From contig OZ253496.1 of the NCBI GenBank assembly GCA_965262115.1, positions 1,664,001-1,728,000 of the forward strand: a stretch of 64,000 nucleotides of DNA, written 5' to 3'. How positions within the stretch are numbered: the stretch's first letter is position 1; every line of letters starts with the position of its first letter. Below are positions 1 through 64,000 of the stretch, one piece after another. Position numbers and translations under genes: made by a program. Origin of the DNA: Nitrospinales bacterium. GTDB taxonomy: Bacteria > Nitrospinota > Nitrospinia > Nitrospinales > VA-1. A model generated the notes under the pieces. It did not search any database and had not been told where the DNA came from. It worked only from the letters and a program-made list of their open reading frames with translations.

Positions 1-134
1 AACCAAGGACGCCGCCATTGGAACCAGGGTTTCGGAAAACCACAATTCATGCTTGTTGAGGTTGAAAAAAAACAGGATGGGGTAAATATAGCCAGGATAA
101 AGAGATGGATCACCAGAGTTCTTTTTTCAGGCAT
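1..134 (-). pseudogene. 5' end of a membrane protein gene running off the window, apparently frameshifted
   Basis: ATG at 134 overlaps the stop of the upstream methyltransferase. It reads MPEKRTLVIHLFILAI; the hydrophobic continuation YPILFFFNLNKHELW lies in another frame (GCTATATTTACCCC looks like a 2-nt AT insertion). Confidence 0.35.
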
Positions 135-1512
135 GGCTCTTATTTTTCATGAGATAAAGGGTTCGTTCAGAATCGCCGACTTTTTCAGACTTTATGATAT
201 TGAAAAACTGGAGGAATTCGCTTTCAAACGCTTCCTGCGTATAGTCGGGAAAGATGTCTTCCCTCGAGGCCAGTAGTTTTTGCGCCATCGGGTCTGACTT
301 TGGAACAAATTCGATGATCAGAGATCGACAGGTGTTTCTGAAAAACCCGGCTATCTTAGCCAACGGAACATTGTTGGATATGGCCAGATGATGGATCAGA
401 GCTAAGGCGAGTATGGTTTCTGTCGGCCCTCTTTCCTGAAGGGACATTCTTTCTTTATTCTCCCACCCAATACTAGGGCTGGGGTTGTTGAGATCAACCC
501 ATAGGGGAAGCAGATTTTTCTCTCCATTTTTCAGCGTTTGAAGATAACTGGTCTCAACACAACCGGGGTCGGTGTCCATTGAAATCGTGGTTATGCCTCG
601 GTCACTTGCAATCCTGCTGAAAACTCCTGTGTTGGCTCCCAAATCCCAAACGGTACCGGGTTTTAAAAAGTCCAGATAGCCTGCCACCTGTTTGATTTTT
701 TGCTCCAAAAATTTTGGGACATGGGCACATTCGCTGTAATAGTTTACCCATTCGCTTTTCCCAGGTCTCCAATACATATTTTTAATGGCAGATTCCAAAC
801 TATCTGTTAGTCCAAGAAGGGACTTTCTACTCATGGTCTGGTTGCTGGCAGCTGTTGAAGCTTGCTCGACATGTTTTGTTTGGTATCTGGCATGCAAATG
901 AATATGCGTTGCCAAATGAAAATTGAAGTACGTCCTTCCAGGAAGTAACGATGAAACCAAGTCCAGTGGGATGCCGCTAATATATTCGCGTAACATCCGT
1001 CCGAGACTTATGTCCTTATAACTCATCAACGCCAGAGGGCCGAGAAAGTTTTCGCAGAACTGTTTGTAACCAGCCCAAGGTTCCCCCTCTTGATACTTTT
1101 CAAAAGAAAGAGTGTCGATCAATATAGGTTGTCCCTGGTAGAATTGGATGTTGTAAGCATTGGCATCCTTGAGAATCATGCCATGACTCAAGGTACGCTT
1201 TAAAATAGTCAGGGTTAGCAGAGCAGCATTTTTAAACTGAGTGAAACACCATTCGTAGGGATAGGATATAAATGGAATAGGCTCTGGTCGAATAGTCTGA
1301 TAGCCATCAGAAAAGGGAAAGTGGCTCGCGTCAACAGTTTCATGAGGGATCAATAATCTTTTGTTACGGAGCTTTTCATATAGCCCCGATTCTAAAAAAT
1401 AATCAAAATTTTCTTTATAAACTGGATTGATTTGACGGTAACAGACTCCTTCCCAATAAAAAACAAAGCCGCTTGGGTCACGAAAGGAACTGTTCTCAGT
1501 TTCTGGGATCAT
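127..1512 (-). CDS. Kinase-like N-terminal domain fused to a class I SAM-dependent methyltransferase
   Basis: C-terminal WDLGANTG SAM-binding motif, ALALIHHL and IEFVP; N-terminal SFRDPSG and LKDANAYN...LID motifs. ATG at 1512 chosen over the longer ORF start at 1533. Confidence 0.75.
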   Translation of the reverse strand: MIPETENSSFRDPSGFVFYWEGVCYRQINPVYKENFDYFLESGLYEKLRNKRLLIPHETVDASHFPFSDGYQTIRPEPIPFISYPYEWCFTQFKNAALLTLTILKRTLSHGMILKDANAYNIQFYQGQPILIDTLSFEKYQEGEPWAGYKQFCENFLGPLALMSYKDISLGRMLREYISGIPLDLVSSLLPGRTYFNFHLATHIHLHARYQTKHVEQASTAASNQTMSRKSLLGLTDSLESAIKNMYWRPGKSEWVNYYSECAHVPKFLEQKIKQVAGYLDFLKPGTVWDLGANTGVFSRIASDRGITTISMDTDPGCVETSYLQTLKNGEKNLLPLWVDLNNPSPSIGWENKERMSLQERGPTETILALALIHHLAISNNVPLAKIAGFFRNTCRSLIIEFVPKSDPMAQKLLASREDIFPDYTQEAFESEFLQFFNIIKSEKVGDSERTLYLMKNKSHA

Positions 1513-1732
1513 TTGTGTTGTTTTTGCCAACAAGATTCTTTACAAAGCTTTTAAATTTTCCCCAATAGATTTTCAAGGTGAAAAGAAATCCGAGGAGGCT
1601 CGCAATTAAGAGATGCAAAACCATGCTGCCGGTTCCAGGGTCAAAATAGGCGTGCACATCAGGAGTCCAGCCCAAAAGACAAATTAAGGTGAGAAAAAGA
1701 ACCAATGATTTTTTTGGGTGGGTACGAAGCAT
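1496..1732 (-). CDS. Small membrane protein with AYFDPGTGS motif
   Basis: Signal-like hydrophobic stretch, YxDPGTGS, second transmembrane helix and basic tail; overlaps the start of the downstream methyltransferase. Confidence 0.7.
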   Translation of the reverse strand: MLRTHPKKSLVLFLTLICLLGWTPDVHAYFDPGTGSMVLHLLIASLLGFLFTLKIYWGKFKSFVKNLVGKNNTNDPRN

Positions 1733-1932
1733 GCGTTTTCCTTTTTTAGGTACAGCTTGTGAGGTTTCCGGTCTTCGGCAATAGGTTACACGTGGCTCAT
1801 ATCTTCCAGGATTTTACTGACTTACTCAGCTTAACGGGTTTATTTCCGCCAACCTTTATACATTATTGGGCCAAACACCTCAAAAATCCAGGCATATGCA
1901 CTTGAAGGGAAGGAGATACACAGCCTCCACGC

Positions 1933-2145
1933 CTAGTTGGGGGTCCAACCGCCATCCGGTCCGCAACGGATGCAACGAACACTTTGGAAGATTTCATCCC
2001 AATCCGCATCGGTGGCAATATAATCCAGGACGCATCGCAGGGCCTTGTCTTTATCTTCCAGCTTGTATTTTTTTGTGGCATACTCCAGCATTCTTACCAG
2101 ATCTTCCTGAATCTGGAACTCGACCCCGATTTTTTCACCTGCCAT
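1933..2145 (-). CDS. Small hypothetical protein (70 aa, C-terminal RCIRC)
   Basis: ATG start with AAAGGA Shine-Dalgarno upstream; protein-like composition and a CxxC motif. Confidence 0.65.
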   Translation of the reverse strand: MAGEKIGVEFQIQEDLVRMLEYATKKYKLEDKDKALRCVLDYIATDADWDEIFQSVRCIRCGPDGGWTPN

Positions 2146-2254
2146 ATTTATGATCCTTTCAAAAATCTATTTTGTTTGATATGAGTCTGTACACCGACTG
2201 GCTTGTTCGAATTTGTGTGACTGCAGAACTTTCTTAGTTTCCCGGGCCAGGGTT

Positions 2255-2340
2255 CTCAGTCATCTTCGTCAAGATTGTGCCGGAGAGGTTGGCTCCTGTC
2301 AATATGGCCTCTCGAAGGATCGATCTCGCAAATTCGGCTC
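2255..2340 (-). pseudogene. Pentapeptide-repeat gene fragment
   Basis: Minus strand reads AEFARSILREAILTGANLSGTILT (A-x-L-x-x periodicity) without an intact ORF. Confidence 0.4.
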
Positions 2341-2389
2341 TATCCCCTACCGGACGTGGCCCGGTTTTTCACTGCCTCGACGGCGAGTC

Positions 2390-2481
2390 GTGGTTTTCAT
2401 CGGCCCTGCGCCGAGCAGTGGTTTTCATCGGCCCTGCGCCGAGCAGTGGTTTTCATCGGCCCTGCGCCGAGCAGTGGTTTT
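2390..2481. repeat. Tandem repeat, 3.3 x 28 bp (GTGGTTTTCATCGGCCCTGCGCCGAGCA)
   Basis: Identical copies at 2390, 2418 and 2446 plus a partial copy at 2474; each holds a TCGGC-CCTGC-GCCGA hairpin; no spacers. Confidence 0.95.
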
Positions 2482-2503
2482 AGTTCGCCCCTCCGCGTAG
2501 GAG

Positions 2504-2549
2504 TGGAGCCAGCGGGCGGAATTGAACCGCCGACCTACTGATTACGAAT
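2504..2549 (-). other. 3' half of tRNA-Thr(CGT); probable att site of an integrated element
   Basis: Minus strand ATTCGTAATCAG-TAGGTC-GGCGGTTCAATTCCGCC-CGCTGGC-TCCA gives anticodon loop, T-arm, acceptor 3' strand and CCA. The D-arm and 5' half are absent. Confidence 0.85.
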
Positions 2550-2749
2550 TACAAATTGGCGTTTTTAGGAAGTTTTTGATTTCAGGCTGGCTTCCTCTAT
2601 CTGTTTATTTTTTCAAGGTTTTTAGTAAACCATTATTTCCGCCAATTCCGTTAAATCTGCTCCGGTAGGAAATTTCTATCATAAATTTATCATAGTCAAG
2701 GTCGGCTTCCGTCCTACTGGCTTTTCAATATAGGCCGCTGATTTCACCA

Positions 2750-3226
2750 CTATAGGGAAAGCTTGTGCCATGGACATTTAGATGGTTTTTTTTTATTTAA
2801 TTTTGGCTTCAAGTCATCATAAAGTGTCCTTTCATGGCAACGAGGACAATTGGCTGGTCTACTGGATTTTGATTCAGGATCAATAAGATACTTTTTCCAA
2901 CCCAAATATAAATTTAATGGATTTAGGTTTTCGTTCTTACAATCTTTGTTTATAGATCGTCCCCCTGAATGATGGCCGGTTCCTCCACCGTAAAAACCAA
3001 ACATGTCAGCAATCAGGTCGCCAATTCTTGTGGCAAACCGTTCACTTTTTCCAGTGTTTCCTCCAACATATAAAATTTTATTTGTTATTTTGGGCTCTCC
3101 TCGCCATTTCTCTTTAGAAACCACGTATACACCATTATCTTTCGCAGGCCATTCTTGAGATTTATTCATGCAATTCTCTAATAAAACTTTTACTTTAAAA
3201 GGACCTATCCATTGGGGGCTCGGCAT
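2750..3226 (-). CDS. GIY-YIG-like nuclease-domain protein
   Basis: GVY...LYVG, downstream Arg, CPRCHE with candidate Glu and PKLN; AT-rich relative to the flanks. Confidence 0.6.
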   Translation of the reverse strand: MPSPQWIGPFKVKVLLENCMNKSQEWPAKDNGVYVVSKEKWRGEPKITNKILYVGGNTGKSERFATRIGDLIADMFGFYGGGTGHHSGGRSINKDCKNENLNPLNLYLGWKKYLIDPESKSSRPANCPRCHERTLYDDLKPKLNKKKPSKCPWHKLSL

Positions 3227-3374
3227 AACAATTCTGAGGCAAAGATTTATATTTTGTGGAGATTTCCATTATAGTTACTATCAAGTCCTAACTATATAAA
3301 AATAGGAATTGATCTTCCCCTGAATTGGTGGACACATCGAAAAGTGTGGATAATACACTTTTGGAGGTGTTTTT

Positions 3375-3709
3375 ATGGGAACCAAACGCAGGAGTTTCAG
3401 TAAAGAATTCAAGTTAGAAGCGGTTCGATTGGTTATTGAAGTAGGCGATAGCATTGCCCGGGTGTCCCGGGATCTGGGAATCCGTTCTGCCCTTCTGGGT
3501 CGCTGGAAACAGGAGTATGAGGAGGATCAGGGGAATGCGTTTCCCGGCAAAGGACAGCTTAAGCCGGGAGATGAGTTGCAGCAGTTGCGGCGAGAAAACG
3601 CTCGCCTTCGTATGGAGCGGGACATATTAAAAAAGGCGGCAGTTATCTTTGTGATGTCCTCTTCATTTGTCTTCATGCCCCGAAGGGGTACTCGAAGGGT
3701 TCCCAATGA
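3375..3709 (+). pseudogene. IS3 OrfA (HTH), interrupted by a 41-bp micro-element
   Basis: RRSFSKEFKLEAV...ILKKA. Removing 3650-3690 restores ...VIFSKGSQ* (97 aa) with an ATGA overlap to orfB. Confidence 0.85.
3650..3690 (+). mobile_element. 40-bp micro-element (family B) inserted in IS3 orfA
   Basis: TGTGAT...CTTCATGCCCCGAAGGGGTA; precise removal restores orfA. Confidence 0.85.
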
Positions 3710-4569
3710 GATATCGGTTTATACGGGATCATCGAGAAGCATTTCCGGTAAGCCCGATGTGCCGGGTTCTGGAAGTGGGACGAAGTGGGTTCTATGCCTG
3801 GCTGAGCCGCCCCGAGAGCCTGAGGAGCCGTGAGAAGCAGCGATGGGTTGATGAGATCAAAACCGTTTATAAGAAGAGTCGCCAGACTTATGGCAGTCCC
3901 AGAATTCATGAGGACTTGAAAGACAAGGGATATGCCATTGGCAGGCATCGTATTGCCTGTCTTATGCGCGAGCATGGAATCGTTGCCAAGCACAAAAGAA
4001 AGTTCAGGGTGACAACCGATTCCAAACATAATCACCCGGTGGCAAAAAACAAACTGCAACGGCGGTTTAATGTTGCTGAGCCCGGTCAATGCTGGGTTTC
4101 GGATATCACCTATATCCCGACTCAAGAGGGCTGGTTATACCTTGCGGTGACGCTGGATTTATTCCACCGTAAAGTTATTGGTTGGGCCATGGATCGTTGG
4201 ATAACCCGTTGGTTGGTAATGAGAGCTTTAAATATGGCAATGAAGAACGGCGGCATGAAACCGGGATTGATTCACCATTCTGACCGGGGGGTTCAATATG
4301 CCTGCAACGATTTTCAAGCCTTGCTCAATGTTCATGGGATAGAGTGCAGTATGAGCCGGAAGGGCGATTGCTGGGATAACGCCGTGGCGGAGAGTTTTTT
4401 CCATACTCTCAAAGTGGAACTCATTCATAACCGGAACTACAAAACCCGTCAGCAAGCAAAGAAGGATATTTTTGAATATATCGAAGTGTTTTATAATCGG
4501 CAACGCCGTCACTAATATCTCGGCTATCTCAGCCCTGCCGAATTCGAGAAACAGGCCTATGCCTCTTAA
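3706..4569 (+). pseudogene. IS3 OrfB (DDE integrase core) with premature stop
   Basis: WVSDITY, HSDRG and DNAVAESFF motifs; RRH*YLGYLSP has TAA at 4513-4515 where Ser is expected, and the frame continues to TAA at 4569. Confidence 0.9.
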
Positions 4570-4599
4570 CTAACTGTCCACTAAAACAGGGGAAGATCA

Positions 4600-4637
4600 T
4601 CTCGCTTTTCTGCTTTATAGACTTACGCAAAGGTCTC
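4600..4637. mobile_element. Right half of a family A MITE, truncated by the IS3 end
   Basis: Identical to 54011-54048 (TCTCGCTTTTCTGCTTTATAGACTTACGCAAAGGTCTC). Confidence 0.85.
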
Positions 4638-4727
4638 CCTTTAACCGGAGCGGTTAAAAAAGAACTGGTATTTAATAAACATCTGTTTTATAATGGGGTA
4701 TACTTTAGCGATTTAGCCGTCTAGAGA

Positions 4728-4755
4728 ATGACAGGTGTTTTGCCAGAACTATAAT
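4728..4755 (+). promoter_or_regulatory. Putative sigma70 promoter of the DEAD-box helicase
   Basis: ATGACA-16 nt-TATAAT about 185 nt upstream of the likely start codon. Confidence 0.3.
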
Positions 4756-4940
4756 GTTTTGGTTGAGTAGCCTCCCGGAACCGCCGGTTGTCTGATTTTT
4801 CTCCCCTCGTTTTCTCATTTAAGCTCAAATCCTCTTTTATCAATTATAGCTCAAAGTTCTCTAGTATAGACTTTGAGCGCCATCTAATGGATTGGCCGAT
4901 GCTCCTATTTCGGAGTCTGCCATTCTCTAAAAGGAAAAAC

Positions 4941-6269
4941 ATGTTAATGGAATCAACAACCGTGGGCTTTGACGCCCTCAATCTTGCCGACCCTATTTGC
5001 CGCGCTGTTCGTGGTGAGAAGTATGACACTCCCACCCCGATTCAGCAGCAGGCTATCCCGCATCTTTTGCAAGGCCGGGATCTTTTGGGGTGCGCGCAAA
5101 CCGGAACGGGAAAAACAGCAGCCTTTGCATTACCCATTTTGCATCACTTGTCCGAGGGGCGTCAAGCTCCCGGATCCAAAGGCGCACGCGCGCTGGTGCT
5201 CACCCCCACCCGGGAACTGGCTGCGCAGATCAGTGACAGCTTTCGGGTTTATGGTCGGCATTTAAATTTAAAGCAGGCACTGGTGTATGGCGGGGTGAGT
5301 CCGAAACCGCAAATCACTGCCTTAAGGCGGGGAGTGGATATTTTGGTAGCCACTCCGGGCAGACTGATCGACCTGTATCAGCAGGGATGCCTTCGTCTGG
5401 ATAAAATAGAGGTGCTTGTCCTTGATGAGGCAGATCGCATGCTGGATATGGGTTTCCTGCCTGATATCAAAAAAATTTACGGGATGACACCGGGCAACCG
5501 TCAGTCGATGCTGTTTTCCGCCACGCTCCCTGATGATATTCTGCGCCTGACAAAGCATTTCCTCAAAGACCCAGTGCGGGTCTCTGTGAATCCCCCAGCC
5601 AGCACCGTGGATCGAATAGATCAGCGTGTTTTGTTTGTGGATCGCGAAAATAAAGGAGCTTTGCTGGAATCTGTGTTACAGGGAGATGGCATCGATAGAG
5701 CACTGGTGTTTTCGCGTACCAAGCATGGGGCGAATCGAATTGTCAAGAATCTGAGCAAGGCCAAAATCAAGGCGGATACGATTCATGGAAATAAATCACA
5801 AGCGGCGCGTATGGAAGCGTTGAGAAAGTTTCGTGCCGGGAAAGTCCGTGTACTGGTGGCGACCGATATCGCATCGCGGGGTTTGGATGTGGAAGGAATC
5901 ACCCATGTCATCAACTATGAGCTCCCCAATGAGGCCGAGAGTTATGTTCACCGCGTCGGCAGAACGGCCAGGGCGGGGGCGGTGGGTGTTGCCCTTTCTT
6001 TTTGTGATGCCGGAGAAAGAGGCTATCTGCACAATATTGAGAGAACCATTAACAGGACGGTGACCGTGGTGGCAGATCATCCTTATCATTCGGAATCCGT
6101 TGCCTCAAGGCCAAAACGTGGGAATACAGCGGGAAGAAAATTTTCATCCAGGCGCAATTCTAATTCCTATGGAAAACCGGGAAAAAACCAAAACAGGAAA
6201 AAATATTTTTCAGCAAAACCTGGAAAAAGGACCCGGAGCCGTAGTTCCCGGTCAGCGGTGAGCGGTTAA
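4941..6269 (+). CDS. rhlE: DEAD-box ATP-dependent RNA helicase (RhlE-like)
   Basis: Q motif PTPIQ, AQTGTGKT, PTRELA, DEAD, SAT, HRVGRTAR and a basic C-terminal tail; AAGGA Shine-Dalgarno before ATG 4941. Confidence 0.9.
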   Translation: MLMESTTVGFDALNLADPICRAVRGEKYDTPTPIQQQAIPHLLQGRDLLGCAQTGTGKTAAFALPILHHLSEGRQAPGSKGARALVLTPTRELAAQISDSFRVYGRHLNLKQALVYGGVSPKPQITALRRGVDILVATPGRLIDLYQQGCLRLDKIEVLVLDEADRMLDMGFLPDIKKIYGMTPGNRQSMLFSATLPDDILRLTKHFLKDPVRVSVNPPASTVDRIDQRVLFVDRENKGALLESVLQGDGIDRALVFSRTKHGANRIVKNLSKAKIKADTIHGNKSQAARMEALRKFRAGKVRVLVATDIASRGLDVEGITHVINYELPNEAESYVHRVGRTARAGAVGVALSFCDAGERGYLHNIERTINRTVTVVADHPYHSESVASRPKRGNTAGRKFSSRRNSNSYGKPGKNQNRKKYFSAKPGKRTRSRSSRSAVSG

Positions 6270-6295
6270 AGTACCGGGGGACTTTTAATTTTCGC

Positions 6296-6475
6296 CTCAC
6301 AGACCAGCGCCACGCTGGCACCTGGTGCGGAGAACCTCCGCCCACTAGCCGTGGGGGCAACTAGCAATGATCTATCACTCGAACAACAATACTCTCGGCC
6401 CAATAGGCTATTATTCTTTGGGTCCAGCGCCACGCTGGCCTGTGGTGTTTTCCTCCATGCCTCAGAGCAATAGAT
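6296..6475. repeat. Modular palindromic intergenic repeat (family C)
   Basis: CCAGCGCCACGCTGG twice, GGGGGCAACTAGCAA and CTCTCGGCCC modules shared with 22257, 55595 and 63460. Confidence 0.75.
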
Positions 6476-6480
6476 TTTTT

Positions 6481-6600
6481 TACCCCTGCGGGGCACATGT
6501 AATATTTCTTAATTTGCCTTCATGCCCGGAACGGGTAAAAGTTTAGGAAGTACCCGTGCCGGGCATGAAGTTTAACGAAAAGGACATCACAAATATCACG
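6481..6600. mobile_element. Triple-nested family B micro-elements
   Basis: Outer copy (6481-6497 + 6538-6550 + 6592-6600) interrupted by full copies at 6498-6537 and 6551-6591 in opposite orientations. Confidence 0.8.
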
Positions 6601-6867
6601 CCCAACGGGTGTGACCCGGTTCCTCAAACCAGGTGTCTGTCGCCCATATCCTCTTTTCAGATAAGCAGTTAAAGTTTTTGCAATATTTTCTATGAAGAAG
6701 TCCGTGCGAGCGATTAGAATAGGGGAGCCTGTTAAGGCCTTCTTTGCTTTCACTCCAATCAGGTAATGGATGATGTTTAAATTTATGGTGTGGTTTTCGG
6801 TGATTGTCACCGTAGGTTTTATAGTGTTGTTGGTGTTTGATTACGGTTAAGGTTTACCAAAAAGAAC

Positions 6868-7377
6868 ATGAAGTTATCCCTGTCTTTGATCAAGGCATTT
6901 CTGATTTTTCCGGTGAATGTGATGGGGGTGATTCCTGCCCTTCTGATCTGGTGTTCGCGGCCCGGCGGGGTGCTCGAACATTTCCCATATAGTTTTAATA
7001 GTTTTAGGTCGTTGGCTGGCATTTTGTTGATCGGTGCAGGAGCCGGACTGTGCTGGAAAACGGTTTCCCTGTTCACCGAGGTGGGTGAAGGCACCCCGGC
7101 TCCGTTTGATCCGCCCAGAAAATTGGTGATCCAGGGGCCGTATGTTCATGTGCGCAATCCCATGATGGTTGGGGTCTGGCTGGTTTTGTTGGGAGAGGCC
7201 TTAGCTTTTGGTTCGGTTCCCTTGGTGGTATGGTTTTTGGTCTTTTGTGGGCTGTGCCTGATTCTCATTCCGGTTTGGGAAGAGCCTGATCTGGAAAACA
7301 GGTTTGGCGAACCTTATCGGGAATACAAACGCAAGGTGCCCCGCTGGCTCCTTCACAGGAGAGGCGACCGGCAATAG
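6868..7377 (+). CDS. Isoprenylcysteine carboxyl methyltransferase / PEMT family membrane protein
   Basis: GTPAPFDPP, LVIQGPYVHVRNPM, EE..L..RFG..Y..Y...VPRW signature. Confidence 0.88.
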   Translation: MKLSLSLIKAFLIFPVNVMGVIPALLIWCSRPGGVLEHFPYSFNSFRSLAGILLIGAGAGLCWKTVSLFTEVGEGTPAPFDPPRKLVIQGPYVHVRNPMMVGVWLVLLGEALAFGSVPLVVWFLVFCGLCLILIPVWEEPDLENRFGEPYREYKRKVPRWLLHRRGDRQ

Positions 7378-7437
7378 CTCGTCGGGCTACCAGAAGTTAT
7401 CTCGGCAGAACACCACGGGGTTGGCCCGGATTTTTTT

Positions 7438-7605
7438 ATGAGTGATGACGAAGAAAAATACGGATTGATGGACTGGATTGGTACCGCGATTGGAATCGTG
7501 GTGGCCGGGTTCATCATTTTTATTTTGATCTGGCCCTTGATCGATCCCACACCGGACAAATCTTCTTCGCTAAAAGAAAATATTCACAAGGCCACCGGGA
7601 GATAG
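7438..7605 (+). CDS. Small single-pass membrane protein (55 aa, below the ORF track cutoff)
   Basis: MSDDEEKYGLMDWIGTAIGIVVAGFIIFILIWPLIDPTP...; fills the gap and ends 6 nt from the convergent gene. Confidence 0.55.
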   Translation: MSDDEEKYGLMDWIGTAIGIVVAGFIIFILIWPLIDPTPDKSSSLKENIHKATGR

Positions 7606-7611
7606 CGGTTT

Positions 7612-8343
7612 TCAGTCGAACGGGGGCTGGGTTTTGCGTTTGTAGTCTTTGTCGGTCATATCCATTCGGCCTTTTATGAAAGCCAGCTTTCTTTCAGCTA
7701 TGGCAATGGCCTGATCATTAATAGTTTCTGCTCCCAGTCGTCTGGAGATTTCAATTTCTTCAATAGCCCTTTCCCAGTCTTTCAATTTTTCGTACACACT
7801 TATTAAATTCAGATGGGTCTGCATGTGGTTTGGCTCGATAGCGAGTATTTTCTGATAGTATTCGGCCGCTTCCTTGATTTTCTGGTCGTACCAGTGTTCC
7901 AATGCGATTTTGAAAAGAAGTTCTGTATCATCCGGTTTGAGGGATTCAGCCTTTAAGAATTCTGTCACGGCCAGATCGTTCCGGGTCATTTTCGAATAAA
8001 CTTCTCCCAACCCCAATCGGGCCGGTAAATTTTCGGGTTCCATCTCAAGGGCTTTTTTAAAAGACTCAATCGCCTCATCTCTCTGATCCGCTTCACTATA
8101 GACCAATCCCATCCGGTAATAGGTGACCACCGATTCAGGGTCCAACTCTAGCACCCGGCGCAGAATTTCTATGGCTTCGTCATAAGCTCCAATTCTTTGT
8201 TTTTCAGTGGCGCTTAGGATCAGTTCCCGGGGATTTTGAGATTGGGAAGAGGGGTCGTTATTTTCCCCACAACCCAGGGACAACAGTAAAAAGGCAAAGG
8301 CGATGGTTGTGCGGCCCAAAACTTTTGGCGAAAAAACAAACAC
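7612..8343 (-). CDS. TPR-repeat lipoprotein
   Basis: Lipobox-like LSLGC and several TPR helices (A...F..AL...P). Confidence 0.85.
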   Translation of the reverse strand: MFVFSPKVLGRTTIAFAFLLLSLGCGENNDPSSQSQNPRELILSATEKQRIGAYDEAIEILRRVLELDPESVVTYYRMGLVYSEADQRDEAIESFKKALEMEPENLPARLGLGEVYSKMTRNDLAVTEFLKAESLKPDDTELLFKIALEHWYDQKIKEAAEYYQKILAIEPNHMQTHLNLISVYEKLKDWERAIEEIEISRRLGAETINDQAIAIAERKLAFIKGRMDMTDKDYKRKTQPPFD

Positions 8344-8566
8344 GGGGTTTTAGTCCTTTATAATGAGTTACTTCCCCTTCTACCTGATCCAGACGGATTT
8401 GGCAAGCAACTCCATTGGGCGATGAACAGATGCTTTAATAATGAGGTAAGGTTTATTATAATTACGGAGTTGGGATTCGGGCTGTAGCCCATAAACCCTC
8501 CGGATAAATTTTTCGTGGGATACGCAGGTGTTTTAAAAGATGCCTTTAATAGAATAGGAAAAGACA

Positions 8567-8803
8567 ATGTCAGATGAACTTTCATATATAGAGAATGAAG
8601 AAGGGGGATTTGCAATTCCCTGCCAGATTAAAATCGCTGAAGATTGCGTGCAGGTGGGGGAATTTTGTGAAAGCAAAGAAGAAGCGTGTCACTGGGTAGA
8701 AGAGGAATGCTGGATTTCTTCCGGGGAAGGGTATTTCTGCCTGCAATGCAATGAACAGATTATGCGTAACATCGCTAAACTGGAAACCAAAAAGATGAAC
8801 TAA
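8567..8803 (+). CDS. Small acidic Cys-rich hypothetical protein (possible metal binding)
   Basis: AGGA Shine-Dalgarno; 7 Cys including CLQC. Confidence 0.65.
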   Translation: MSDELSYIENEEGGFAIPCQIKIAEDCVQVGEFCESKEEACHWVEEECWISSGEGYFCLQCNEQIMRNIAKLETKKMN

Positions 8804-9030
8804 CCACTAGGCGTGGAGCCAGTGGGGCGGTGACGCTATTACCCCTGCGGGGCATGAAGGTAAATGAAGGGATATAACACGTGACCGCAAAAAACGTGGG
8901 TCCGGTGGTCATGGTATTTTTCCTTAGCCTTTGTGCCTCGAAGGGGTAAATGAGCAATAGCTTGTGGAGCAAAGAAGTGATTGAGGGCAAGTTAAAGACA
9001 TTGCAATTTACCAGCGGAGGTACTCCGCTT
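8804..9030. repeat. Family C repeat cluster containing two family B copies (8840-8879, 8910-8948)
   Basis: TACCCCTGCGGGGCATGAAG...ATAACA and ...TGTGCCTCGAAGGGGTA; ACCAGCGGAGGT-CTCCGC module shared with about 41813. Confidence 0.75.
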
Positions 9031-9032
9031 CT

Positions 9033-10022
9033 ATGAAATTAATTGAAGTGATCACAGATGCGAAGAACCATGAACCGGTCACCAGTATCGCCAGGCAACA
9101 TGATTCGGAAGTCAACTGGGTGGGTGCAGCGGATGGAGAGGGCAGGCAGTTGATCCGCCTTCTTGTCAGCGATGAGGACCGGCAATCGGTGCTGGATGCC
9201 TTGCAGGGATTGTTGGGCGAGTCTTCGAAGATTCTTGTTCTGTCGCTGGAAGCTGTGCTCCCGAGAAAAGAACCTGAGCCTTCTGATCCGGAAGCGAAGG
9301 AAACGATCACCACCACCCGCGAAGAACTGTATAACAATATCGTCAAAAACGCGCATCTCGACGCCACTTATCTTTTGCTGGTATTTCTCTCAACGGTGGT
9401 TGTGGCTATCGGTTTGTTGGAAGACAATGTTGCGGTGGTGATCGGGGCCATGGTCATCGCCCCGCTTCTGGGGCCGAATATGGCTCTCGCTCTGGGTGCG
9501 GCTTTGGGCGATATGGCCCTGATGTGGAAAGCGACAAAAACCACAATAGTGGGAATCGTATTGGCGTTATCGCTTTCAATTGTCCTCGGATTTCTTTATC
9601 CACTCAATTTGGACAGCCATGAATTGATGGCTCGCACCGATGTGGGATTGGACTCGGTGGTCCTGGCTTTAGCTTCTGGAGCCGCCGCCGTGGTTTCTTT
9701 AACAACGGGTTTGGCGAGTGTGCTGGTAGGGGTGATGGTGGCGGTGGCTTTATTACCTCCTACTGCTACATTAGGACTGATGATCGGTGCCGGCCAGCCT
9801 AAGCTGGCTGTGGGTGCGGCCTTGCTTTTGGCGGTCAATATCGTCAGTGTGAATCTGGCCGCAAAGGTTGTATTCTGGGTTCGCGGGGTGAAACCGCGTA
9901 GCTGGTTGGAAAAACAAAAGGCCAATCAGTCTATGGTGACCTATATGGTTATGTGGGCCATCTCTCTGACGGTCCTTTTGGTGGTGATCTTCATTCGCAA
10001 GGGACTTCTAAAAGGTTTTTGA
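9033..10022 (+). CDS. TIGR00341 / DUF389 family membrane protein
   Basis: VIGAMVIAPLLGP, ELMART and GVMVAVALLPP motifs; multiple transmembrane helices. Confidence 0.88.
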   Translation: MKLIEVITDAKNHEPVTSIARQHDSEVNWVGAADGEGRQLIRLLVSDEDRQSVLDALQGLLGESSKILVLSLEAVLPRKEPEPSDPEAKETITTTREELYNNIVKNAHLDATYLLLVFLSTVVVAIGLLEDNVAVVIGAMVIAPLLGPNMALALGAALGDMALMWKATKTTIVGIVLALSLSIVLGFLYPLNLDSHELMARTDVGLDSVVLALASGAAAVVSLTTGLASVLVGVMVAVALLPPTATLGLMIGAGQPKLAVGAALLLAVNIVSVNLAAKVVFWVRGVKPRSWLEKQKANQSMVTYMVMWAISLTVLLVVIFIRKGLLKGF

Positions 10023-10298
10023 GGCTATCATTAGAATTCCGGAGATACCATATAAAATGGAGTTGGATGAAATGTTTTAAACTGCGCAAACTCTTCAGTA
10101 AGTATAGAAACTTAAATTTTATTTCTGGCTGATTCTGAGGATGCACTATGACTCGTGAAATTCGATTTGGAGACTTTGTCAGAGAGGTCAGTCTTAAGCA
10201 AAATTCCCTTTCCTATAATTTGTCAACTCCTCCCGTTTCTCTTGGGCGCGGTGCGTGATATGATACGTGCCTGAATAACTCTTCAAATAGAATAGTCC

Positions 10299-11384
10299 AT
10301 GTCAGAATCTTCTGAATACAATAAGAGCGGTGTTTCCAGTCAGGGTGCGGAGACCGCGCTTTCTGGTTTGCTCAAACATGTTTTGCCAACGCGGAAATTC
10401 AGCGAACGCTATCCGCTGGCTGCCGATATCGGTTATTTCGCCAACGTCATCGACCTGGGTAACGGAGAAGGCATTGCCTTTGGCACCGACGGGGTAGGAA
10501 CTAAAGTGATCGTCGCCGAACTGCTCGGCCGCTACGACACCATCGGCATCGACTGCGTCGCCATGAATGTCAACGATATCATTTGCGTTGGCGCACGACC
10601 GGTGAGTATGGTGGATTATATTGCCTGCTCTCACACCGATCCTGAAGTTTTTGATCAGTTAGGTCAGGGGTTGGCTGAAGGAGCGCAGCAAGCGGGCATC
10701 AGCATTTCCGGCGGCGAGATTTCTCAGATCAAGGAAATTATCTCCGGCATCGATCTCATTGGCGCCTGCATCGGCCATGTTTCTTTGGACAAGGTCAATA
10801 CCGGCCGCGGCATCAAACCGGGAAACCTGATCGTTGGCCTGGCATCCGCAGGTGTGCACTCGAACGGATTGACGTTAGCCCGCAAGGTGTTGTTGGGCGA
10901 CAGCCTCGAAGAGCAGAAATCGCGGGTCAATGATTATGAAGAATTTTTAGGCCAGACCCTGGGCGAAGCCCTGCTCGAACCCACGCGCATCTATGTCCAA
11001 CCTGTTATGGAAATGCTCGATGCAGAGATAGACCTTAAGGCAATGGTCCATATCACCAGTGGCGGATTCTGCAATCTCAATCGAGTGGCCTCTGACAACA
11101 TTCGTTTTGTGATTGATACTTTGCAACCAGTTCCTGAAATTTTTAATCTCATTCAGGATCGTGGCGGGGTGAGTGAAGCGGAAATGTTTGCAGTGTTCAA
11201 TATGGGTACGGGCTTCTGTCTCATCGTGGAGGGAACGAAGGAAGTCGAAGCCATCACAGAAATCTGCAAAGATCACGACCTTCCCTGTCAGGTGATAGGG
11301 CAGGTTGAAGGCCATCAAGGCAAAGAAGTTACTCTCCCACAAAAACAACTTACCGGCCAAGGCAGTAAATTCACAAGTGTGTGA
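10299..11384 (+). CDS. purM: Phosphoribosylformylglycinamidine cyclo-ligase (AIR synthase)
   Basis: TDGVGTK, DCVAMNVND, GGE, SAGVHSNG, HITSGG and FNMG motifs. Confidence 0.93.
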   Translation: MSESSEYNKSGVSSQGAETALSGLLKHVLPTRKFSERYPLAADIGYFANVIDLGNGEGIAFGTDGVGTKVIVAELLGRYDTIGIDCVAMNVNDIICVGARPVSMVDYIACSHTDPEVFDQLGQGLAEGAQQAGISISGGEISQIKEIISGIDLIGACIGHVSLDKVNTGRGIKPGNLIVGLASAGVHSNGLTLARKVLLGDSLEEQKSRVNDYEEFLGQTLGEALLEPTRIYVQPVMEMLDAEIDLKAMVHITSGGFCNLNRVASDNIRFVIDTLQPVPEIFNLIQDRGGVSEAEMFAVFNMGTGFCLIVEGTKEVEAITEICKDHDLPCQVIGQVEGHQGKEVTLPQKQLTGQGSKFTSV

Positions 11385-11677
11385 CGAGGAAATTCTCACA
11401 GCAATGGAGACCAGTTGAAAACATCTGTAATACTTACTTTTTTATCTTATTAGGCCCATTGGCTCTGGCAACTTAGCGGGTTCATACCTTGTTTCGAGTT
11501 ATATGGTTAGGGGGATGTGAAGTTTTTTTAGTTGTTTTGTCGTCAAATATAGGAGAAGCTTTAGCTTACAAGCAAATTTTCCGATAAAATAATTAGGATA
11601 ATTTCTTCTAAATATGATATTGTACTACCTTACCCAGAAATATTAATATACATAGAGAGTAGTTTTCCCTTCTTTTG

Positions 11678-11755
11678 TAAGACTAAATGCGCAGAAAATA
11701 CAAATACTCCCCCATATAAGACTAAATGCGCAGAAAATACAAATACTCCCCCATA
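11678..11755. repeat. Exact 39-bp tandem duplication spanning the TIGR04255 start codon
   Basis: TAAGACTAAATGCGCAGAAAATACAAATACTCCCCCATA at 11678-11716 and 11717-11755. Confidence 0.95.
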
Positions 11756-12457
11756 AATGAAGCTGTATGTGAATTTAGGCTGTCTCCAGAAATCCCTTGG
11801 GATATGACCTTCCCAGGTTTGCTTTTTGGGGCTGCGAAATCAAAATTTCCTGAAAAAGAGCAGATTCCAGATTTGCCTTCAAGCCCCATAGTTTTAAGTC
11901 ATGGTCAGCCTCAAAAATTAAAACTTCAATCTAATAAAATTTCTTTTTACACCAAAGACAGAAAAGGATTTATACAGGTGGGAAACCATACTGTATCGAT
12001 TCATCGTTTAAAACCTTATCCAAATTGGGAAGACTTCAAACCAGACATTAAATTCATATTTAATGAGGTTGTTAATTTGATTGGGGATTTTAAGCTTCAA
12101 AGAATAGGGCTGAGATATATTAATAAAATTGAGATTCCCGAAGCCACCATTAACTTAAGTGATTATTTCCAATTCTTACCCTCTTTTGGGAATGACTTAA
12201 AACCTAAAATAAAAACCTTTGTCATTGGGTGCGAGGATTTATGTAATGAGGATAAAGATGTTTGTAGATTTCAAATGAATCCAAATATACAAGAAAGGCC
12301 TGGACATTCCAATTTTACATTAGACATTGATTATTTTACAATGGATGGAAAAGAACTGACTGATGTGCAACCGCTAGAATGGATTGAATTAGCACATCAA
12401 AAAATTGGAGAGGTGTTTGAAGGATGTATTACTGACAAAATGAGAGAGATTTTTTAG
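11726..12457 (+). CDS. TIGR04255 family protein
   Basis: PI.EAVCEFR, YPNWEDF, RIGLRYINKI, LDID and AH..I..VFE..IT signature; low GC. Confidence 0.8.
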   Translation: MRRKYKYSPINEAVCEFRLSPEIPWDMTFPGLLFGAAKSKFPEKEQIPDLPSSPIVLSHGQPQKLKLQSNKISFYTKDRKGFIQVGNHTVSIHRLKPYPNWEDFKPDIKFIFNEVVNLIGDFKLQRIGLRYINKIEIPEATINLSDYFQFLPSFGNDLKPKIKTFVIGCEDLCNEDKDVCRFQMNPNIQERPGHSNFTLDIDYFTMDGKELTDVQPLEWIELAHQKIGEVFEGCITDKMREIF

Positions 12458-12469
12458 GAGATCAAATAA

Positions 12470-13069
12470 ATGCCCGAACCAAGATTTATAATCTCGGATG
12501 GAGCTTTGATTCAGCCACCTGTTGAAATGGTCGCTTCAACTTCAATTGTGCAAGATATTGATCCAGATTATTATTTTCTGAAGGAAAATGAAAATAGTAT
12601 AGATAACCTAAAAAATGATTTTGGTTTAGATGATTTTATAGCTGAATTTAACCAGTATTTTAATGAGGTTTGCACACAAACACCTAATGCCGAAGTTCTA
12701 GAATGGTCTGAAACCGATCTAACTTCAAGAATTGGAACCCTTTTAGATTGCCTTAGCCAAAACACTATTTTAATTCCTCAACGGTCAAAGGTTCGAGATT
12801 ACCTCATATCTCACCTTGATTTAGCTGGTAAAATCCCTGCAATTTGCCTATTAGCAAAAAAGAGGTTTAAGACTGAGGCTCAATTATCTTTAGAAATGTA
12901 CGTTGATCCAGAAATAGATGATGGTCATCTTAAGCTATATATTCGACCAGATGAGTTCACTAAAGAGATTTTTAAAAAGATTGAAGAAGTTTCCAAAGTA
13001 TCATCGAGCTGGATAATGGGTATTTCTGGCTGGATTCACGTTTCAACTGACAAAGTTTGCCCCTCATAA
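12470..13069 (+). CDS. Hypothetical protein (possible antitoxin / degenerate nucleotidyltransferase-like C-terminus)
   Basis: Co-oriented between TIGR04255 and HEPN genes with AGGAG Shine-Dalgarno; acidic N-terminal half; LSLEMYVDPE...LYIR C-terminal module. Confidence 0.6.
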   Translation: MPEPRFIISDGALIQPPVEMVASTSIVQDIDPDYYFLKENENSIDNLKNDFGLDDFIAEFNQYFNEVCTQTPNAEVLEWSETDLTSRIGTLLDCLSQNTILIPQRSKVRDYLISHLDLAGKIPAICLLAKKRFKTEAQLSLEMYVDPEIDDGHLKLYIRPDEFTKEIFKKIEEVSKVSSSWIMGISGWIHVSTDKVCPS

Positions 13070-13073
13070 GCTT

Positions 13074-13445
13074 ATGGCTTTTCAGTGGATAGATTTTATT
13101 CATTTAGCCGATTCCCTTGCGAACGATAATAGTTCACCCACTTTAGACGCAGGAAGGCGAACGGCGATAAGCCGTTCCTACTTTGGAGCGTATTGCAAGG
13201 CTAGAGATTTTGCAGTTAAAGATTCCAGAGGGGCTTTTAAGCCAGAAAAAAAAGCTGATGATCACAGAAATGTAAGGCTATATTTTCTGAATCACAAGGA
13301 TGAAAATTTAAAATGTGTTGCAAATACACTACAGTCCCTGAGAGATTGGAGAAATAATTCTGATTATGATGAAAGTTGGGATTGTTTCCCTTTCGTTAAT
13401 AAATCAATTGAAGATGCAGGTAATATTTTTTCAATTTTAGCATAA
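13074..13445 (+). CDS. HEPN-domain protein
   Basis: RTAISRSYFGAY and L..LRDWRNNSDYD (Rx4-6[HY]-type) motifs typical of stand-alone HEPN proteins. Confidence 0.75.
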   Translation: MAFQWIDFIHLADSLANDNSSPTLDAGRRTAISRSYFGAYCKARDFAVKDSRGAFKPEKKADDHRNVRLYFLNHKDENLKCVANTLQSLRDWRNNSDYDESWDCFPFVNKSIEDAGNIFSILA

Positions 13446-13507
13446 TGCAATTAAATGAGATCTTAAACTCATAAACACCCTGCCCCTCCTCAATATCCGC
13501 ACCCCTT

Positions 13508-13880
13508 TTAATAAACTCCTAATCCTTTCAAAAACAATCGAAAGTTATCGGTAAGCGCGGCTTCGTCTATGGTGTAGACGAAAATGTGGATCAAGGCGTA
13601 GTATTGCAAGGTTGCGCAGGCTGAAAGAACATCCCACCCTAAATGTTTATCGAGCGTCCAGGGTTTTCGTGCTGTTTTATTTTTGTGCAGGAGCCAAAAC
13701 TCGCTGGCCGTGATGCCCAGCCCGAGCAAAACAAAATAAGGCCATTGTTTAACAGATTCGGTCAGGCTATGGAATGCGATGCCTTGATAAAACCCGGCCT
13801 CGGTCATATGGTCCCAGATCAGGCTGCCGAAGCAGGCGGCGGCCATGGTTGCGGCAAAAATTCTAAGGTGCGTCCGACCA
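13508..13880 (-). pseudogene. C-terminal fragment of a membrane protein (MBOAT-like tail suspected)
   Basis: LRIFAATMAAACFG followed by three hydrophobic helices; no convincing start codon. Confidence 0.4.
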
Positions 13881-13924
13881 CGGCGAAATTTTATTTGAGC
13901 TTTATGAAAATGGTTTTTACAAAA

Positions 13925-14085
13925 AAGGTACGGGTCACACTGCTCGCTATACCGATGCCTCAATACAGGTGCCTCTGATTTTAAAGTCGGCAGGATTTCA
14001 TAAATTCGAGAAAACACCCCGCTTATCGCAGATGGCTTCCAGCATCGATCTTGTTCCAACGCTTTTAGAGTTACTCGGATTCATG
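13925..14085 (+). pseudogene. Sulfatase C-terminal fragment
   Basis: KVRVTLL... and SSIDLVPTLLELLG (DxxPTLLxLxG) in broken frames. Confidence 0.4.
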
Positions 14086-14365
14086 GGAAGGGAAACTTTT
14101 TCTCCAGGAAATAAGGGTCATCCCCCGCCTGTCTGGCCTGCAGTTCTTCAGAAAAGAAAACATTCATAATATCCTGCGGTCTTTTGAATTCCGGCAGGCT
14201 GCCTTTTTTATTGGAGCCTGTTTGCTCCATGCTGAAAGAGGCCCTAATGATTTGCAGTTCGATGAGTAATTTAGAGAAGTTTCCCCCGGCGATGGCATCG
14301 GCCTCTTGTTTTTGCGCGGGAGTCAGATTATTCAGAAGAGAGTTTATCGGGTTCACAGGTTCCAT
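14081..14365 (-). CDS. Hypothetical protein
   Basis: ATG start preceded by CAGG; 94-aa ORF with no recognised motif. Confidence 0.5.
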   Translation of the reverse strand: MEPVNPINSLLNNLTPAQKQEADAIAGGNFSKLLIELQIIRASFSMEQTGSNKKGSLPEFKRPQDIMNVFFSEELQARQAGDDPYFLEKKFPFP

Positions 14366-14479
14366 ACCTGTATTGGCGGCCCAAACTGGGATATCTTGAC
14401 CCTAAAATAAATAAAAAAGCAGTCAGAAGCGAAAGCTATTGATTTCAGGCCTACTATTTCGAGGGCGGGTTTTTATAAT

Positions 14480-15298
14480 TTATAGATCATTGGAAAGCAA
14501 TTCAGGAGAACCACTTTCCGGGGCAGTCCTATATTCACTGCCCGGTAGTAGGGGTCGCGACTCCATCTTCTCATGGGCGTGAGAATGACTGTCTTCTGGG
14601 AATCCAAACTCATCCGGATCAACGCTGTGTGAATATCCGTGCATCTGCATTAAGAATAAAAAAACTCCTGCAACAATTAGCCCATTATTAGAGACGGTAC
14701 TTATTTGTAGAAAGGATTGGGTATGTCGCCATCTATATAGCAAGGCAACCATTAGACATAAGGCCGCAATTTGTCCTAATTCAATCCCCAGATTAAAGGA
14801 CAGGATTCGTAATACAATCCCTTCCTCTCCCAAAGGTAATTGTTGCAGTCTTGTGGACAACCCCAATCCGTGGATCAGGCCAAAAATAAATATGGCCCAA
14901 ATTAAATTCGGAGATTTTTCAAAAATTTTACGGAACCCGCCGATATTTTCATAACCGATGTAACAAACACTCAGGGCAATCACGGCATCGATTAAAAAGT
15001 AGTTAGCAGTAACCCCCATTAAGGTTGCCGTGATAAGGGTTATGCTGTGTCCTATTGTGAAGGCAGTTATATATTTGACCACATCCATGAAGGTGGTGAG
15101 AAAAAAGACAATTCCAAAGACAAATAAAAGATGGTCGTAGCCTGTCAACGTATGGCTCGCACCAATCTTCAAAAATTCAAGATTCCCTCCCTCGAGAATA
15201 GTTTGCTTTTCCGCTTCAGACATTCCATGGGCATAGGCAGAGGACACAAACGATGCCAAAAATAATATTTGTACTAAAAGAACTTTTTTCATAAACAT
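14480..15298 (-). CDS. HupE/UreJ family metal (Ni/Co) transporter-like protein
   Basis: Signal peptide AYAH, GYDHLLF, FTIGHSITL, FGLIHGLG, FNLGIELGQ and a His-rich tail. Confidence 0.88.
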   Translation of the reverse strand: MFMKKVLLVQILFLASFVSSAYAHGMSEAEKQTILEGGNLEFLKIGASHTLTGYDHLLFVFGIVFFLTTFMDVVKYITAFTIGHSITLITATLMGVTANYFLIDAVIALSVCYIGYENIGGFRKIFEKSPNLIWAIFIFGLIHGLGLSTRLQQLPLGEEGIVLRILSFNLGIELGQIAALCLMVALLYRWRHTQSFLQISTVSNNGLIVAGVFLFLMQMHGYSHSVDPDEFGFPEDSHSHAHEKMESRPLLPGSEYRTAPESGSPELLSNDL

Positions 15299-15388
15299 TT
15301 TTTCAAGAAATGTGTATTTGAAAAGCTGATCGCGATTTGTTGAGGATCAGAGAAATGCTCTAATTTAAAGGGGGCTAGTCACAACAGG

Positions 15389-16321
15389 TCAATCCTGTGA
15401 AACGCTAACGCAATTTCTCCCTTTACTCTTGGCATTGTAAAGTGCTTTATCAGCACTCCCGATCAGTTCTTTATAAGACGAATTTGAGTTTGGGACAATA
15501 CTGGCGGCCCCGAAGCTTGCCGTTGTGAAGGGTTTGATATTACTTGATTTGTGCTCTATTTTTAATTTCTCGATGGCAGCTCGAATTTTTTCGGACAATT
15601 TGAAAACATCCTCCGGTTCAACATTTGGCAAAATGACCGCAAATTACTCCCCGCCATAACGTGCCACCATGTCCGCAGGTCGCCGCAATGTATCAGCTAT
15701 GGCAGTCGCAACCTTTACCAGACACTCATCACCAGCCTGATGCCCGTATGTATCGTTGTATTTTTTAAAATAATCAATGTCCAGCATGACTAATGATAGA
15801 GGTGGTTTTTCCCGCATTGTCCTTTTCCATTCTACTGTTAGAAATTCATCAAAGTACCGACGATTGTATATTCCTGTCAATCCATAGTTAATCGCAAGAT
15901 CACTAAGGTATTCCTCAACATCTTCGTAGTAGGTAAAAAAATTTATGGCAGATAATAATCCTACAAATTCTCCCTTTTCTGTGACTGCAAGATGGCCAAC
16001 TCCTGACAGGCGCATCATTTTATTGGCCTCGGCCATAATAGTCGAGCCTTCGATCGTTTTGACGGGAGCCGACATGATGCAATCAACGGTGGTAGAATCT
16101 ACCGAATATTTTTTTGCAGCAACTTTACGAGTGAAGTCAGCATTTGTCACCACTCCGATGTAGTCATGAGTCTTGTTTTTCACCAGAACCACAGATGTTT
16201 TATGCGAACTCATAAACTCTGCGACTTCTTGGAGAGATGAGTTATCACTCACAAATGGGATAGGTGACGTCATGTAGTCTCTGACGTTTCTGCCCGATAT
16301 AATTTTCTTCTTATCATTCAT
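15389..16321 (-). pseudogene. CBS-pair + GGDEF diguanylate cyclase with nonsense codon in the active-site motif
   Basis: Two CBS domains, [25 protein letters not shown] (TAA at 15644-15646); the same frame continues to ADKALYNAK.KGRN. Confidence 0.88.
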
Positions 16322-16599
16322 TTTGCGGCGCCAAAATTTTGGATGTCGGCCAGCCGGATTCCAAAGCCAGAACTTTCTATTTAAGATAAAACTCTGTTAG
16401 CAAGTTCTCCTGCTTTATAAGGGCAAGATTTTCTGACTGGGATAGGCCGAAATTCTAACACCCATTTATATTTCTACAAATAAAACATCTTTCCTATACA
16501 GATATTCTAGTAAGAGCCTCTTATTAAACAGAGCTCCCCCATCTTTAAATTACAATCTTGAAAAGAGCTGTGAATTGTCCGAGAATGCGGGATTAATGT

Positions 16600-18243
16600 T
16601 TGCTCGCGTTAAACTTTTCTAGTTCCTTGAATAATGCCAAACCTAATCGGGCTTTGAAAAAAATGGGCTTATTGACTGCCAGACCTTCTTCCGCCAAATT
16701 CGTTGTGGAAGATCCCTATTTTCTCGATGTCGATGAACACCCGGATTGGCAAGGCCAATTCGGAAACAGCCAGCCGATAAAGCTGGAAATTGGCTTTGGA
16801 ATGGGAGATTTCCTGATTGAAATGGCGGCCCGGGAACCCCATAGCAATTTTGTCGGGATAGATTTTTCCCAAGATGGTATCCGCAAATTATTGTCCAGGG
16901 TAAAAGACCTTCAAATAAAGAATATTCGTGTTGTCTATGGCGATGTCCGGGAAAAAGTCCCTCTCCTTTTCCATGATGGCGAATTGAATATGGTCTATAT
17001 CAATTTCCCCGACCCCTGGCCGAGAAAAAGGCATTTTAAACGACGGCTGATCAAACCAGCATTGGTCACGCTGATCGCCAGGAAGCTGACTCTGGAAGGT
17101 CACGTTTATCTGGCCACCGACAGCGAGCCCTATGCCCATGAAATTCTTGAATATTTCAATGCTGAGCCTTTGTTGCAAAACAAAAGTCAGGAGTCTGGTT
17201 TTCTCTTTCGCCGCGACCATCTGCCCAAAACGAAATACGAAAAAAGTTTTATTTACGCTGGGGATAGAATCCATTACCTGGAATATTCCCGACTAGCGGC
17301 AAAGGGACAACCCGGGAAAAAAGTTTCTTCTGCACGAGAAGAAACCAATGAGCTTGCAGAGGAAAAAATCTTGAGCAATGACGAAATGCTGATTAAAAAA
17401 TTTGAGCGTGCTGAAGCGAAAGCTAAAGATGCCTGTGACCTTCAACAGCTTGGCGGTCATTTAGCCTCTGCAGGAGACAGGCAGTGGGCCGAAAAAGTTT
17501 ATCAAAAAGCCGAAGCCATGGCCGAAGACAGTCTGGACTTGAATTGGCTGGCCTACAGTGTTTCTGAAACACTGGGTGATAAAGACTGGGCGAAAAAATT
17601 ATACGATAAAGCCGAAGCCATGGCCGAAAGCAGTCTGGATTTGAACTGGCTGGCCTACAGTGTTTCTGAAACACTGGGCGATAAAAACCGGGCGATAAAA
17701 CTCTATGAGAAAGCTGAGAACAACCCCCAAAATATTCGTGAACTCTGTGATCTCGCTGACAGCATTTCTGAAACATTCGGCGATCAGGAATGGCAAATAA
17801 AAGTTTATAAGAAAGCCGAGGCTATGGCGAAAGAGCATTCCGACTTCTATGAACTTGCCGACAGCGTCTGTGCAAAGCTTAGCGACAAAAAATGGGCCAG
17901 AGAGCTCTATGAGAAAGCCGAGGACACGGCCCAAGACAGCAGCGACCTCCATAGTCTGGTCGAGAGCCTTGCAGAAAAGCTGGGCGATCAGGAATGGGCT
18001 AAAAAAGGTTATTTAAAGGCCGAAAGCATGGCCCAGGACAGCACTGATTTCTGCTGTCTGGCCGAGAGCCTGTTGCAAAATTTGAGTGATGAGGAATGGG
18101 CCAGGAAGTTATATAAAAAAGCCGAAGACCAAGCTGAAGAAAGTTTTGAATACCGCTGGCTGGCCGACAGCCTGAGTGAATTACTGGGTGATAAAGAATG
18201 GGCTGAACAGGTATGTCAGAAAGCGAAAAACCTTTTTAGCTGA
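16600..18243 (+). CDS. trmB: tRNA (guanine-N7)-methyltransferase TrmB fused to about 8 helical 34-aa repeats
   Basis: LEIGFGMG, NFPDPWPRKRHFKRRL, ATD and TKYEK; C-terminal W-A-x-K-x-Y-x-K-A-E repeats. True start may be ATG 16663. Confidence 0.88.
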   Translation: MLALNFSSSLNNAKPNRALKKMGLLTARPSSAKFVVEDPYFLDVDEHPDWQGQFGNSQPIKLEIGFGMGDFLIEMAAREPHSNFVGIDFSQDGIRKLLSRVKDLQIKNIRVVYGDVREKVPLLFHDGELNMVYINFPDPWPRKRHFKRRLIKPALVTLIARKLTLEGHVYLATDSEPYAHEILEYFNAEPLLQNKSQESGFLFRRDHLPKTKYEKSFIYAGDRIHYLEYSRLAAKGQPGKKVSSAREETNELAEEKILSNDEMLIKKFERAEAKAKDACDLQQLGGHLASAGDRQWAEKVYQKAEAMAEDSLDLNWLAYSVSETLGDKDWAKKLYDKAEAMAESSLDLNWLAYSVSETLGDKNRAIKLYEKAENNPQNIRELCDLADSISETFGDQEWQIKVYKKAEAMAKEHSDFYELADSVCAKLSDKKWARELYEKAEDTAQDSSDLHSLVESLAEKLGDQEWAKKGYLKAESMAQDSTDFCCLAESLLQNLSDEEWARKLYKKAEDQAEESFEYRWLADSLSELLGDKEWAEQVCQKAKNLFS

Positions 18244-18276
18244 GATACCGCAGTTGCAGTTAAGGGTGGGGTCCGC

Positions 18277-18801
18277 TCACTCGTGACATTCTTCAATGCA
18301 GGCCTCTAAACCTTTGCCAATGACTTCTATGATTTTATTTTTTAGGATTTCGCCTATCTCATTAATTCCGCCTTCATCGCAATTTTCTATTTTCCACTCA
18401 TAACCTTCAGATAGATCTTTTTCGGCGCACATTTTTTTAACTTCGGCAATAGCCTCTTCTTTTGTGTCAGATTTTAATGGGGCTTCCAGATTGGTGTTAA
18501 CTGGAATATGTCCGACATTTAAATCATAATGAGCCGTGAATCCATCCCAGAAGATATTTTCATCTGTTTCATCCTGTTCGAGTCGTTCTATGATGTTGTC
18601 TGTTAATTTATCATCAAAAGTGTTGATTCCCCCGTGCTCACATCCTTCAATTTTCCACTCATAACCTTCGAATAATTTTTTTTTGTCTATCATTCTTTCA
18701 ACTTCTTTGTTGGCCTCTTCTTTAGTGGTTCTGGATTTCAATCGTACTTCCAGATTTGTATATACATAAATATTGCGAACTTTTAATTTCAAACTACTCA
18801 T
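18277..18801 (-). CDS. Hypothetical protein with two internal repeats of about 85 aa
   Basis: TNLE..LKS..TKEEA..EV..M....L.EGYEWKIE.C..GGIN occurs twice; AGAGGA Shine-Dalgarno before ATG 18801. Confidence 0.7.
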   Translation of the reverse strand: MSSLKLKVRNIYVYTNLEVRLKSRTTKEEANKEVERMIDKKKLFEGYEWKIEGCEHGGINTFDDKLTDNIIERLEQDETDENIFWDGFTAHYDLNVGHIPVNTNLEAPLKSDTKEEAIAEVKKMCAEKDLSEGYEWKIENCDEGGINEIGEILKNKIIEVIGKGLEACIEECHE

Positions 18802-19032
18802 TTTTAATCCTCTATTAGCGGTTCCTGCCAAAAGGCTTTATATTTATTTAATTTTCGATCCTGCTTTCTAGGTTTAGAGTTGGAAAACAAGATAAGGATT
18901 TAATATTTTTGTCCATTTTTAAATTAATATTGGAATGGGAAAAATGTAAGTTTTTCGCGGTCTATCCGACTGATTTATAGATGATTAAGGGAAGAGGACA
19001 TCATTGCTGAGGAAGAATATTATAGTCACACC

Positions 19033-20394
19033 CTAATGGAACACTTTAGCGATGAAGACGATGCCCACCGCAACGGGGGTGATGTAGCGGATGAGGAACT
19101 CCCAGCTTTGTGCCCAAGGAAAGCCGAAAGCGTTTTCGTTTTTCTCGATTTCTTCATGCGCGTTTTTAGTGCCCCAGACCCAGCCTACGAAAATGGCGGT
19201 CAACATGCCGCCTAACGGTAAAAGGTAATTGGAAGCAATGTTGTCAATATGATCGAAGAAGGTCATGCCCAACAATTTCACATCTGCCAAAACACCAAAG
19301 GACAAACCACTGGGAATTCCTAACGCGAAGATGGTCAGGCCGACAATGAGCACGGCTCTTTTTCGCTCCCATCCCCGCTGGTCGATGAAATAGGCCACGA
19401 CCACCTCCAGCAATGATATGCCTGAGGTGATGGCGGCAATGGCCAGCAGGACAAAAAAGATCACGGCCACGCCATGGCCGAGAGGCATGCTGGCAAATAC
19501 GGTAGGCAGAACGCTGAAGACTAATCCCGGGCCTTCGGTAGGTTCGAGTCCCATCGCAAACACCGCCGGGAAAATTACCATGCCGACCATAAGAGCGATG
19601 AGGGTGTCGAACATCACAACATAAACGGTGGAAGAGGTCAGGTTTTCTTTTTCCGACAGGTAACTGCCATAAGTGATCATAGCCCCCATTCCCAGGCTGA
19701 GTGAAAAGAAGGCCTGCCCCAAAGCAATCAGCACAACATTGGCGCTGATCTTGCTGAAGTCGGGAGTTAGATAAAAGGCCACGCCTTCCATCGCTCCATT
19801 GAGAGTGAGGGAGCGCATCATTAGTAGAATCAGGATGATGACCAGAGTCGGCATGAGGATGTTGCAGGCTTTTTCGATGCCGCCATGCACGCCTCTTAAG
19901 ACGATGGCGATGCAGGTTCCCATGAACAGCGCATGATAGAAAAGCACTTCCCCGGAATTTCCTATAAAGCTTGCAAAAAACTCGCCCGCTTCCTTAGGGG
20001 AGGGAAATGCCAGCACCGAACCGGTGATGGATTTCGCGACATAAGCGAAAGTCCAACCGCCCACCACACCATAAAAGGAAAGGATGAAGAATCCGGCGAG
20101 CACGCCCATATAACCGATGGCGGTCCACGGCGATTTGGGTTGCAGTTGTTCAAAAGCGCCGACCGGATTGCGATTGGTTTTTCGGCCCAGAGTAAACTCA
20201 GCCAGCATGATGGGCGTACCGATCACGAAGATACAGACCAGATAAATGAGCACAAACGCCCCACCGCCATTCTGCCCCACTATATAAGGAAACTTCCAGA
20301 CATTGCCGAGTCCCACAGCGGAACCGGAAGCGGCCAGGATGAACCCCCAGCGACTGCCCCAGAACCCGCGCTGATTATTGCTTTCGGTCTTCAT
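19033..20394 (-). CDS. Sodium-dependent transporter, NSS/SNF family
   Basis: GSAVGLGNVWKFPY, NGGGAF, QAFFSLSLG and GPGLVF motifs. Confidence 0.93.
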   Translation of the reverse strand: MKTESNNQRGFWGSRWGFILAASGSAVGLGNVWKFPYIVGQNGGGAFVLIYLVCIFVIGTPIMLAEFTLGRKTNRNPVGAFEQLQPKSPWTAIGYMGVLAGFFILSFYGVVGGWTFAYVAKSITGSVLAFPSPKEAGEFFASFIGNSGEVLFYHALFMGTCIAIVLRGVHGGIEKACNILMPTLVIILILLMMRSLTLNGAMEGVAFYLTPDFSKISANVVLIALGQAFFSLSLGMGAMITYGSYLSEKENLTSSTVYVVMFDTLIALMVGMVIFPAVFAMGLEPTEGPGLVFSVLPTVFASMPLGHGVAVIFFVLLAIAAITSGISLLEVVVAYFIDQRGWERKRAVLIVGLTIFALGIPSGLSFGVLADVKLLGMTFFDHIDNIASNYLLPLGGMLTAIFVGWVWGTKNAHEEIEKNENAFGFPWAQSWEFLIRYITPVAVGIVFIAKVFH

Positions 20395-20449
20395 CTAAAT
20401 GGGAGTATATTTTCAAGATGACTCGTTGCTGGCAACCGGGAGGTTTCCT

Positions 20450-22288
20450 CTGAGAAAAGTAATCAAAGATATCATAGAGAATATTCCCAAGCTACCCGGA
20501 ATTTATATCATGAAGGATTCCCGGTCGGAAATTCTTTATATCGGCAAGGCCAAAGTCCTGAGAAACCGGGTGCGTTCTTATTTCCAGAATTCCCGCACCC
20601 TCCACCCCAGGACGAGGATGTTTCTAGACAAAGTCCGCGACATCAAGTTTTTGACCACTAAGACGGAAGCCGAAGCGCTGATCTTGGAAAGTAATTTCGT
20701 CAAGAAGCATCAACCCCGCTATAACGTCCTGCTCAAAGACGACAAGCATTACCCTTATTTGCGTTTGACCACGCAGGAGAAATTTCCAAGGCTGGAGGTG
20801 GTGCGCCGGGTGCGAAAAGACAAGGCGATTTATTTCGGTCCTTATACCATGGTCAAGGAAGTCCGTGAAACGATCCGGCTGATTTATAAAATCTTTCCGC
20901 TTCGCCAGAGCAAAGACAAGCTGAGTGGAGAACCCATGCGTCGCCCCTGCCTCAACCACCAGATGGGCCGGTGCCTGGCCCCGTGCGCCGGCAAGGTTTC
21001 TCCCGACGATTATAAGAAAGTGGTTGAGGATGTGGAGCTGTTTCTCAAAGGCAAAAACGCGTCGCTCCTGAAAAACCTGAAGGCGGGTATGGAAGCGGCG
21101 TCTGCAGAGACGCGCTACGAAGAAGCCGCGATTTTCCGGGATAAAATCCAGGCTGTGCAAACGGTGCTCGACAAACAGAAAATCATCTCCACTTCTCTGC
21201 AGGATCAGGATGTCATTGCCTATTGTTCCGAAAAAGATCAGGCGATGGCGCAGGTACTGATCATCCGCGATGGAAAAATGCTGAGCGAAAAAATATTCAA
21301 GCTGAAATCGCTCAACGAAATGGAAGAAGATGAAACCCTGTCCTCTTTTCTCAAACAGTACTACGCCGAAGAGGTGGTTCTGCCCACTGAAATTTTATTG
21401 CCCCATCCTGTTGAAGATTCCGATTTGATCGCCGACTGGCTGTCAGAAAAAAAAGGCACCCAGGTGAGGCTCGAAACTCCTGTAATCGGTAAAAAACGCG
21501 ATCTCGTGAGAATGGCGGAAGAAAACGCCCGTTTTGCCATGAGAATGGAGCGCGACAAGGGCAATGTTGGCACCCGCTCGCTGGAAGAACTGCAAACGGC
21601 TCTCGGCCTGAACCATTTCCCGGAAGTGATTGAAGGGTTTGATTTGTCCAATATATCGGGAAGCCACGCGGTGGGTTCGATGGTGGTGTTTGAAAACGCC
21701 CTGGCAGAAAAATCTAAATACCGCCGCTACAAAATTGCCACGGTAAAAGGCATTGACGATTACGCCATGCTGAGAGAGGTGATGACCCGCCGTTATCGCC
21801 TACTCCTCAACGAGGGCAGTCCGTTGCCCAATCTGGTGCTCATCGATGGAGGCAAAGGCCATTTGAACTCCGGCCGGGAAGTTTTTGAGGCTTTGGGACT
21901 TCTCGACCGGGTCGACCTGGCCTGCATCGCTAAGGGGAAATATCGCAACAATCTTGATACGGATGAGGTTTATTTATTGGACAAAAAAGAACCGGTGCTG
22001 TTTAAAGAGAACTCCCCTTCCCGATTTCTCATGCAACGGATTCGTGATGAGGCGCACCGGTTTGCCATTTCCTATCACCGTAGATTACGCGGCAGGGAGG
22101 CTTTGATCTCACCGTTGGAAAACATTCCGGGTATCGGCAAAAAGCGCCGGTTACTGCTTTTAAAGCAATTTGGCAGTCTGGAAAATATCCGCAATGCTTC
22201 GGTGGAGGAACTGACCAGCCTGCCGGGCATCACCCGGTCTCTGGCAGAAAAACTGCGCCAGCGTGACGCTGGACCCAATGAGCAATAG
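20450..22288 (+). CDS. uvrC: Excinuclease ABC subunit C
   Basis: PGIY...YIGKAK GIY-YIG domain, FDLSN, DGGKG and HhH (IPGIGKKR). Start uncertain: in-frame CTG at 20450 follows GGGAGG; the ORF track starts at 20399. Confidence 0.93.
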   Translation: MRKVIKDIIENIPKLPGIYIMKDSRSEILYIGKAKVLRNRVRSYFQNSRTLHPRTRMFLDKVRDIKFLTTKTEAEALILESNFVKKHQPRYNVLLKDDKHYPYLRLTTQEKFPRLEVVRRVRKDKAIYFGPYTMVKEVRETIRLIYKIFPLRQSKDKLSGEPMRRPCLNHQMGRCLAPCAGKVSPDDYKKVVEDVELFLKGKNASLLKNLKAGMEAASAETRYEEAAIFRDKIQAVQTVLDKQKIISTSLQDQDVIAYCSEKDQAMAQVLIIRDGKMLSEKIFKLKSLNEMEEDETLSSFLKQYYAEEVVLPTEILLPHPVEDSDLIADWLSEKKGTQVRLETPVIGKKRDLVRMAEENARFAMRMERDKGNVGTRSLEELQTALGLNHFPEVIEGFDLSNISGSHAVGSMVVFENALAEKSKYRRYKIATVKGIDDYAMLREVMTRRYRLLLNEGSPLPNLVLIDGGKGHLNSGREVFEALGLLDRVDLACIAKGKYRNNLDTDEVYLLDKKEPVLFKENSPSRFLMQRIRDEAHRFAISYHRRLRGREALISPLENIPGIGKKRRLLLLKQFGSLENIRNASVEELTSLPGITRSLAEKLRQRDAGPNEQ

Positions 22289-22452
22289 CTTTTTTTGGCA
22301 AGCAAAGAGTTGTCTCGGCTTGAAGAGGTTTTGCCCATTGCCCCCACGGTTAGTGGCCAGCGGTCGGGGGCAACTAGCAATGGCTTTCATCTGCTGGCAA
22401 AGAGTTGTCTCGACCGATAAGACTATGGCCAGTTCCCTCCCACGGAAGTGGG
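22257..22452. repeat. Family C repeat overlapping the uvrC 3' end
   Basis: 22257-22285 is identical to 63480-63508; AGAGTTGTCTCG occurs twice; GGGGGCAACTAGCAA module. Confidence 0.8.
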
Positions 22453-22478
22453 TGGCTTTTATCTGCGCTCAATCGTGT

Positions 22479-23279
<801 letters not shown>

Positions 23280-23453
23280 TAAGGGGTGTGGGGCCAATTT
23301 TGGCCACTCCTTAACAATTTCACCCCCTTCTGAGCTGTGAAACTTTTTAAAGATCAATACATTATTATGATATTGACTAAATTTATAATATATTATAAAT
23401 TTATATATAATGATAATAGTTCATAAAAGTTGTTCAAAAGAAAAGGTGTATTA

Positions 23454-24680
23454 ATGACAGAGCTGAATCCATTTAAACCAGGTGCGGGGCATATGCCACC
23501 CTACTTGGCAGGACGAAATGAAGAAACAGAAGAGTTCAGGAGCCTACTTAAGCAAAAAATAATCCTGAATAATATGGTGCTCACTGGATTAATGGGTGTG
23601 GGGAAGACCGTTCTTCTGGGAACATTCAAACCCCTCGCCCAAGCAGACAGATGGATATGGGTTGGAACTGATTTGTCAGAATCAGCAAGTGTGAATGAGG
23701 AAACATTTATTCTTAGATTGTTCACTGATTTGTCTGTGGTTACATCAAATGTACCGTTTGAAAAGGAACAAATTAGACGGATCGGGTTTGATTCAGAAGC
23801 AGTTTTTAAAGAGCGCTTTTTGAACTTTAATAATCTGGTGCTGCTTTACAAAACACTCCCTGGTCTCCCATCTGATAAATTAAAAAACATACTGGAATTA
23901 ATTTGGGAAAACATAAAAGATCAAGGCATCAAAGGAATTATTTTTGCGTACGACGAAGCACAAACGATGTCTAATCATCAAAAAAAAGAACAGTATCCAC
24001 TGTCACTACTTTTAGATGTTTTCCAATCCATACAAGCCAAGGATATCCCATTTATGTTAGTTCTTGCGGGTCTTCCCACACTCTTTCCTCAACTAGTTGA
24101 AGCCAGAACTTTCGCAGAAAGAATGTTCCATGTGGTTTTCCTGTCAACCTTGAAGGAACCAGAAAGTCGAGATGCAATCATAAAGCCGTTGAAGAAACAA
24201 GACCCTGATACAGGAACCTTTTTTAAAGAGGGCTCAATTAATCTGATCATTCAAACTTCAGGCGGTTATCCTTATTTCATTCAATTTATTTGCAGGGAAG
24301 TGTTTGATATTTTTTTACAGAATCGTGCCATGGGGAAATCAATGACGGTACCAATGAAAGAAATAACAAATAAATTAGACACAGATTTTTTTGCTGGCCG
24401 ATGGGGGAGAGCAACAGACAGGCAAAGGGAGTTACTATCAGTCATAGCACAATTAGAAAACTGCGACACAGAATTCAGTGTGCAGGATATTGTTGAAATC
24501 TCGAAAGAGAAATTACCAAAACCTTTCAGCAGTAGCCACGTAAATCAGATGTTATTAACTCTTAGCAATAACGGTCTCGTTTATAAAAATAGATATGGCA
24601 GGTATTCATTTGCCGTTCCATTATTAGGCGATTTTGTTTTAAGACAAGACATATCACAAACGCCCTCTTGCAATGATTGA
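23454..24680 (+). CDS. P-loop (AAA/STAND-like) ATPase with C-terminal winged helix
   Basis: NPFKPGAG..PP.LAGR, Walker A GLMGVGKT, Walker B IFAYDEAQ, GGYPYFIQ; low GC. Confidence 0.85.
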   Translation: MTELNPFKPGAGHMPPYLAGRNEETEEFRSLLKQKIILNNMVLTGLMGVGKTVLLGTFKPLAQADRWIWVGTDLSESASVNEETFILRLFTDLSVVTSNVPFEKEQIRRIGFDSEAVFKERFLNFNNLVLLYKTLPGLPSDKLKNILELIWENIKDQGIKGIIFAYDEAQTMSNHQKKEQYPLSLLLDVFQSIQAKDIPFMLVLAGLPTLFPQLVEARTFAERMFHVVFLSTLKEPESRDAIIKPLKKQDPDTGTFFKEGSINLIIQTSGGYPYFIQFICREVFDIFLQNRAMGKSMTVPMKEITNKLDTDFFAGRWGRATDRQRELLSVIAQLENCDTEFSVQDIVEISKEKLPKPFSSSHVNQMLLTLSNNGLVYKNRYGRYSFAVPLLGDFVLRQDISQTPSCND

Positions 24681-24772
24681 TTTTAAGAATAACCAGCAGA
24701 GATGCTGGGTTTAAAGCCAAGGTTAAAACTCTGCGAACGATCAAACACAGAAATTCAAAAACACTAATCCAA

Positions 24773-25744
24773 TTAAATATCTCTGAATATCTTTATCAAC
24801 TTCTTCACCGAGCCGGATTGCAGGGCTTTGAAAATCTTTTCCACCTGTGCGGATAATTCTTTTTCGCTCTGGAACTTCAGTTCCAGTTTCAATTCGTTAC
24901 TCTCAAACGTATCCTGAAACCGGAGCTTGGTTTTGTCGTCCAGTTCCATTTCATTGAGAGCGCGGACGACTCGCTTTCTCATGTCTGACAGAACCGGATA
25001 ACGCAGGCCATAAAGTATTTTGTGAATCTGCTCATATTTTGGCGGGGCTTGTAAATCCGATGCCGCCAGAATTTTTTGAAGTTCATCGCGGGACAAAATT
25101 TCTCCCGGCGTGGTGTTTTCTCTTGTAGCCACTTCATCGACGAGTTCCAGCAGGTCCCGCCATTTGTTGACCCCTGGTTTGAGGGCAGAAAACAAATTTT
25201 CGGCTTCCTCCAGACGGTCCCATTTATAAAAATTGCTGAAGGTTTTAACCGGAACTCCGGCCCGGTGCAGCAAGATTTGCATCTTGGGGCTTAAGGATTT
25301 GACGCTGGACAAGTCTAAAAATATTTTTTTACTGCGTTCCAGTTCCAGTAAAGGCATATACTCTTCAATAATGGTTTCATCAGAAACTCCAGAATGCGTG
25401 AGTTTGTTAAGGATGATTCCCTTTTCAATGTCGCTATAATGCCGCTGCCCGAAATTTTCGTTCAGGTTTATGACCAATCGTGATGCATTATCTATTTCAG
25501 GTATGATGAAGGCGGGGATGCTGGTTAAGCCTGATCGGGGGGCCGCCTGGAAACGTTTATGTCCACTGACGATTGCATAGCGATTCCCGGATGGACAGAC
25601 GGAAATAGGGTGCCGGATGCCGATCACTTTGATCGAGTCCGTTAACTTTTCCGGGCAGCCGTCCAGCGAGAAATCCGTCAACCGGTATTCAGGGTCGACA
25701 TCTGTTAACGGGATTTCGGAAACATCAGAAAGTTTGATTTTCAT
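24773..25744 (-). CDS. ParB/Srx N-terminal domain protein
   Basis: L..SI...GI..PI.V, IVSGHKRF.A and L.EN motif. Confidence 0.75.
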   Translation of the reverse strand: MKIKLSDVSEIPLTDVDPEYRLTDFSLDGCPEKLTDSIKVIGIRHPISVCPSGNRYAIVSGHKRFQAAPRSGLTSIPAFIIPEIDNASRLVINLNENFGQRHYSDIEKGIILNKLTHSGVSDETIIEEYMPLLELERSKKIFLDLSSVKSLSPKMQILLHRAGVPVKTFSNFYKWDRLEEAENLFSALKPGVNKWRDLLELVDEVATRENTTPGEILSRDELQKILAASDLQAPPKYEQIHKILYGLRYPVLSDMRKRVVRALNEMELDDKTKLRFQDTFESNELKLELKFQSEKELSAQVEKIFKALQSGSVKKLIKIFRDI

Positions 25745-26630
25745 GCAATCGATCAAAAAAATATTATGGACCCTCACCCTGGGGTTGATTCTTTCTGGTT
25801 GTCAGGAAAAAATTCCTCAAGGCATGGTTTTGATTCCGTCAGGAGAGTTTACCATTGGAACCGACCAGACAGATGAGGAAAACCACGCGCTTTCTTTAGG
25901 GCTGAACAAACCCTGGTTTGCCGACGAGTCGCCCCAGCGGCGTATCGACATCCCCGATTATTATATTGACCGGTTTGAGGTGACCAACCTCCAATATTTT
26001 ATTTTTTGCCAGGCCAGCGACCACAAACCGCCACGTTATTGGAAGGGCGAAAAGTTTCCCGAAGGGCAGCAGCGCCTCCCAGTCACGGAAGTGAATTATT
26101 TTGACGCCAGCGCCTACGCCAAATGGGTCGGCAAGCGCTTGCCCAATGAGAAGGAGTGGGAAAAAGCGGCGAGGGGTCGGGCTGGATTCATCTATCCCTG
26201 GGGCGATGATTTTTTACCGGGTGTTGCCAACCTCAGTCTTTCTCCCAGAACAAAAACAGACCAGGGATTGAAACCGGTCGGCAGTTTCCCTAAAAGCGCC
26301 AGTCCTTATAAGGTGCACGATATGATCGGCAACGCCTGGGAATGGGTCTGGGAATATTATCAGCCTTATCCTGGCAACAGGTTTAAAAATCCGGCCTATG
26401 AAAAGAAAGAGATCGTGGTGCGGGGCTTGTCGTATATGGGTGTGGGGCATTTCAGCAAAAAGGATTTTTTGAAGGTTGTCTCGCTCAAGGCCCGGGCTTC
26501 TTACCGCGCGCACCTCAACCCGCTGGCACGGAAAAAGGATGTCGGTTTTCGTTGCGCCAAAGATCGCCCGTCATTTATGGAAAGGGTTTTTGGCATCAAA
26601 TCCGCCGAGCCGAAAGAAACGGCAGTATAA
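25743..26630 (+). CDS. Formylglycine-generating enzyme (SUMF1/FGE-sulfatase) domain lipoprotein
   Basis: Lipobox LSGC, FEVTN..Y, RLPNEKEWEKAARG, DMIGNAWEW and GFRCAK. Confidence 0.88.
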   Translation: MQSIKKILWTLTLGLILSGCQEKIPQGMVLIPSGEFTIGTDQTDEENHALSLGLNKPWFADESPQRRIDIPDYYIDRFEVTNLQYFIFCQASDHKPPRYWKGEKFPEGQQRLPVTEVNYFDASAYAKWVGKRLPNEKEWEKAARGRAGFIYPWGDDFLPGVANLSLSPRTKTDQGLKPVGSFPKSASPYKVHDMIGNAWEWVWEYYQPYPGNRFKNPAYEKKEIVVRGLSYMGVGHFSKKDFLKVVSLKARASYRAHLNPLARKKDVGFRCAKDRPSFMERVFGIKSAEPKETAV

Positions 26631-26752
26631 AAAATTGCTTGAAATGGTGGTTGTTTTCACTGATTTTAATGGAGTAGTATAATATTATCATCCTGTTTAA
26701 TTCCCCGTTTTGTTCGGAATGTTAACTCGCAAATTTAAGGTCAGAAAACGTT

Positions 26753-29700
26753 TTGAATTTTGAAGATGTATTAGGAACCCAGGTTCTTTTTCTGGATGGT
26801 GCCATGGGCACCATGGTCCAGAACCTGGAGTTGGGAGATTCTGCTTTTGGCGGTCCCGCGTTTAAAATGCTGACCGATCTGTTGATCTTTTCTCGCCCGG
26901 ATGATCTGGAAGGTATCCACCTGAAATATTTAGAGGCCGGGGCTAACCTGATTGAGACCGATACCTTCGGCGCTTCTCCTTTGCGTCTGGCCGAATTCGA
27001 TTTCAAGGATGTCGACCTGGCCGATATAAAAGCCATCCCGAAAGAGTTGAACCTTAAAGAGTCGGACTATGACGCGATCACTCACCATTTGAATGTTGAG
27101 GGTTGCCGCATCGCCAGAAAGGCAATCGACCGCTATAAAGTCTCGCTGGATTATGACGACCGGCCCTTGTTTGTGGCCGGTTCCATCGGGCCTTCCAACT
27201 ATGTTCTTTCCAAGACCGAAGCCGATCTCAAAAAAGCGACCTGGTCGCAGATTGTGGATAACAACAAAAAGCAGGTGTTGGGTTTGATCGAAGGCGGTGC
27301 CGATGTGCTTTTGTTTGAAACGCAACAGGACATCCTGGAACTGAAAGCCTCGTTAATTGGAGCCCAAGAGGCATTTACTGAGGCCGACAGCCGGCTTCCC
27401 ATCATTGCCCAGGTCACGGTGGATGGGTTTTCCAAAATGCAGATTTTCAATACTGATATTCACGCGGCTTATGTGGCGGTGCAGGGCATGGGGATTTCCG
27501 CCTTCGGCATCAACTGCAATACCGGCCCGGAGCTGATGGAAAAAACGGTGGAAAAACTAAGCCGAGTTTGCCATCATCCGATATCTATCGTGCCCAATGC
27601 CGGGCAACCCGTCTCCGAAGATGGCAAAACCTGTTACAAGCTTCAGCCTGAAGAGATGACGGATTATATCGAACGGTTTGTGAAAGATTCTGGAGTCGCC
27701 ATTATCGGCGGTTGTTGCGGAACCACGCCGGACCATATTCGCGCTTTGTCGAACCGTTTGAAAGGTGTGGTGCCCAATAGAAAAAAAATAGAGAAGCAGG
27801 TTTATGTCTCCGGTCCGCAGGAGGCGGTGGCTCTCGACAGTTCTGGGGCATTGCTCCGCATTGGTGAAAGGCTGAACGTCAGGGGCAGTAAAAAGGTTCG
27901 CGAAGCGGTGGAGCGTGACGATGGTATCCAGATGTCGACGCTGGAAGAGGTGACCGAAGAGCAGGTCAAGGATTTGGGAATCGAAATCATCGATGTTTGT
28001 ATGGACAGCAACATCGTTGAAACCGAAGCGGCATTGACCAAAATCATTTATGAACTAACCAGCGATTTCAAGGGTGTCATGTGCATCGACTCGTTTTCGG
28101 TTGAGGCGCTCAAGATGGCCATCGAAGTTTATCCGGGCAGGCCGATCATCAACTCCATCAGTCTTGAAGAATATGAGGCTGGGGTGAGCAAGCTGGATGC
28201 CGTGTTGTCTCAAACTGCGGCACATAATCCGGTCTACATTGCTTTGGTGAATGGACCGGAGGGACCAGGCCAGACCGCTGAGGAAAAATATGAGTTGGCC
28301 GCAGAAATTGTGAAACAGGCCGGGGAAAAATTTAATGTTCTGCCCGACCAGATTATTATTGATGTCAATGCTTATCCCATCGGTTCAGAATCCGTCGAGG
28401 GTCTCAACTTTTGCGCGGAGACTTTAAAATGTCTGCCGCGTATCAAAGCCATTCATCCGGATCTTAAAACCAGTATGGGTGTGGGCAACCTGACCAACGG
28501 GCTTGCCGCCAAGCCCTATATGCGTAAAGTGCTGACCAGTGTGTTTCTCGATGAGGCTAGAAAGGCCGGGTTGGACTGTGCCATTTTGAATCCGCATCAT
28601 TATGTTCCGCTTGAAAGCCTGCCGGAAAGTGATGTGGTTCTGGCCCGCAAGGTCATTTTCGATCGCGACATGACCTCCTTTGAAGAATTGGAGGAGATTG
28701 CGTTGACCAAGAAAACAGGAGTCCAGGCCAACAAGGTTGTGTACGAAGACCTTCCTTTGGAAGAAAGCATTTGCCAGCGCATCAAGGACGGGTTCAAGCA
28801 AAAGCAGGAAGGAAACATTGAAAAAGCGGGTGGGGTTTTCCCCTATAAAGATCGCATTGTAGAGGATGTCGCCAAGGCCATAGAAACCCACGCGCCTTTG
28901 GAATTTATAAGCGGCCATCTCATGATTGCCATGCGTGAGCTGGGCGATGCTTTTGGTCGTGGGGAAGTGAGCCTGCCGCATCTTTTAAAGAGCGCCGATG
29001 TCATGCGCCATGTGATGCAGTTTCTCGAAAGCTTCATGCGGTTTCAAAGCGGCATCGAGCCCGGTGCTGAGATTGACTATAAGGGGGTAGTGGTGATTGG
29101 CACGGTCTATCAGGATGTGCATAGCATCGGTAAAGACCTGGCGAAAACCTTGCTTGAAAATTATGGTTACCGGGTGATTGACCTGGGTGTGCAGGTTCCG
29201 CTGGACCGGTTCATCGACACGGCCAAGCAAGAAAACGCCGATGCCATCGGCATGAGCGCCTTACTGGTGCAAACCTCCAACCACATGATAACGATCAGCC
29301 GCATGTTGCTCGACCGGAAATATTCCATTCCCATTCTCATTGGCGGGGCTCCGGTAAATTCCCGGCACGCCGGGTATGTGGCCATGCATGGCGGAGATGA
29401 TACGCAAGCGATTCTGGATAATGTTTTTTATTGCGGCAGTGGAATGGATGGGGTGAACACCATGGGACTTCTCATGGACAAAAATCAGCGTTCCGGTCTG
29501 CTGAAAGAAAATAAAGAAAAGTTGTTGCGTGAATATCACAAGGCAAAGGGAATTCAGAAAGAGAAAGACAAACTATTGCAGACCCTGCCCAGAAGAAAGG
29601 TCAATTTCAGGCATCATGAAAGTCCATCAGACGGATACGGAATTCACAAGGTCGAGTTCAAACTGCATAAGCTTGCAGGAAATATGGATCGCAAAAGTTT

Positions 29701-30370
29701 GTATTCGCTGAATTGGAAGTTCGGTAAAAAATCAAGCTGGATTCATAAGGGAGTGACTCTGCAACAACTTCAGGCTTTGGAAAAAACCTGGATAGAAAAA
29801 GCCGAGCAGAGAGGGTGGGTCGTTCCTAAAGCCCGGTTTGCACTTTTCCCGGCGCAATCGGATGGCGATGAGGTCATTATTTATGATCCGAAAAACCGGG
29901 AGAAGGAATTGGCCCGGCTCCGATTCGATGTCTGCATTGGCAAGGGAAGAAAAGATATCTTTTCGGTGGGGCAGTATTTTTATAGCAAAACTTCCGGGCA
30001 GTGGGATGTGGTTGGATTGCAGATATCGACCGCGGGCGACAAAGTCGAAGTGGGCATCGAAGAGTTCAAGGCGCAGAATGACAGCGAGTCGGCGTTATAC
30101 CTTCAGGGTTTGAGCGACCGCGTGGCCGAAGACCTGGCCGAATACATCCATCAATTGTTGCGTCAGAGGGTTGGGGCGAAAAAAGACAACCGGGGCCAGC
30201 GCTACAGTCCGGGTTACCCGGCCATCACCGACCTGACTTACAATCGTGTTATCTGGGAACTTCTGGGGGCCGAGGACATTGGTGTGACCCTGACCTCGGC
30301 GAATGAGTTTTACCCGCCCAGCACCACTGCCGCAGTGACCTGTTTTCACAAAGATGCCGGATACAATTAA
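26753..30370 (+). CDS. metH: Cobalamin-dependent methionine synthase
   Basis: DGAMGT, GINC and GGCCG homocysteine/Zn domain, IGERLN pterin domain, DVHSIG B12 motif, RYSPGYPA activation domain. Confidence 0.93.
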   Translation: MNFEDVLGTQVLFLDGAMGTMVQNLELGDSAFGGPAFKMLTDLLIFSRPDDLEGIHLKYLEAGANLIETDTFGASPLRLAEFDFKDVDLADIKAIPKELNLKESDYDAITHHLNVEGCRIARKAIDRYKVSLDYDDRPLFVAGSIGPSNYVLSKTEADLKKATWSQIVDNNKKQVLGLIEGGADVLLFETQQDILELKASLIGAQEAFTEADSRLPIIAQVTVDGFSKMQIFNTDIHAAYVAVQGMGISAFGINCNTGPELMEKTVEKLSRVCHHPISIVPNAGQPVSEDGKTCYKLQPEEMTDYIERFVKDSGVAIIGGCCGTTPDHIRALSNRLKGVVPNRKKIEKQVYVSGPQEAVALDSSGALLRIGERLNVRGSKKVREAVERDDGIQMSTLEEVTEEQVKDLGIEIIDVCMDSNIVETEAALTKIIYELTSDFKGVMCIDSFSVEALKMAIEVYPGRPIINSISLEEYEAGVSKLDAVLSQTAAHNPVYIALVNGPEGPGQTAEEKYELAAEIVKQAGEKFNVLPDQIIIDVNAYPIGSESVEGLNFCAETLKCLPRIKAIHPDLKTSMGVGNLTNGLAAKPYMRKVLTSVFLDEARKAGLDCAILNPHHYVPLESLPESDVVLARKVIFDRDMTSFEELEEIALTKKTGVQANKVVYEDLPLEESICQRIKDGFKQKQEGNIEKAGGVFPYKDRIVEDVAKAIETHAPLEFISGHLMIAMRELGDAFGRGEVSLPHLLKSADVMRHVMQFLESFMRFQSGIEPGAEIDYKGVVVIGTVYQDVHSIGKDLAKTLLENYGYRVIDLGVQVPLDRFIDTAKQENADAIGMSALLVQTSNHMITISRMLLDRKYSIPILIGGAPVNSRHAGYVAMHGGDDTQAILDNVFYCGSGMDGVNTMGLLMDKNQRSGLLKENKEKLLREYHKAKGIQKEKDKLLQTLPRRKVNFRHHESPSDGYGIHKVEFKLHKLAGNMDRKSLYSLNWKFGKKSSWIHKGVTLQQLQALEKTWIEKAEQRGWVVPKARFALFPAQSDGDEVIIYDPKNREKELARLRFDVCIGKGRKDIFSVGQYFYSKTSGQWDVVGLQISTAGDKVEVGIEEFKAQNDSESALYLQGLSDRVAEDLAEYIHQLLRQRVGAKKDNRGQRYSPGYPAITDLTYNRVIWELLGAEDIGVTLTSANEFYPPSTTAAVTCFHKDAGYN

Positions 30371-30500
30371 CCCCCGGCGAGCCGCCGCCGACAAATTGCC
30401 ATAACTTTCATTAGCTGGCAAAGAGTTATCTCGGCCTAAAAAGTCTTCGCCCAATTTCCACCGGGCGTTGCCCGGTCAAGTCCTTGCAATTTTTAGCCGA
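30371..30500. repeat. Family C repeat
   Basis: GGCGAGCCGCCG, GCTGGCAAAGAGTTATCTCGGC modules shared with 22400, 40351 and 41635. Confidence 0.7.
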
Positions 30501-30749
30501 TAAGAAAACACTCGCCGGATCAGGATTTGCTGGTTTGGCGGGTTGTGGGATGATAAGATAAACCCATGAAACAAAAGGCCTTGGTCTATAAAGGGTAGGG
30601 GGAAATAAAACCTTTATATAATTGACATCATTTGTTAAGATGATATGGGAGTTTACCCGAATATAGAACAGAGATATTGCCCGTCAATTTTTACTCCTGT
30701 GGGCCTCTTTTCAGATTATAAATCCGCTAATTTTGAGGCAAGTTGAATC

Positions 30750-33179
30750 ATGTTTAAGCGATTCACAGAAAGGGCGCGAAGAGTCATCGTCCTTGCTCGC
30801 GAGGAAGCTGAGCTTTACCGCCATGAATATCTAGGAACAGAACATATTTTGCAGGGTGTTATTAAAGATGGCGGGGGTATTGCTGTTGCCATCGTTCAAA
30901 AAAGCGGAGTGGATCTGACTCAGTTGAAAAAGGAACTGGAGAAAAACCTGCCTCGCAGTTCAAACTCGCTGATCATTGGGGATATCCCCTTCACGTCCCG
31001 TGCTAAGAAGGTTTTGGAATTTGCGGTGGAGGAAGCGCGAGCTCTGAATCATAATTATATCGGCACCGAGCATCTTCTTCTGGGACTATTGAAGGAAAAA
31101 GAAGGTGTGGCTTGCCGGGTACTGAATAGTTTCGGAATGTTCTTTGATGATGTCCGGGAAAAAATTATGGAAATGTTCAAAGAACACACCGAGAGCAGCC
31201 GCGAAGTGGGCAAAACCCCGACGCTGGATGAATTCAGCCGTGACTTGACGAAGATGGCAATAGACGGGAAGTTGGATCCGATCATTGGCCGAGCCAAGGA
31301 AATCGAGCGGGTGATTCAGATTCTCAGCCGTCGCACCAAAAACAATCCGGTATTGATTGGCGAACCCGGTGTTGGCAAAACCGCGATCGTCGAAGGTCTG
31401 GCCCAACTTATTGTGGAACGGGAAGTACCGGATACGCTTTTTGAGAAACGCGTGGTCTCTTTGGATTTGGGTTCCCTGATTGCGGGCACCAAGTATCGCG
31501 GTCAGTTCGAAGCCCGCCTCAAAGGCATCATGAAAGAAATCATCCAGAATGACAGCGTCATTTTGTTTATCGACGAGCTGCATACCCTGGTAGGAGCGGG
31601 AGCCGCTGAGGGTTCGGTGGATGCTTCCAATATGCTCAAACCGGCTCTTTCCCGCGGTGAGATTCAGTGCATCGGCGCCACCACTCTGGAAGAATACCGA
31701 AAATACATTGAGAAGAACGGCGCGTTGGAAAGACGTTTTCAGCCCATCATTGTGAATCCACCAACAGTGGAAGAAACTATTGAGATCATCAAGGGGTTGA
31801 GGGTTCCGTATGAACTGCATCACCGGGCAAAAATCTCTGACGAAGCGATTGTCACGGCGGTTCGGTTTGCCGAGTGGTACATTAGCGACCGGTTCCTCCC
31901 CGATAAAGCTATTGATGTGATTGATGAAGCAGGGTCCCGGGTGCGTCTGCGTGAGATCACCAAATCTCCTGAGATGAAAAAAATTCAGCGCGATATAGAT
32001 GTTGTCGTTCGCGACAAGAAAATCTGCATCGAAAATCAGGAGTTTGAAAAGGCTGTTGAATTGCGCGATAAGGAAGAAGAGTTACGCGAAAACCTGGAAG
32101 TGGTGAAGGCAGACTGGGATAAAGGTCGCGATACCAGTGAACCCAGCATTACAGAAGATGATATTGCCGCTGTTGTTTCCAGCATGACCGGAATACCGCT
32201 TTCTAGAATTGAGGAGAAAGAAAGTGCCCGCCTGATCAACATGGAAAAAGAACTGGCTGGTAAAGTGGTTGGGCAGGGTGAGGCCATCAAGGTGTTGACG
32301 AAGGCGATTCGCCGGTCCCGCTCAGGCTTGAAAGATATGAAAAGGCCGATTGGCACATTTCTTTTTCTTGGCCCCACCGGTGTTGGTAAAACCGAGCTGG
32401 CAAAAGTTCTGGCGGAATTTCTGTTTGGCAATGAGGACGCGCTCATCCGGTTGGATATGTCGGAGTATATGGAAAAATTCAACGTGTCCCGTTTGACAGG
32501 AGCACCTCCAGGATATGTCGGCTATGAGGAAGGCGGCCAGTTGACAGAAAAGGTACGCCGTAAACCTTATTCGGTGGTCCTCTTTGACGAGATCGAAAAA
32601 GCCAATCCGGATATCTACCATCTCCTGTTGCAGATCATGGACGATGGTCGGTTGACCGATAGCTATGGTCGGGTGATAGATTTCAAGAATACGGTTGTGA
32701 TTCTTACCTCCAACATCAGTTCCCGGATGTTGGAAAAAGGAACCAGTCTTGGATTTCACAAGGATGACGATGAACTGAACTACGACAAGATGCAAAAGGA
32801 ATTGAAGCAGGACTTGAAAAAGACCTTCAATCCCGAATTTCTCAACCGGTTGAGTGAGACGGTGGTCTTCCGTCCCCTGGAATTGGAAAATATTGTCGAG
32901 ATTCTCGATGTTCAGTTGAACATTCTCAATGAGCAATTGATTCAGCAGGGATTGACCATTGATGTGACTCCCGATGCGAAAAAATGGCTGGCTGAAAAGG
33001 GCTTCGATGCTAATTTTGGTGCCCGGCCTTTGAAACGAGCAATTCAAAAACATTTGGAAGATGCCTTGTCCGATGAAATGCTCAAAGGTCGATTCAAAAA
33101 CGACGGACTCATTGAGATTAGCTTGCAGGATGACGCCCTGGTTTTTGTTGAAAAATCCGGGGCTCTCAATGTCGGTTGA
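30750..33179 (+). CDS. clpC: ATP-dependent Clp protease ATP-binding subunit ClpC
   Basis: Two Clp-N repeats, GEPGVGKT and GPTGVGKT Walker A motifs, UVR coiled coil, LGF loop. Confidence 0.93.
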
Positions 33180-33341
33180 TGGATTTTTCTTTGTTTAAAC
33201 GGAAGCAATGACGACAAAAAATATTTAAGGTATTAAGTTTCAGTGGGTCATACTGCTGAAACTTAGTACTTTTTTTTGCCTGGAAATGCAGGTGAGGTTT
33301 TACCTCTGATAACTCAAAAAAATTTAGATAGTTCTGGCCGA

Positions 33342-35621
33342 ATGTTGAAAAAAGCCCACATTTTTTTTGCGGCCCTGATTGGTTTTACTCTTCTTATCTC
33401 GGTCCCCTTTGTGTTTGCTCAAGAAGGTGAAAACATCCAGTCCGTGAAGGTGCAAGGGAACAAGAGGATTGACGAGTCAACGATCCTCTATTACATCAAA
33501 TCCAAGCCCGGCACCGTTTTCTCCAAAAAACAAATCCGTGAGGATATCGAGCAAATATACAGCCTGGGGCAATTCAAGGACATCCGTGTTGAAACGCGCG
33601 AGACCCTGAAGGGGCTGGAGGTTGAATTTTTTGTCGAAGAGATTCCTTCAATTGAGGATGTTGAAATCGTGGGGACTGACAGGGTTGACGCGAATGACAT
33701 CCGGGAAAAAATTAGGCTCAAGCGGGGAGCGACTTTTAGTGATCACCTGGTTCTGGAAAACAGTGAGGAAATCCTCAAGCTTTATCGTGAGAAAGGATAC
33801 TTTTTTGCCCAGGTAAATATCGATACCCAGTCCGGTCAGGAAAACATGGTTAACGTTACCATCAGGATCAAGGAAGGAGAAAAGGTAAAAATTGAAAAGA
33901 TCCGTTTTTCAGGAAACAGATCCTTTCCGGATAAAGAACTCCGTGAACAGATGGAAACTCAGGAAAGGACCTGGTATTCCTTTATAGATGATTCAGGAGT
34001 GTACCAAAAAGATATCTTGAAGCTGGATATGTTCCGGGTAGAAGGTTTTTACCACGATCACGGTTTTCTCAGGATCAAGGTATTGGAGCCTCGTATAGAG
34101 ATCAACAAAAAATCCAGGGAAGTTCATATTGCTATCCCGGTTGAGGAAGGTCCGCAGTTTCGCGTGAAGACTTTGGACTTGAGTGATGATGATGCGGTTT
34201 CTCCGGATGAAATTCAAAAAAGCATTCAGACGAAGGTTGGCGACATCTACAATGTGTCCCAGCTTCGTCAGGATATTTTAACGATCACTGATTTGTACTC
34301 CCAAAAAGGTTATGCCTATGCTGACGCGAACCCGATATCCAAGTTAAACGATGAAGATCGCACCGTTGATTTGTCCATTGAAGTCGATAAAGGCAAAAAG
34401 GTTTATGTTGGCAATATTGAAATTCTGGGAAATATTAAAACCCGGGACAATGTTATCCGCCGTGAATTCCGGCTGAAGGAAGGGGAGTTGTTTGACGGTT
34501 CCAAATTGAAGCGGAGTAAACAACGGGTCAACAACCTCAACTTTTTTGAAGATGTCAAGATTGATACCCATAGAGGCCAGGATCCTGACCTCATTGATAT
34601 CCTCACGACAGTGACAGAAAGGCCGACCGGGTCGTTTTCAGTAGGTGCTGGTTTTAGCTCGGTTGAGAATTTGATTTTTACTACCTCCATCACCCAGGAC
34701 AACCTGCTCGGAAATGGTCAGAGGCTGAGCTTGAATGCCCAGTTGTCCTCCATCCGTTCGGATTTTAATTTAAGCTTCACCGAGCCGCGTTTGTTTGATT
34801 CCGAAATACTATTTGGAGTCGATGCGTTTAATGAGGAGCAGGATTTTCTCAGCTTCGATTCCCAATCAATCGGAGGCGGTATTCGCCTGGGTAAAAATAT
34901 TTCTGAGTATGATTCAGTTAACCTCAGATACCGATTTGAGGATGTAGAGGTGACGGGGGTGGCCGCAGACGATGAAACGGAGTTTTTTAAGAATGAGACC
35001 CGCGTGACCAGCAGAATTGCTCCCACCTATGTTCATGATTCGCGGGATAATTTTTTAAATCCTTCCAGGGGATGGAGGCATGTGGTAGGATTTGAACTCG
35101 CCGGCCTGGGAGGCGCTAAATTCACCAAATCCTTTTATGAAGTGACGTACTACCACCCCCTGTGGGGGAAGCTTGTTGGTGCGGCGCACGCCCGGATTAA
35201 TTACGCGGCGGGGTATGGTGGAGAAAAGCTTCCAAGTTTTGAAAGGTACTTCATGGGAGGGCCGACTTCCCTCAGAGGCTTTACGATTGAAGATGTCGGG
35301 CCAAAAGATAGGGATGGCGATCCGGTAGGGGGTAACCAGGCACTTCTTTTGAATTTGGAATTACAGTACCCCTTTACCAAATCTTTTCGCGGGTTTGTGT
35401 TTTATGACCGTGGTAATGTTTATGGCAGTCGTCCTGACACTGGTACTGCATCTACTACATCCGATAATTTTGACTTGGGAAAAATGCGCAGCAGCGTAGG
35501 CGCGGGTATTCGTTTTATCAGTCCTTTTGGCCCACTGGGTTTTGCCTATGGCATCAAGCTGGACAAGGAAACTGGCGAAGAGGCGGCAGAATTTCATTTC
35601 TCGGCAGGAAGCGCATTTTAA
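33342..35621 (+). CDS. bamA: Outer membrane protein assembly factor BamA
   Basis: Signal peptide, POTRA domains, LRGF motif, SPFGP and terminal Phe. Confidence 0.95.
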   Translation: MLKKAHIFFAALIGFTLLISVPFVFAQEGENIQSVKVQGNKRIDESTILYYIKSKPGTVFSKKQIREDIEQIYSLGQFKDIRVETRETLKGLEVEFFVEEIPSIEDVEIVGTDRVDANDIREKIRLKRGATFSDHLVLENSEEILKLYREKGYFFAQVNIDTQSGQENMVNVTIRIKEGEKVKIEKIRFSGNRSFPDKELREQMETQERTWYSFIDDSGVYQKDILKLDMFRVEGFYHDHGFLRIKVLEPRIEINKKSREVHIAIPVEEGPQFRVKTLDLSDDDAVSPDEIQKSIQTKVGDIYNVSQLRQDILTITDLYSQKGYAYADANPISKLNDEDRTVDLSIEVDKGKKVYVGNIEILGNIKTRDNVIRREFRLKEGELFDGSKLKRSKQRVNNLNFFEDVKIDTHRGQDPDLIDILTTVTERPTGSFSVGAGFSSVENLIFTTSITQDNLLGNGQRLSLNAQLSSIRSDFNLSFTEPRLFDSEILFGVDAFNEEQDFLSFDSQSIGGGIRLGKNISEYDSVNLRYRFEDVEVTGVAADDETEFFKNETRVTSRIAPTYVHDSRDNFLNPSRGWRHVVGFELAGLGGAKFTKSFYEVTYYHPLWGKLVGAAHARINYAAGYGGEKLPSFERYFMGGPTSLRGFTIEDVGPKDRDGDPVGGNQALLLNLELQYPFTKSFRGFVFYDRGNVYGSRPDTGTASTTSDNFDLGKMRSSVGAGIRFISPFGPLGFAYGIKLDKETGEEAAEFHFSAGSAF

Positions 35622-35642
35622 ATTTTAAAAAGGATCAGATTT

Positions 35643-36185
35643 ATGCGATTGACAATTTTTCGGAAGTTCAGAATCATCTGCCCACTACTCATTTTGGGTT
35701 TTTTAGTTTGCGGACCTTTTGCAGTTTCGTCTTTTGCCGCAGATAGCCGGATAGGGTTTCTGAATATTCAAAAAGCGGTTTCCAGTACCAAGGAGTGGAA
35801 AACCAGGTTTAAAAAATTTAAAACGGATTTCACCAAAGAGAAGAAAAGAATCAAGGTTAAGGAACGGAAGATCAAAAAAATGTTGGAGGATTTGAATAAA
35901 CAAAGCTTTGTTCTGGATCCGAAGCTGAAAAAGAAAAAAGAAGACACATTTAGAAAAGAAAAAGTTGCTTTTGAAAGATATGTCCAGGACCAGAACGCGG
36001 AGTTCGGTAAAAAAGAAAAAGAAATGGCCCAAAAAATCCTGCTTAAAATGATGGGGATCATAAAAAAAATCGGCAAAGAAAAGAAATATACAATGATCCT
36101 GGAGCAGAAGTCGGTTCTATATCACGATAAAGGAAACGATTTGACGGGCATTGCGACCCGGGCCTATAACAGGGCTAATAAATAG
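35643..36185 (+). CDS. skp: OmpH/Skp periplasmic chaperone, copy 1
   Basis: Signal peptide, IGFLN, Lys-rich coiled coil, YTMIL...DLT; lies after bamA. Confidence 0.88.
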   Translation: MRLTIFRKFRIICPLLILGFLVCGPFAVSSFAADSRIGFLNIQKAVSSTKEWKTRFKKFKTDFTKEKKRIKVKERKIKKMLEDLNKQSFVLDPKLKKKKEDTFRKEKVAFERYVQDQNAEFGKKEKEMAQKILLKMMGIIKKIGKEKKYTMILEQKSVLYHDKGNDLTGIATRAYNRANK

Positions 36186-36275
36186 TTTCTGGTTATGCTC
36201 CAGCTAAAATAACCTGCTCGACTCCCGCGCTTGAACTCGCTGAAATTTCCAGAAAAGTCATAGGCATTCAACAGT

Positions 36276-36343
36276 GAGACCTTTGCATAACCTCGAAGGG
36301 GTAATCTCGCTTTTCTGTTTTTTTCGACTTATGCAAAGCTCTC
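36276..36343. mobile_element. Family A MITE, internally deleted (duplicated at 37096-37163)
   Basis: TIRs GAGACCTTTGCATAA / TTATGCAAAGCTCTC; 9-bp TSD TTCAACAGT/TTTAACAGT; carries a CCTCGAAGGGGTA family B remnant. Confidence 0.8.
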
Positions 36344-36462
36344 TTTAACAGTAAGAATGGACTCCTGATATGATGGATATTAATGAAATCAAGAAAATCA
36401 TACCCCATAGATATCCTTTCTCGGCAGGAAGCGCATTTTAAATTTTAAAAAGGATCAGATTT

Positions 36463-37005
36463 ATGCGATTGACAATTTTTCGGAAGTTCAGAATCATCTG
36501 CCCACTACTCATTTTGGGTTTTTTAGTTTGCGGACCTTTTGCAGTTTCGTCTTTTGCCGCAGATAGCCGGATAGGGTTTCTGAATATTCAAAAAGCGGTT
36601 TCCAGTACCAAGGAGTGGAAAACCAGGTTTAAAAAATTTAAAACGGATTTCACCAAAGAGAAGAAAAGAATCAAGGTTAAGGAACGGAAGATCAAAAAAA
36701 TGTTGGAGGATTTGAATAAACAAAGCTTTGTTCTGGATCCGAAGCTGAAAAAGAAAAAAGAAGACACATTTAGAAAAGAAAAAGTTGCTTTTGAAAGATA
36801 TGTCCAGGACCAGAACGCGGAGTTCGGTAAAAAAGAAAAAGAAATGGCCCAAAAAATCCTGCTTAAAATGATGGGGATCATAAAAAAAATCGGCAAAGAA
36901 AAGAAATATACAATGATCCTGGAGCAGAAGTCGGTTCTATATCACGATAAAGGAAACGATTTGACGGGCATTGCGACCCGGGCCTATAACAGGGCTAATA
37001 AATAG
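36463..37005 (+). CDS. skp: OmpH/Skp periplasmic chaperone, copy 2 (identical)
   Basis: Identical protein to 35643-36185. Confidence 0.85.
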   Translation: MRLTIFRKFRIICPLLILGFLVCGPFAVSSFAADSRIGFLNIQKAVSSTKEWKTRFKKFKTDFTKEKKRIKVKERKIKKMLEDLNKQSFVLDPKLKKKKEDTFRKEKVAFERYVQDQNAEFGKKEKEMAQKILLKMMGIIKKIGKEKKYTMILEQKSVLYHDKGNDLTGIATRAYNRANK

Positions 37006-37189
37006 TTTCTGGTTATGCTCCAGCTAAAATAACCTGCTCGACTCCCGCGCTTGAACTCGCTGAAATTTCCAGAAAAGTCATAGGCATTCAACAGTGAGAC
37101 CTTTGCATAACCTCGAAGGGGTAATCTCGCTTTTCTGTTTTTTTCGACTTATGCAAAGCTCTCTTTAACAGTAAGAATGGACTCCTGAT

Positions 37190-37621
37190 ATGATGGATAT
37201 TAATGAAATCAAGAAAATCATACCCCATAGATATCCTTTTCTGCTGGTTGATAAGATTATCGAATGTGATACGGACTCCCGAATTGTCGGCATCAAAAAT
37301 GTGACGATCAATGAACCTTTTTTTCAGGGTCATTTCCCGGAGTTCCCTGTCATGCCCGGTGTGCTGATTATCGAGGCTCTTGCGCAGGTCGCCTGCATCT
37401 TGGGAATTAAAATTATGAACAAGGAGGGTCAGGCTTCTGTGTTCTTCACTGGTATTGATAAGGCCAAATTCAGGAAGCCTGTGGTCCCGGGAGATCAATT
37501 GCGGCTGGAGTTGACTAAAATCAAGCAAAGGGGAACGCTTTTCCGGTTTGAAGGCAAAGCGTATGTAGGCGATGCTTTGGCTACTGAATGTACTATTCAG
37601 GCAATGCTCGGTAAAGACTGA
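37190..37621 (+). CDS. fabZ: 3-hydroxyacyl-ACP dehydratase
   Basis: PHRYPFLLVD and FFQGHFP..PVMPGVLIIEA. Confidence 0.96.
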   Translation: MMDINEIKKIIPHRYPFLLVDKIIECDTDSRIVGIKNVTINEPFFQGHFPEFPVMPGVLIIEALAQVACILGIKIMNKEGQASVFFTGIDKAKFRKPVVPGDQLRLELTKIKQRGTLFRFEGKAYVGDALATECTIQAMLGKD

Positions 37622-37701
37622 TATTGTAAAGGGTGGGCTTCACCATTTTTCATTTCACGTCTTTTTCCGGCTAATCATAAGATGACTATATCCTTGAGAA
37701 C

Positions 37702-38472
37702 GTGAACATTCATTCCAGCGCAATCATTCATCCAGATGCCGAATTGGCCCAAGGGGTTGGAGTGGGCCCTTTCACCACCATTGGCCCCAAGGCCCGGATC
37801 GGCGAGGGAACGGTTATAGGCCCCAACGTATTGATTGAAGCGGGGACGATCATTGGCAGGAACTGCAGGATTTTTCATGGTGCCTCGCTGGGCGGAGAAC
37901 CCCAGATTCTTAACTTTAAAAACGTTCCCGCCTCACTGGAAATTGGTGATGAAACTGTGGTGCGGGAATATGTCACCGTTCATCGATCAGGTTTCGAAAA
38001 TGGCGCTACCCGTGTCGGTAAGGGTTGCCTGCTCATGGCCTATTCGCATGTCGGCCATGACTGCGAAATAGGCGATGAGGTGGTGATTGTAAATAGCACG
38101 GCTTTATCTGGTCATGTTATGGTTGAAGACAAAGCCTTTATTTCGGGCCTGGTGGGCATCCATCAGTATGTCAGAATAGGTCGACATGCCATGGTTGGCG
38201 GGATGGCCCGTGTTGTTCAGGATGTCCTGCCTTTTTCCACTGTGGAGGGAAATCCGGGTCGGCTTTACAGCGCCAACGCGGCGGGACTCAAACGTGCAAA
38301 CTTCAAACCGGATGTCCGGGCTGCGATAAAAAAAGCCTTGAAATTCATTGCCCAACCGGAATTGAATACCAGGCAGGCTATGGAAAAGATCGCAGCTGAA
38401 ATTGAAATGTTTGATGAAATTAAGTACTTCATCGACTTTATAAATAATTCCTCCAGAGGAGTGACCAAATAG
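37702..38472 (+). CDS. lpxA: UDP-N-acetylglucosamine acyltransferase
   Basis: Hexapeptide repeats, MAYSHVGHDC and HQY.RIG. Confidence 0.95.
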   Translation: MNIHSSAIIHPDAELAQGVGVGPFTTIGPKARIGEGTVIGPNVLIEAGTIIGRNCRIFHGASLGGEPQILNFKNVPASLEIGDETVVREYVTVHRSGFENGATRVGKGCLLMAYSHVGHDCEIGDEVVIVNSTALSGHVMVEDKAFISGLVGIHQYVRIGRHAMVGGMARVVQDVLPFSTVEGNPGRLYSANAAGLKRANFKPDVRAAIKKALKFIAQPELNTRQAMEKIAAEIEMFDEIKYFIDFINNSSRGVTK

Positions 38473-39437
38473 TGGCAAAGGTAAGAGCTGGTGTGGTTGG
38501 AGTAGGTAGAATGGGTGAATATCATGTTGGAGTGCTATCCGAGATGCAGGGGGTAGATCTTGCCGGGGTGGTGGATGTTGATTCTCAGCGCCGAAAGACC
38601 ATCCAGGATACCTACCACATCCCCAACTATGCGGACCACAAGGATATTTTTGGCCAGATTGATATCGCAGTAGTCGCAGTACCGACAATGTTGCATTATC
38701 CTGTTACCAAAGACCTTCTTAATAATGGCATTCATGTTCTACTGGAAAAGCCCTGTTCCAATGATCTCAATCACGCCCACGAGCTTTTTCAGTTGGCTCA
38801 GGATAAGAGCCTGACTTTGCACATTGGTCACGTGGAACGTTTTAATGGGGCGGTGCAGGAACTCCACAAAATTGTTGAAGCTCCACTTTTTGTGGAGTGC
38901 AAGCGCATGGGGCCTTTCGCCGAAAGAATCATAGATGATGGAGTGGTCTTGGATATCATGATCCATGATATAGATATTATTCTTAACCTGATCAAATCCA
39001 GGGTGGTCACATGCCATGTTCTTGGGGCTTCGGTTTTTTCTGAAATAGATGACCTGGTGAGTGCCCAGCTCGAATTTGAAAATGGATGCATCGCCAATAT
39101 CGTTGCCAGCCGGGCTTCACAGAATAAGGTTCGAACTTTGTCGGTCACTCAGAAAGATTCTTTCGTGGTTTTGGATTACACCGATCAGGAAATTTATGTT
39201 CATCGCAAATCGTCTTCGGAGCATCAAGTGAGCAAGGGCTCACTGCGGTACAAGCAGGAATCGCTGGTCGAAAGAATTTTTGTCCACAAAGATAATCCCC
39301 TCAAGCTGGAGCTCCAGCATTTCATTGATTGCGTGAAAAATGGAAGCACTCGGAATGTTGCGGTGGATGATGAGCTTTATTCGCTGGAAATCGCCTTGGA
39401 TATTCTGGATCAGTTCAATAAAAAAAGAAAAAAATAG
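38472..39437 (+). CDS. Gfo/Idh/MocA oxidoreductase (GnnA-like)
   Basis: GVGRMG Rossmann fold, LLEKP, GHVERFN and DIMIHD; lies between lpxA and lpxI. Confidence 0.85.
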   Translation: MAKVRAGVVGVGRMGEYHVGVLSEMQGVDLAGVVDVDSQRRKTIQDTYHIPNYADHKDIFGQIDIAVVAVPTMLHYPVTKDLLNNGIHVLLEKPCSNDLNHAHELFQLAQDKSLTLHIGHVERFNGAVQELHKIVEAPLFVECKRMGPFAERIIDDGVVLDIMIHDIDIILNLIKSRVVTCHVLGASVFSEIDDLVSAQLEFENGCIANIVASRASQNKVRTLSVTQKDSFVVLDYTDQEIYVHRKSSSEHQVSKGSLRYKQESLVERIFVHKDNPLKLELQHFIDCVKNGSTRNVAVDDELYSLEIALDILDQFNKKRKK

Positions 39438-39539
39438 TTTCGCGGCCTGAACGAATAGCGCATCGCATGCCCATAAATTACTGCTAGCCTATAGCGACAA
39501 CGGCCGCACCTTCTGTAAATCTTCTTTTTGCCCTTCATT

Positions 39540-40346
39540 ATGGATGCCACCCATGAAAAAATAGGTCTTATCGCCGGAGCGGGAGAAGTTCCCGTATATT
39601 TTGCACGCAAAGCCAGCCAGCTGGGGATAAAAATTATCAGCGTGGGTTTCACAGAGGAAATCCAAAACGGTCTGGCTCCGTTTTCGGAAATGAGCTATTC
39701 GATTGGAGTCGGCCAGGCGGGGAAAATTCTTGAGACCTTTAAAAAGAACAATGTCAAAGATCTGTTGATTCTCGGCAAGGTTGAAAAAAGCGTCATTTTT
39801 AAATTGCAGAAATTTGATCTTAAGGCCCTTAAGTTCTTAAAAAATATTGTGACCCATGAAGATAAGGTATTGCTGTTAGGAATGATTGATGAACTTGCAA
39901 AGGAAGGATTCAGAGTTTTAAGTCAAAAAGAATTTTTGTCGGATATTTTTCCGTCCAAAGGAAACCTGACTAACCGGGTGCCCAGCAAACAGGAGTTGGC
40001 GGATATGGAATTTGGACTGCCTATTGCCCGAAAACTGGCGGATATGGAAATCGGTCAGACTCTCATCGTAAAAAACAAAACGGTGGTGGCCGTTGAAGCT
40101 CTGGAAGGAACAGATGAGGCCATTCAAAGAGGTTGTGAACTAGCCCAGGGGGAATGTGTGGTGATCAAGGTCAGCAGAACCAATCAGGATTACCGTTATG
40201 ACAGCCCCGGCATTGGACCGCAAACCATTCGTATGCTGAGCGAAGGATCGGTCCTGGCGCTGGAGGCAGAGCGAGTTATGGTGGTGGAACAGGAGAAAGT
40301 TCTTGAACTGGCTGATGCGGCAAAAATCGTCGTGACTTGTTACTAG
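39540..40346 (+). CDS. lpxI: UDP-2,3-diacylglucosamine diphosphatase LpxI
   Basis: IGLIAG.G, IGQ, VAVEALEGTD..I.R and QD.RYD.P.IG. Confidence 0.92.
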   Translation: MDATHEKIGLIAGAGEVPVYFARKASQLGIKIISVGFTEEIQNGLAPFSEMSYSIGVGQAGKILETFKKNNVKDLLILGKVEKSVIFKLQKFDLKALKFLKNIVTHEDKVLLLGMIDELAKEGFRVLSQKEFLSDIFPSKGNLTNRVPSKQELADMEFGLPIARKLADMEIGQTLIVKNKTVVAVEALEGTDEAIQRGCELAQGECVVIKVSRTNQDYRYDSPGIGPQTIRMLSEGSVLALEAERVMVVEQEKVLELADAAKIVVTCY

Positions 40347-40417
40347 GTCTGGCGAGCCGCCGGTGGCTGTGATACTCCCAACATTAGCTTCATGCCCCGA
40401 AGCAACTGTGTTAAATG

Positions 40418-41368
40418 TCAAGTGCTGGCAATGAGATTTTCATTCCAGAGTGTTTTTGTTTTGATCATGGTATTGATGATCGTTAATAACTTTCTCATGC
40501 ATGCGGTAATGGCAACTTTAAAGGGTTTGCCCTTTTCGATGAGGCGTGTGTAAAAGGTACGAATCACGGGATTATGCTGCATGGCAGTGACGGCGGCCAT
40601 GTATAAAGCGGCACGCACATTGGCGCGACCGCCCCAGATACACCGGCGGCCCCGGAACTTTCCGCTGTCCCGATTGAGGGGAGCGAGACCGATGAGGGCG
40701 GCGATTTGCTTCTGATTAAGAACTCCAAGTTCCGGAACCCCGGCCAAGAGGTTGACAGCCAGAACGGGACCGGCACCGGGAACACTTTGTATGATCTGGT
40801 CGTGCTCACGCCAGGCAGAACTGTTTTTGATGGTTCTGGAAAGGTCGCCATCGATTTTTCGCAAGCGTTTTTTAAGAGATTCGATATGCTCCTTAATGTC
40901 TTTACATATCCATTTTGGAGCTTGTTTTAGACGGGTTTTTTCTTTGGTCAGCATCTCGATCAACTGGCGACGGCGTGTCACTAGAGCTGAGAGTTCAAGA
41001 GATTCTTCGTCTTTGATTTTCCTGACCTCAGGACGTATGGCCTTGGCAAAATGGGCCAGCACAAGAGAATCAATGACATCGGTTTTTGCCAGTTTCCCGG
41101 TGGCTTTGGCAAAATCACGAACTTGCCGTGGGTTGACCACGGCTACTGGCAGTCGACCCGCAACCAGGGCCGAAGCCAACGGGATCTCTAAGCCGCCTGT
41201 GGCTTCCAAAACGATCAATGGAGGATTTAAGGCGGATAAACTCTCGACCAAACCAGCAATCCCTTCTTCATTGTTAGCGGTTTGCCAGGTTTCTTGAGTC
41301 ATGCTGTCAGCAACATCCAGATGGAGTTTAGAAATATCGATGCCAATAAAATGGGGTTTCTGATTCAT
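40418..41368 (-). CDS. IS110 DEDD recombinase/transposase (intact, 316 aa)
   Basis: GIDISK, LEATG and KTDVID give the DEDD tetrad; SVPGAG, RDSG catalytic Ser, GGRANVRAALY and ACMRKLL. Confidence 0.96.
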   Translation of the reverse strand: MNQKPHFIGIDISKLHLDVADSMTQETWQTANNEEGIAGLVESLSALNPPLIVLEATGGLEIPLASALVAGRLPVAVVNPRQVRDFAKATGKLAKTDVIDSLVLAHFAKAIRPEVRKIKDEESLELSALVTRRRQLIEMLTKEKTRLKQAPKWICKDIKEHIESLKKRLRKIDGDLSRTIKNSSAWREHDQIIQSVPGAGPVLAVNLLAGVPELGVLNQKQIAALIGLAPLNRDSGKFRGRRCIWGGRANVRAALYMAAVTAMQHNPVIRTFYTRLIEKGKPFKVAITACMRKLLTIINTMIKTKTLWNENLIAST

Positions 41369-41374
41369 AATTTG

Positions 41375-41584
41375 GTCTCCCAGCCTTGCCGATGCGGGCT
41401 CAGTGGCCCAGGCAACTGTTCGGGTTAATCAAAATAGGACACAACGATCTGCGCTTCGGGACGGGCTTAAAAGCCCAAGGGGTAAACGATCTATTGTGCC
41501 CTGAATCAAATCCTGGGAGCTTGTGGAAAACACAAAACCGGCTTCCCACAGGGCTCACAGGTACAACTACTACAAATTCCCCTT
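41375..41584 (-). ncRNA. Bridge RNA (5' stem-loop, target-binding loop, donor-binding loop)
   Basis: Target guides TTTACCCCT (41486-41478) and TCCCGAAG (41461-41454) flank a GGGC/GCCC stem; donor guides ACAGTTGC (41419-41412) and GCAAG (41389-41385); 5' hairpin at 41512-41561. Boundaries approximate. Confidence 0.85.
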
Positions 41585-41605
41585 ATGAACAACATACAAG
41601 GGGTA

Positions 41606-41874
41606 AACTGGCAATATCTTTAACTTCTGGGCAAAAAGTTATCTCGGCTTGAGAAACTCCACTGGAACGTCATCGCGAGCTGCGGCGCGGCGATCCAGTT
41701 TTGTTTGCATCATGCCCAGAAGGGGTAAAATAAAGGCATTGTAATCTGCCACCGGCGGCTCGCCGGTTAACCCGAGATGCTGATCGAGAACAAAATGAAG
41801 ATAATGGAAATTACCAGCGGAGGTTCTCCGCCCACTAGCTGTGGAGGCAGGAGCAATGCCCATGGAGCGAGAGC
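41606..41874. repeat. Family C repeat cluster with a partial family B copy (to 41727)
   Basis: AAGTTATCTCGGC, CATGCCCAGAAGGGGTA, CCACCGGCGGCTCGCC and ACCAGCGGAGGTTCTCCGCCCACTAGC modules. Confidence 0.7.
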
Positions 41875-43080
41875 ATGATTGATAGCAGTAACAAGACATT
41901 GCATCCTGAGTCCAGCGTCACGCTGGATTTTTTAATTATTGCTGGCGAGGCCTCCGGAGACTTGCATGGCTCGAATCTGGTATCGGCTTTAAAGGCTCTT
42001 TTGCCTCAGGTCCGTTTCAGCGGAATGGGTGGGTCGAGAATGCGGCAGGCTGGGGTGGAAACACTCTTTGGCATTGAGCGTATGGGCGCGGTCGGGGTGG
42101 TTGAGGTGCTGGGAGAATTTGGTCATTATTACAAGGTCTATCGGACATTGATGAAGGAAATCGCCTCGCGCCGTTATGATGCGGTGATTCTCATCGACTA
42201 TCCCACACTAAATCTTAGATTGGCAAAACAGGCACGACGTTTTGCTTGCCCGGTATTATTTTTCATCAGCCCGCAGATTTGGGCCTGGAGGAAGGGAAGA
42301 ATCCGGAATATCCGGGCGTCTGTGAGCAAGATGTTTGTCATTCTCCCGTTTGAAGAAAAACTGTATCTCGATGCCGGGGTAGACGCGGAATTTCTGGGGC
42401 ATCCGTTTGTGGACATGGTCCATCCCAGCCGGACTCGTGAAGAGAGCCGGGTAAAATATTCCTTAAATCCAGAGATCAGGACCATCGGGCTTTTGCCCGG
42501 AAGCAGGATGAATGAGGTAAACTCCCTTTTAGATGTGATGGTTCAGGCGGGAGAAAAAATTCGCGATGAACTGGGTTCCTGCCAGTTTCTTCTTCCCGTT
42601 GCCGACTCTATCGATCCCGATCTGATCCGCCAGCGTCTGGGTACCAACCCGCTGGGTATCCAATTGGTTGAGGGAGAACCCTATGATGTGATGAATAGTT
42701 GTGACATGTTGATCATTGCATCCGGTTCTGCCACGCTGGAAGCGGGAATTCTTGGATGCCCCATGGTCATCATCTACAAGTTGAATCCCTTGACCTACTT
42801 GCTGGCACAGTTGTTAGTTGATGCTCCATTGGTAGGTCTGGTGAATATTGTGGCGGAGGAAGAGGTGGTGCCCGAATTAATACAGGATAAAGTGACAGCA
42901 GAAAATATCTCTACCGAGGTGCTTGCAGTTTTGCGGGTTTCTGGAAAGGAACAGGCTGTTCGCGAGCGTCTTCTTGAAATCAGAAAAACTCTGGGAGAAC
43001 CCGGGGTCATGAAGGTTGTCGCGAAACGCATTGCCGATTTTATGGATAAATTGAGCGCCAATGAAAAAACTCCTGTTTAA
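41875..43080 (+). CDS. lpxB: Lipid-A-disaccharide synthase
   Basis: AGEASGDLHG, IDYP..N, SPQIWAWR, LLPGSR..E and SGSATLE. Confidence 0.95.
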   Translation: MIDSSNKTLHPESSVTLDFLIIAGEASGDLHGSNLVSALKALLPQVRFSGMGGSRMRQAGVETLFGIERMGAVGVVEVLGEFGHYYKVYRTLMKEIASRRYDAVILIDYPTLNLRLAKQARRFACPVLFFISPQIWAWRKGRIRNIRASVSKMFVILPFEEKLYLDAGVDAEFLGHPFVDMVHPSRTREESRVKYSLNPEIRTIGLLPGSRMNEVNSLLDVMVQAGEKIRDELGSCQFLLPVADSIDPDLIRQRLGTNPLGIQLVEGEPYDVMNSCDMLIIASGSATLEAGILGCPMVIIYKLNPLTYLLAQLLVDAPLVGLVNIVAEEEVVPELIQDKVTAENISTEVLAVLRVSGKEQAVRERLLEIRKTLGEPGVMKVVAKRIADFMDKLSANEKTPV

Positions 43081-43705
43081 TTACGTATTCCCATATCTCC
43101 TTTTTGGATTGGTGTATCTCTGGTGCCTGACTCTTCGCTCAAAAAACCTGAACGAGGAAGAAGAAAACCATATTAAGAATCTTACCGGACCCTATATCAT
43201 CACCTTGTGGCATGGAAGAATCTTTTACCTGTTTTATTATCTTAGTCGACACCCGGATTATTTCCTGCTGATCAGCCCGAGTGAAGATGGCGATCTTCTG
43301 ACCCGGCTCGCGCAATTGATGGGTTATTCCGTGATTCGGGGGTCGACGTTTAAAAAAGCTGTTCCCGCAGCCCGATCCCTGATTAAAGTTTTGCGCAGGA
43401 ACCAGAGGATTATTATAATTGCTGATGGTTCCCGCGGACCGCGATGTGTGGCTCAATCGGGATCGGTGCAATTGGCGGGAATAACCGGAGCGCCCATTTT
43501 CCCCATGACCTTCGGAGCCAAAAATAAAATGGTCTTAAATAGCTGGGACCGGTTTGTCATCCCCTGGCCTTTTGCCCGTTGTGCCCTTAACTTCTCATCA
43601 CCCATTTCTTTGCCCCGCAAATCGTCTGAGCAAAGCATCGAGGAAAAGCGATTGGAGCTGGAAAGTGCCCTCAATCTTATAACCCAAGCCAGCGACGAAA
43701 GCTGA
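43061..43705 (+). CDS. DUF374 / lysophospholipid acyltransferase-like protein
   Basis: WHGR, ISPSEDG, RGS, DGSRGP and SWDRFVIP. Confidence 0.85.
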   Translation: MKKLLFNYVFPYLLFGLVYLWCLTLRSKNLNEEEENHIKNLTGPYIITLWHGRIFYLFYYLSRHPDYFLLISPSEDGDLLTRLAQLMGYSVIRGSTFKKAVPAARSLIKVLRRNQRIIIIADGSRGPRCVAQSGSVQLAGITGAPIFPMTFGAKNKMVLNSWDRFVIPWPFARCALNFSSPISLPRKSSEQSIEEKRLELESALNLITQASDES

Positions 43706-43741
43706 AAAACGCTTTAAAATTAAACATTTTTGGTCCCCAAT

Positions 43742-43758
43742 TGCCTTAAATTGGGGCA
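43742..43758. promoter_or_regulatory. Candidate NtrC-type enhancer site
   Basis: TGCCTTAAATTGGGGCA (TGC-N11-GCA) about 115 bp upstream of the candidate sigma54 promoter. Confidence 0.35.
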
Positions 43759-43872
43759 TCTATCCGTGTTTGAATTTGCCTATTGGCTGTGGTATAGTTC
43801 GCCGGTATCGTAAACCCCTTTAAATTTATGGATTTTTAGCAGGGTTCGCCATAAGGATTTAGCAATCCTTAT

Positions 43873-43888
43873 TGGCATGAATATTGAA
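43873..43888 (+). promoter_or_regulatory. Candidate sigma54 promoter of glnB-glnA
   Basis: TGGCATGAATATTGAA: GG at -24 with correct spacing to TTGA (consensus TTGC). Confidence 0.45.
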
Positions 43889-44006
43889 GTAAGTTGAAGT
43901 AACCGGTTAGGGGGTTTACGAAAAAGAGTCGTTGTGGCTTGGCAAGGGTTCCGGCCATAAGGAGAATCGTTCACCAGCCCGGATCTTTTTTGAACAAACT
44001 GGCTAA

Positions 44007-44357
<351 letters not shown>

Positions 44358-44440
44358 TCCATGGATTCTTTGAATAACCGTCTTCTTTCTAAATAGAATT
44401 ATCATAGATTTCCCTGTCGGGGATTTCTGGAATTTATATA

Positions 44441-44477
44441 TAAAACGGACACCGTGGGACGGTACCCGTTTTTTTTG
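44441..44477 (+). terminator. Hairpin plus T-tract between glnB and glnA
   Basis: AAAACGGACACCGT-GGG-ACGGTACCCGTTTTTTTTT. Confidence 0.45.
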
Positions 44478-44530
44478 CGTCTTTTTTTTATGCTTATAAT
44501 CTTTAACTATTTTTTGCAGGAGATACTTTA

Positions 44531-45943
44531 ATGACCCCCAAAGAGGCGGTAGATTTCGCAAAAAAGAATAATGCTCGGATTGTAGATATGAAGTTTACGG
44601 ATCTGCTCGGATCCTGGCAGCATTTTTCTGTGCCTGTGAGTGAATTGGAAGAAGCTTTGTTTGAAGAAGGCTTGGGGTTCGATGGCTCGAGCATCCGCGG
44701 ATGGCAGGCCATTAATAATAGCGACATGTTGGCCATTCCCGATCCAGCCACTACGGTCATGGATCCGTTTATGAAAGATGCGACGGTCAGTATGATTTGT
44801 AATATTGTGGACCCGATCACCAAAGAAAAATACAGCCGTGATCCTCGCAATATCGCCCAGAAAGCAGAAGCCTATCTCAAGTCCACCGGAATTGGTGATA
44901 CTGCCTGCTTTGGGCCGGAAGCGGAATTTTTTATTTTTGATAATATTCAATACGATTCCACCGCCAATGAATCGTTTTATTCGATCGATTCTTCTGAAGG
45001 AACCTGGAATACGGGTAGGGATGAAGAGCCTAACTTGGGCCACAAGCCGAGACATAAAGAAGGCTATTTTCCGGTTGCTCCTAACGATACGCTTCAGGAT
45101 ATTCGCTCTGAAATGATGTTGCTCATGGAGCAGGTTGGCATCAACATGGAGTGCCACCATCACGAAGTGGCAACGGGTGGTCAATGTGAAATCGATATGC
45201 GTTTTGCTCCGCTGGTTAATTGTGCTGATAACCTGATGTGGTACAAATACATTGTTAAAAACGTTGCCCGGGCGCATGGTAAGACCGCAACCTTCATGCC
45301 CAAACCCATGTATGGTGATAACGGAACTGGAATGCATGTTCATCAGAGTATCTGGAAGGATGGCAAATCTCTGATGGCCGGAAACAGTTATGCGGGTTTC
45401 AGCGAACTGGGCATGCACTGCATCGGCGGTATTTTGAAACACTCGCGGGCGATTTGTGCTTTTGCCGCACCGACCACCAACTCCTACAAACGGTTGGTTC
45501 CGGGTTTCGAAGCCCCGGTCAACCTAGCTTATTCCAGCCGGAACCGGAGCGCGGCCATCCGTATCCCCATGTACTCACCCAGTCCCAAAGCAAAACGATT
45601 GGAAATCCGCTACCCCGATCCTTCCTGTAATGGTTATCTGGCTTTCTCTGCAATGCTCATGGCGGGCCTGGATGGCATTGAAAATAAAATTGACCCCGGT
45701 GAGCCGCTGGATAAAAACATTTACTCCCTGAGGCCGGAAGAGTTGGCGGGTGTTACTACCCTGCCGCACTCTTTGGATCAGGCGCTTGAAGCTCTGGAGA
45801 ATGATCATGAATTTCTCCTTAAGGGCGATGTGTTCACTCAGGATTTGATTGAAACCTGGATCGGATATAAACGTGAAAATGAAATTGATCCTCTGCGTTT
45901 GCGACCACATCCTCTGGAGTTTCAAATGTATTACGATTGCTGA
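44531..45943 (+). CDS. glnA: Glutamine synthetase type I
   Basis: [37 protein letters not shown] and KNIY adenylylation site. Confidence 0.97.
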
Positions 45944-45964
45944 TCAGGAGAGAACCCTGAACTT

Positions 45965-45997
45965 AAAACCCCCCGGGTTTTCCCATGGAGTTTTTTT
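45965..45997 (+). terminator. Probable intrinsic terminator after glnA
   Basis: Imperfect GC-rich hairpin followed by T7. Confidence 0.4.
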
Positions 45998-46055
45998 ATG
46001 TGCTAAATTGGGCCAATATTGAGGTTAAAACCCCAATGGCCATGAGAAAGCTTAC

Positions 46056-49000
46056 ATGACTTTTTCTGCAGAACTTATCCAGCGAATTCACCAACGTCAG
46101 CCTTGGGACGAAACCCTGTCCAAACCTTTACAGGATTTTGGTCTTCGTGGTCCTGAAACCGCCTGGAAAGACCTCGTTGGCCTGGCTGGCCATGCCCAAT
46201 TTGAAAAACTATACCCGGATTTTTTCAAAGTCTTGCTGGAACTGATTTCCAGTTCGTATAACGGGGATATGGCTCTGCACAACTTCGAGCGTTTTTCAGA
46301 AAAAATTTCGGATAAGGATTGTTTATACGCGCAACTGATCGAATCGTTTTCCCTGTTTGAAGCCCTGGTATTTTTGTTTTCCGGCAGTCAGGTGCTCACT
46401 GATGCTCTGCTCAAAGAACCGTCATACATAAACTGGTTAAGCCGACCGAAGACTCTGATCAACTCCAAATCAAAAGATATACTGATGCGGGACTTCTATG
46501 AAATGGCGGGGAAAGAATTTCAAAGTAAAAACCTTTTTTCTGCTCTGAGAAAATTTAAAAAAAGGGAATACATACGAATTGGATTGCGGGACCTGTTAGG
46601 GAAAGTCGATTTCCAGGAAACGGTTGAGGATATTTCCAACCTCGCTGATGTTTGCCTGCAAACCGCCTATGGGCACACCGACCGGGAGTTACGAAAAAAA
46701 TATGGCCGCCCTGTTTACCAGAATGCAGATGGTAGTTGGAAAGAATCAGAATTTACTGTCCTGGGCATGGGAAAACTGGGAGGCCGCGAACTCAATTACA
46801 GTTCCGATATTGACCTGATCTATATTTATACATCCAGTCAGGGAGAAACGCGCCCGGAAAATGAGAATGATCAACCCATTTTGAGTATCAGCAATCATGA
46901 GTACTTCACCAGGCTGGCGTTGGGAATCTCCAAATCTCTCAACGAAATAACTTCAGACGGCAATGTGTTCCGAGTGGACCTTGAACTTCGACCGGAAGGG
47001 AACAGTGGTGAGATTGTGAACTCTCTGGCCAGTTGCGAAATTTATTACCAGTCCTGGGGGAGAACCTGGGAAAGGCAGGCCCTCATCAAGGCCCGTGTTT
47101 CGGCGGGCAGTGAGAACCTGGGCAAGAAATTCTTTGAAATGATCGAGTCGTTTATTTACCGAAGAAGCCTGGACTTTGAGGCCATTAAAGAAATAAAGTC
47201 CATGAAGCATCAGATCAATAAAAGTCTCAAGGGAAAACACTTGAAGGGAAATATTAAACTTGGATTTGGTGGCATCCGAGAAGTGGAATTTATCATTCAG
47301 GCTTATCAGTTGCTGTTGGGTGGAAGGGATAAAAGCCTGCGTGTTCGCGATTCACTGGGAGCCATGAAAATACTTTGCGAAAAAAATATCCTTACAAAAG
47401 AAGACCACGATCGTCTCCGTGAGGCCTACATCTTTTTGCGCAATTTGGAAAATCGCGTGCAAATCACTTTTGGTTTGCAAACCCACCTTTTTCCGGATAA
47501 CGAAACCGACTTGGCTGTGCTGGCCAGAAAAATGAGGACCCCGGGTGACAGCCAGAAAAGTCTGGCCAATAACCTGATGAAAGAATATGAAAATCACACC
47601 CGGTTCGTGGGCGCAATGTTCGCTGAACAATTCGTCAAAAAAGAAAAACGGGATGCGGCAGAAACCCTCTCCGGTGAATGGGATCGATCCAGGGTGGGGG
47701 AGGACCAGTTTGTTGAAAGCAAATTGGCGGAGATCCCCCTTCTTTCCAATCCGAAAAGCGCATACCGGTTTCTCGAAGCTTTTCGTGATGGAGCCCAGTT
47801 TTCACATCCTTCCGTGCGCAGTATTCGGAAGTTTTACAGCATCATTCCTAAAATATTCCAGCAGTGCGAAAAGGTTCCCATGCCCGATTTGGCAATCGAA
47901 AACCTGTGCCGATTTGTGGAAGCGACCGGGGCCAGAGAGTCTTTCCTCAACCTGTTTCAGGAAAATGAAAAATTTCTTGAGTTATTGCTCATACTTTTTG
48001 GTAGCAGTGGAATGCTGTCACAAACCCTGATCAGGCAGCCTGGTTTGGTCGATGTGCTGACCGACATGGATAGTATTTACCGTTTCAAGCTAGCAGAAAA
48101 AATACAGGAAGATTTAAACCGGGCACTAAAAAATTCTCCAAATTTTGAGTCCAGGTCTATGGTGCTTCGGCGTATCAAGCAGGCCGAGGAACTTCGTATC
48201 GGAGTGCGCTACCTGATCAAGGAAGCTAACCTTTCCGGCACTCTGGAAGATCTTTCCAATCTCGCGGATGTTTTCCTGGAAACCGTTTACCAAATCGCCT
48301 GTGACGAGCTCGAAAAAAAATCCAGGCATGGCAACTTTCGTGATTTTTGCATCATTGGAATGGGCAAGTTGGGAGGGCGTGAATTGAATTTTAGATCGGA
48401 CCTCGATGTGCTGCTGGTCTACGATGAAGGCGAAAGCGATCCTCCGCCGGAAGGGTTTGCGGATTATTACTCAGCCCTGTCGCAGATGATCTATAAACTG
48501 ACTTCTGAAGTGACTCCGGCTGGTTATGCCTACAAAATTGATACCGAACTCCGGCCAGAGGGAGATGCGGGAGTGCTGGTTCTTTCTGTCCATGGCTACG
48601 AAAAATATTTTCAATCTCGAGCCAGAATCTGGGAGCAACAGGCCCTGGTGCGGGCACGATTTGTGGCTGGCAACGCTGAGGTGGGAAAAAAGTTCATCGA
48701 GTCCGCCCACAATTTTGCCTACCATGATAAGTTTGAATATGTTTTTCTCATAGAAATATCGCGTCTTAGAGAAAGAATGGAACAGGAGCTGGCAAAGGAA
48801 GCCACCAAGGGAAAAAATGTGAAGCTGGGATTTGGGGGTCTGGCCGATATCGAGTTTGCGATGCAGATTCTCCAGTTGAAGCACGGCAAAAAGTTTGAGC
48901 GTCTTCGACAAACCAACACCCTTTCAGCTCTGCTAAGTTTCGTCGCCCTCGGGTTGGTCGATCAGGATATGGCCGAAGAACTTCGGGACAGCTATCTTTT

Positions 49001-49223
49001 TCTAAGAAATCTGGAATGCGCCCTGCGAATCATTCGACAGACTCCCACCAACACGCTTCCCAAAGATAATAAGGAGTTGGCACCCGTGGCCCGGCTACTC
49101 GGATACGAGGGTAAGGACCCTGAAACCCTGACAAGCAGCTTGCTCACCGATTATGATCGCCATACGCGACAGGTCCGCAAATATTATCGTAAAACCATCG
49201 GCCACCTCCTCAACGTTCCTTAG
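46056..49223 (+). CDS. glnE: Glutamine synthetase adenylyltransferase/deadenylase
   Basis: Two nucleotidyltransferase domains (GMGKLGGRELN..SD.D, LRPEG, WERQAL..AR, KLG.GG..E.EF). Confidence 0.94.
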   Translation: MTFSAELIQRIHQRQPWDETLSKPLQDFGLRGPETAWKDLVGLAGHAQFEKLYPDFFKVLLELISSSYNGDMALHNFERFSEKISDKDCLYAQLIESFSLFEALVFLFSGSQVLTDALLKEPSYINWLSRPKTLINSKSKDILMRDFYEMAGKEFQSKNLFSALRKFKKREYIRIGLRDLLGKVDFQETVEDISNLADVCLQTAYGHTDRELRKKYGRPVYQNADGSWKESEFTVLGMGKLGGRELNYSSDIDLIYIYTSSQGETRPENENDQPILSISNHEYFTRLALGISKSLNEITSDGNVFRVDLELRPEGNSGEIVNSLASCEIYYQSWGRTWERQALIKARVSAGSENLGKKFFEMIESFIYRRSLDFEAIKEIKSMKHQINKSLKGKHLKGNIKLGFGGIREVEFIIQAYQLLLGGRDKSLRVRDSLGAMKILCEKNILTKEDHDRLREAYIFLRNLENRVQITFGLQTHLFPDNETDLAVLARKMRTPGDSQKSLANNLMKEYENHTRFVGAMFAEQFVKKEKRDAAETLSGEWDRSRVGEDQFVESKLAEIPLLSNPKSAYRFLEAFRDGAQFSHPSVRSIRKFYSIIPKIFQQCEKVPMPDLAIENLCRFVEATGARESFLNLFQENEKFLELLLILFGSSGMLSQTLIRQPGLVDVLTDMDSIYRFKLAEKIQEDLNRALKNSPNFESRSMVLRRIKQAEELRIGVRYLIKEANLSGTLEDLSNLADVFLETVYQIACDELEKKSRHGNFRDFCIIGMGKLGGRELNFRSDLDVLLVYDEGESDPPPEGFADYYSALSQMIYKLTSEVTPAGYAYKIDTELRPEGDAGVLVLSVHGYEKYFQSRARIWEQQALVRARFVAGNAEVGKKFIESAHNFAYHDKFEYVFLIEISRLRERMEQELAKEATKGKNVKLGFGGLADIEFAMQILQLKHGKKFERLRQTNTLSALLSFVALGLVDQDMAEELRDSYLFLRNLECALRIIRQTPTNTLPKDNKELAPVARLLGYEGKDPETLTSSLLTDYDRHTRQVRKYYRKTIGHLLNVP

Positions 49224-49508
49224 CCCCCGGCTGCTGGCCGGAGAGAACAGGGCCTTCGCGGCGTGCGCGTGGTAATCCCCATCAACAAATTCAATATTTG
49301 ACATATGAATAGGAAGAATAAGAAAATTTTTCTATTTGAAATAATTGACTTTAAAATGCGGGGGGGGTGAGGCGGATAAGAAGATAGATATTTGGACCGA
49401 TCAAAAAACGGTATATCAACAGCTTTCCGCTGTTTTAAATGCTAACTTGGAGGGTAAATATTTGCAGTCCGATTTGAACCGGCATCTATCTGGAAACTCT
49501 TAGGGCGG

Positions 49509-51077
49509 CTAGCCACCGCCCTGATTGAGTTTGTAGTCGATGCTGTCGATCAAGGCCTGCCAACTGGCTTCGATGATATTTTCTGAGACCCCAACGGTTC
49601 CCCATTTGGATTGATGGTCGCCGGATTCCACCAGCACCCGGGTTTTGGCACGGGTGCCTTTTTGTTCATCCAGAATGCGAACCTTGTAATCGTAGAGGTT
49701 GACATCCTCGAGTTCCGGGTAGAATTTCACCAGGGCTTTTTTGATGGCCTTATCCAGGGCGTCGACCGGACCCGCGCCTTCGGCAGCTGAAACCTCTTGT
49801 ACGCCGTTGACCCGCAGTTTGACCGTGGCCTCGGAGATGGGTTCTTCATCTTCCTTGCGTTTTTCAACGATGACCCGGAAGCCGATAAAATCGAAAAAGA
49901 CTTCTTTTTCGCCCAAGGCGTCACGCATCATCAGTTCAAAGGAAGCTTCGGCCCCTTCATACTGGAAGCCGAGGTTCTCGGACTCTTTAAGGGAGTTCAG
50001 GATTTTTGCCACCTTGGGGTCTTTATCGTCAATGTTGATGCCATATTCCTTGGCTTTGTGGAGCACATTACTTTTTCCTGAAAGGTCGGAAACCAGAATG
50101 CGCTGGTGGTTGCCCACTTTTTCGGGTTCGATGTGTTCATAGGTCAGCGCATTTTTGTGCACCGCGCTGACATGCACACCGCCTTTATGGGCAAACGCGC
50201 TTTTTCCCACAAACGGTTGCTGGTTCCAGTGCGCCCGGTTGGCCAGCTCATCCACAAAAGCGGAAGCGTCTTTCAGGGATTGCAGTTGTTCATCGGTGAC
50301 GCAGTCGATGCCCATTTTAATTTTCAGGTTAGCGATGATAGAAACCAGGTTGGCGTTGCCGCAGCGCTCTCCATAACCGTTGATGGTGCCCTGCACCTGT
50401 TCGGCACCGGCCTGAACGGCGGTGAGAGAATTGGCGACCGCCACTTCTGCATCGTTGTGGGCATGGATGCCCATTTTAACGGAAATGGATTTTTTAACTT
50501 CTTCGAAGATAGAACGCACCTCGTGCGGCAGTGAGCCACCGTTGGTGTCGCACAGGATGATCCAGTCGGCTCCGGCGGATTCGGCTTCTTTGATCGTCTT
50601 GAGGGCGTAGTCCGGATTATTTTTGTAGCCATCGAAAAAATGTTCGCAATCAAACAGGACCTCCTCGCGGTGCTTTTTCAAATAAGCGACGCTCTCAAAG
50701 ATCATGCGCAGGTTCTCGTCGAGGCTGGTGCCCAAGGCATCTTTCACGTGCAGGTCCCAGGTTTTTCCGAACAGGGTCACCACCTGGGTCTCGGTTTTCA
50801 GTAGAGCCTGCATGACGATATCGTCTTCCACCTTTTTTTCTGGATAACGGGTACTGCCGAAGGCCGTGATCCGGGTCTGAGAAAATTTGGCGCGGTTCGC
50901 CTTTTCAAAAAAATCGATGTCCCTCGGATTTGATCCCGGCCAGCCGCCTTCGACATAATGCGCTCCCAACTCGTCGAGTTTGTGGGCGATGCGGATTTTG
51001 TCCTCGACGGTGAAGGAGATGCCTTCGGCCTGGGATCCGTCTCTAAGGGTAGTGTCATAAATTTTTACGGAACTCAT
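49509..51077 (-). CDS. cimA: Citramalate synthase (LeuA family)
   Basis: [29 protein letters not shown] and AFAHKGGVH. Confidence 0.9.
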
Positions 51078-51079
51078 TT

Positions 51080-52357
51080 TTAAACAGCGCTCACTTTTTT
51101 TGCGGTTTTCTTTTTAGCGTTCTTTTTAACTGGTTTGTTCTCCAACTTAAAGATATCGTGCAGAGCGGTAACGGCAAGTTTAGAATTTTTTTGTTCAATG
51201 ATGCAGGACACTTTGATCTCTGAGGTGCTGATCATCAATATATTAATTTTATGTGCAGACAAGGTTTTAAAAATTTGTGCCGCGACTCCTGAATGACTGC
51301 GCATGCCTGCTCCGACAATGGAAAGTTTAGCAATTTTTGCATCGGAGCTGACATGGGTGGCGTGGATTTTTTTTGCAACTTTCTTCATAATAACCATGGC
51401 TTCATTCAGTTCTTCCCGTTCCAGCGTGAACGACAGGTCGGTATGCCCTTGTTCGCTGACATTCTGAATGATCATGTCCACAGAAATGGACGCAGACGCC
51501 AAAGGCTCAAAAATATTAGCGGCGATACCCGGCTGATCGGGAACTTCCTTCAGGGTGATTTTTGCCTGGTTTTTGTCGCACATGATTCCGGAAACTACCG
51601 GTTGTTCCATTTTTGGATCCTCCTCGCAGATCAAAGTTCCCTTGTCCTTCTCTTTGAAAGACGATTTAACAAGCAGGGGCATCTTGTATTTATGGGCAAA
51701 CTCCACACAACGGATTTGCAGGACTTTGGCTCCCAGACTGGCCATTTCCAGCATCTCATCATACGATACCACATCCAGCCTTCTGGCCTGTGGCACGAGT
51801 CTGGGGTCGGCGGTATAAACCCCATCGACATCGGTATAGATTTCACATTGCCGGGCGTCGAGCGCAACCGCCAGAGCCACCGCCGAGGTGTCCGACCCGC
51901 CTCTGCCTAAAGTGGTCACATCGCCTTCCGGGTTGATGCCCTGGAATCCGGCGACCACGATCACATGATTTTCCTTCAGCATTTTACGAGCCCGCTGGGC
52001 ATCAATACTCTTGATGCGAGCCCGGGTATGGGTGCTGTCGGTCTGCAGGCCAATCTGTCTTCCCGTCATGGAAAGTGCAGGAATACCTCTGGATTGCAGG
52101 GCGAGGGTCAACAGAGCGGACGAGATGCGTTCGCCGGATGACAGGAGCATGTCGATTTCCCGTCTCGCCGGATTTTTAGAAAGGCTATGTGCCATTTTCA
52201 GCAATTTGTCGGTTTCCCCTGCCATAGCCGAAACCACGGCAACGATATCGATGCCGGTTTTTCGGGTTTTCGCGATGCGGTCGGCCACACATTGGATACG
52301 CTCCAGAGTTCCTACAGAGGTGCCGCCATATTTTTGTACAATTAAAGATTTGTTCAT
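51080..52357 (-). CDS. lysC: Aspartate kinase
   Basis: [20 protein letters not shown] and two ACT domains. Confidence 0.95.
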
Positions 52358-53541
52358 AACTGGTCTGTCAAAAAAGCCGTCAATAGATCGGGAGCGTTAT
52401 CGAATAATTTCCCTGCTTCTAAAATTTGTTCATCATATTGGTGGGTGCCTCCCGATTGGGTGGGATACACCAGATAAGGAACCGGAGAACGTTCGTATTT
52501 CATCGACATGGCGGAACTGACATGGTTGACCACCAACAACATTTTTATATTTTCATTTGTCTCCATCGCTTGGGCCAGAGGCCTGATGACCTCTGTATCG
52601 AAATCTTCGATCATTAAAATCTTATCGTCAACATTGCCTTTGAGTGAAACTTCTTCTCCCGCTGAAATGTGGAGGAAAACCACATCTTTGCTTTCCAGTT
52701 CCTTGAGCGTCGCAGAAACTTTGGCCGAATAATTGGTGTCGGAAAACCCGGTCGCGCCTTCCACATCTACAATATCCATACCGGTGAGTTTGCCGATGCC
52801 CTTGACCATCAAAGACGCGGTGATTAAAGATGCACTTTTATCATACCGTTCTCTGAAGGAAGGCAGATTGGGCAGTTCACCGTTGCCCCAAAACCAGATG
52901 CTGTTTACCGGGTCTTCGTTATCGGCAACACGTTTTCTGTTGTAGGCATGGTTATGCAAAATAATTTGCGCCTGATTCATCACGAAGATCAGTTCGCGGT
53001 TTTCCTCGGGCATGAACTGGCGGATGCCTTCGCCGATCAGTTCGTTGGGCGGAGACAACTTTTCCGCAATCGGCGGACTTTTGATAAACATCAAGTTATG
53101 ATAACCACCGCCCGGATAGAACGTGACCGGAGCATCGACCACTTGCTCCTTAAGGGTGTCCATGAGAAGGCCGGAGTCACTACGGGAAAGATGCCCGGCG
53201 GTATAATCTTTCATGACCATATCGTCATGAGTGGGCTGCAGCGTTATTAAATCGCAACAGAGTGCGACTTCATCTTGCGCTGGTCTTATTCCCAATCCCA
53301 TCGCAGAGAGTGGAGCATGACCTGCAGAATATTTTTTTGGATCAAGGCCCAGAAGTCCCAGGCAGGAGATTTCATTCCCCGGATGTAAATCATCCGGAAT
53401 AGTTTGGACCGGCCCGCAGCTGGCATTTTTAGTCAGGGCATCCAGGTTAGGGGTGTCGGCCAACTGCAACGGGGTTTTATTATCTTTTTCCGCGAAAGGC
53501 TTGTCGGTCAGGCCCGCCACGATAACAACCAGGTACTTCAT
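52354..53541 (-). CDS. ApgM-like (cofactor-independent phosphoglycerate mutase fold) protein with degenerate active site
   Basis: KTPLQLA.TPNLD.L, NSIWFWG, VEGATG..DTNY; expected metal ligands and catalytic Ser appear substituted. Confidence 0.8.
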   Translation of the reverse strand: MKYLVVIVAGLTDKPFAEKDNKTPLQLADTPNLDALTKNASCGPVQTIPDDLHPGNEISCLGLLGLDPKKYSAGHAPLSAMGLGIRPAQDEVALCCDLITLQPTHDDMVMKDYTAGHLSRSDSGLLMDTLKEQVVDAPVTFYPGGGYHNLMFIKSPPIAEKLSPPNELIGEGIRQFMPEENRELIFVMNQAQIILHNHAYNRKRVADNEDPVNSIWFWGNGELPNLPSFRERYDKSASLITASLMVKGIGKLTGMDIVDVEGATGFSDTNYSAKVSATLKELESKDVVFLHISAGEEVSLKGNVDDKILMIEDFDTEVIRPLAQAMETNENIKMLLVVNHVSSAMSMKYERSPVPYLVYPTQSGGTHQYDEQILEAGKLFDNAPDLLTAFLTDQL

Positions 53542-53619
53542 TTCTTTAGGGATAAAAGGATTGAGACGTCAAACATAATCAGGAAGTTATGATTATAACT
53601 TAATTTTTGCCATTTCCCC

Positions 53620-53770
53620 AACTTATTGAGAAACAAAGGGTCGACGGTGTAGCCACCGCTGGCAAATTGCAATGTCTTTAACTTGCCCTCAATCGGCTAC
53701 TCGGCCCAACGAGTTATTGCTATCTGCATCCACGGCTAGTGGGCGCTGGCTACACCGCGACCGGATAGAG
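53620..53770. repeat. Family C repeat
   Basis: GGCAAATTGCAA, CTCGGCCCAA and CCACGGCTAGTGGGCG modules. Confidence 0.6.
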
Positions 53771-53880
53771 TTTATACAATCGTGACTTTGATGGCGGTTG
53801 CCTTGATGTAACCTGTTCGTGTCTGACCATGGTTGCAAAAACCCATGGTTGGAAATAGTGCGAGACTTGGCCTTAAGAAC

Positions 53881-54048
53881 GAGACCTTTGCATAACCCAA
53901 GATTCTTCGTTGCAATAGCTCCTCAGAATGACAAAATAGCCTTTTATTGTCATGCTGAGCTAGTGATATTTGACCTTTGAATTCTTGCCCCGTAGGGGTA
54001 TCTCGAAGCATCTCGCTTTTCTGCTTTATAGACTTACGCAAAGGTCTC
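53881..54048. mobile_element. Family A MITE with nested family B copy (53962-54000)
   Basis: TIRs GAGACCTTTGCATAA / TTACGCAAAGGTCTC; perfect 9-bp TSD CTTAAGAAC (53872-53880 and 54049-54057). Confidence 0.9.
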
Positions 54049-54173
54049 CTTAAGAACCCGGCAAGGGGCGAGTTTAATTTAAAAATCAGACTGTTATGGA
54101 CGTAAAAAGGCTTTTATGGTAGCGTTTTACGGACAAAAGCTGAGCGACCTATAAAATAAGATGAGTCTCTTTC

Positions 54174-55531
54174 ATGAGTTACCAAATTACATTAAACACC
54201 TGGTCGGGATCGAGTAAGGCCGAGGCGGCCGAAAAGCTTGCCAGCGTGTTTCGGCTGGGTAGCGACAAGGCCATGGCTGTTGTGGATAATTTATGCCAGG
54301 GGATGCCCTGGCGTTTCGACCGGCCTATTCCCGATAGTCAGGCGGATGGTGCATCGACCTATCTTCGGAGCCTGGGGTTTGCCGTGGACATTCAATCTGT
54401 CGAAGGCGAGATCGAGCCTCTGCCTGATGCCGTTGCTGTGGAAGCGGCTCCCCAAAAAAGGAGAGCTTTGCATAACCCAAGATTCTTCGTCACCTTGCTC
54501 CTCAGAATGACAAAATGGCCCAGTATTGTCATGCTGAGCTTGTCGAAGCATCTCGGTTCTCCGATTTTTCGACTTATGCAAAGGTCTCCCAAAAAAGAGG
54601 AGGCGGGTGTCTCCACACCCGAAGACAGCTATCGGTTCAAGTTCCAGGGGGATGGTCGCATCCTTTTGAATATCAGTTTTGTCAACCTGATCAAGACAGT
54701 GTTCACTCTTGGTATTTACCGGTTCTGGGCCAAAACCAATGTCCGCCAATATATCTGGAGCCAAACTTTATTTTCAGGGGACCGTTTTTCCTACCATGGT
54801 ACTGGCAAGGAGCTAATGAAGGGGGCCATCCGGTTTGGCTCAATCTTAATACTGCTGATTTTGGCAACGGTATATGTAACCTTCAACATTGGGCCTGAGG
54901 CAGGCGAACTGGCTTCCGACTTGCTCGGTTTCATTATTCTTATTATGATTCCGGCGCTCATGGTGGGGGCCTGGAGATACCGGCTTTCTCGAACTGCCTG
55001 GCGCAATATCCGTTTTTCCTTCCGGGGGAAAAGAATGGGGGGATTTTATTAGTATTGACTTTAGGTCTTTACTGGCCGTTCTTCAAAATGAAAACTGAAA
55101 AGTTCTGGCGAGAAAATTCCTGGTTTGGGGATGTGCAGTTTCGTTTTTCCGGGACAGGAAAAGATTTTTTTGGAAAATTTATTCTCTCCATTATTCTCAC
55201 TCCGCTCACGCTGGGGGTTTATCTGTTCTGGTTCACCGCTGATTTAAAGCAGTATCTATGGTCCCATACCCATGTTGGCGGGGCGACCTTCCATTTCCCG
55301 ATAAAGGGAAAAGATTATATGAGCTTAAAGGTGGCTAATTTTTTCATTATCCTGTTTACCTTAGGGTTGGGTTTCCCCTGGGTGGTGGTCCGCAATCAGA
55401 AGTTTGTGACGGACAACCTGACTCTTGCCGGGAATATCGAATTAAACCGGATAGTCCAGGAAATGAAAGACAGTGGAGCATTTGGAGAAGAAGCTCTGGA
55501 TGCCATGGATGTTCCCATTGATATGGGTTAA
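54174..55531 (+). pseudogene. YjgN/DUF898 family membrane protein, split by a frameshift near 55040
   Basis: TLGIYRFWAKT..RQY.W, F.Y.GTG.E and RT.WRNIRF motifs; the second half (TLGLYWPF...) is in another frame; carries a MITE insertion. Confidence 0.8.
54461..54588. mobile_element. Family A MITE inside the DUF898 reading frame
   Basis: TIRs GAGAGCTTTGCATAA / TTATGCAAAGGTCTC; 9-bp TSD CCAAAAAAG (54452-54460 and 54589-54597); internal CTCAGAATGACA...TGTCATGCTGAG palindrome. Confidence 0.9.
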
Positions 55532-55594
55532 GAGCACCCCATAAAAATTACTATATTTTTCGGAGTGGTAGAGGGAGTAAAAAAGCAAGGCCTT

Positions 55595-55700
55595 ATTCAG
55601 CCGAGCCACCGGGGGCAACTGGCAAAGACTTGCTAAGCCGAGACAACTCTTTGCACGCCAGAAAAAGCCATTGCTCATTGGCCCCACGCCTAGCCCGGAT
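55595..55700. repeat. Family C repeat (provides empty sites for family B insertions)
   Basis: GGGGGCAACTGGCAA, GCCGAGACAACTCT and GCTCATTGGCCCCACGCC. Confidence 0.75.
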
Positions 55701-55822
55701 ATTGCATGAGTATTGCTGTGCGCAGGGAGAAGGTTAGGATGAGGGGGATAATAAAGATCAAGCCTGCTTTTTTACTTGTTTACTCATGCAATATGCGGGC
55801 TAGTGGACGGCTAGGAGGCGGC

Positions 55823-56983
55823 ATGACTGCCCGAAAATTGCAATTTGCAGGTGCTTTGTTTGATGGTAAAAGCGCCGGAAAACATCCTGTCGATGTTGAA
55901 CTCACCCCACGGGAAATAATTCTCAAAAAGCCCGGCCAGAAACCGGTCCACTGGTCCTATTCCAACCTTCGATGGGCCGCAATCACGGTCAGCCCTTTTC
56001 ATATTGAACATGGCGATAACAATGACGAAAACATGGAAACCCTGGTGGTGGAAGATCCCGGTTTTTATGAAAGTGTTTTAAAGATTGCACCGGACAGTTT
56101 TTCTGCCACCGGAAAGCAAACGGATATTAACTGGAAACTTTATGCTGCGGGAATACTGTTTCTAATTTTTTCTGGGTATGGTTTTATTAAAATCATCCCT
56201 CCGTTTCTGGCCGACCGAATGGTTGATAAAATTCCTGTTGAATGGGAAATGAGCATGGGCCAGTCCATATTAAAAATGCTTCCGGTGAAGCAAGAACCCG
56301 ATCCAAAAGTCCTCAAGGTTTTGCAGGACACGGTCGACTTACTGGAACAGTCTGTCGCGGACAATCAGCCTTATGACCTGAAGATTTATATTTGGCCAAC
56401 AGAACAGGTCAATGCGTTGGCTTTGCCAGGGGGGCCGATCGTGGTCTTTGAAGGTTTGCTCAATCAGGCCGAGTCTCCCGAGGAATTAGCCGGAGTCATT
56501 GCCCATGAAATCCAGCATATCCTGCTCAGGCATTCCACCCGAGGAATTATCCGCAGCATGGCCAAAAGTATGTTGTTGAGTCTTTTCATTGGGGATGTGA
56601 ATGCTGTCATGGAAGGGATGGCCGCTCTAGTGGGAGAACTTGAAACGCTGGGATTTAGCCGGGAAATGGAAGCAGAAGCCGACCAGAAAGGCATGGAATT
56701 GATCCTTTCCGCCAATATTGATCCGCATGGAATGATTCGAATTTTTGAAAAGCTGATGCAAGAGGAGTCCGAGGATTTGCCGAAGGAAAAAACCGCTTCC
56801 AAAAAAAACGATATGGAACTTTCTTCTTATTTTTCCACCCATCCCTCCGGCCAGAACCGGCTGGCCCGGTTGGAGAAGCAGATGAAGCCTCATGAAGACA
56901 GAACATGGACGCCTCTTTTTCCAAACCTGGACTGGAACGAAATAAAGCCTGGAAATAGAACCCTTCAGCAACCCGGCCCTTGA
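55823..56983 (+). CDS. M48 family zinc metallopeptidase
   Basis: NALALPGG, AHEIQH (HExxH), E.EAD and STHP...R; AGGAGG Shine-Dalgarno before ATG 55823; usual partner of DUF898. Confidence 0.9.
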   Translation: MTARKLQFAGALFDGKSAGKHPVDVELTPREIILKKPGQKPVHWSYSNLRWAAITVSPFHIEHGDNNDENMETLVVEDPGFYESVLKIAPDSFSATGKQTDINWKLYAAGILFLIFSGYGFIKIIPPFLADRMVDKIPVEWEMSMGQSILKMLPVKQEPDPKVLKVLQDTVDLLEQSVADNQPYDLKIYIWPTEQVNALALPGGPIVVFEGLLNQAESPEELAGVIAHEIQHILLRHSTRGIIRSMAKSMLLSLFIGDVNAVMEGMAALVGELETLGFSREMEAEADQKGMELILSANIDPHGMIRIFEKLMQEESEDLPKEKTASKKNDMELSSYFSTHPSGQNRLARLEKQMKPHEDRTWTPLFPNLDWNEIKPGNRTLQQPGP

Positions 56984-57079
56984 TCAGGTTTAAAGATTCC
57001 TTTACGGTGACCATAGAATGCAGTCTTGTTGGGAGGAGTTTTTTGAGCTATAAAATTGATGAACCAGAGGTGGAAAAAA

Positions 57080-58048
57080 ATGATCGTCGTTACGGGAGGC
57101 GCAGGATTCATAGGCAGTGCTTTGGTGCACGGGCTTAATCAGAAAGAGGTTGAGGATATCTGGGTGGTGGATGATGTGGACCACCCTGAAAAACAGAAGA
57201 ACCTTGATGCTCTTACCTGTTCGCGATGGATGGGTAAGGATGAATTTTTGCGGGAAGTCGCAGGGTTAAGGCTTCCGGCGTGTTCAGCGATCCTGCATAT
57301 GGGGGCCTGTTCATCCACGACGGAGACCAATGAAGCCTATCTGCGGGAAAATAATTTTGAGTACACGCAATCCCTTGCTCAATTCTGCCTGAAAAAGGAT
57401 GTGCGTTTTATCTATGCTTCCAGTGCCGCAACTTATGGGGCGGGAGAGAACGGGTACTCCGATGACGAATCCCATCTGGAAACATTGGTTCCTCTCAATC
57501 TTTATGGGGCCAGCAAGCAATGGTTCGACCTGTGGGCCAAAGAGGTGGGCGCGTTGAAGACCATCGTGGGGCTGAAATATTTTAACGTATTCGGTCCGAA
57601 TGAATACCATAAAGGGGATATGCAAAGCATGGTCCGAAAGGGATTTTTGCAGGCGCGCGATGCGGGCGCTCTGAATCTTTTTAAATCCTGCAAGCCCGAA
57701 TATGGCGATGGGGGGCAGGAAAGGGATTTCTTATATGTGCACGATGCGGTGGCAATGACCTTATTTTTTCTGGAGCATAAGGGAATTGGGGGAATCTTTA
57801 ATATCGGGTCGGGCAGGGCGAGAAACTGGAATGATCTGGCTTCCGCTGTCTTCCAGGCGATGAATAAAAAAGTGAATATTAAATATATAGAGATGCCCGA
57901 ATCTATCCGAAACCAATATCAGTATCACACCTGTGCTGAAATGGAGAAAATTCGCTCAGCGGGATATGCTGAAACGATCATTTCTTTAGAAGAAGGAATT
58001 TCAGATTACGTCAAAAACTACCTGATTCCTGACAAGCACCTTGAGTAA
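57080..58048 (+). CDS. hldD: ADP-L-glycero-D-manno-heptose 6-epimerase
   Basis: TGGAGFIGS, GACSSTTE, YASSAATYG, YGASK and YQYHT.A. Confidence 0.93.
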   Translation: MIVVTGGAGFIGSALVHGLNQKEVEDIWVVDDVDHPEKQKNLDALTCSRWMGKDEFLREVAGLRLPACSAILHMGACSSTTETNEAYLRENNFEYTQSLAQFCLKKDVRFIYASSAATYGAGENGYSDDESHLETLVPLNLYGASKQWFDLWAKEVGALKTIVGLKYFNVFGPNEYHKGDMQSMVRKGFLQARDAGALNLFKSCKPEYGDGGQERDFLYVHDAVAMTLFFLEHKGIGGIFNIGSGRARNWNDLASAVFQAMNKKVNIKYIEMPESIRNQYQYHTCAEMEKIRSAGYAETIISLEEGISDYVKNYLIPDKHLE

Positions 58049-58075
58049 TCCCGATTTTGCGGAGACTGTGGGGGG

Positions 58076-59545
58076 TCAACTGGCTTTGTGTTTTTCCAGG
58101 ATTTTTTCCAGGGTTTGTGTGGTGGAATGGCCCTGGACAATGGGAATGATCTCAACTTTTGCCCCGTAGCCTTCAACGATTTCCCGGCCGACAACGTCAT
58201 CGATTTTATAGTCGTCTCCTTTTACCAGAATATCAGGCCTTATTTCTCGGATGAGTTTTTCGGGAGTGGTTTCATCAAACAGGGTGATGTAGTCGATATA
58301 TTTTAAAGCCGAAAGAATATTGGCGCGTTCTTTTTCAGATTTAATGGGCCGGTTTTCCCCTTTTAATTTTTTAACGGACTGATCAGTATTGAGTCCGACT
58401 ACAAGAATATCCCCAAAGGCTTTTGCTTTTTGCAGGAACTCGATATGTCCCCCGTGGATAATGTCGAAACAACCATTGGTGAACACCACCTTTTTTTCCG
58501 TGCTCTTTGCAAGGCCGATGATTTTTTTCAGCTCTTCGAGCCCAAGAACGGTATGAGAGGTGCGTAGCATCTCTTCGTGCAGAAATTCGTTAATTTCTTC
58601 CAGGGTCACGACAGCGGTTCCCACTTTTCCGACAACAACACTGGCGGCCATATTTGAAAGCCATGCGGCTTCCTCAAAATTGAAACCCACAAACACTGCC
58701 ATACCAAAGACACTGATGACCGTGTCTCCGGCACCGGTAACATCAAAGACTTCTTTGGCTACGGTGGGGATGGATATGAGTTTCTCCTTGTTTTGATAGA
58801 GCGACATGCCGTCTTTCCCCTGTGTGATCAGGATGGCCTGTGCCTTCGTCAGGTTCAAAATGTATTCGGCGGCCCGGCCCAGGTCTTCTTTATCCTTGAT
58901 TTTGATGGGAACTGAGAGAGCGACCTCCCTTAAATTGGGGGTGATGACGGTGGCGCCTTTGTATAAGGAGAAATCTGAGCTTTTAGGGTCGACGATGACA
59001 GGTTTTTTAGATTTCTGAGCCCGGTGCATAATCGCCTTAATGACTTTTTCAGTCAGAATGCCTTTATGGTAATCGGAGCAGATAATCCCATCTATTCCGG
59101 GAATAGTCTGATTGATATACTGAATCAACTTTTTTTCAGTTCCTTCGGTGATGGGACGGTTGTCTTCCTTGTCGACTCGCAAAATCTGCTGGTTATGGGC
59201 GATGATCCTCATTTTGGAAGTCGTGGGACGATGGACGAACCGGAAAATTCCTTCCGTTTGAATAGAACGGTCATGGATGGTTTGTAAAAGTTTATCGCCC
59301 TTTTCATCCTGTCCGATGGCGCCGCAAAGATGGACTTCGCATCCGAGACCCACAAGGTTATTGGAGACATTGGCGGCCCCGCCCAAAGCCAGGTTTTCGG
59401 AGCGCGTTTCCAGGATGGGAACGGGAGCCTCGGGAGAGATGCGATGCACTCCTCCCCAGATGTATTCATCCAGTATCAAATCGCCGACAACGAGAATTTT
59501 TGGCCGCTCATTGCTGTTGAAAAAAAATTTAAACTTTTCTTTCAT
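58076..59545 (-). CDS. hldE: Bifunctional heptose 7-phosphate kinase / heptose 1-phosphate adenylyltransferase
   Basis: RISPEAPVP, DVTGAGDT and FTNGCFDIIHGGH. Confidence 0.95.
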   Translation of the reverse strand: MKEKFKFFFNSNERPKILVVGDLILDEYIWGGVHRISPEAPVPILETRSENLALGGAANVSNNLVGLGCEVHLCGAIGQDEKGDKLLQTIHDRSIQTEGIFRFVHRPTTSKMRIIAHNQQILRVDKEDNRPITEGTEKKLIQYINQTIPGIDGIICSDYHKGILTEKVIKAIMHRAQKSKKPVIVDPKSSDFSLYKGATVITPNLREVALSVPIKIKDKEDLGRAAEYILNLTKAQAILITQGKDGMSLYQNKEKLISIPTVAKEVFDVTGAGDTVISVFGMAVFVGFNFEEAAWLSNMAASVVVGKVGTAVVTLEEINEFLHEEMLRTSHTVLGLEELKKIIGLAKSTEKKVVFTNGCFDIIHGGHIEFLQKAKAFGDILVVGLNTDQSVKKLKGENRPIKSEKERANILSALKYIDYITLFDETTPEKLIREIRPDILVKGDDYKIDDVVGREIVEGYGAKVEIIPIVQGHSTTQTLEKILEKHKAS

Positions 59546-60106
59546 TTACAAATCTTCTTCAATAAGTTCACAAATGATATGCCCGATGGTTATATGCACT
59601 TCCTGAATTCTCGCCGTATCGTTGGAAGGAACGACGATAGATAAATTCGCGATCTCTTTTATTTTACCCCCATTGTTGCCCACCAGTCCAATGGTCTCTG
59701 CACCGAGGGCATTGGCCTTTTTCAAGGCTCTCACAACATTTTCCGAGTTGCCGCTGGTGCTGATTCCCACCACTGCGTCGTTTTCATGGGCCAGGGCTTC
59801 GAGTTGTCTTTCAAAAATTGTGTCAAAACCATAATCATTTCCCAGAGCAGTTAATGAAGAGGTGTCGACCGTGAGGGCGATTGCGGACATGGCCCGGCGT
59901 TCTTTTTTGAATCTCCCGACCAGTTCCGCAGCGATATGCTGGCAGTCGGCCGCGCTTCCGCCGTTGCCCATTAATATCAGTTTCCCTCCTTTATCAAGGC
60001 AGGACTTGATACGATTTGCCGCCTCCAGAATATCGCCTGAAAGGGTATCGGCGACCTTTTTTTTCAATTCGGCGCTGGAATAAAGAAAATCTTTAACGCG
60101 TTGCAT
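59546..60106 (-). CDS. gmhA: D-sedoheptulose 7-phosphate isomerase
   Basis: GNGGSAAD.QH, NDYG, STSGNS and ARIQE.H. Confidence 0.95.
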   Translation of the reverse strand: MQRVKDFLYSSAELKKKVADTLSGDILEAANRIKSCLDKGGKLILMGNGGSAADCQHIAAELVGRFKKERRAMSAIALTVDTSSLTALGNDYGFDTIFERQLEALAHENDAVVGISTSGNSENVVRALKKANALGAETIGLVGNNGGKIKEIANLSIVVPSNDTARIQEVHITIGHIICELIEEDL

Positions 60107-60140
60107 AGGTCTCCGTGGTGCTAAAAAATTAAATGTACAA

Positions 60141-60218
60141 CCCCGCCGCAAGCGGACCGGGAATCCTAACGAAAGTGTTATTTTAAAAAACGTGGCAAGC
60201 CACAGGGAATAAAACCCG
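60141..60218. repeat. Paired hairpin element, possibly an IS200/IS605-derived remnant
   Basis: CCGC-AA-GCGG...GGGAAT and GTGGC-AA-GCCAC-AGGGAAT: two related hairpins in direct orientation. Confidence 0.4.
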
Positions 60219-60240
60219 ATTGTGGGATTCGTAAAACATC

Positions 60241-60960
60241 TTACATTATACAGGTACTATTATACAGCAAGCCTTCATCGGCAAAACTAAAAAACCCATT
60301 GCCTCCGATAATAATGTGGTCAACCATAGGAATTCCGACAATTTTTCCGGTTTGGTTGAGCCGGTGGGTGATTTCAAAGTCTTTCTGGCTGGGAGTGGGG
60401 TCCCCGCTTGGGTGGTTATGGATTAAGGCGAAGGATGCCGCAGATTCCCGGATCGCCGGGATCATGACCTCCCTGGGGTGGACAATGCTGGCATTCAAAC
60501 TTCCTTCCGATATAGTCAGGTCTTTAATAAATTGCAGCTTGGGGTCCAGGAGTACGATCTTTACAATTTCCTTTTTCAGATTTTTCAAAAAAGAGGAGAA
60601 CTGTTCCACAAAATCCTGGCTGGACTTTAATTTTATTTTCATGCCTGTTGGTTTTGCAGCCATGCGCTTTCCCACTTCCAACGCGGCTTTGATTTGTGCC
60701 GCTTTGGCGGCACCGATGCCTTTTACCTGACACATTTCGGTGACCGTTGCCTGATCCAGATTTTCCAGGGTGCCGAACACGCTAAGCAAATCCCGGCTCA
60801 AGTCCACCGCGTTTTTTTTGGCGCGTCGATCCCCGGACCCGATGAGGATTCCCAACAGATGTGCGTCCGACAAGGTACTGCTACCATATTTGATCAATCT
60901 TTCACGCGGACGCTCATCTTCCGGCCAGTACTTTATCGCAGACTTGTTTTTTCCTGGCAT
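60241..60960 (-). CDS. radC: RadC / JAB-domain protein
   Basis: ERPRERL, HhH GIG.AKA, HPREV, HNHPSG...PS..D and DHII. Confidence 0.92.
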   Translation of the reverse strand: MPGKNKSAIKYWPEDERPRERLIKYGSSTLSDAHLLGILIGSGDRRAKKNAVDLSRDLLSVFGTLENLDQATVTEMCQVKGIGAAKAAQIKAALEVGKRMAAKPTGMKIKLKSSQDFVEQFSSFLKNLKKEIVKIVLLDPKLQFIKDLTISEGSLNASIVHPREVMIPAIRESAASFALIHNHPSGDPTPSQKDFEITHRLNQTGKIVGIPMVDHIIIGGNGFFSFADEGLLYNSTCIM

Positions 60961-60985
60961 GTCAACATCCCGGATTTCAGATTTT

Positions 60986-61921
60986 TCAGCTAAGCAGATG
61001 TTCTTTGAAATATTTCAGAGTCGATTGCAAACCCTCGTCCAGACTGACTACAGGTTCCCAGTTTAAATGTTTTCTGGCGCGGGTGATATCGGGCTGCCGG
61101 ATTTTTGGATCATCTTCCGGTAAGGGAACGTAAATTATCTTACTCTCGCTGTGAGTCGCTTGCAAAATTTTATCGGCCATTTCTTTAACCGTCATTTCAT
61201 TTGGGTTGCCAATATTAATGGGATAATTCTGGTCTGACATCAGCAGGCGATAGAGGCCTTCAACGAGATCCGACACGAAACAGAAACTTCGTGTCTGTGA
61301 GCCTTCCCCGTAGACCGTTAAATCTTTTCCCGTGAGAGCCTGTTTCAAAAAATTAGGAATGGCCCGACCGTCATTGACCCGCATGCGTGGTCCATAGGTA
61401 TTAAAAATACGGACGATCTTGGTGTTGACCCCATGTGTCCTGTGGTAAGCCATGGTGATGGCTTCGGCAAATCGTTTGGCTTCGTCATAGACACCGCGTG
61501 GGCCAACGGGGTTCACGTTTCCCCAATACTCTTCAGGTTGCGGGTGGATCAAGGGGTCGCCATAACCTTCAGAGGTGGAAGCAAGAAGAAAAGTGGCCTT
61601 TTTGGCTTTTGCCAGACCGAGGGCATTATGCGTACCCAGCGCGCCAACTTTGAGAGTTTGAATGGGAAGCTCCAAATAGTCAATAGGACTGGCAGGGGAT
61701 GCGAAATGAAGAATATAATCCAACTTGCCTTCCAGGTTGATATATTCGGAGACATTGTGTTCCACAAATTGAAACTTCTCGCTTTTTAAACCGGATATAT
61801 TATCTCTGGAACCAGTGATAAGATTATCCATGCAGACCACCTCATGGCCTTTATCGAGAAAGTATTCGCATAAATGCGAACCCAGAAAACCTGCGCCGCC
61901 TGTGACCAATGTTCTTGGCAT
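60986..61921 (-). CDS. UDP-glucuronic acid decarboxylase family SDR
   Basis: [34 protein letters not shown] and DDP..R.PDI. Confidence 0.92.
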
Positions 61922-61928
61922 ATTCACC

Positions 61929-62876
61929 TCATGATTGATTTGGAACCGGATCAAACAGAGTTCCCCGTTCAACTTTATTGCCAGCTAGAAAACTTTTAGC
62001 CGACATACTTTTTTTACCTTCTGGTTGCAGTTCGGTGATGACCAGTCGTCCTTGCCCGGTGCCCACCTCAATGCCCATATCGGAAACTCGGGCAACCTTT
62101 CCCGGCATGTCATCGGAAACTCCCTCAGCGATCTGAACTTTTAATATTCGTAACCGTTTCTTGTTTAGCAAAGTGAAGGTTCCCGGCCATGGGGTCAGGC
62201 CCCGAACCTGATTCGAAAGAGTGGTGGCAGACTGCTCCCATTTGATCAGGCCTTCTTCTTTTTTCAGTTTGGCCGCATATGTGGCTTGGTTGTGATCCTG
62301 TGGGACAGGCAGCAGCGTATTTTCTTCAAGCCTCTTGAGGGTCTCCATTACCAGAGTCCCCCCAATTTCAGACAAGGTGTCGTGCAGGGTTTGTGCGTTA
62401 TCGGTTACATGGATAGGAGTTTCTTGCCTGAGCAGAATGTCTCCGGTATCCATGCCTTTATCCATAATCATGGTGGTGACTCCCGATTTGGTATCGCCGT
62501 TAAGAATGGACCGATGAATGGGAGCCGCCCCTCGGTATTTAGGTAAAAGCGAGGAATGGAGGTTAATGCAGAACTGCTTGGGAATTTCAAGAAAGGTCTC
62601 ACTCAATATTTGTCCGAAAGCGACCACGATAATTATGTCCGGCCGATTTTTTTTAAATGACTCGATAAACTCTGGGTCATTCACCGTTTCAGGTTGCAGT
62701 ATGGGAAGGTTAGAGTCCAACGCATACTGTTTGATTGGGGAAACAAGAAGTTTCTGTCCCCGGCCCTTCGGCTTGTCGGGCTGGGTGATGACGGTCAGTA
62801 CGGAATGTGAAGAATGGTGCAGGACCTTAAGGGTTGGAAGCGCAAATTCCGGCGTTCCCATAAACACAATATTCAT
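61929..62876 (-). CDS. fmt: Methionyl-tRNA formyltransferase
   Basis: [12 protein letters not shown] and [16 protein letters not shown]. Confidence 0.96.
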
Positions 62877-63385
62877 GCATCCTGCTCTTTGATTTTCTTT
62901 TTGAATTTTCGTTTTAGAATATCCCGTTTTACTTTTCCCAAGTTGTCCCAAAAAAGAACGCCGTTTAAATGATCCATTTCATGTTGAAAGGCTCGCGCCA
63001 GGTACCCTTCGGCTTCATAGCGGACTTCGTTTCCATCGAGATCGTAGCCCTTGATTTCAATCTGGCTGGCCCGGGTCACTTCTGCCATCACATCAGGAAT
63101 ACTCAGGCAACCTTCCTCCCCGAGTTCACTGCCCTCCATAGACGTTATTTCCGGATTGATCACGGTCACCAGGTTTTCTTTATCGGTTTCGACACCGATG
63201 TTTATCACAAACAAGCGCCAGGGCAACCCGATCTGGTTGGCAGCAAGCCCGACTCCCGGAGCGGCGAGGGTGGTTTCCACCATATTTCCCGCAAGGGTGA
63301 CCAGCTCGCCATCAATATCATCAATGGGCAGGCACATTTTCCTTAAAACAGGGTCGAGGCAGTTTTTTATTTCCAGCAAAGCCAT
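62873..63385 (-). CDS. def: Peptide deformylase
   Basis: GVGLAANQIG, EGCLS and QHEMDHLNG. Confidence 0.96.
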   Translation of the reverse strand: MALLEIKNCLDPVLRKMCLPIDDIDGELVTLAGNMVETTLAAPGVGLAANQIGLPWRLFVINIGVETDKENLVTVINPEITSMEGSELGEEGCLSIPDVMAEVTRASQIEIKGYDLDGNEVRYEAEGYLARAFQHEMDHLNGVLFWDNLGKVKRDILKRKFKKKIKEQDA

Positions 63386-63459
63386 GTTTATAAACCTTAT
63401 CGGTCATCCACCGAGATATCAGTAATCACTGGTCAATTTTAATACAGAATGGAACCCGT

Positions 63460-63722
63460 ATCCAGCCCCACTCGGCGTGGCCAGCGTGACGCTGGACCCA
63501 ATGAGCAAGAAGTGATCTTGATTTTTTCTGGCTCCGCGCCGAGCGGTCAGCGACCGAGGGCAGATAGTAAGAGCGTATAAGGCCGAGACATCTCTTTTTT
63601 TGCCAGCAGAGTCATGCTCATTGTACCCCTCCTACCCCTTTGGGGCATGAGACAAGTGAAGAAATATCACAGGCTCATGAAAACTAATGAGGGGGTATCA
63701 CAGCCCCACGCCGAGTGGGTTA
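63460..63722. repeat. Family C repeat with doubly nested family B copies (outer 63624-63702, inner 63633-63671)
   Basis: Removing 63624-63702 restores GCTCATTG|GCCCCACGCC, identical to 55673-55690. Confidence 0.8.
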
Positions 63723-64000
63723 GGTGGTGTATTCCGCATTGATTTTAACGTAATCATACGACAAGTCGCAGGTCAAAACTTCTTCCCATTCTTTTCCGCC
63801 ATGCAGATCGATGGTTATATTGATTTCATGTTGCCGCATTGCTTTGACCAGTTTTTGGGAAGGTAAATTTGTAGGGGTGCCATTTTTCAGCAGCAGATTT
63901 TTATTTAACAATATATCAACTTTGTCAGGGTTAAAGGGTGCACCGGCATTGCCCACTGCGCAATAAATTCGTCCCCAGTTCGGGTCTTCCCCAAACAACG
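63720..64000 (-). CDS. argJ: Ornithine acetyltransferase, C-terminal part (partial)
   Basis: FGEDPNWGRI and TCDLSYDYVKINAEYTT. Confidence 0.93.
   Translation of the reverse strand, partial: LFGEDPNWGRIYCAVGNAGAPFNPDKVDILLNKNLLLKNGTPTNLPSQKLVKAMRQHEINITIDLHGGKEWEEVLTCDLSYDYVKINAEYTT

Follow-up and report, generated by a model that had tools for sequence, protein, structure and literature searches.

A 39–41-base repeat of marine nitrite-oxidizing bacteria whose first base covaries with the foot of its own end hairpin

Family B, as we term it, is a 39–41-base piece of DNA present at hundreds of sites in marine nitrite-oxidizing bacteria, and also in some of their phages. Bases 1 and 2 match the foot of the hairpin at its own end, so that the form in which it moves is likely a very small closed loop of single-stranded DNA. 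The ends are fixed (X-GTGAT at the left and C-Y-TGCCCN-GNA-NGGGTA at the right), and base 1 (X) and the base that precedes the hairpin (Y) covary as T:A, C:G or A:T in 87–89%, compared with 46–47% by chance. This pairing extends the stem to 8 bp exactly across the end-to-start junction, as in a circle. Family B is a variant of the small mobile palindromic repeat. The reading that we tentatively favor, at a little short of even confidence, is that of a gene-less element whose insertion seldom duplicates the target and which is moved, as a single strand with its ends together, by an outside enzyme.

The window, a 64,000-nucleotide stretch of a Nitrospinales genome, contains the following copies and associated features, nested copies having been resolved by stepwise removal of the inner ones.

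3310..4599, plus strand: IS3-family host element, with orfA (HTH_Tnp_1) and orfB (rve)
3650..3690, plus strand: family B copy, 41 bp, within the IS3 and right after its A6G frameshift motif
6481..6600, minus strand: outer copy, 39 bp after removal of two inner copies
6498..6537, plus strand: inner copy, 40 bp, on the opposite strand to its outer copy
6551..6591, minus strand: inner copy, 41 bp
8840..8879, minus strand: copy, 40 bp
8910..8948, plus strand: degenerate copy, 39 bp, C:G end pair retained
36291..36303, plus strand: 3' hairpin remnant, duplicated along with its surroundings at about 37111
40368..41605, plus strand: copy, 40 bp, loop split by a 1.2-kb IS110 (left part 40368–40402, right part 41601–41605)
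40403..41600, minus strand: IS110 element targeting the family B loop (DEDD recombinase at 40418–41368)
41454..41487, minus strand: predicted target-binding loop of the IS110 bridge RNA, its function inferred from IS621
41711..41727, plus strand: orphan 3' half of a copy
53962..54000, plus strand: copy, 39 bp, A:T end-pair subtype, inside a family A palindrome
55674..55690, minus strand: unoccupied version of the repeat in which the 63624 copy lies
63624..63702, minus strand: outer copy, with hairpin AGCC, not CCCC, directly before the inner copy
63633..63671, minus strand: inner copy, 39 bp, 5' of the outer loop

With up to 3 mismatches allowed, the 17-base hairpin pattern matches the window 9 times, whereas shuffled sequence gives a mean of 0.33, and all full copies and 3' halves (36291/37111 and 41711) listed in a preliminary description of this DNA were recovered, that at 8910 in degenerate form. 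Loose-pattern matches at 33824 and 34565, both within a gene, are attributable to chance. The copy at 6551..6591 appears to be missing from a contig of a related strain (run X8), its depth being the same as that of the contig spanning both flanks. The joined flanks of the copy at 63624 match the repeat near 55674, as had been claimed, and the AGCC of this outer copy represents upstream rewriting; related strains lack the whole region or have it replaced.

A genome-wide count, one of the checks first suggested, gave many copies with sharp ends: about 330–360 in the source genome and 470–500 in a sister species, with 1.5–1.9 bits of information inside the ends and less than 0.25 bits immediately to the right. 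Only 27 of the 326 strict copies in G000 overlap called ORFs, though ORFs span 79% of that genome. The register that places X inside the element yields 41 exact empty matches, compared with 19 and 12 for the neighboring registers (n = 246 junctions), and is favored in 55 versus 6 of 62 discriminating sites. The first base, originally given as T, may be T, C or A, and the hairpin foot reads TTC-Y with Y being A, G or T. The stem covariation previously noted is real (C:G, G:C or T:A; 90% paired versus 54% expected). The proposed loops GAA, GCA and GTA have to be joined by GGA, the four together accounting for 568 of 601 distinct sequences. Each copy has a single hairpin, and the G:T wobble together with the GNA loop is compatible with one strand only. 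Arrays run head-to-tail, and polymorphic sites reveal the mobile unit to be one 39–41-mer, with no inverted dimer. Phage contigs carry the hairpin end, as do 38 of 120 Nitrospinota genomes, with a patchy distribution over 7 of 30 genera; within the family 35 of 69 genomes are carriers; all six genomes of genus g15 carry the element, G007 holds 83 copies and G009 has none. Family B does not show the combination of terminal inverted repeats and target duplication that defines a MITE, and we found it undescribed in the literature searched; the passages searched of 10.64898/2026.10.21.760802 have no mention of 'Nitrospin-'.

Family B is polymorphic for insertion between species. The comparison of filled and empty sites, also suggested initially, identified 16 orthologous pairs, of which 11 have no length offset, two have one extra base and about one-third differ in upstream bases, so that excision is clean in most pairs, as claimed, but not in all. 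Together with the sharp ends, these pairs bear out the preliminary description of a non-autonomous, self-nesting element with fixed ends, no terminal inverted repeats and usually no target duplication; a lack of empty sites, ragged ends or a match to a known insertion sequence, each named there as evidence to the contrary, did not occur. That the copies are deletion scars or the ends of a known insertion sequence is a very improbable reading, and one already largely refuted. Family B is indeed short, non-coding and located beside IS3 and IS110 in the window, but those elements are related to it as target and host, not as origin; none of the 38 orphan hairpins in G000 borders a transposase, nor does any in 272 fetched loci, and it is the 39–41-mer itself that is cleanly present or absent. 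The longer element with the same ends flanking a transposase, which the preliminary description had envisaged, was not seen in the genome and fetched loci.

The changes at the junctions are one-sided, with mismatches between filled and empty alleles at 25/96 on the left and 8/96 on the right, and filled sites often bear bases at −6 to −1 that are almost never found in empty sites of the same family. Target preference comprises G at −5 (59–72% of target clusters), a purine at −3, no A at −2 and A/T at +1 to +3, and family B frequently enters other palindromic repeats as well as its own loop, middle and 3' end. Much of the copy number is owed to hitch-hiking within larger repeats and IS3, and we considered whether a few rare founder insertions were followed by hitch-hiking and short-patch gene conversion, the rewriting then being the founder allele copied. 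Consistent with this, a single target family contributes 123 of 565 distinct junctions, 17 IS3 copies share one insertion site, copies in G048 are carried within a larger palindrome, and near-identical copies with both flanks in common are also found. This account is nevertheless improbable, given that there are 113–159 target clusters unrelated to one another, that near-identical copies also occur at unrelated junctions, that phage sites are unique, and that an identical CC to AG change at −4,−3 recurs in two target families that are not related to each other, alongside some eight different inner sequences.

It also leaves unexplained the compensated changes in the X:Y pair. Complementarity of X and Y holds for 240 of 269 copies, for 387 of 436 in G013, for 126 of 160 at metagenome loci and for 522 of 601 distinct sequences (46% expected). 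Along a spanning tree 64 of 110 changes of X are compensated, and the 12 two-sided changes seen in 37 rows were equalled by none of 500 shuffles. Of 43 sequences that occur at more than one junction, 42 retain the pair, compared with 378 of 428 others (p = 0.07), and copies lacking it show no greater decay in their other positions (0.57 versus 0.62 deviations, p = 0.61). When copies are folded as circles, the minimum-energy structure includes the pair in 113 of 150, although the mean folding energy of the closed circle is only −0.4 kcal/mol, so that the extra pairs need a protein. This junction-spanning pair lends support to the single-stranded intermediate proposed at the outset.

Movement would then involve a single strand folded so that both ends meet, probably closed to a tiny circle, and an enzyme provided in trans, for which the likeliest candidate is an HUH-type strand-transfer protein that has been lost or has escaped recognition. 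Bases 1–2 would pair with the two bases before the hairpin and stack directly on the terminal T:A pair, which would bring both scissile bonds (flank/X and A/flank) to one position of one 8-bp helix; if these were exchanged, a dumbbell circle would come free and the flanks would be resealed, and insertion would be the same reaction run backwards. The 3' end may be joined first, and exactly, with the 5' end sometimes completed through a flap or repair step that would rewrite 1–5 upstream bases or add one. IS200/IS605 and TnpA-REP provide established cases both of single-stranded circles and of cleavage that is guided by the bases 5' of a hairpin foot (PMC3479197, PMC8266576, PMC5027513). HUH strand transfer alone leaves flanks unrewritten, and no circle was seen, both of which count against our best explanation. 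A more radical version, a minimal 'DNA splicing' transposon in which the element's own helix sets both cuts, a dumbbell circle forms, the enzyme lies outside the known transposases and upstream bases are edited, appears to us rather doubtful.

Several ideas on target choice were tried and discarded. The variable middle gave no Watson-Crick signal as a target guide over clusters (z < 1 at the initially proposed register, and about 2.5 at the best of 16 offsets), and no complementarity between element and flank was seen on replication. A post hoc match of the rewritten bases to −24/−23 (34/78 versus 17 expected) fell to z 0.5 in 126 new junctions. Systematic carry-over of the donor left flank was not evident, near-identical copies at unrelated sites sharing both flanks weakly, and folding of 383 empty junctions revealed no clear arm boundary at the cut, as targets directly 3' of hairpins would have.

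The mover suggested in the preliminary description, an HUH enzyme of the Y1/RAYT type, has so far not been borne out. Y1 is absent from G000 (where PF01797 has no match), G013, apart from one decayed fragment, and G007, as well as from 16 of 23 genomes of the genus; it occurs in 16 of 70 family genomes, and none of 13 Y1 loci read has the family B hairpin at its ends. No RAYT (NF047646) scored above cut-off in five genomes, IS91 Y2 had no match in the same number, which carries no information since the control had none either, and TnpB and resolvase were absent from four genus genomes. Among the lineage-specific ORFs near copies (59 of 286 scanned, Pfam) and the phage ORFs (46 of 101 scanned, PHROGs) we found no HUH protein, and no transposase lies between two copies 1.1 kb apart in G048. 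The lack of a mover in G000, G013 and G007 counts against our best explanation, and the absence of an IS608-like strand bias counts against an HUH-type mover: with strand assigned by local GC skew because the genomes are rearranged, the distribution is 166 versus 160 in G000, and the excess in G013 (268 versus 205) lies on the C-rich strand, opposite to the IS608 prediction. Other candidates were rejected, namely the IS110, found in only 4 of 23 genus genomes; DUF559, in 14 of 23 but not found in G007 with its 83 copies; and a small GIY-YIG protein, also in 14 of 23 and the best tracker within the genus (p = 0.006, uncorrected for kinship), which occurs in one of six g15 genomes though all six carry the element, and whose gene is flanked by family A arrays.

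With no dedicated mover in any carrier examined, the same self-closing strand might be processed by host flap nucleases and ligase, a type IA topoisomerase or XerCD, which would cut and join a folded donor consisting of a helix with one 5' and one 3' flap. XerC/D-like genes are present in five of five genomes searched, and flap repair would account for both the upstream rewriting and the single extra bases. We consider this unlikely, as the same genes occur in G009, which has no copies, the distribution over genera is patchy, the strong conservation of GTGAT and of the GNA loop suggests a specific protein, and the family B stem is much shorter than those of attC or CTX attP. Less likely still is an RNA route, which has reportedly been proposed for cyanobacterial SDRs, in which an end-paired transcript is joined to the target by its 3' end and reverse-transcribed, the 5' junction forming by microhomology with the donor flank. 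The one-sided upstream changes do resemble the 5'-exon co-conversion of group II intron and R2 homing, and the even strand distribution in G000 fits. However, the reverse transcriptase of G000 is broken, G013 has a single one and none was found in G019 or G007; orientation relative to neighboring genes is unbiased (89 versus 88; 127 versus 114); Rfam gave no match at E up to 1 for window positions 3600–9000, with six copies inside; carry-over of the donor flank was not evident; and the three-base GNA loop that the covarying pair closes is a motif of the DNA type, known for its stability.

Small dispersed repeats (SDRs) of Nostocaceae were reportedly treated by Elhai et al. in 2008, and PATEs are non-autonomous IS200/IS605 derivatives with two subterminal hairpins, compared with one in family B. 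REP, BIME and REPIN-RAYT systems share with family B a short intergenic hairpin in hundreds of copies, pairing of bases 5' of the foot with the dinucleotide at the cut site, use as an IS110 target and, in some group 3 REPs, a 3-base loop (PMC3479197, PMC8266576, PMC3116915, PMC3733652). Family B differs in having no GTAG or CGTC tag, in moving as a fixed 39–41-base unit rather than an inverted dimer, in that the paired dinucleotide is its own variable 5' end, and in having no RAYT beside it or in the richest genomes. IS200/IS605 elements likewise lack terminal inverted repeats and target duplication and form a single-stranded joined-end circle (PMC5027513), a circle that family B would share only by inference. 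Unlike them, family B has no fixed 4–5-base target, no lagging-template bias and no TnpA with these ends, and its flanks are sometimes rewritten; their guide reads bases 5' of the cut, whereas the covarying base of family B lies 3' of the left cut. As described in passages of PMC5861425, PMC2884548 and PMC3116915, SDRs are also very small, probably mobile and inserted into repeated motifs, but they measure about 20 bp and Nostocaceae are the only source reported there.

It has long been asked how REPs, SDRs and other tiny repeats spread when they have no transposase, and for this question family B offers a sharply defined substrate of 40 bases with natural filled and empty alleles. Its three interchangeable end pairs make compensatory-mutation tests straightforward, any candidate enzyme must reproduce the one-sided junction footprint, and the mover, if new, would insert single strands without a scar by a chemistry that needs only a very small recognition unit.

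Family B has also shaped its host genome, as the sole target of a 24-copy IS110 and by interrupting the frameshift of a resident IS3. All 24 long IS110 copies sit in the family B loop with a matching guide, the predicted bridge-RNA loop having on one side 11 bases that are identical to the target and on the other 7 that are complementary to it. Use of one position of a repeated palindrome with a guide in the leader is a likeness to IS621/ISPpu10-type IS110 elements, which target REPs (PMC11208160, 10.64898/2026.03.19.712850), and concerns this parasite of family B, not family B itself. The IS3 has 17 near-identical copies in the genome, and its frameshift is broken by family B in all copies checked. 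The claim that excision restores IS3 orfA holds for the reconstruction but not for a natural allele, no uninterrupted copy having been found in fetched DNA and no IS3 relative spanning the insertion site in a plasmid search; removal of 3650–3690 gives a normal orfA end and the full −1 frameshift product. Family B is present in 15 of 15 IS3 copies with the orfA end detected.

Family B is a 39–41-bp micro-element of the form X-GTGAT...GNA hairpin...GGGTA, in which X is a variable first base. In the window, nine matches to its hairpin pattern were found against 0.33 in shuffled sequences, and a pattern search recovered every copy listed in the preliminary description. A loose two-part pattern yielded 304 unsplit copies in G000, the 2.68-Mb single-contig genome that contains the window (94% complete by markers), whereas two shuffled genomes yielded 6 and 1. 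The genome-wide count proposed in that description reached 358 copies (172 of 39 bp, 75 of 40 bp and 94 of 41 bp) once 24 IS110 insertions had been taken out and nested copies peeled, with 326 passing a stricter filter; G013, the closest relative (~96% identity), gave 499 copies, 473 of them strict, in the 2.78 of 2.86 Mb examined. The full pattern was present in 20 of the 22 further genomes from the genus and, in a first sample, in none of 18 genomes from elsewhere. Across the phylum, the hairpin end alone was found in 38 of 120 genomes and 7 of 30 genera (6/6 in genus g15, 6/17 in genus g20 and 2/21 in another family). Among the matches listed from an all-species collection (at least 80 loci), 79 carried a Nitrospinota or Nitrospina label and one that of a different phylum. 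Because copies are also present in phage contigs (a 50-kb contig of a tailed phage that encodes an integrase holds six full copies, and a contig of a Mu-like phage holds one), family B crosses replicons; the phage contigs concerned (L451, L452, L457 and L462) carry host repeat families as well and offer a probable path for transfer from one genus to another.

Sequence information falls off at both ends of the element. When the genome was searched for the joined flanks of 246 junctions, many of which are repeat families or tandem junctions, the register with X inside gave 41 exact matches compared with 19 and 12 for the neighbouring registers; discriminating sites (n = 62), again with many repeat families or tandem junctions, favoured it by 55 to 6. 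A comparison of filled and empty sites in related genomes, suggested earlier, reduced 988 between-species queries to 16 distinct orthologous pairs after filters. An earlier pass over 145 pairs had given 18 empty, 41 filled in both and 86 otherwise rearranged, and the window copy at 6551–6591 is apparently absent from a contig of run X8, a sequencing run of a related strain. The loss of information at both ends together with the 16 pairs bears out the proposal of fixed ends, and family B is almost certainly a mobile unit; that its copies are scars of insertion sequences is extremely improbable. The proposal of insertion without duplication held in part: 11 of the 16 pairs showed no length offset, but four were off by one base, two of these resembling a one-base duplication, and one was off by two. 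Neighbours in tandems are mostly unlike copies; regardless of the type of the upstream copy, the downstream one begins with T (85 of 85 junctions), so that tandems form through insertion behind an existing copy. Arrays of up to five identical copies are also present, and in locus L464 of another carrier genome (G048; about 1700–2150) four ~85-bp tandem units lie between two hitch-hiking copies.

The strongest covariation in family B (0.81 bits) links base 1 with base 16 from the 3' end, combining T with A, C with G and A with T. The pair is complementary in 240 of 269 junctions of G000, 387 of 436 of G013, 522 of 601 distinct sequences (46% expected) and 126 of 160 sequences from metagenome loci. 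When the remaining columns were used to build a spanning tree, 110 of its 468 edges showed a change of X, and on 64 of these the change was compensated. Among 37 distinct 39-mers (35 from G013, at least four differences apart, plus three from the window) there were 12 two-sided changes at the pair, and 0 of 500 shuffles reached the score, in a test that relatedness inflates. Base 2 (G) faces an invariant C beside the covarying base. Given joining of the 3' to the 5' end, both end pairs directly extend the terminal T:A, G:T, three C:G and variable pairs, and the joined form has an 8-bp stem with the joint within its 3' arm and a ~20-base loop at the opposite end. The circular fold contains the end pair in 113 of 150 copies, and the closed circle is marginally stable (mean −0.4 kcal/mol). 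Copies without the end pair are no more decayed than others, which counts against functional pairing; we nevertheless consider the helix very probably functional, both its function and circle formation being what we infer from these patterns.

Targets fall into 113–159 clusters, many of them other palindromic repeats or family B itself, with a preference for G at −5 (59–72%), purine at −3 and A/T at +1 to +3, and A rare at −2. An unexpected finding was that the bases immediately upstream often differ between filled and empty sites: in the orthologous pairs, 25 of 96 cells mismatch at −6 to −1 compared with 8 of 96 at +1 to +6 (p = 0.002) and 34 of 416 at distal positions. In G000 and G013, where sites within one family are not independent, the element's own hairpin as target has AGCC in 23 of the 33 copies with an insertion and in none of the 453 empty ones, a second, unrelated repeat shows this CC-to-AG change at −4,−3 at 15 of its 17 filled sites and at 1 of its 112 empty ones, and GTAG at −5 to −2 is confined to filled sites in three more families (empty sites 0/46, 0 versus 94, and 0/269). 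Metagenome loci repeat two of these classes in small numbers (0/125 empty and 3/5 filled; 0/8 and 2/2), and the window copy at 63624 is a further instance. A search for a template of the rewritten bases found none. The GTAGA class may be a single founder mutation; that founder insertions in general spread by conversion is quite unlikely.

The preliminary description envisaged single-stranded DNA moved by an enzyme acting in trans. The end-pair covariation favours a single-stranded intermediate. Y1 transposases, present in the copy-free G009 and in 16 of 70 genomes of the family, were not found in G000, G013 or G007, and no longer element with the same ends emerged, the hairpin lying at the ends of 0 of 13 Y1 loci. 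Searches of the richest genomes for RAYT, TnpB, resolvase and reverse transcriptase were negative or sporadic. Orientation showed no bias relative to genes, nor to local GC skew in G000; in G013 there was an excess, but it favoured the C-rich strand, whereas lagging-template targeting would favour the G-rich one. We tentatively propose, at close to an even chance but on its lower side, that family B moves as a single strand whose own fold would bring both cut sites together, and that it is mobilized in trans, most likely by a lost or unrecognised HUH-type enzyme. Taken separately, a DNA intermediate is probable and an RNA route very unlikely, the HUH assignment is even at best or somewhat less, and movement by host flap or topoisomerase enzymes is unlikely.

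Both DUF559 and a small GIY-YIG nuclease occur more often in those members of the genus that are rich in copies. The latter was rejected as mover of family B: its gene lies within arrays of family A, a GTCAT/CGTC-type palindrome, and the candidate fails in g15. At G013:C1:1937700-1938500 and L002 1330-1960 such genes sit between family A arrays in a REPtron-like layout; according to PMC3733652, CGTC repeats have no dedicated transposase, which makes the nuclease a candidate family A mover. G000 has nine DUF559 matches, five near-identical, and is rich in the C-run/G-run palindrome, itself a host of family B; nuclease and palindrome are possibly a nuclease-repeat pair.

As in REP or IS200/IS605 ends, bases 5' of the hairpin foot pair with bases at the cut (excerpts of PMC3479197 and PMC8266576), and, as in IS200/IS605, there is no duplication (excerpt of PMC5027513). 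Family B differs from REP in lacking a RAYT and the GTAG or CGTC tag (as excerpted from PMC3733652), and from IS200/IS605 in its single hairpin and lack of a fixed target; we therefore exclude it from both. Nostoc SDRs, as portrayed by citing papers, may be the nearest class. No published description of family B was found in the literature searched, a scope outside which most subscription papers fall.

Two insertion sequences in the window are associated with family B:

Window 3310–4599: IS3, 17 near-identical copies despite an insertion blocking the canonical OrfAB frameshift product
Window 40403–41600: IS110, 24 long copies, each inserted in the loop of family B; leader containing a guide that matches this loop

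Each of the 24 long IS110 copies in G000 is bordered on one side by the 5' half of the hairpin, as is the single copy in G013. In the leader, identity to the target extends over 11 bases on one side and complementarity over 7 on the other, an arrangement that matches the layout of bridge RNAs. Since IS110 occurs in only 4 of 23 genomes, it exploits family B and is not its general mover. Several copies have unlike left and right flanks, which suggest rearrangements between copies.

G000 has no other IS3-type transposase, and family B is inserted in 15 of 15 IS3 copies with a detectable orfA end; about ten also hold IS110 inside it. With family B in place, the −1 frameshift product ends after 111 residues; in the sequence reconstructed without it, the product reaches the end of orfB. 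The copies may have multiplied from an intact copy since lost, through occasional precise excision or by a different route of recoding. Elsewhere in the window, 35643–37005 holds an exact tandem duplication of ~820 bp that includes an OmpH-like gene along with a remnant of family B. Near its start, the G000 contig (G000:C1:1-40000) contains several long stretches of low-complexity and short-period repeats, possibly assembly artefacts, and G013:C1:1902601-1936605 is an 11,334-residue ORF with several large paralogues.

Follow-up and report, generated by a model that had tools for sequence, protein, structure and literature searches.

Gene content and boundaries of the element

The window, i.e. 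the whole 64,000-nt stretch of DNA analysed here (positions 1664001-1728000 of G000, a genome assembled as a single 2.68-Mb contig), carries a 1198-bp element of the IS110 family on its minus strand, with a CT dinucleotide at both sides. Its neighbours are two genes that we take from their translations to be lpxI (39528-40346) and lpxB (41875-43080). The features of the locus, in window coordinates, are as follows.

40347..40367, plus strand: older palindromic repeat, host of a micro-element insertion; uninterrupted in genomes G035 and G034 and at G000:1733543
40368..40400, minus strand: right 33 bp of the 40-bp micro-element, starting with the right target TCGGG and finishing with ATCACA
40401..40402, minus strand: CT core, right copy
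40403..40409, minus strand: left donor ACAGTTG, terminus of the 15-nt right end
40416..40421, minus strand: predicted -35 hexamer TTGACA, overlapping the stop codon
40418..41368, minus strand: IS110 recombinase, 316 aa, intact (D11/E55/D97/D100/S236)
41591..41596, minus strand: predicted -10 hexamer TATGTT, 17 bp from the -35 hexamer only when the ends are joined
41594..41598, minus strand: right donor TGTAT, start of the left end, identical in relatives
41599..41600, minus strand: CT core, left copy
41601..41607, minus strand: left target TTTACCC; the micro-element begins at TACCC (41605-41601), the final five of these bases

The 316-aa open reading frame (ORF) matches PF01548 and PF02371 above cut-off, that is, a RuvC-like DEDD domain and a Tnp domain with the catalytic serine. 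Residues D11, E55, D97, D100 and S236 align with the catalytic residues of IS621, whose role has been shown in that protein (PMC11208158; this and the other papers cited are drawn on through their accessible parts). The domain matches and the residue alignment bear out an initial annotation, made from the sequence, which had called the recombinase intact with a DEDD motif and a catalytic serine. The solved structures nearest to it are those of ISCro4 (E 9e-33) and IS621 (E 6e-30), with no other relatives among solved structures.

Read on the minus strand, the flanks are TTTACCC-CT-TCGGG and the joined ends give the donor ACAGTTG-CT-TGTAT, every motif of this earlier reading lying where it had been placed: CT-TGTAT at 41600-41594, CT-TCGGG at 40402-40396, TTTACCCCT as left flank plus core at 41607-41599, and ACAGTTGC, which is also a guide motif (see below), in the right end at 40409-40402. 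The CT core is repeated at both junctions with no further duplication, as seen in 22 copies with both junctions and at orthologous empty sites. The right end is only 15 nt long (40417-40403) and the guides lie upstream of the recombinase; membership of the IS1111 group, in which the guide RNA (seekRNA) lies downstream, the right end is long and the inverted repeats are subterminal, was therefore rejected.

Joining the two ends creates a predicted σ70 promoter (TTGACA-17-TATGTT), and a junction promoter of such a kind has been described for IS621 (PMC11208160). In runs X1 and X3, which may include the source sample, the read depth of the element is ~12-18 times that of its flanks. The contigs of 4 of the 24 listed runs, a form of data in which rare forms drop out, contain neither a circle junction nor an empty-site joint.

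Several other repeats lie elsewhere in the window: an 820-bp tandem duplication, real or an assembly artefact, with two identical 180-aa skp-like genes (35591-37173; genes at 35643-36185 and 36463-37005), seven copies of a 102-bp unit at 61-100% identity (17485-18198), and a 28-bp tandem repeat (2366-2477).

Predicted bridge RNA

The non-coding left end is predicted to encode a bridge RNA with the following parts, all on the minus strand.

41514..41560: predicted 5' hairpin of the bridge RNA, from a single-sequence fold only
41436..41502: target-binding loop domain (outer stem, internal loop, inner stem-loop)
41478..41486: left target guide (LTG) TTTACCCCT
41454..41460: right target guide (RTG) CCCGAAG, 7 nt including the core
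41456: RTG base A, facing the free loop base of the repeat; C in two diverged copies
41452..41453: target-loop handshake guide CG, which can pair with donor positions 7 and 6 (G, and T by wobble)
41379..41424: donor-binding loop domain, whose closing stem overlaps the likely recombinase ribosome-binding site, as read from the sequence
41412..41419: left donor guide (LDG) ACAGTTGC
41385..41393: right donor guide (RDG), discontinuous AT-CG-GCAAG, with a G.T wobble
41383..41384: donor-loop handshake guide GC, of which the G can pair with target position 7 (C)

All four guide motifs that had been proposed are present at the positions given for them, including TCCCGAAG at 41461-41454 and GCAAG at 41389-41385, and a single-sequence fold (z -2.6) places the LTG/RTG and LDG/RDG pairs in two internal loops, as had also been claimed. 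At least three of the four motifs were found in only 6e-5 of 200,000 Markov-shuffled left ends. Both right guides needed revision. Within the RTG as originally given, TCCCGAAG, CCCGAAG is Watson-Crick complementary to the target, but the 5' T faces a G. Among 26 relatives this base is T in 18 and agrees with the flank in 5, and we therefore assign it to the scaffold. Likewise, GCAAG stands where it was reported but is only part of the RDG, the full guide being discontinuous (AT-CG-GCAAG) and including the wobble. A 9-nt right guide with extra U.G and G-C pairs was also considered, and was dropped since the bases involved are conserved scaffold bases that match the flank in 5/26 relatives.

The scaffold covaries among relatives. 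Across 38 distinct sequences (that of the window and 37 from a set of 42 loci, the omitted ones being four long or mis-parsed rows and one duplicate from the same genome), 93.9% of 988 cells are paired and 17 of the 26 pairs show two-sided changes. None of 500 shuffles scored as high, a comparison that overstates significance (see below), and slid controls were 34-46% paired. Unprompted, RNAalifold returns the identical two-loop fold. The flipped A and G positions next to the guides are conserved, which fits the description of IS621 (PMC11208158). Scanning the window with Rfam 15 gave no hits at the gathering score. Taken together, the fold, the scaffold covariation and the guide-flank concordance described below support the IS621-type architecture named in the initial annotation.

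The likely ribosome-binding site of the recombinase (41381-41376, minus strand) is itself the 3' arm of the donor-loop closing stem; judged by position, this overlap could couple folding or processing of the RNA to translation.

Concordance of guides and flanks in relatives

Guides were compared with flanks at 82 loci, i.e. 80 relatives and the two types in this genome. Sixty-seven loci could be parsed and 47 had both flanks (15 did not parse and 20 more were without a flank; one mis-parsed row, L044, was left in), which gave 26 distinct foreign guide pairs with diverse targets. Guides and flanks match at 236 of 312 positions over these 26 pairs, compared with 97.4±9.4 after shuffling and a maximum of 139 in 10,000 shuffles; for this test as for the scaffold, the shuffles overstate significance because the relatives in both sets share kinship. 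By position, the matches of 26 are 2, 14, 18, 19, 22, 22 and 21 on the left and 24, 24, 23, 23, 24 and 5 on the right. From these counts it follows that position 1 is unread, that the LTG is loose distally and that the right guide comprises five bases plus the core. The match between left donor and LDG is not treated as evidence here, having been used to parse the relatives. In addition, all 26 have a donor-loop handshake base able to pair with target position 7 (G:C 18, U:A 5, G:T 3), and the C of the target-loop handshake is partly fixed by the search pattern. Several relatives are also placed in palindromic repeats of other kinds. In two cyanobacterial relatives (L018 and L020), a short palindromic repeat is inserted within the left donor guide itself.

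The micro-element targeted

What the initial annotation called family B is taken to be the 39-41 bp repeat studied here, since the start it gave for the feature, 40368, is exactly the end of the repeat. The consensus is TACCC-S-TNC-S-GGGCAYGA...ATCAC[AG]. In 214 empty hairpins the loop-closing pair is C-G in 140, G-C in 72 and mixed in 2; any base (A, C, G or T) can occupy the middle of the loop. On the opposite strand the hairpin has a G-N-A triloop, and the CT core is present only in the C-G versions. The repeat pattern occurs in 37 of 70 genomes of the family, with up to 354 copies, whereas the reversed control pattern gave 0. Of the CT-core repeat sites in G000, 126 of 156 lie outside long ORFs.

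The repeat, too, has inserted precisely and left no target duplication. At the window locus, the sister genomes G035 and G034 have the older palindrome uninterrupted, with neither the repeat nor the IS, and G015, G021 and G022 have other repeat mosaics (five of five genomes examined, including G034 and G035). Furthermore, 52 of 123 bounded repeats in G000 have an empty-site paralog, typically with no duplication, versus 4 of 246 shifted control windows. The earlier proposal that one mobile element uses another as its landing pad is borne out by the precise insertion and by the locus being empty in the two sister genomes. Y1 HUH transposases (PF01797) gave no match in G000 (one contig, 93.9% complete), while the control was positive in 6 of 14; a RAYT as mover of the repeat was rejected on this ground. 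A lagging-strand bias of the repeat was likewise rejected, there being no replichore strand bias (39/37 and 31/31).

Self-insertion of the micro-element is frequent (for example at G000:C1 1380713, 1969640 and 2211210). The hairpin is then entered after TACCCCTTC, at a distance of two bases from the IS110 site, and to the right of such self-insertions the bases are often GGCTCA where the empty form has GGGGCA.

Copies in the genome

The genome contains 22 copies of the element at 97.9-100% identity (hereafter the main copies), two diverged copies at 88%, and five fragments. A full ORF is retained in 15 of the 24 copies; a 10-bp deletion is common to seven, and both diverged copies are broken. 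Among 26 right junctions, 23 read TCGGGGC, two GCGGGGC with a matching guide change, and one, in a fragment, is one base short, which upholds the claim that the guides are aimed at a genome-wide micro-element. Also in agreement with it, no copies were found at unrelated sites, save one beside the left end of another copy.

Matching on the left is looser. The 20 main copies with both junctions differ from the 14-mer target at 0 (4 copies), 1 (4), 2 (9), 3 (1) or 4 (2) positions, and the earlier description of an exact left target thus holds for the window copy (14/14) but for only 4 of the 20. In the nine copies with two mismatches these fall nearly all at positions 1-2, outside the repeat, and all 28 unoccupied TACCC-CT-TCGGG sites in G000 lie within the repeat; the effective specificity is TACCC-CT-TCGGG, with positions 1-2 loose. 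Copy number overstates the number of independent insertions, since contexts are shared among copies and only 11 left and 13 right contexts are distinct; nine of 22 parsed copies have one left context in common, inside an IS3-type element.

The exceptional copy, at 2144780, follows a 163-bp piece of the left end of another copy, and its internal CT joint mismatches the left guide. This joint resembles the half-match events described in the accessible part of a preprint, or the product of an insertion followed by a deletion. The locus as a whole (G000:C1 2144617-2145981) has 163 bp of the left end in tandem duplicate, with the internal CT as the joint, and another locus (2518286-2519438) carries inverted left-end fragments.

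All 17 detected copies of the IS3-type context (on G000:C1, e.g. 695240-696529) carry the repeat, here 41 bp long, in the overlap of orfA and orfB, apparently interrupting the frameshift fusion, and 10 of the 17 also carry IS110; the same context is found in the window at the 3310-4599 region (G000 1667310-1668599). Composite elements of the genome have left and right halves that are mismatched between loci, and in two regions rich in IS110 and IS3 (G000:C1 90-260 kb and 1.77-2.09 Mb) the GC skew flips sign several times. The skew flips and the mismatched halves suggest inversions between copies.

One guide base and four versions of the repeat

As the CT core lies at the edge between stem and loop, target position 10 is the one free loop base of the hairpin. 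The main copies, whose guide has an A facing this position, are in the T version in each of their 13 distinct right contexts, whereas 22 of 95 distinct empty CT-core contexts are T (Fisher p = 7e-8, or 3.6e-6 with the two other contexts counted). The two diverged copies have an RTG A>C change and are placed in the G version (CT-GCGGG); their guide C also turns the G.T wobble with the donor into a perfect pair. They differ from each other at 4 of 1180 bases, have broken ORFs and share 234 nt of right flank, so that the G-version case counts as one event. A T>G change after the LTG of these copies was tried as a second compensatory change and rejected, the base equalling target position 10 in only 6/26 relatives. 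Within the IS3-type context, IS110 occupies 10 of 14 intact targets and none of three with CT-TCGTG (G000:C1 411525, 603956 and 1658373), these copies not being independent.

The guide bases found in the lineage are A and C (G000), G (G015, G032, G035, L147 and L148) and U (L150). A G guide is found in a C site in L147 and, by wobble, in a T site in G035; a G.T wobble works in IS621 (PMC11208160). The U guide of L150 is in a T site, a mismatch, and the right flank of L148 is not a repeat. The junctions of G032, on separate contigs of a collapsed assembly, read T, T, C and G beside a G guide, and G021, from which no guide was recovered, has 13 T and two C junctions and no A or G. None of 45 surveyed junctions shows the A version, which is the most frequent among the empty repeats of G000. 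It is therefore likely that the guide base facing position 10 decides the version of the repeat that is entered (A for T, C for G, and G for C or, by wobble, T), a rule of one base that is strong in G000 and approximate across the lineage.

Interpretation and alternative explanations

We estimate at roughly 0.93 the probability that this is a 1.2-kb IS621-type IS110 element that enters the same CT of a repeat throughout the genome, likely by means of the predicted bridge RNA of its left end. The recombinase is intact, the CT is duplicated, the guides match both target and donor, the scaffold covaries, and 24 near-full copies have a common target. By analogy with IS621, weak read-through would support a rare excision to give a circle, in which the joined ends would build the σ70 promoter, and a bridge RNA of ~205 nt and the recombinase would be made. 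The target loop would then pair with the repeat and the donor loop with the joined ends, a recombinase tetramer would exchange strands at the CT cores, and the handshake pairs would favour insertion.

Pairing alone might not confine insertions to the repeat, and the DNA hairpin of the repeat could be required as well, as in ISPpu10. We regard this addition as rather unlikely, though it has several observations behind it. Unoccupied sites are in the repeat in only 10 of 37 cases at one mismatch from the 14-mer and 16 of 100 at two, and yet, apart from the self-junction, every occupied main site falls within the repeat, though 9 of 20 have two mismatches; moreover, the closing pair swaps between C-G and G-C in 212 of 214 hairpins, and ISPpu10 provides a precedent. 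The mismatches of occupied sites, however, are mainly at positions 1-2, and the 28 empty sites that match exactly at positions 3-14 all belong to the repeat, so that sequence alone suffices for the pattern. About 80% of the genome is also in long ORFs, where insertions would be purged, the stem is here formed by the left and right targets themselves, unlike the 5' stem-loop of ISPpu10, and two of the four junctions of G032 run into non-repeat DNA.

The uniform T version could instead come from a few founders, spread by homologous recombination, gene conversion or co-movement with IS3, with no choice by the guide. Nine copies indeed have one left context, groups of seven, four and two have common right contexts, the pairing of left with right halves varies from locus to locus, and seven copies have the 10-bp deletion in common. 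We nevertheless hold this to be quite improbable, since 11 left and 13 right contexts, all of the T version, remain after collapsing, the window site is unique and empty in sister genomes, and G021 shows 13 T and two C junctions with no A or G.

That the IS110 recombinase itself moves the micro-element, both being one system, is highly improbable. The two do co-occur in the genus, and no Y1/RAYT transposase was found in G000, but the ends of the repeat (TACCC...ATCAC[AG]) are unlike the donor ACAGTTG/TGTAT, the repeat inserts without a CT core and without duplication, and it is present in 37/70 family genomes against 8/70 for the left end of the IS. Three draft assemblies (G022, G031 and G067) carry 34-74 repeats and have no left-end match. 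Chance or relict motif matches, with the protein alone recognising the target, would accord with the window having no Rfam family hit but are scarcely credible in view of the guide-flank covariation over 26 targets, the scaffold covariation and the published IS621 mechanism.

On the reading that the element is guided to the repeat by its bridge RNA, the spread of the repeat, itself a precise insertion, would supply the IS with new landing sites, most of them intergenic. It is possible, and we propose it tentatively, that the IS is a hyperparasite on a moving ultra-small element, that its guide diversifies at the free base, that sibling lineages split the repeat family by one letter, and that repeats with a changed right target are escape forms. 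The system adds a natural bridge recombinase, of predicted activity, with a 7-nt right guide, and a panel of specificities: ~140 empty CT-core targets in four one-base versions, ~70 coreless ones, 24 occupied ones and a sibling that differs by one guide base. The panel amounts to a natural test of mismatch and wobble tolerance beside the core, and of the role of hairpins in the target. Moreover, elements are nested here at three and four levels (an old palindrome or IS3, then the micro-element, then IS110), and the shuffled flanks suggest that the copies drive rearrangement of the chromosome.

Comparison with known systems

The element follows a mechanism known since 2024, and all testable defining features of IS621-type elements were found in it. 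With IS621 of E. coli and ISCro4/IS622 (PMC11208160, PMC11208158, 10.1101/2025.05.14.653916, PMC13626964; PDB 8wt6 and 9t56), it shares the DEDD plus serine recombinase, the left-end bridge RNA with target and donor loops, the CT core, the junction promoter, the discontinuous right donor guide, the handshake guides and a target in a palindromic repeat of the host. It differs from them in that the protein is distant (E in the 1e-30 range), the target is TTTACCC-CT-TCGGG rather than the ATCAGGC-CT-AC of IS621, the 5' hairpin is longer than in IS621, and the repeat that hosts it is, in place of an E. coli REP, an insertion of 40 bp with a single hairpin. The natural right guide is 7 nt long, against 4 nt in native IS621; longer right guides, as well as natural guide-target concordance, were already known (PMC11208160).

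Two supplementary files of the IS621 paper (PMC11208160) contain the donor motif ACAGTTGCT 490 and 985 times, and the donor class of the element is thus already in that dataset; its guide pair may be there too. In the readable parts of these supplements, at the first two places per file, the passages with TTTACCCCT and TACCCCTTC belong to other targets. A literature search for IS110 in Nitrospina returned one paper, which to judge from its listing concerns another genus, and one on natural guide retargeting returned, among the matches listed, reviews by title.

Targeting of REP sequences by IS110 elements has long been known (PMC1525189). As in ISPpu9, ISPpu10, ISPa11 and ISRm19, all copies enter at one base of a palindromic repeat, and two IS types use one repeat family per genome (PMC1525189; 10.64898/2026.03.19.712850). 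The loose distal LTG, the strict RTG and the G.T wobble likewise match experiments on ISPpu10 and IS621, as far as these are described in the accessible parts of the sources. Unlike the ISPpu-type elements that target REPs, two sibling lineages here stand one guide base apart on two loop versions, and the core lies within the hairpin itself.

The repeat resembles REP/REPIN sequences with RAYT and the small dispersed repeats of cyanobacteria in being short, intergenic, hairpin-forming, multi-copy and nested. It is unlike REP/REPIN in its single hairpin, its asymmetric tail, its precise insertion without duplication and the lack of a Y1 transposase in G000. Finally, IS4321/IS5075 reportedly target the terminal repeats of Tn21, and IS1383 is said to target the repeats of IS1384; like them, the present element is an IS110-family element that lands on another mobile element, but their targets are the ends of large autonomous elements, whereas here the target is a 40-bp unit.
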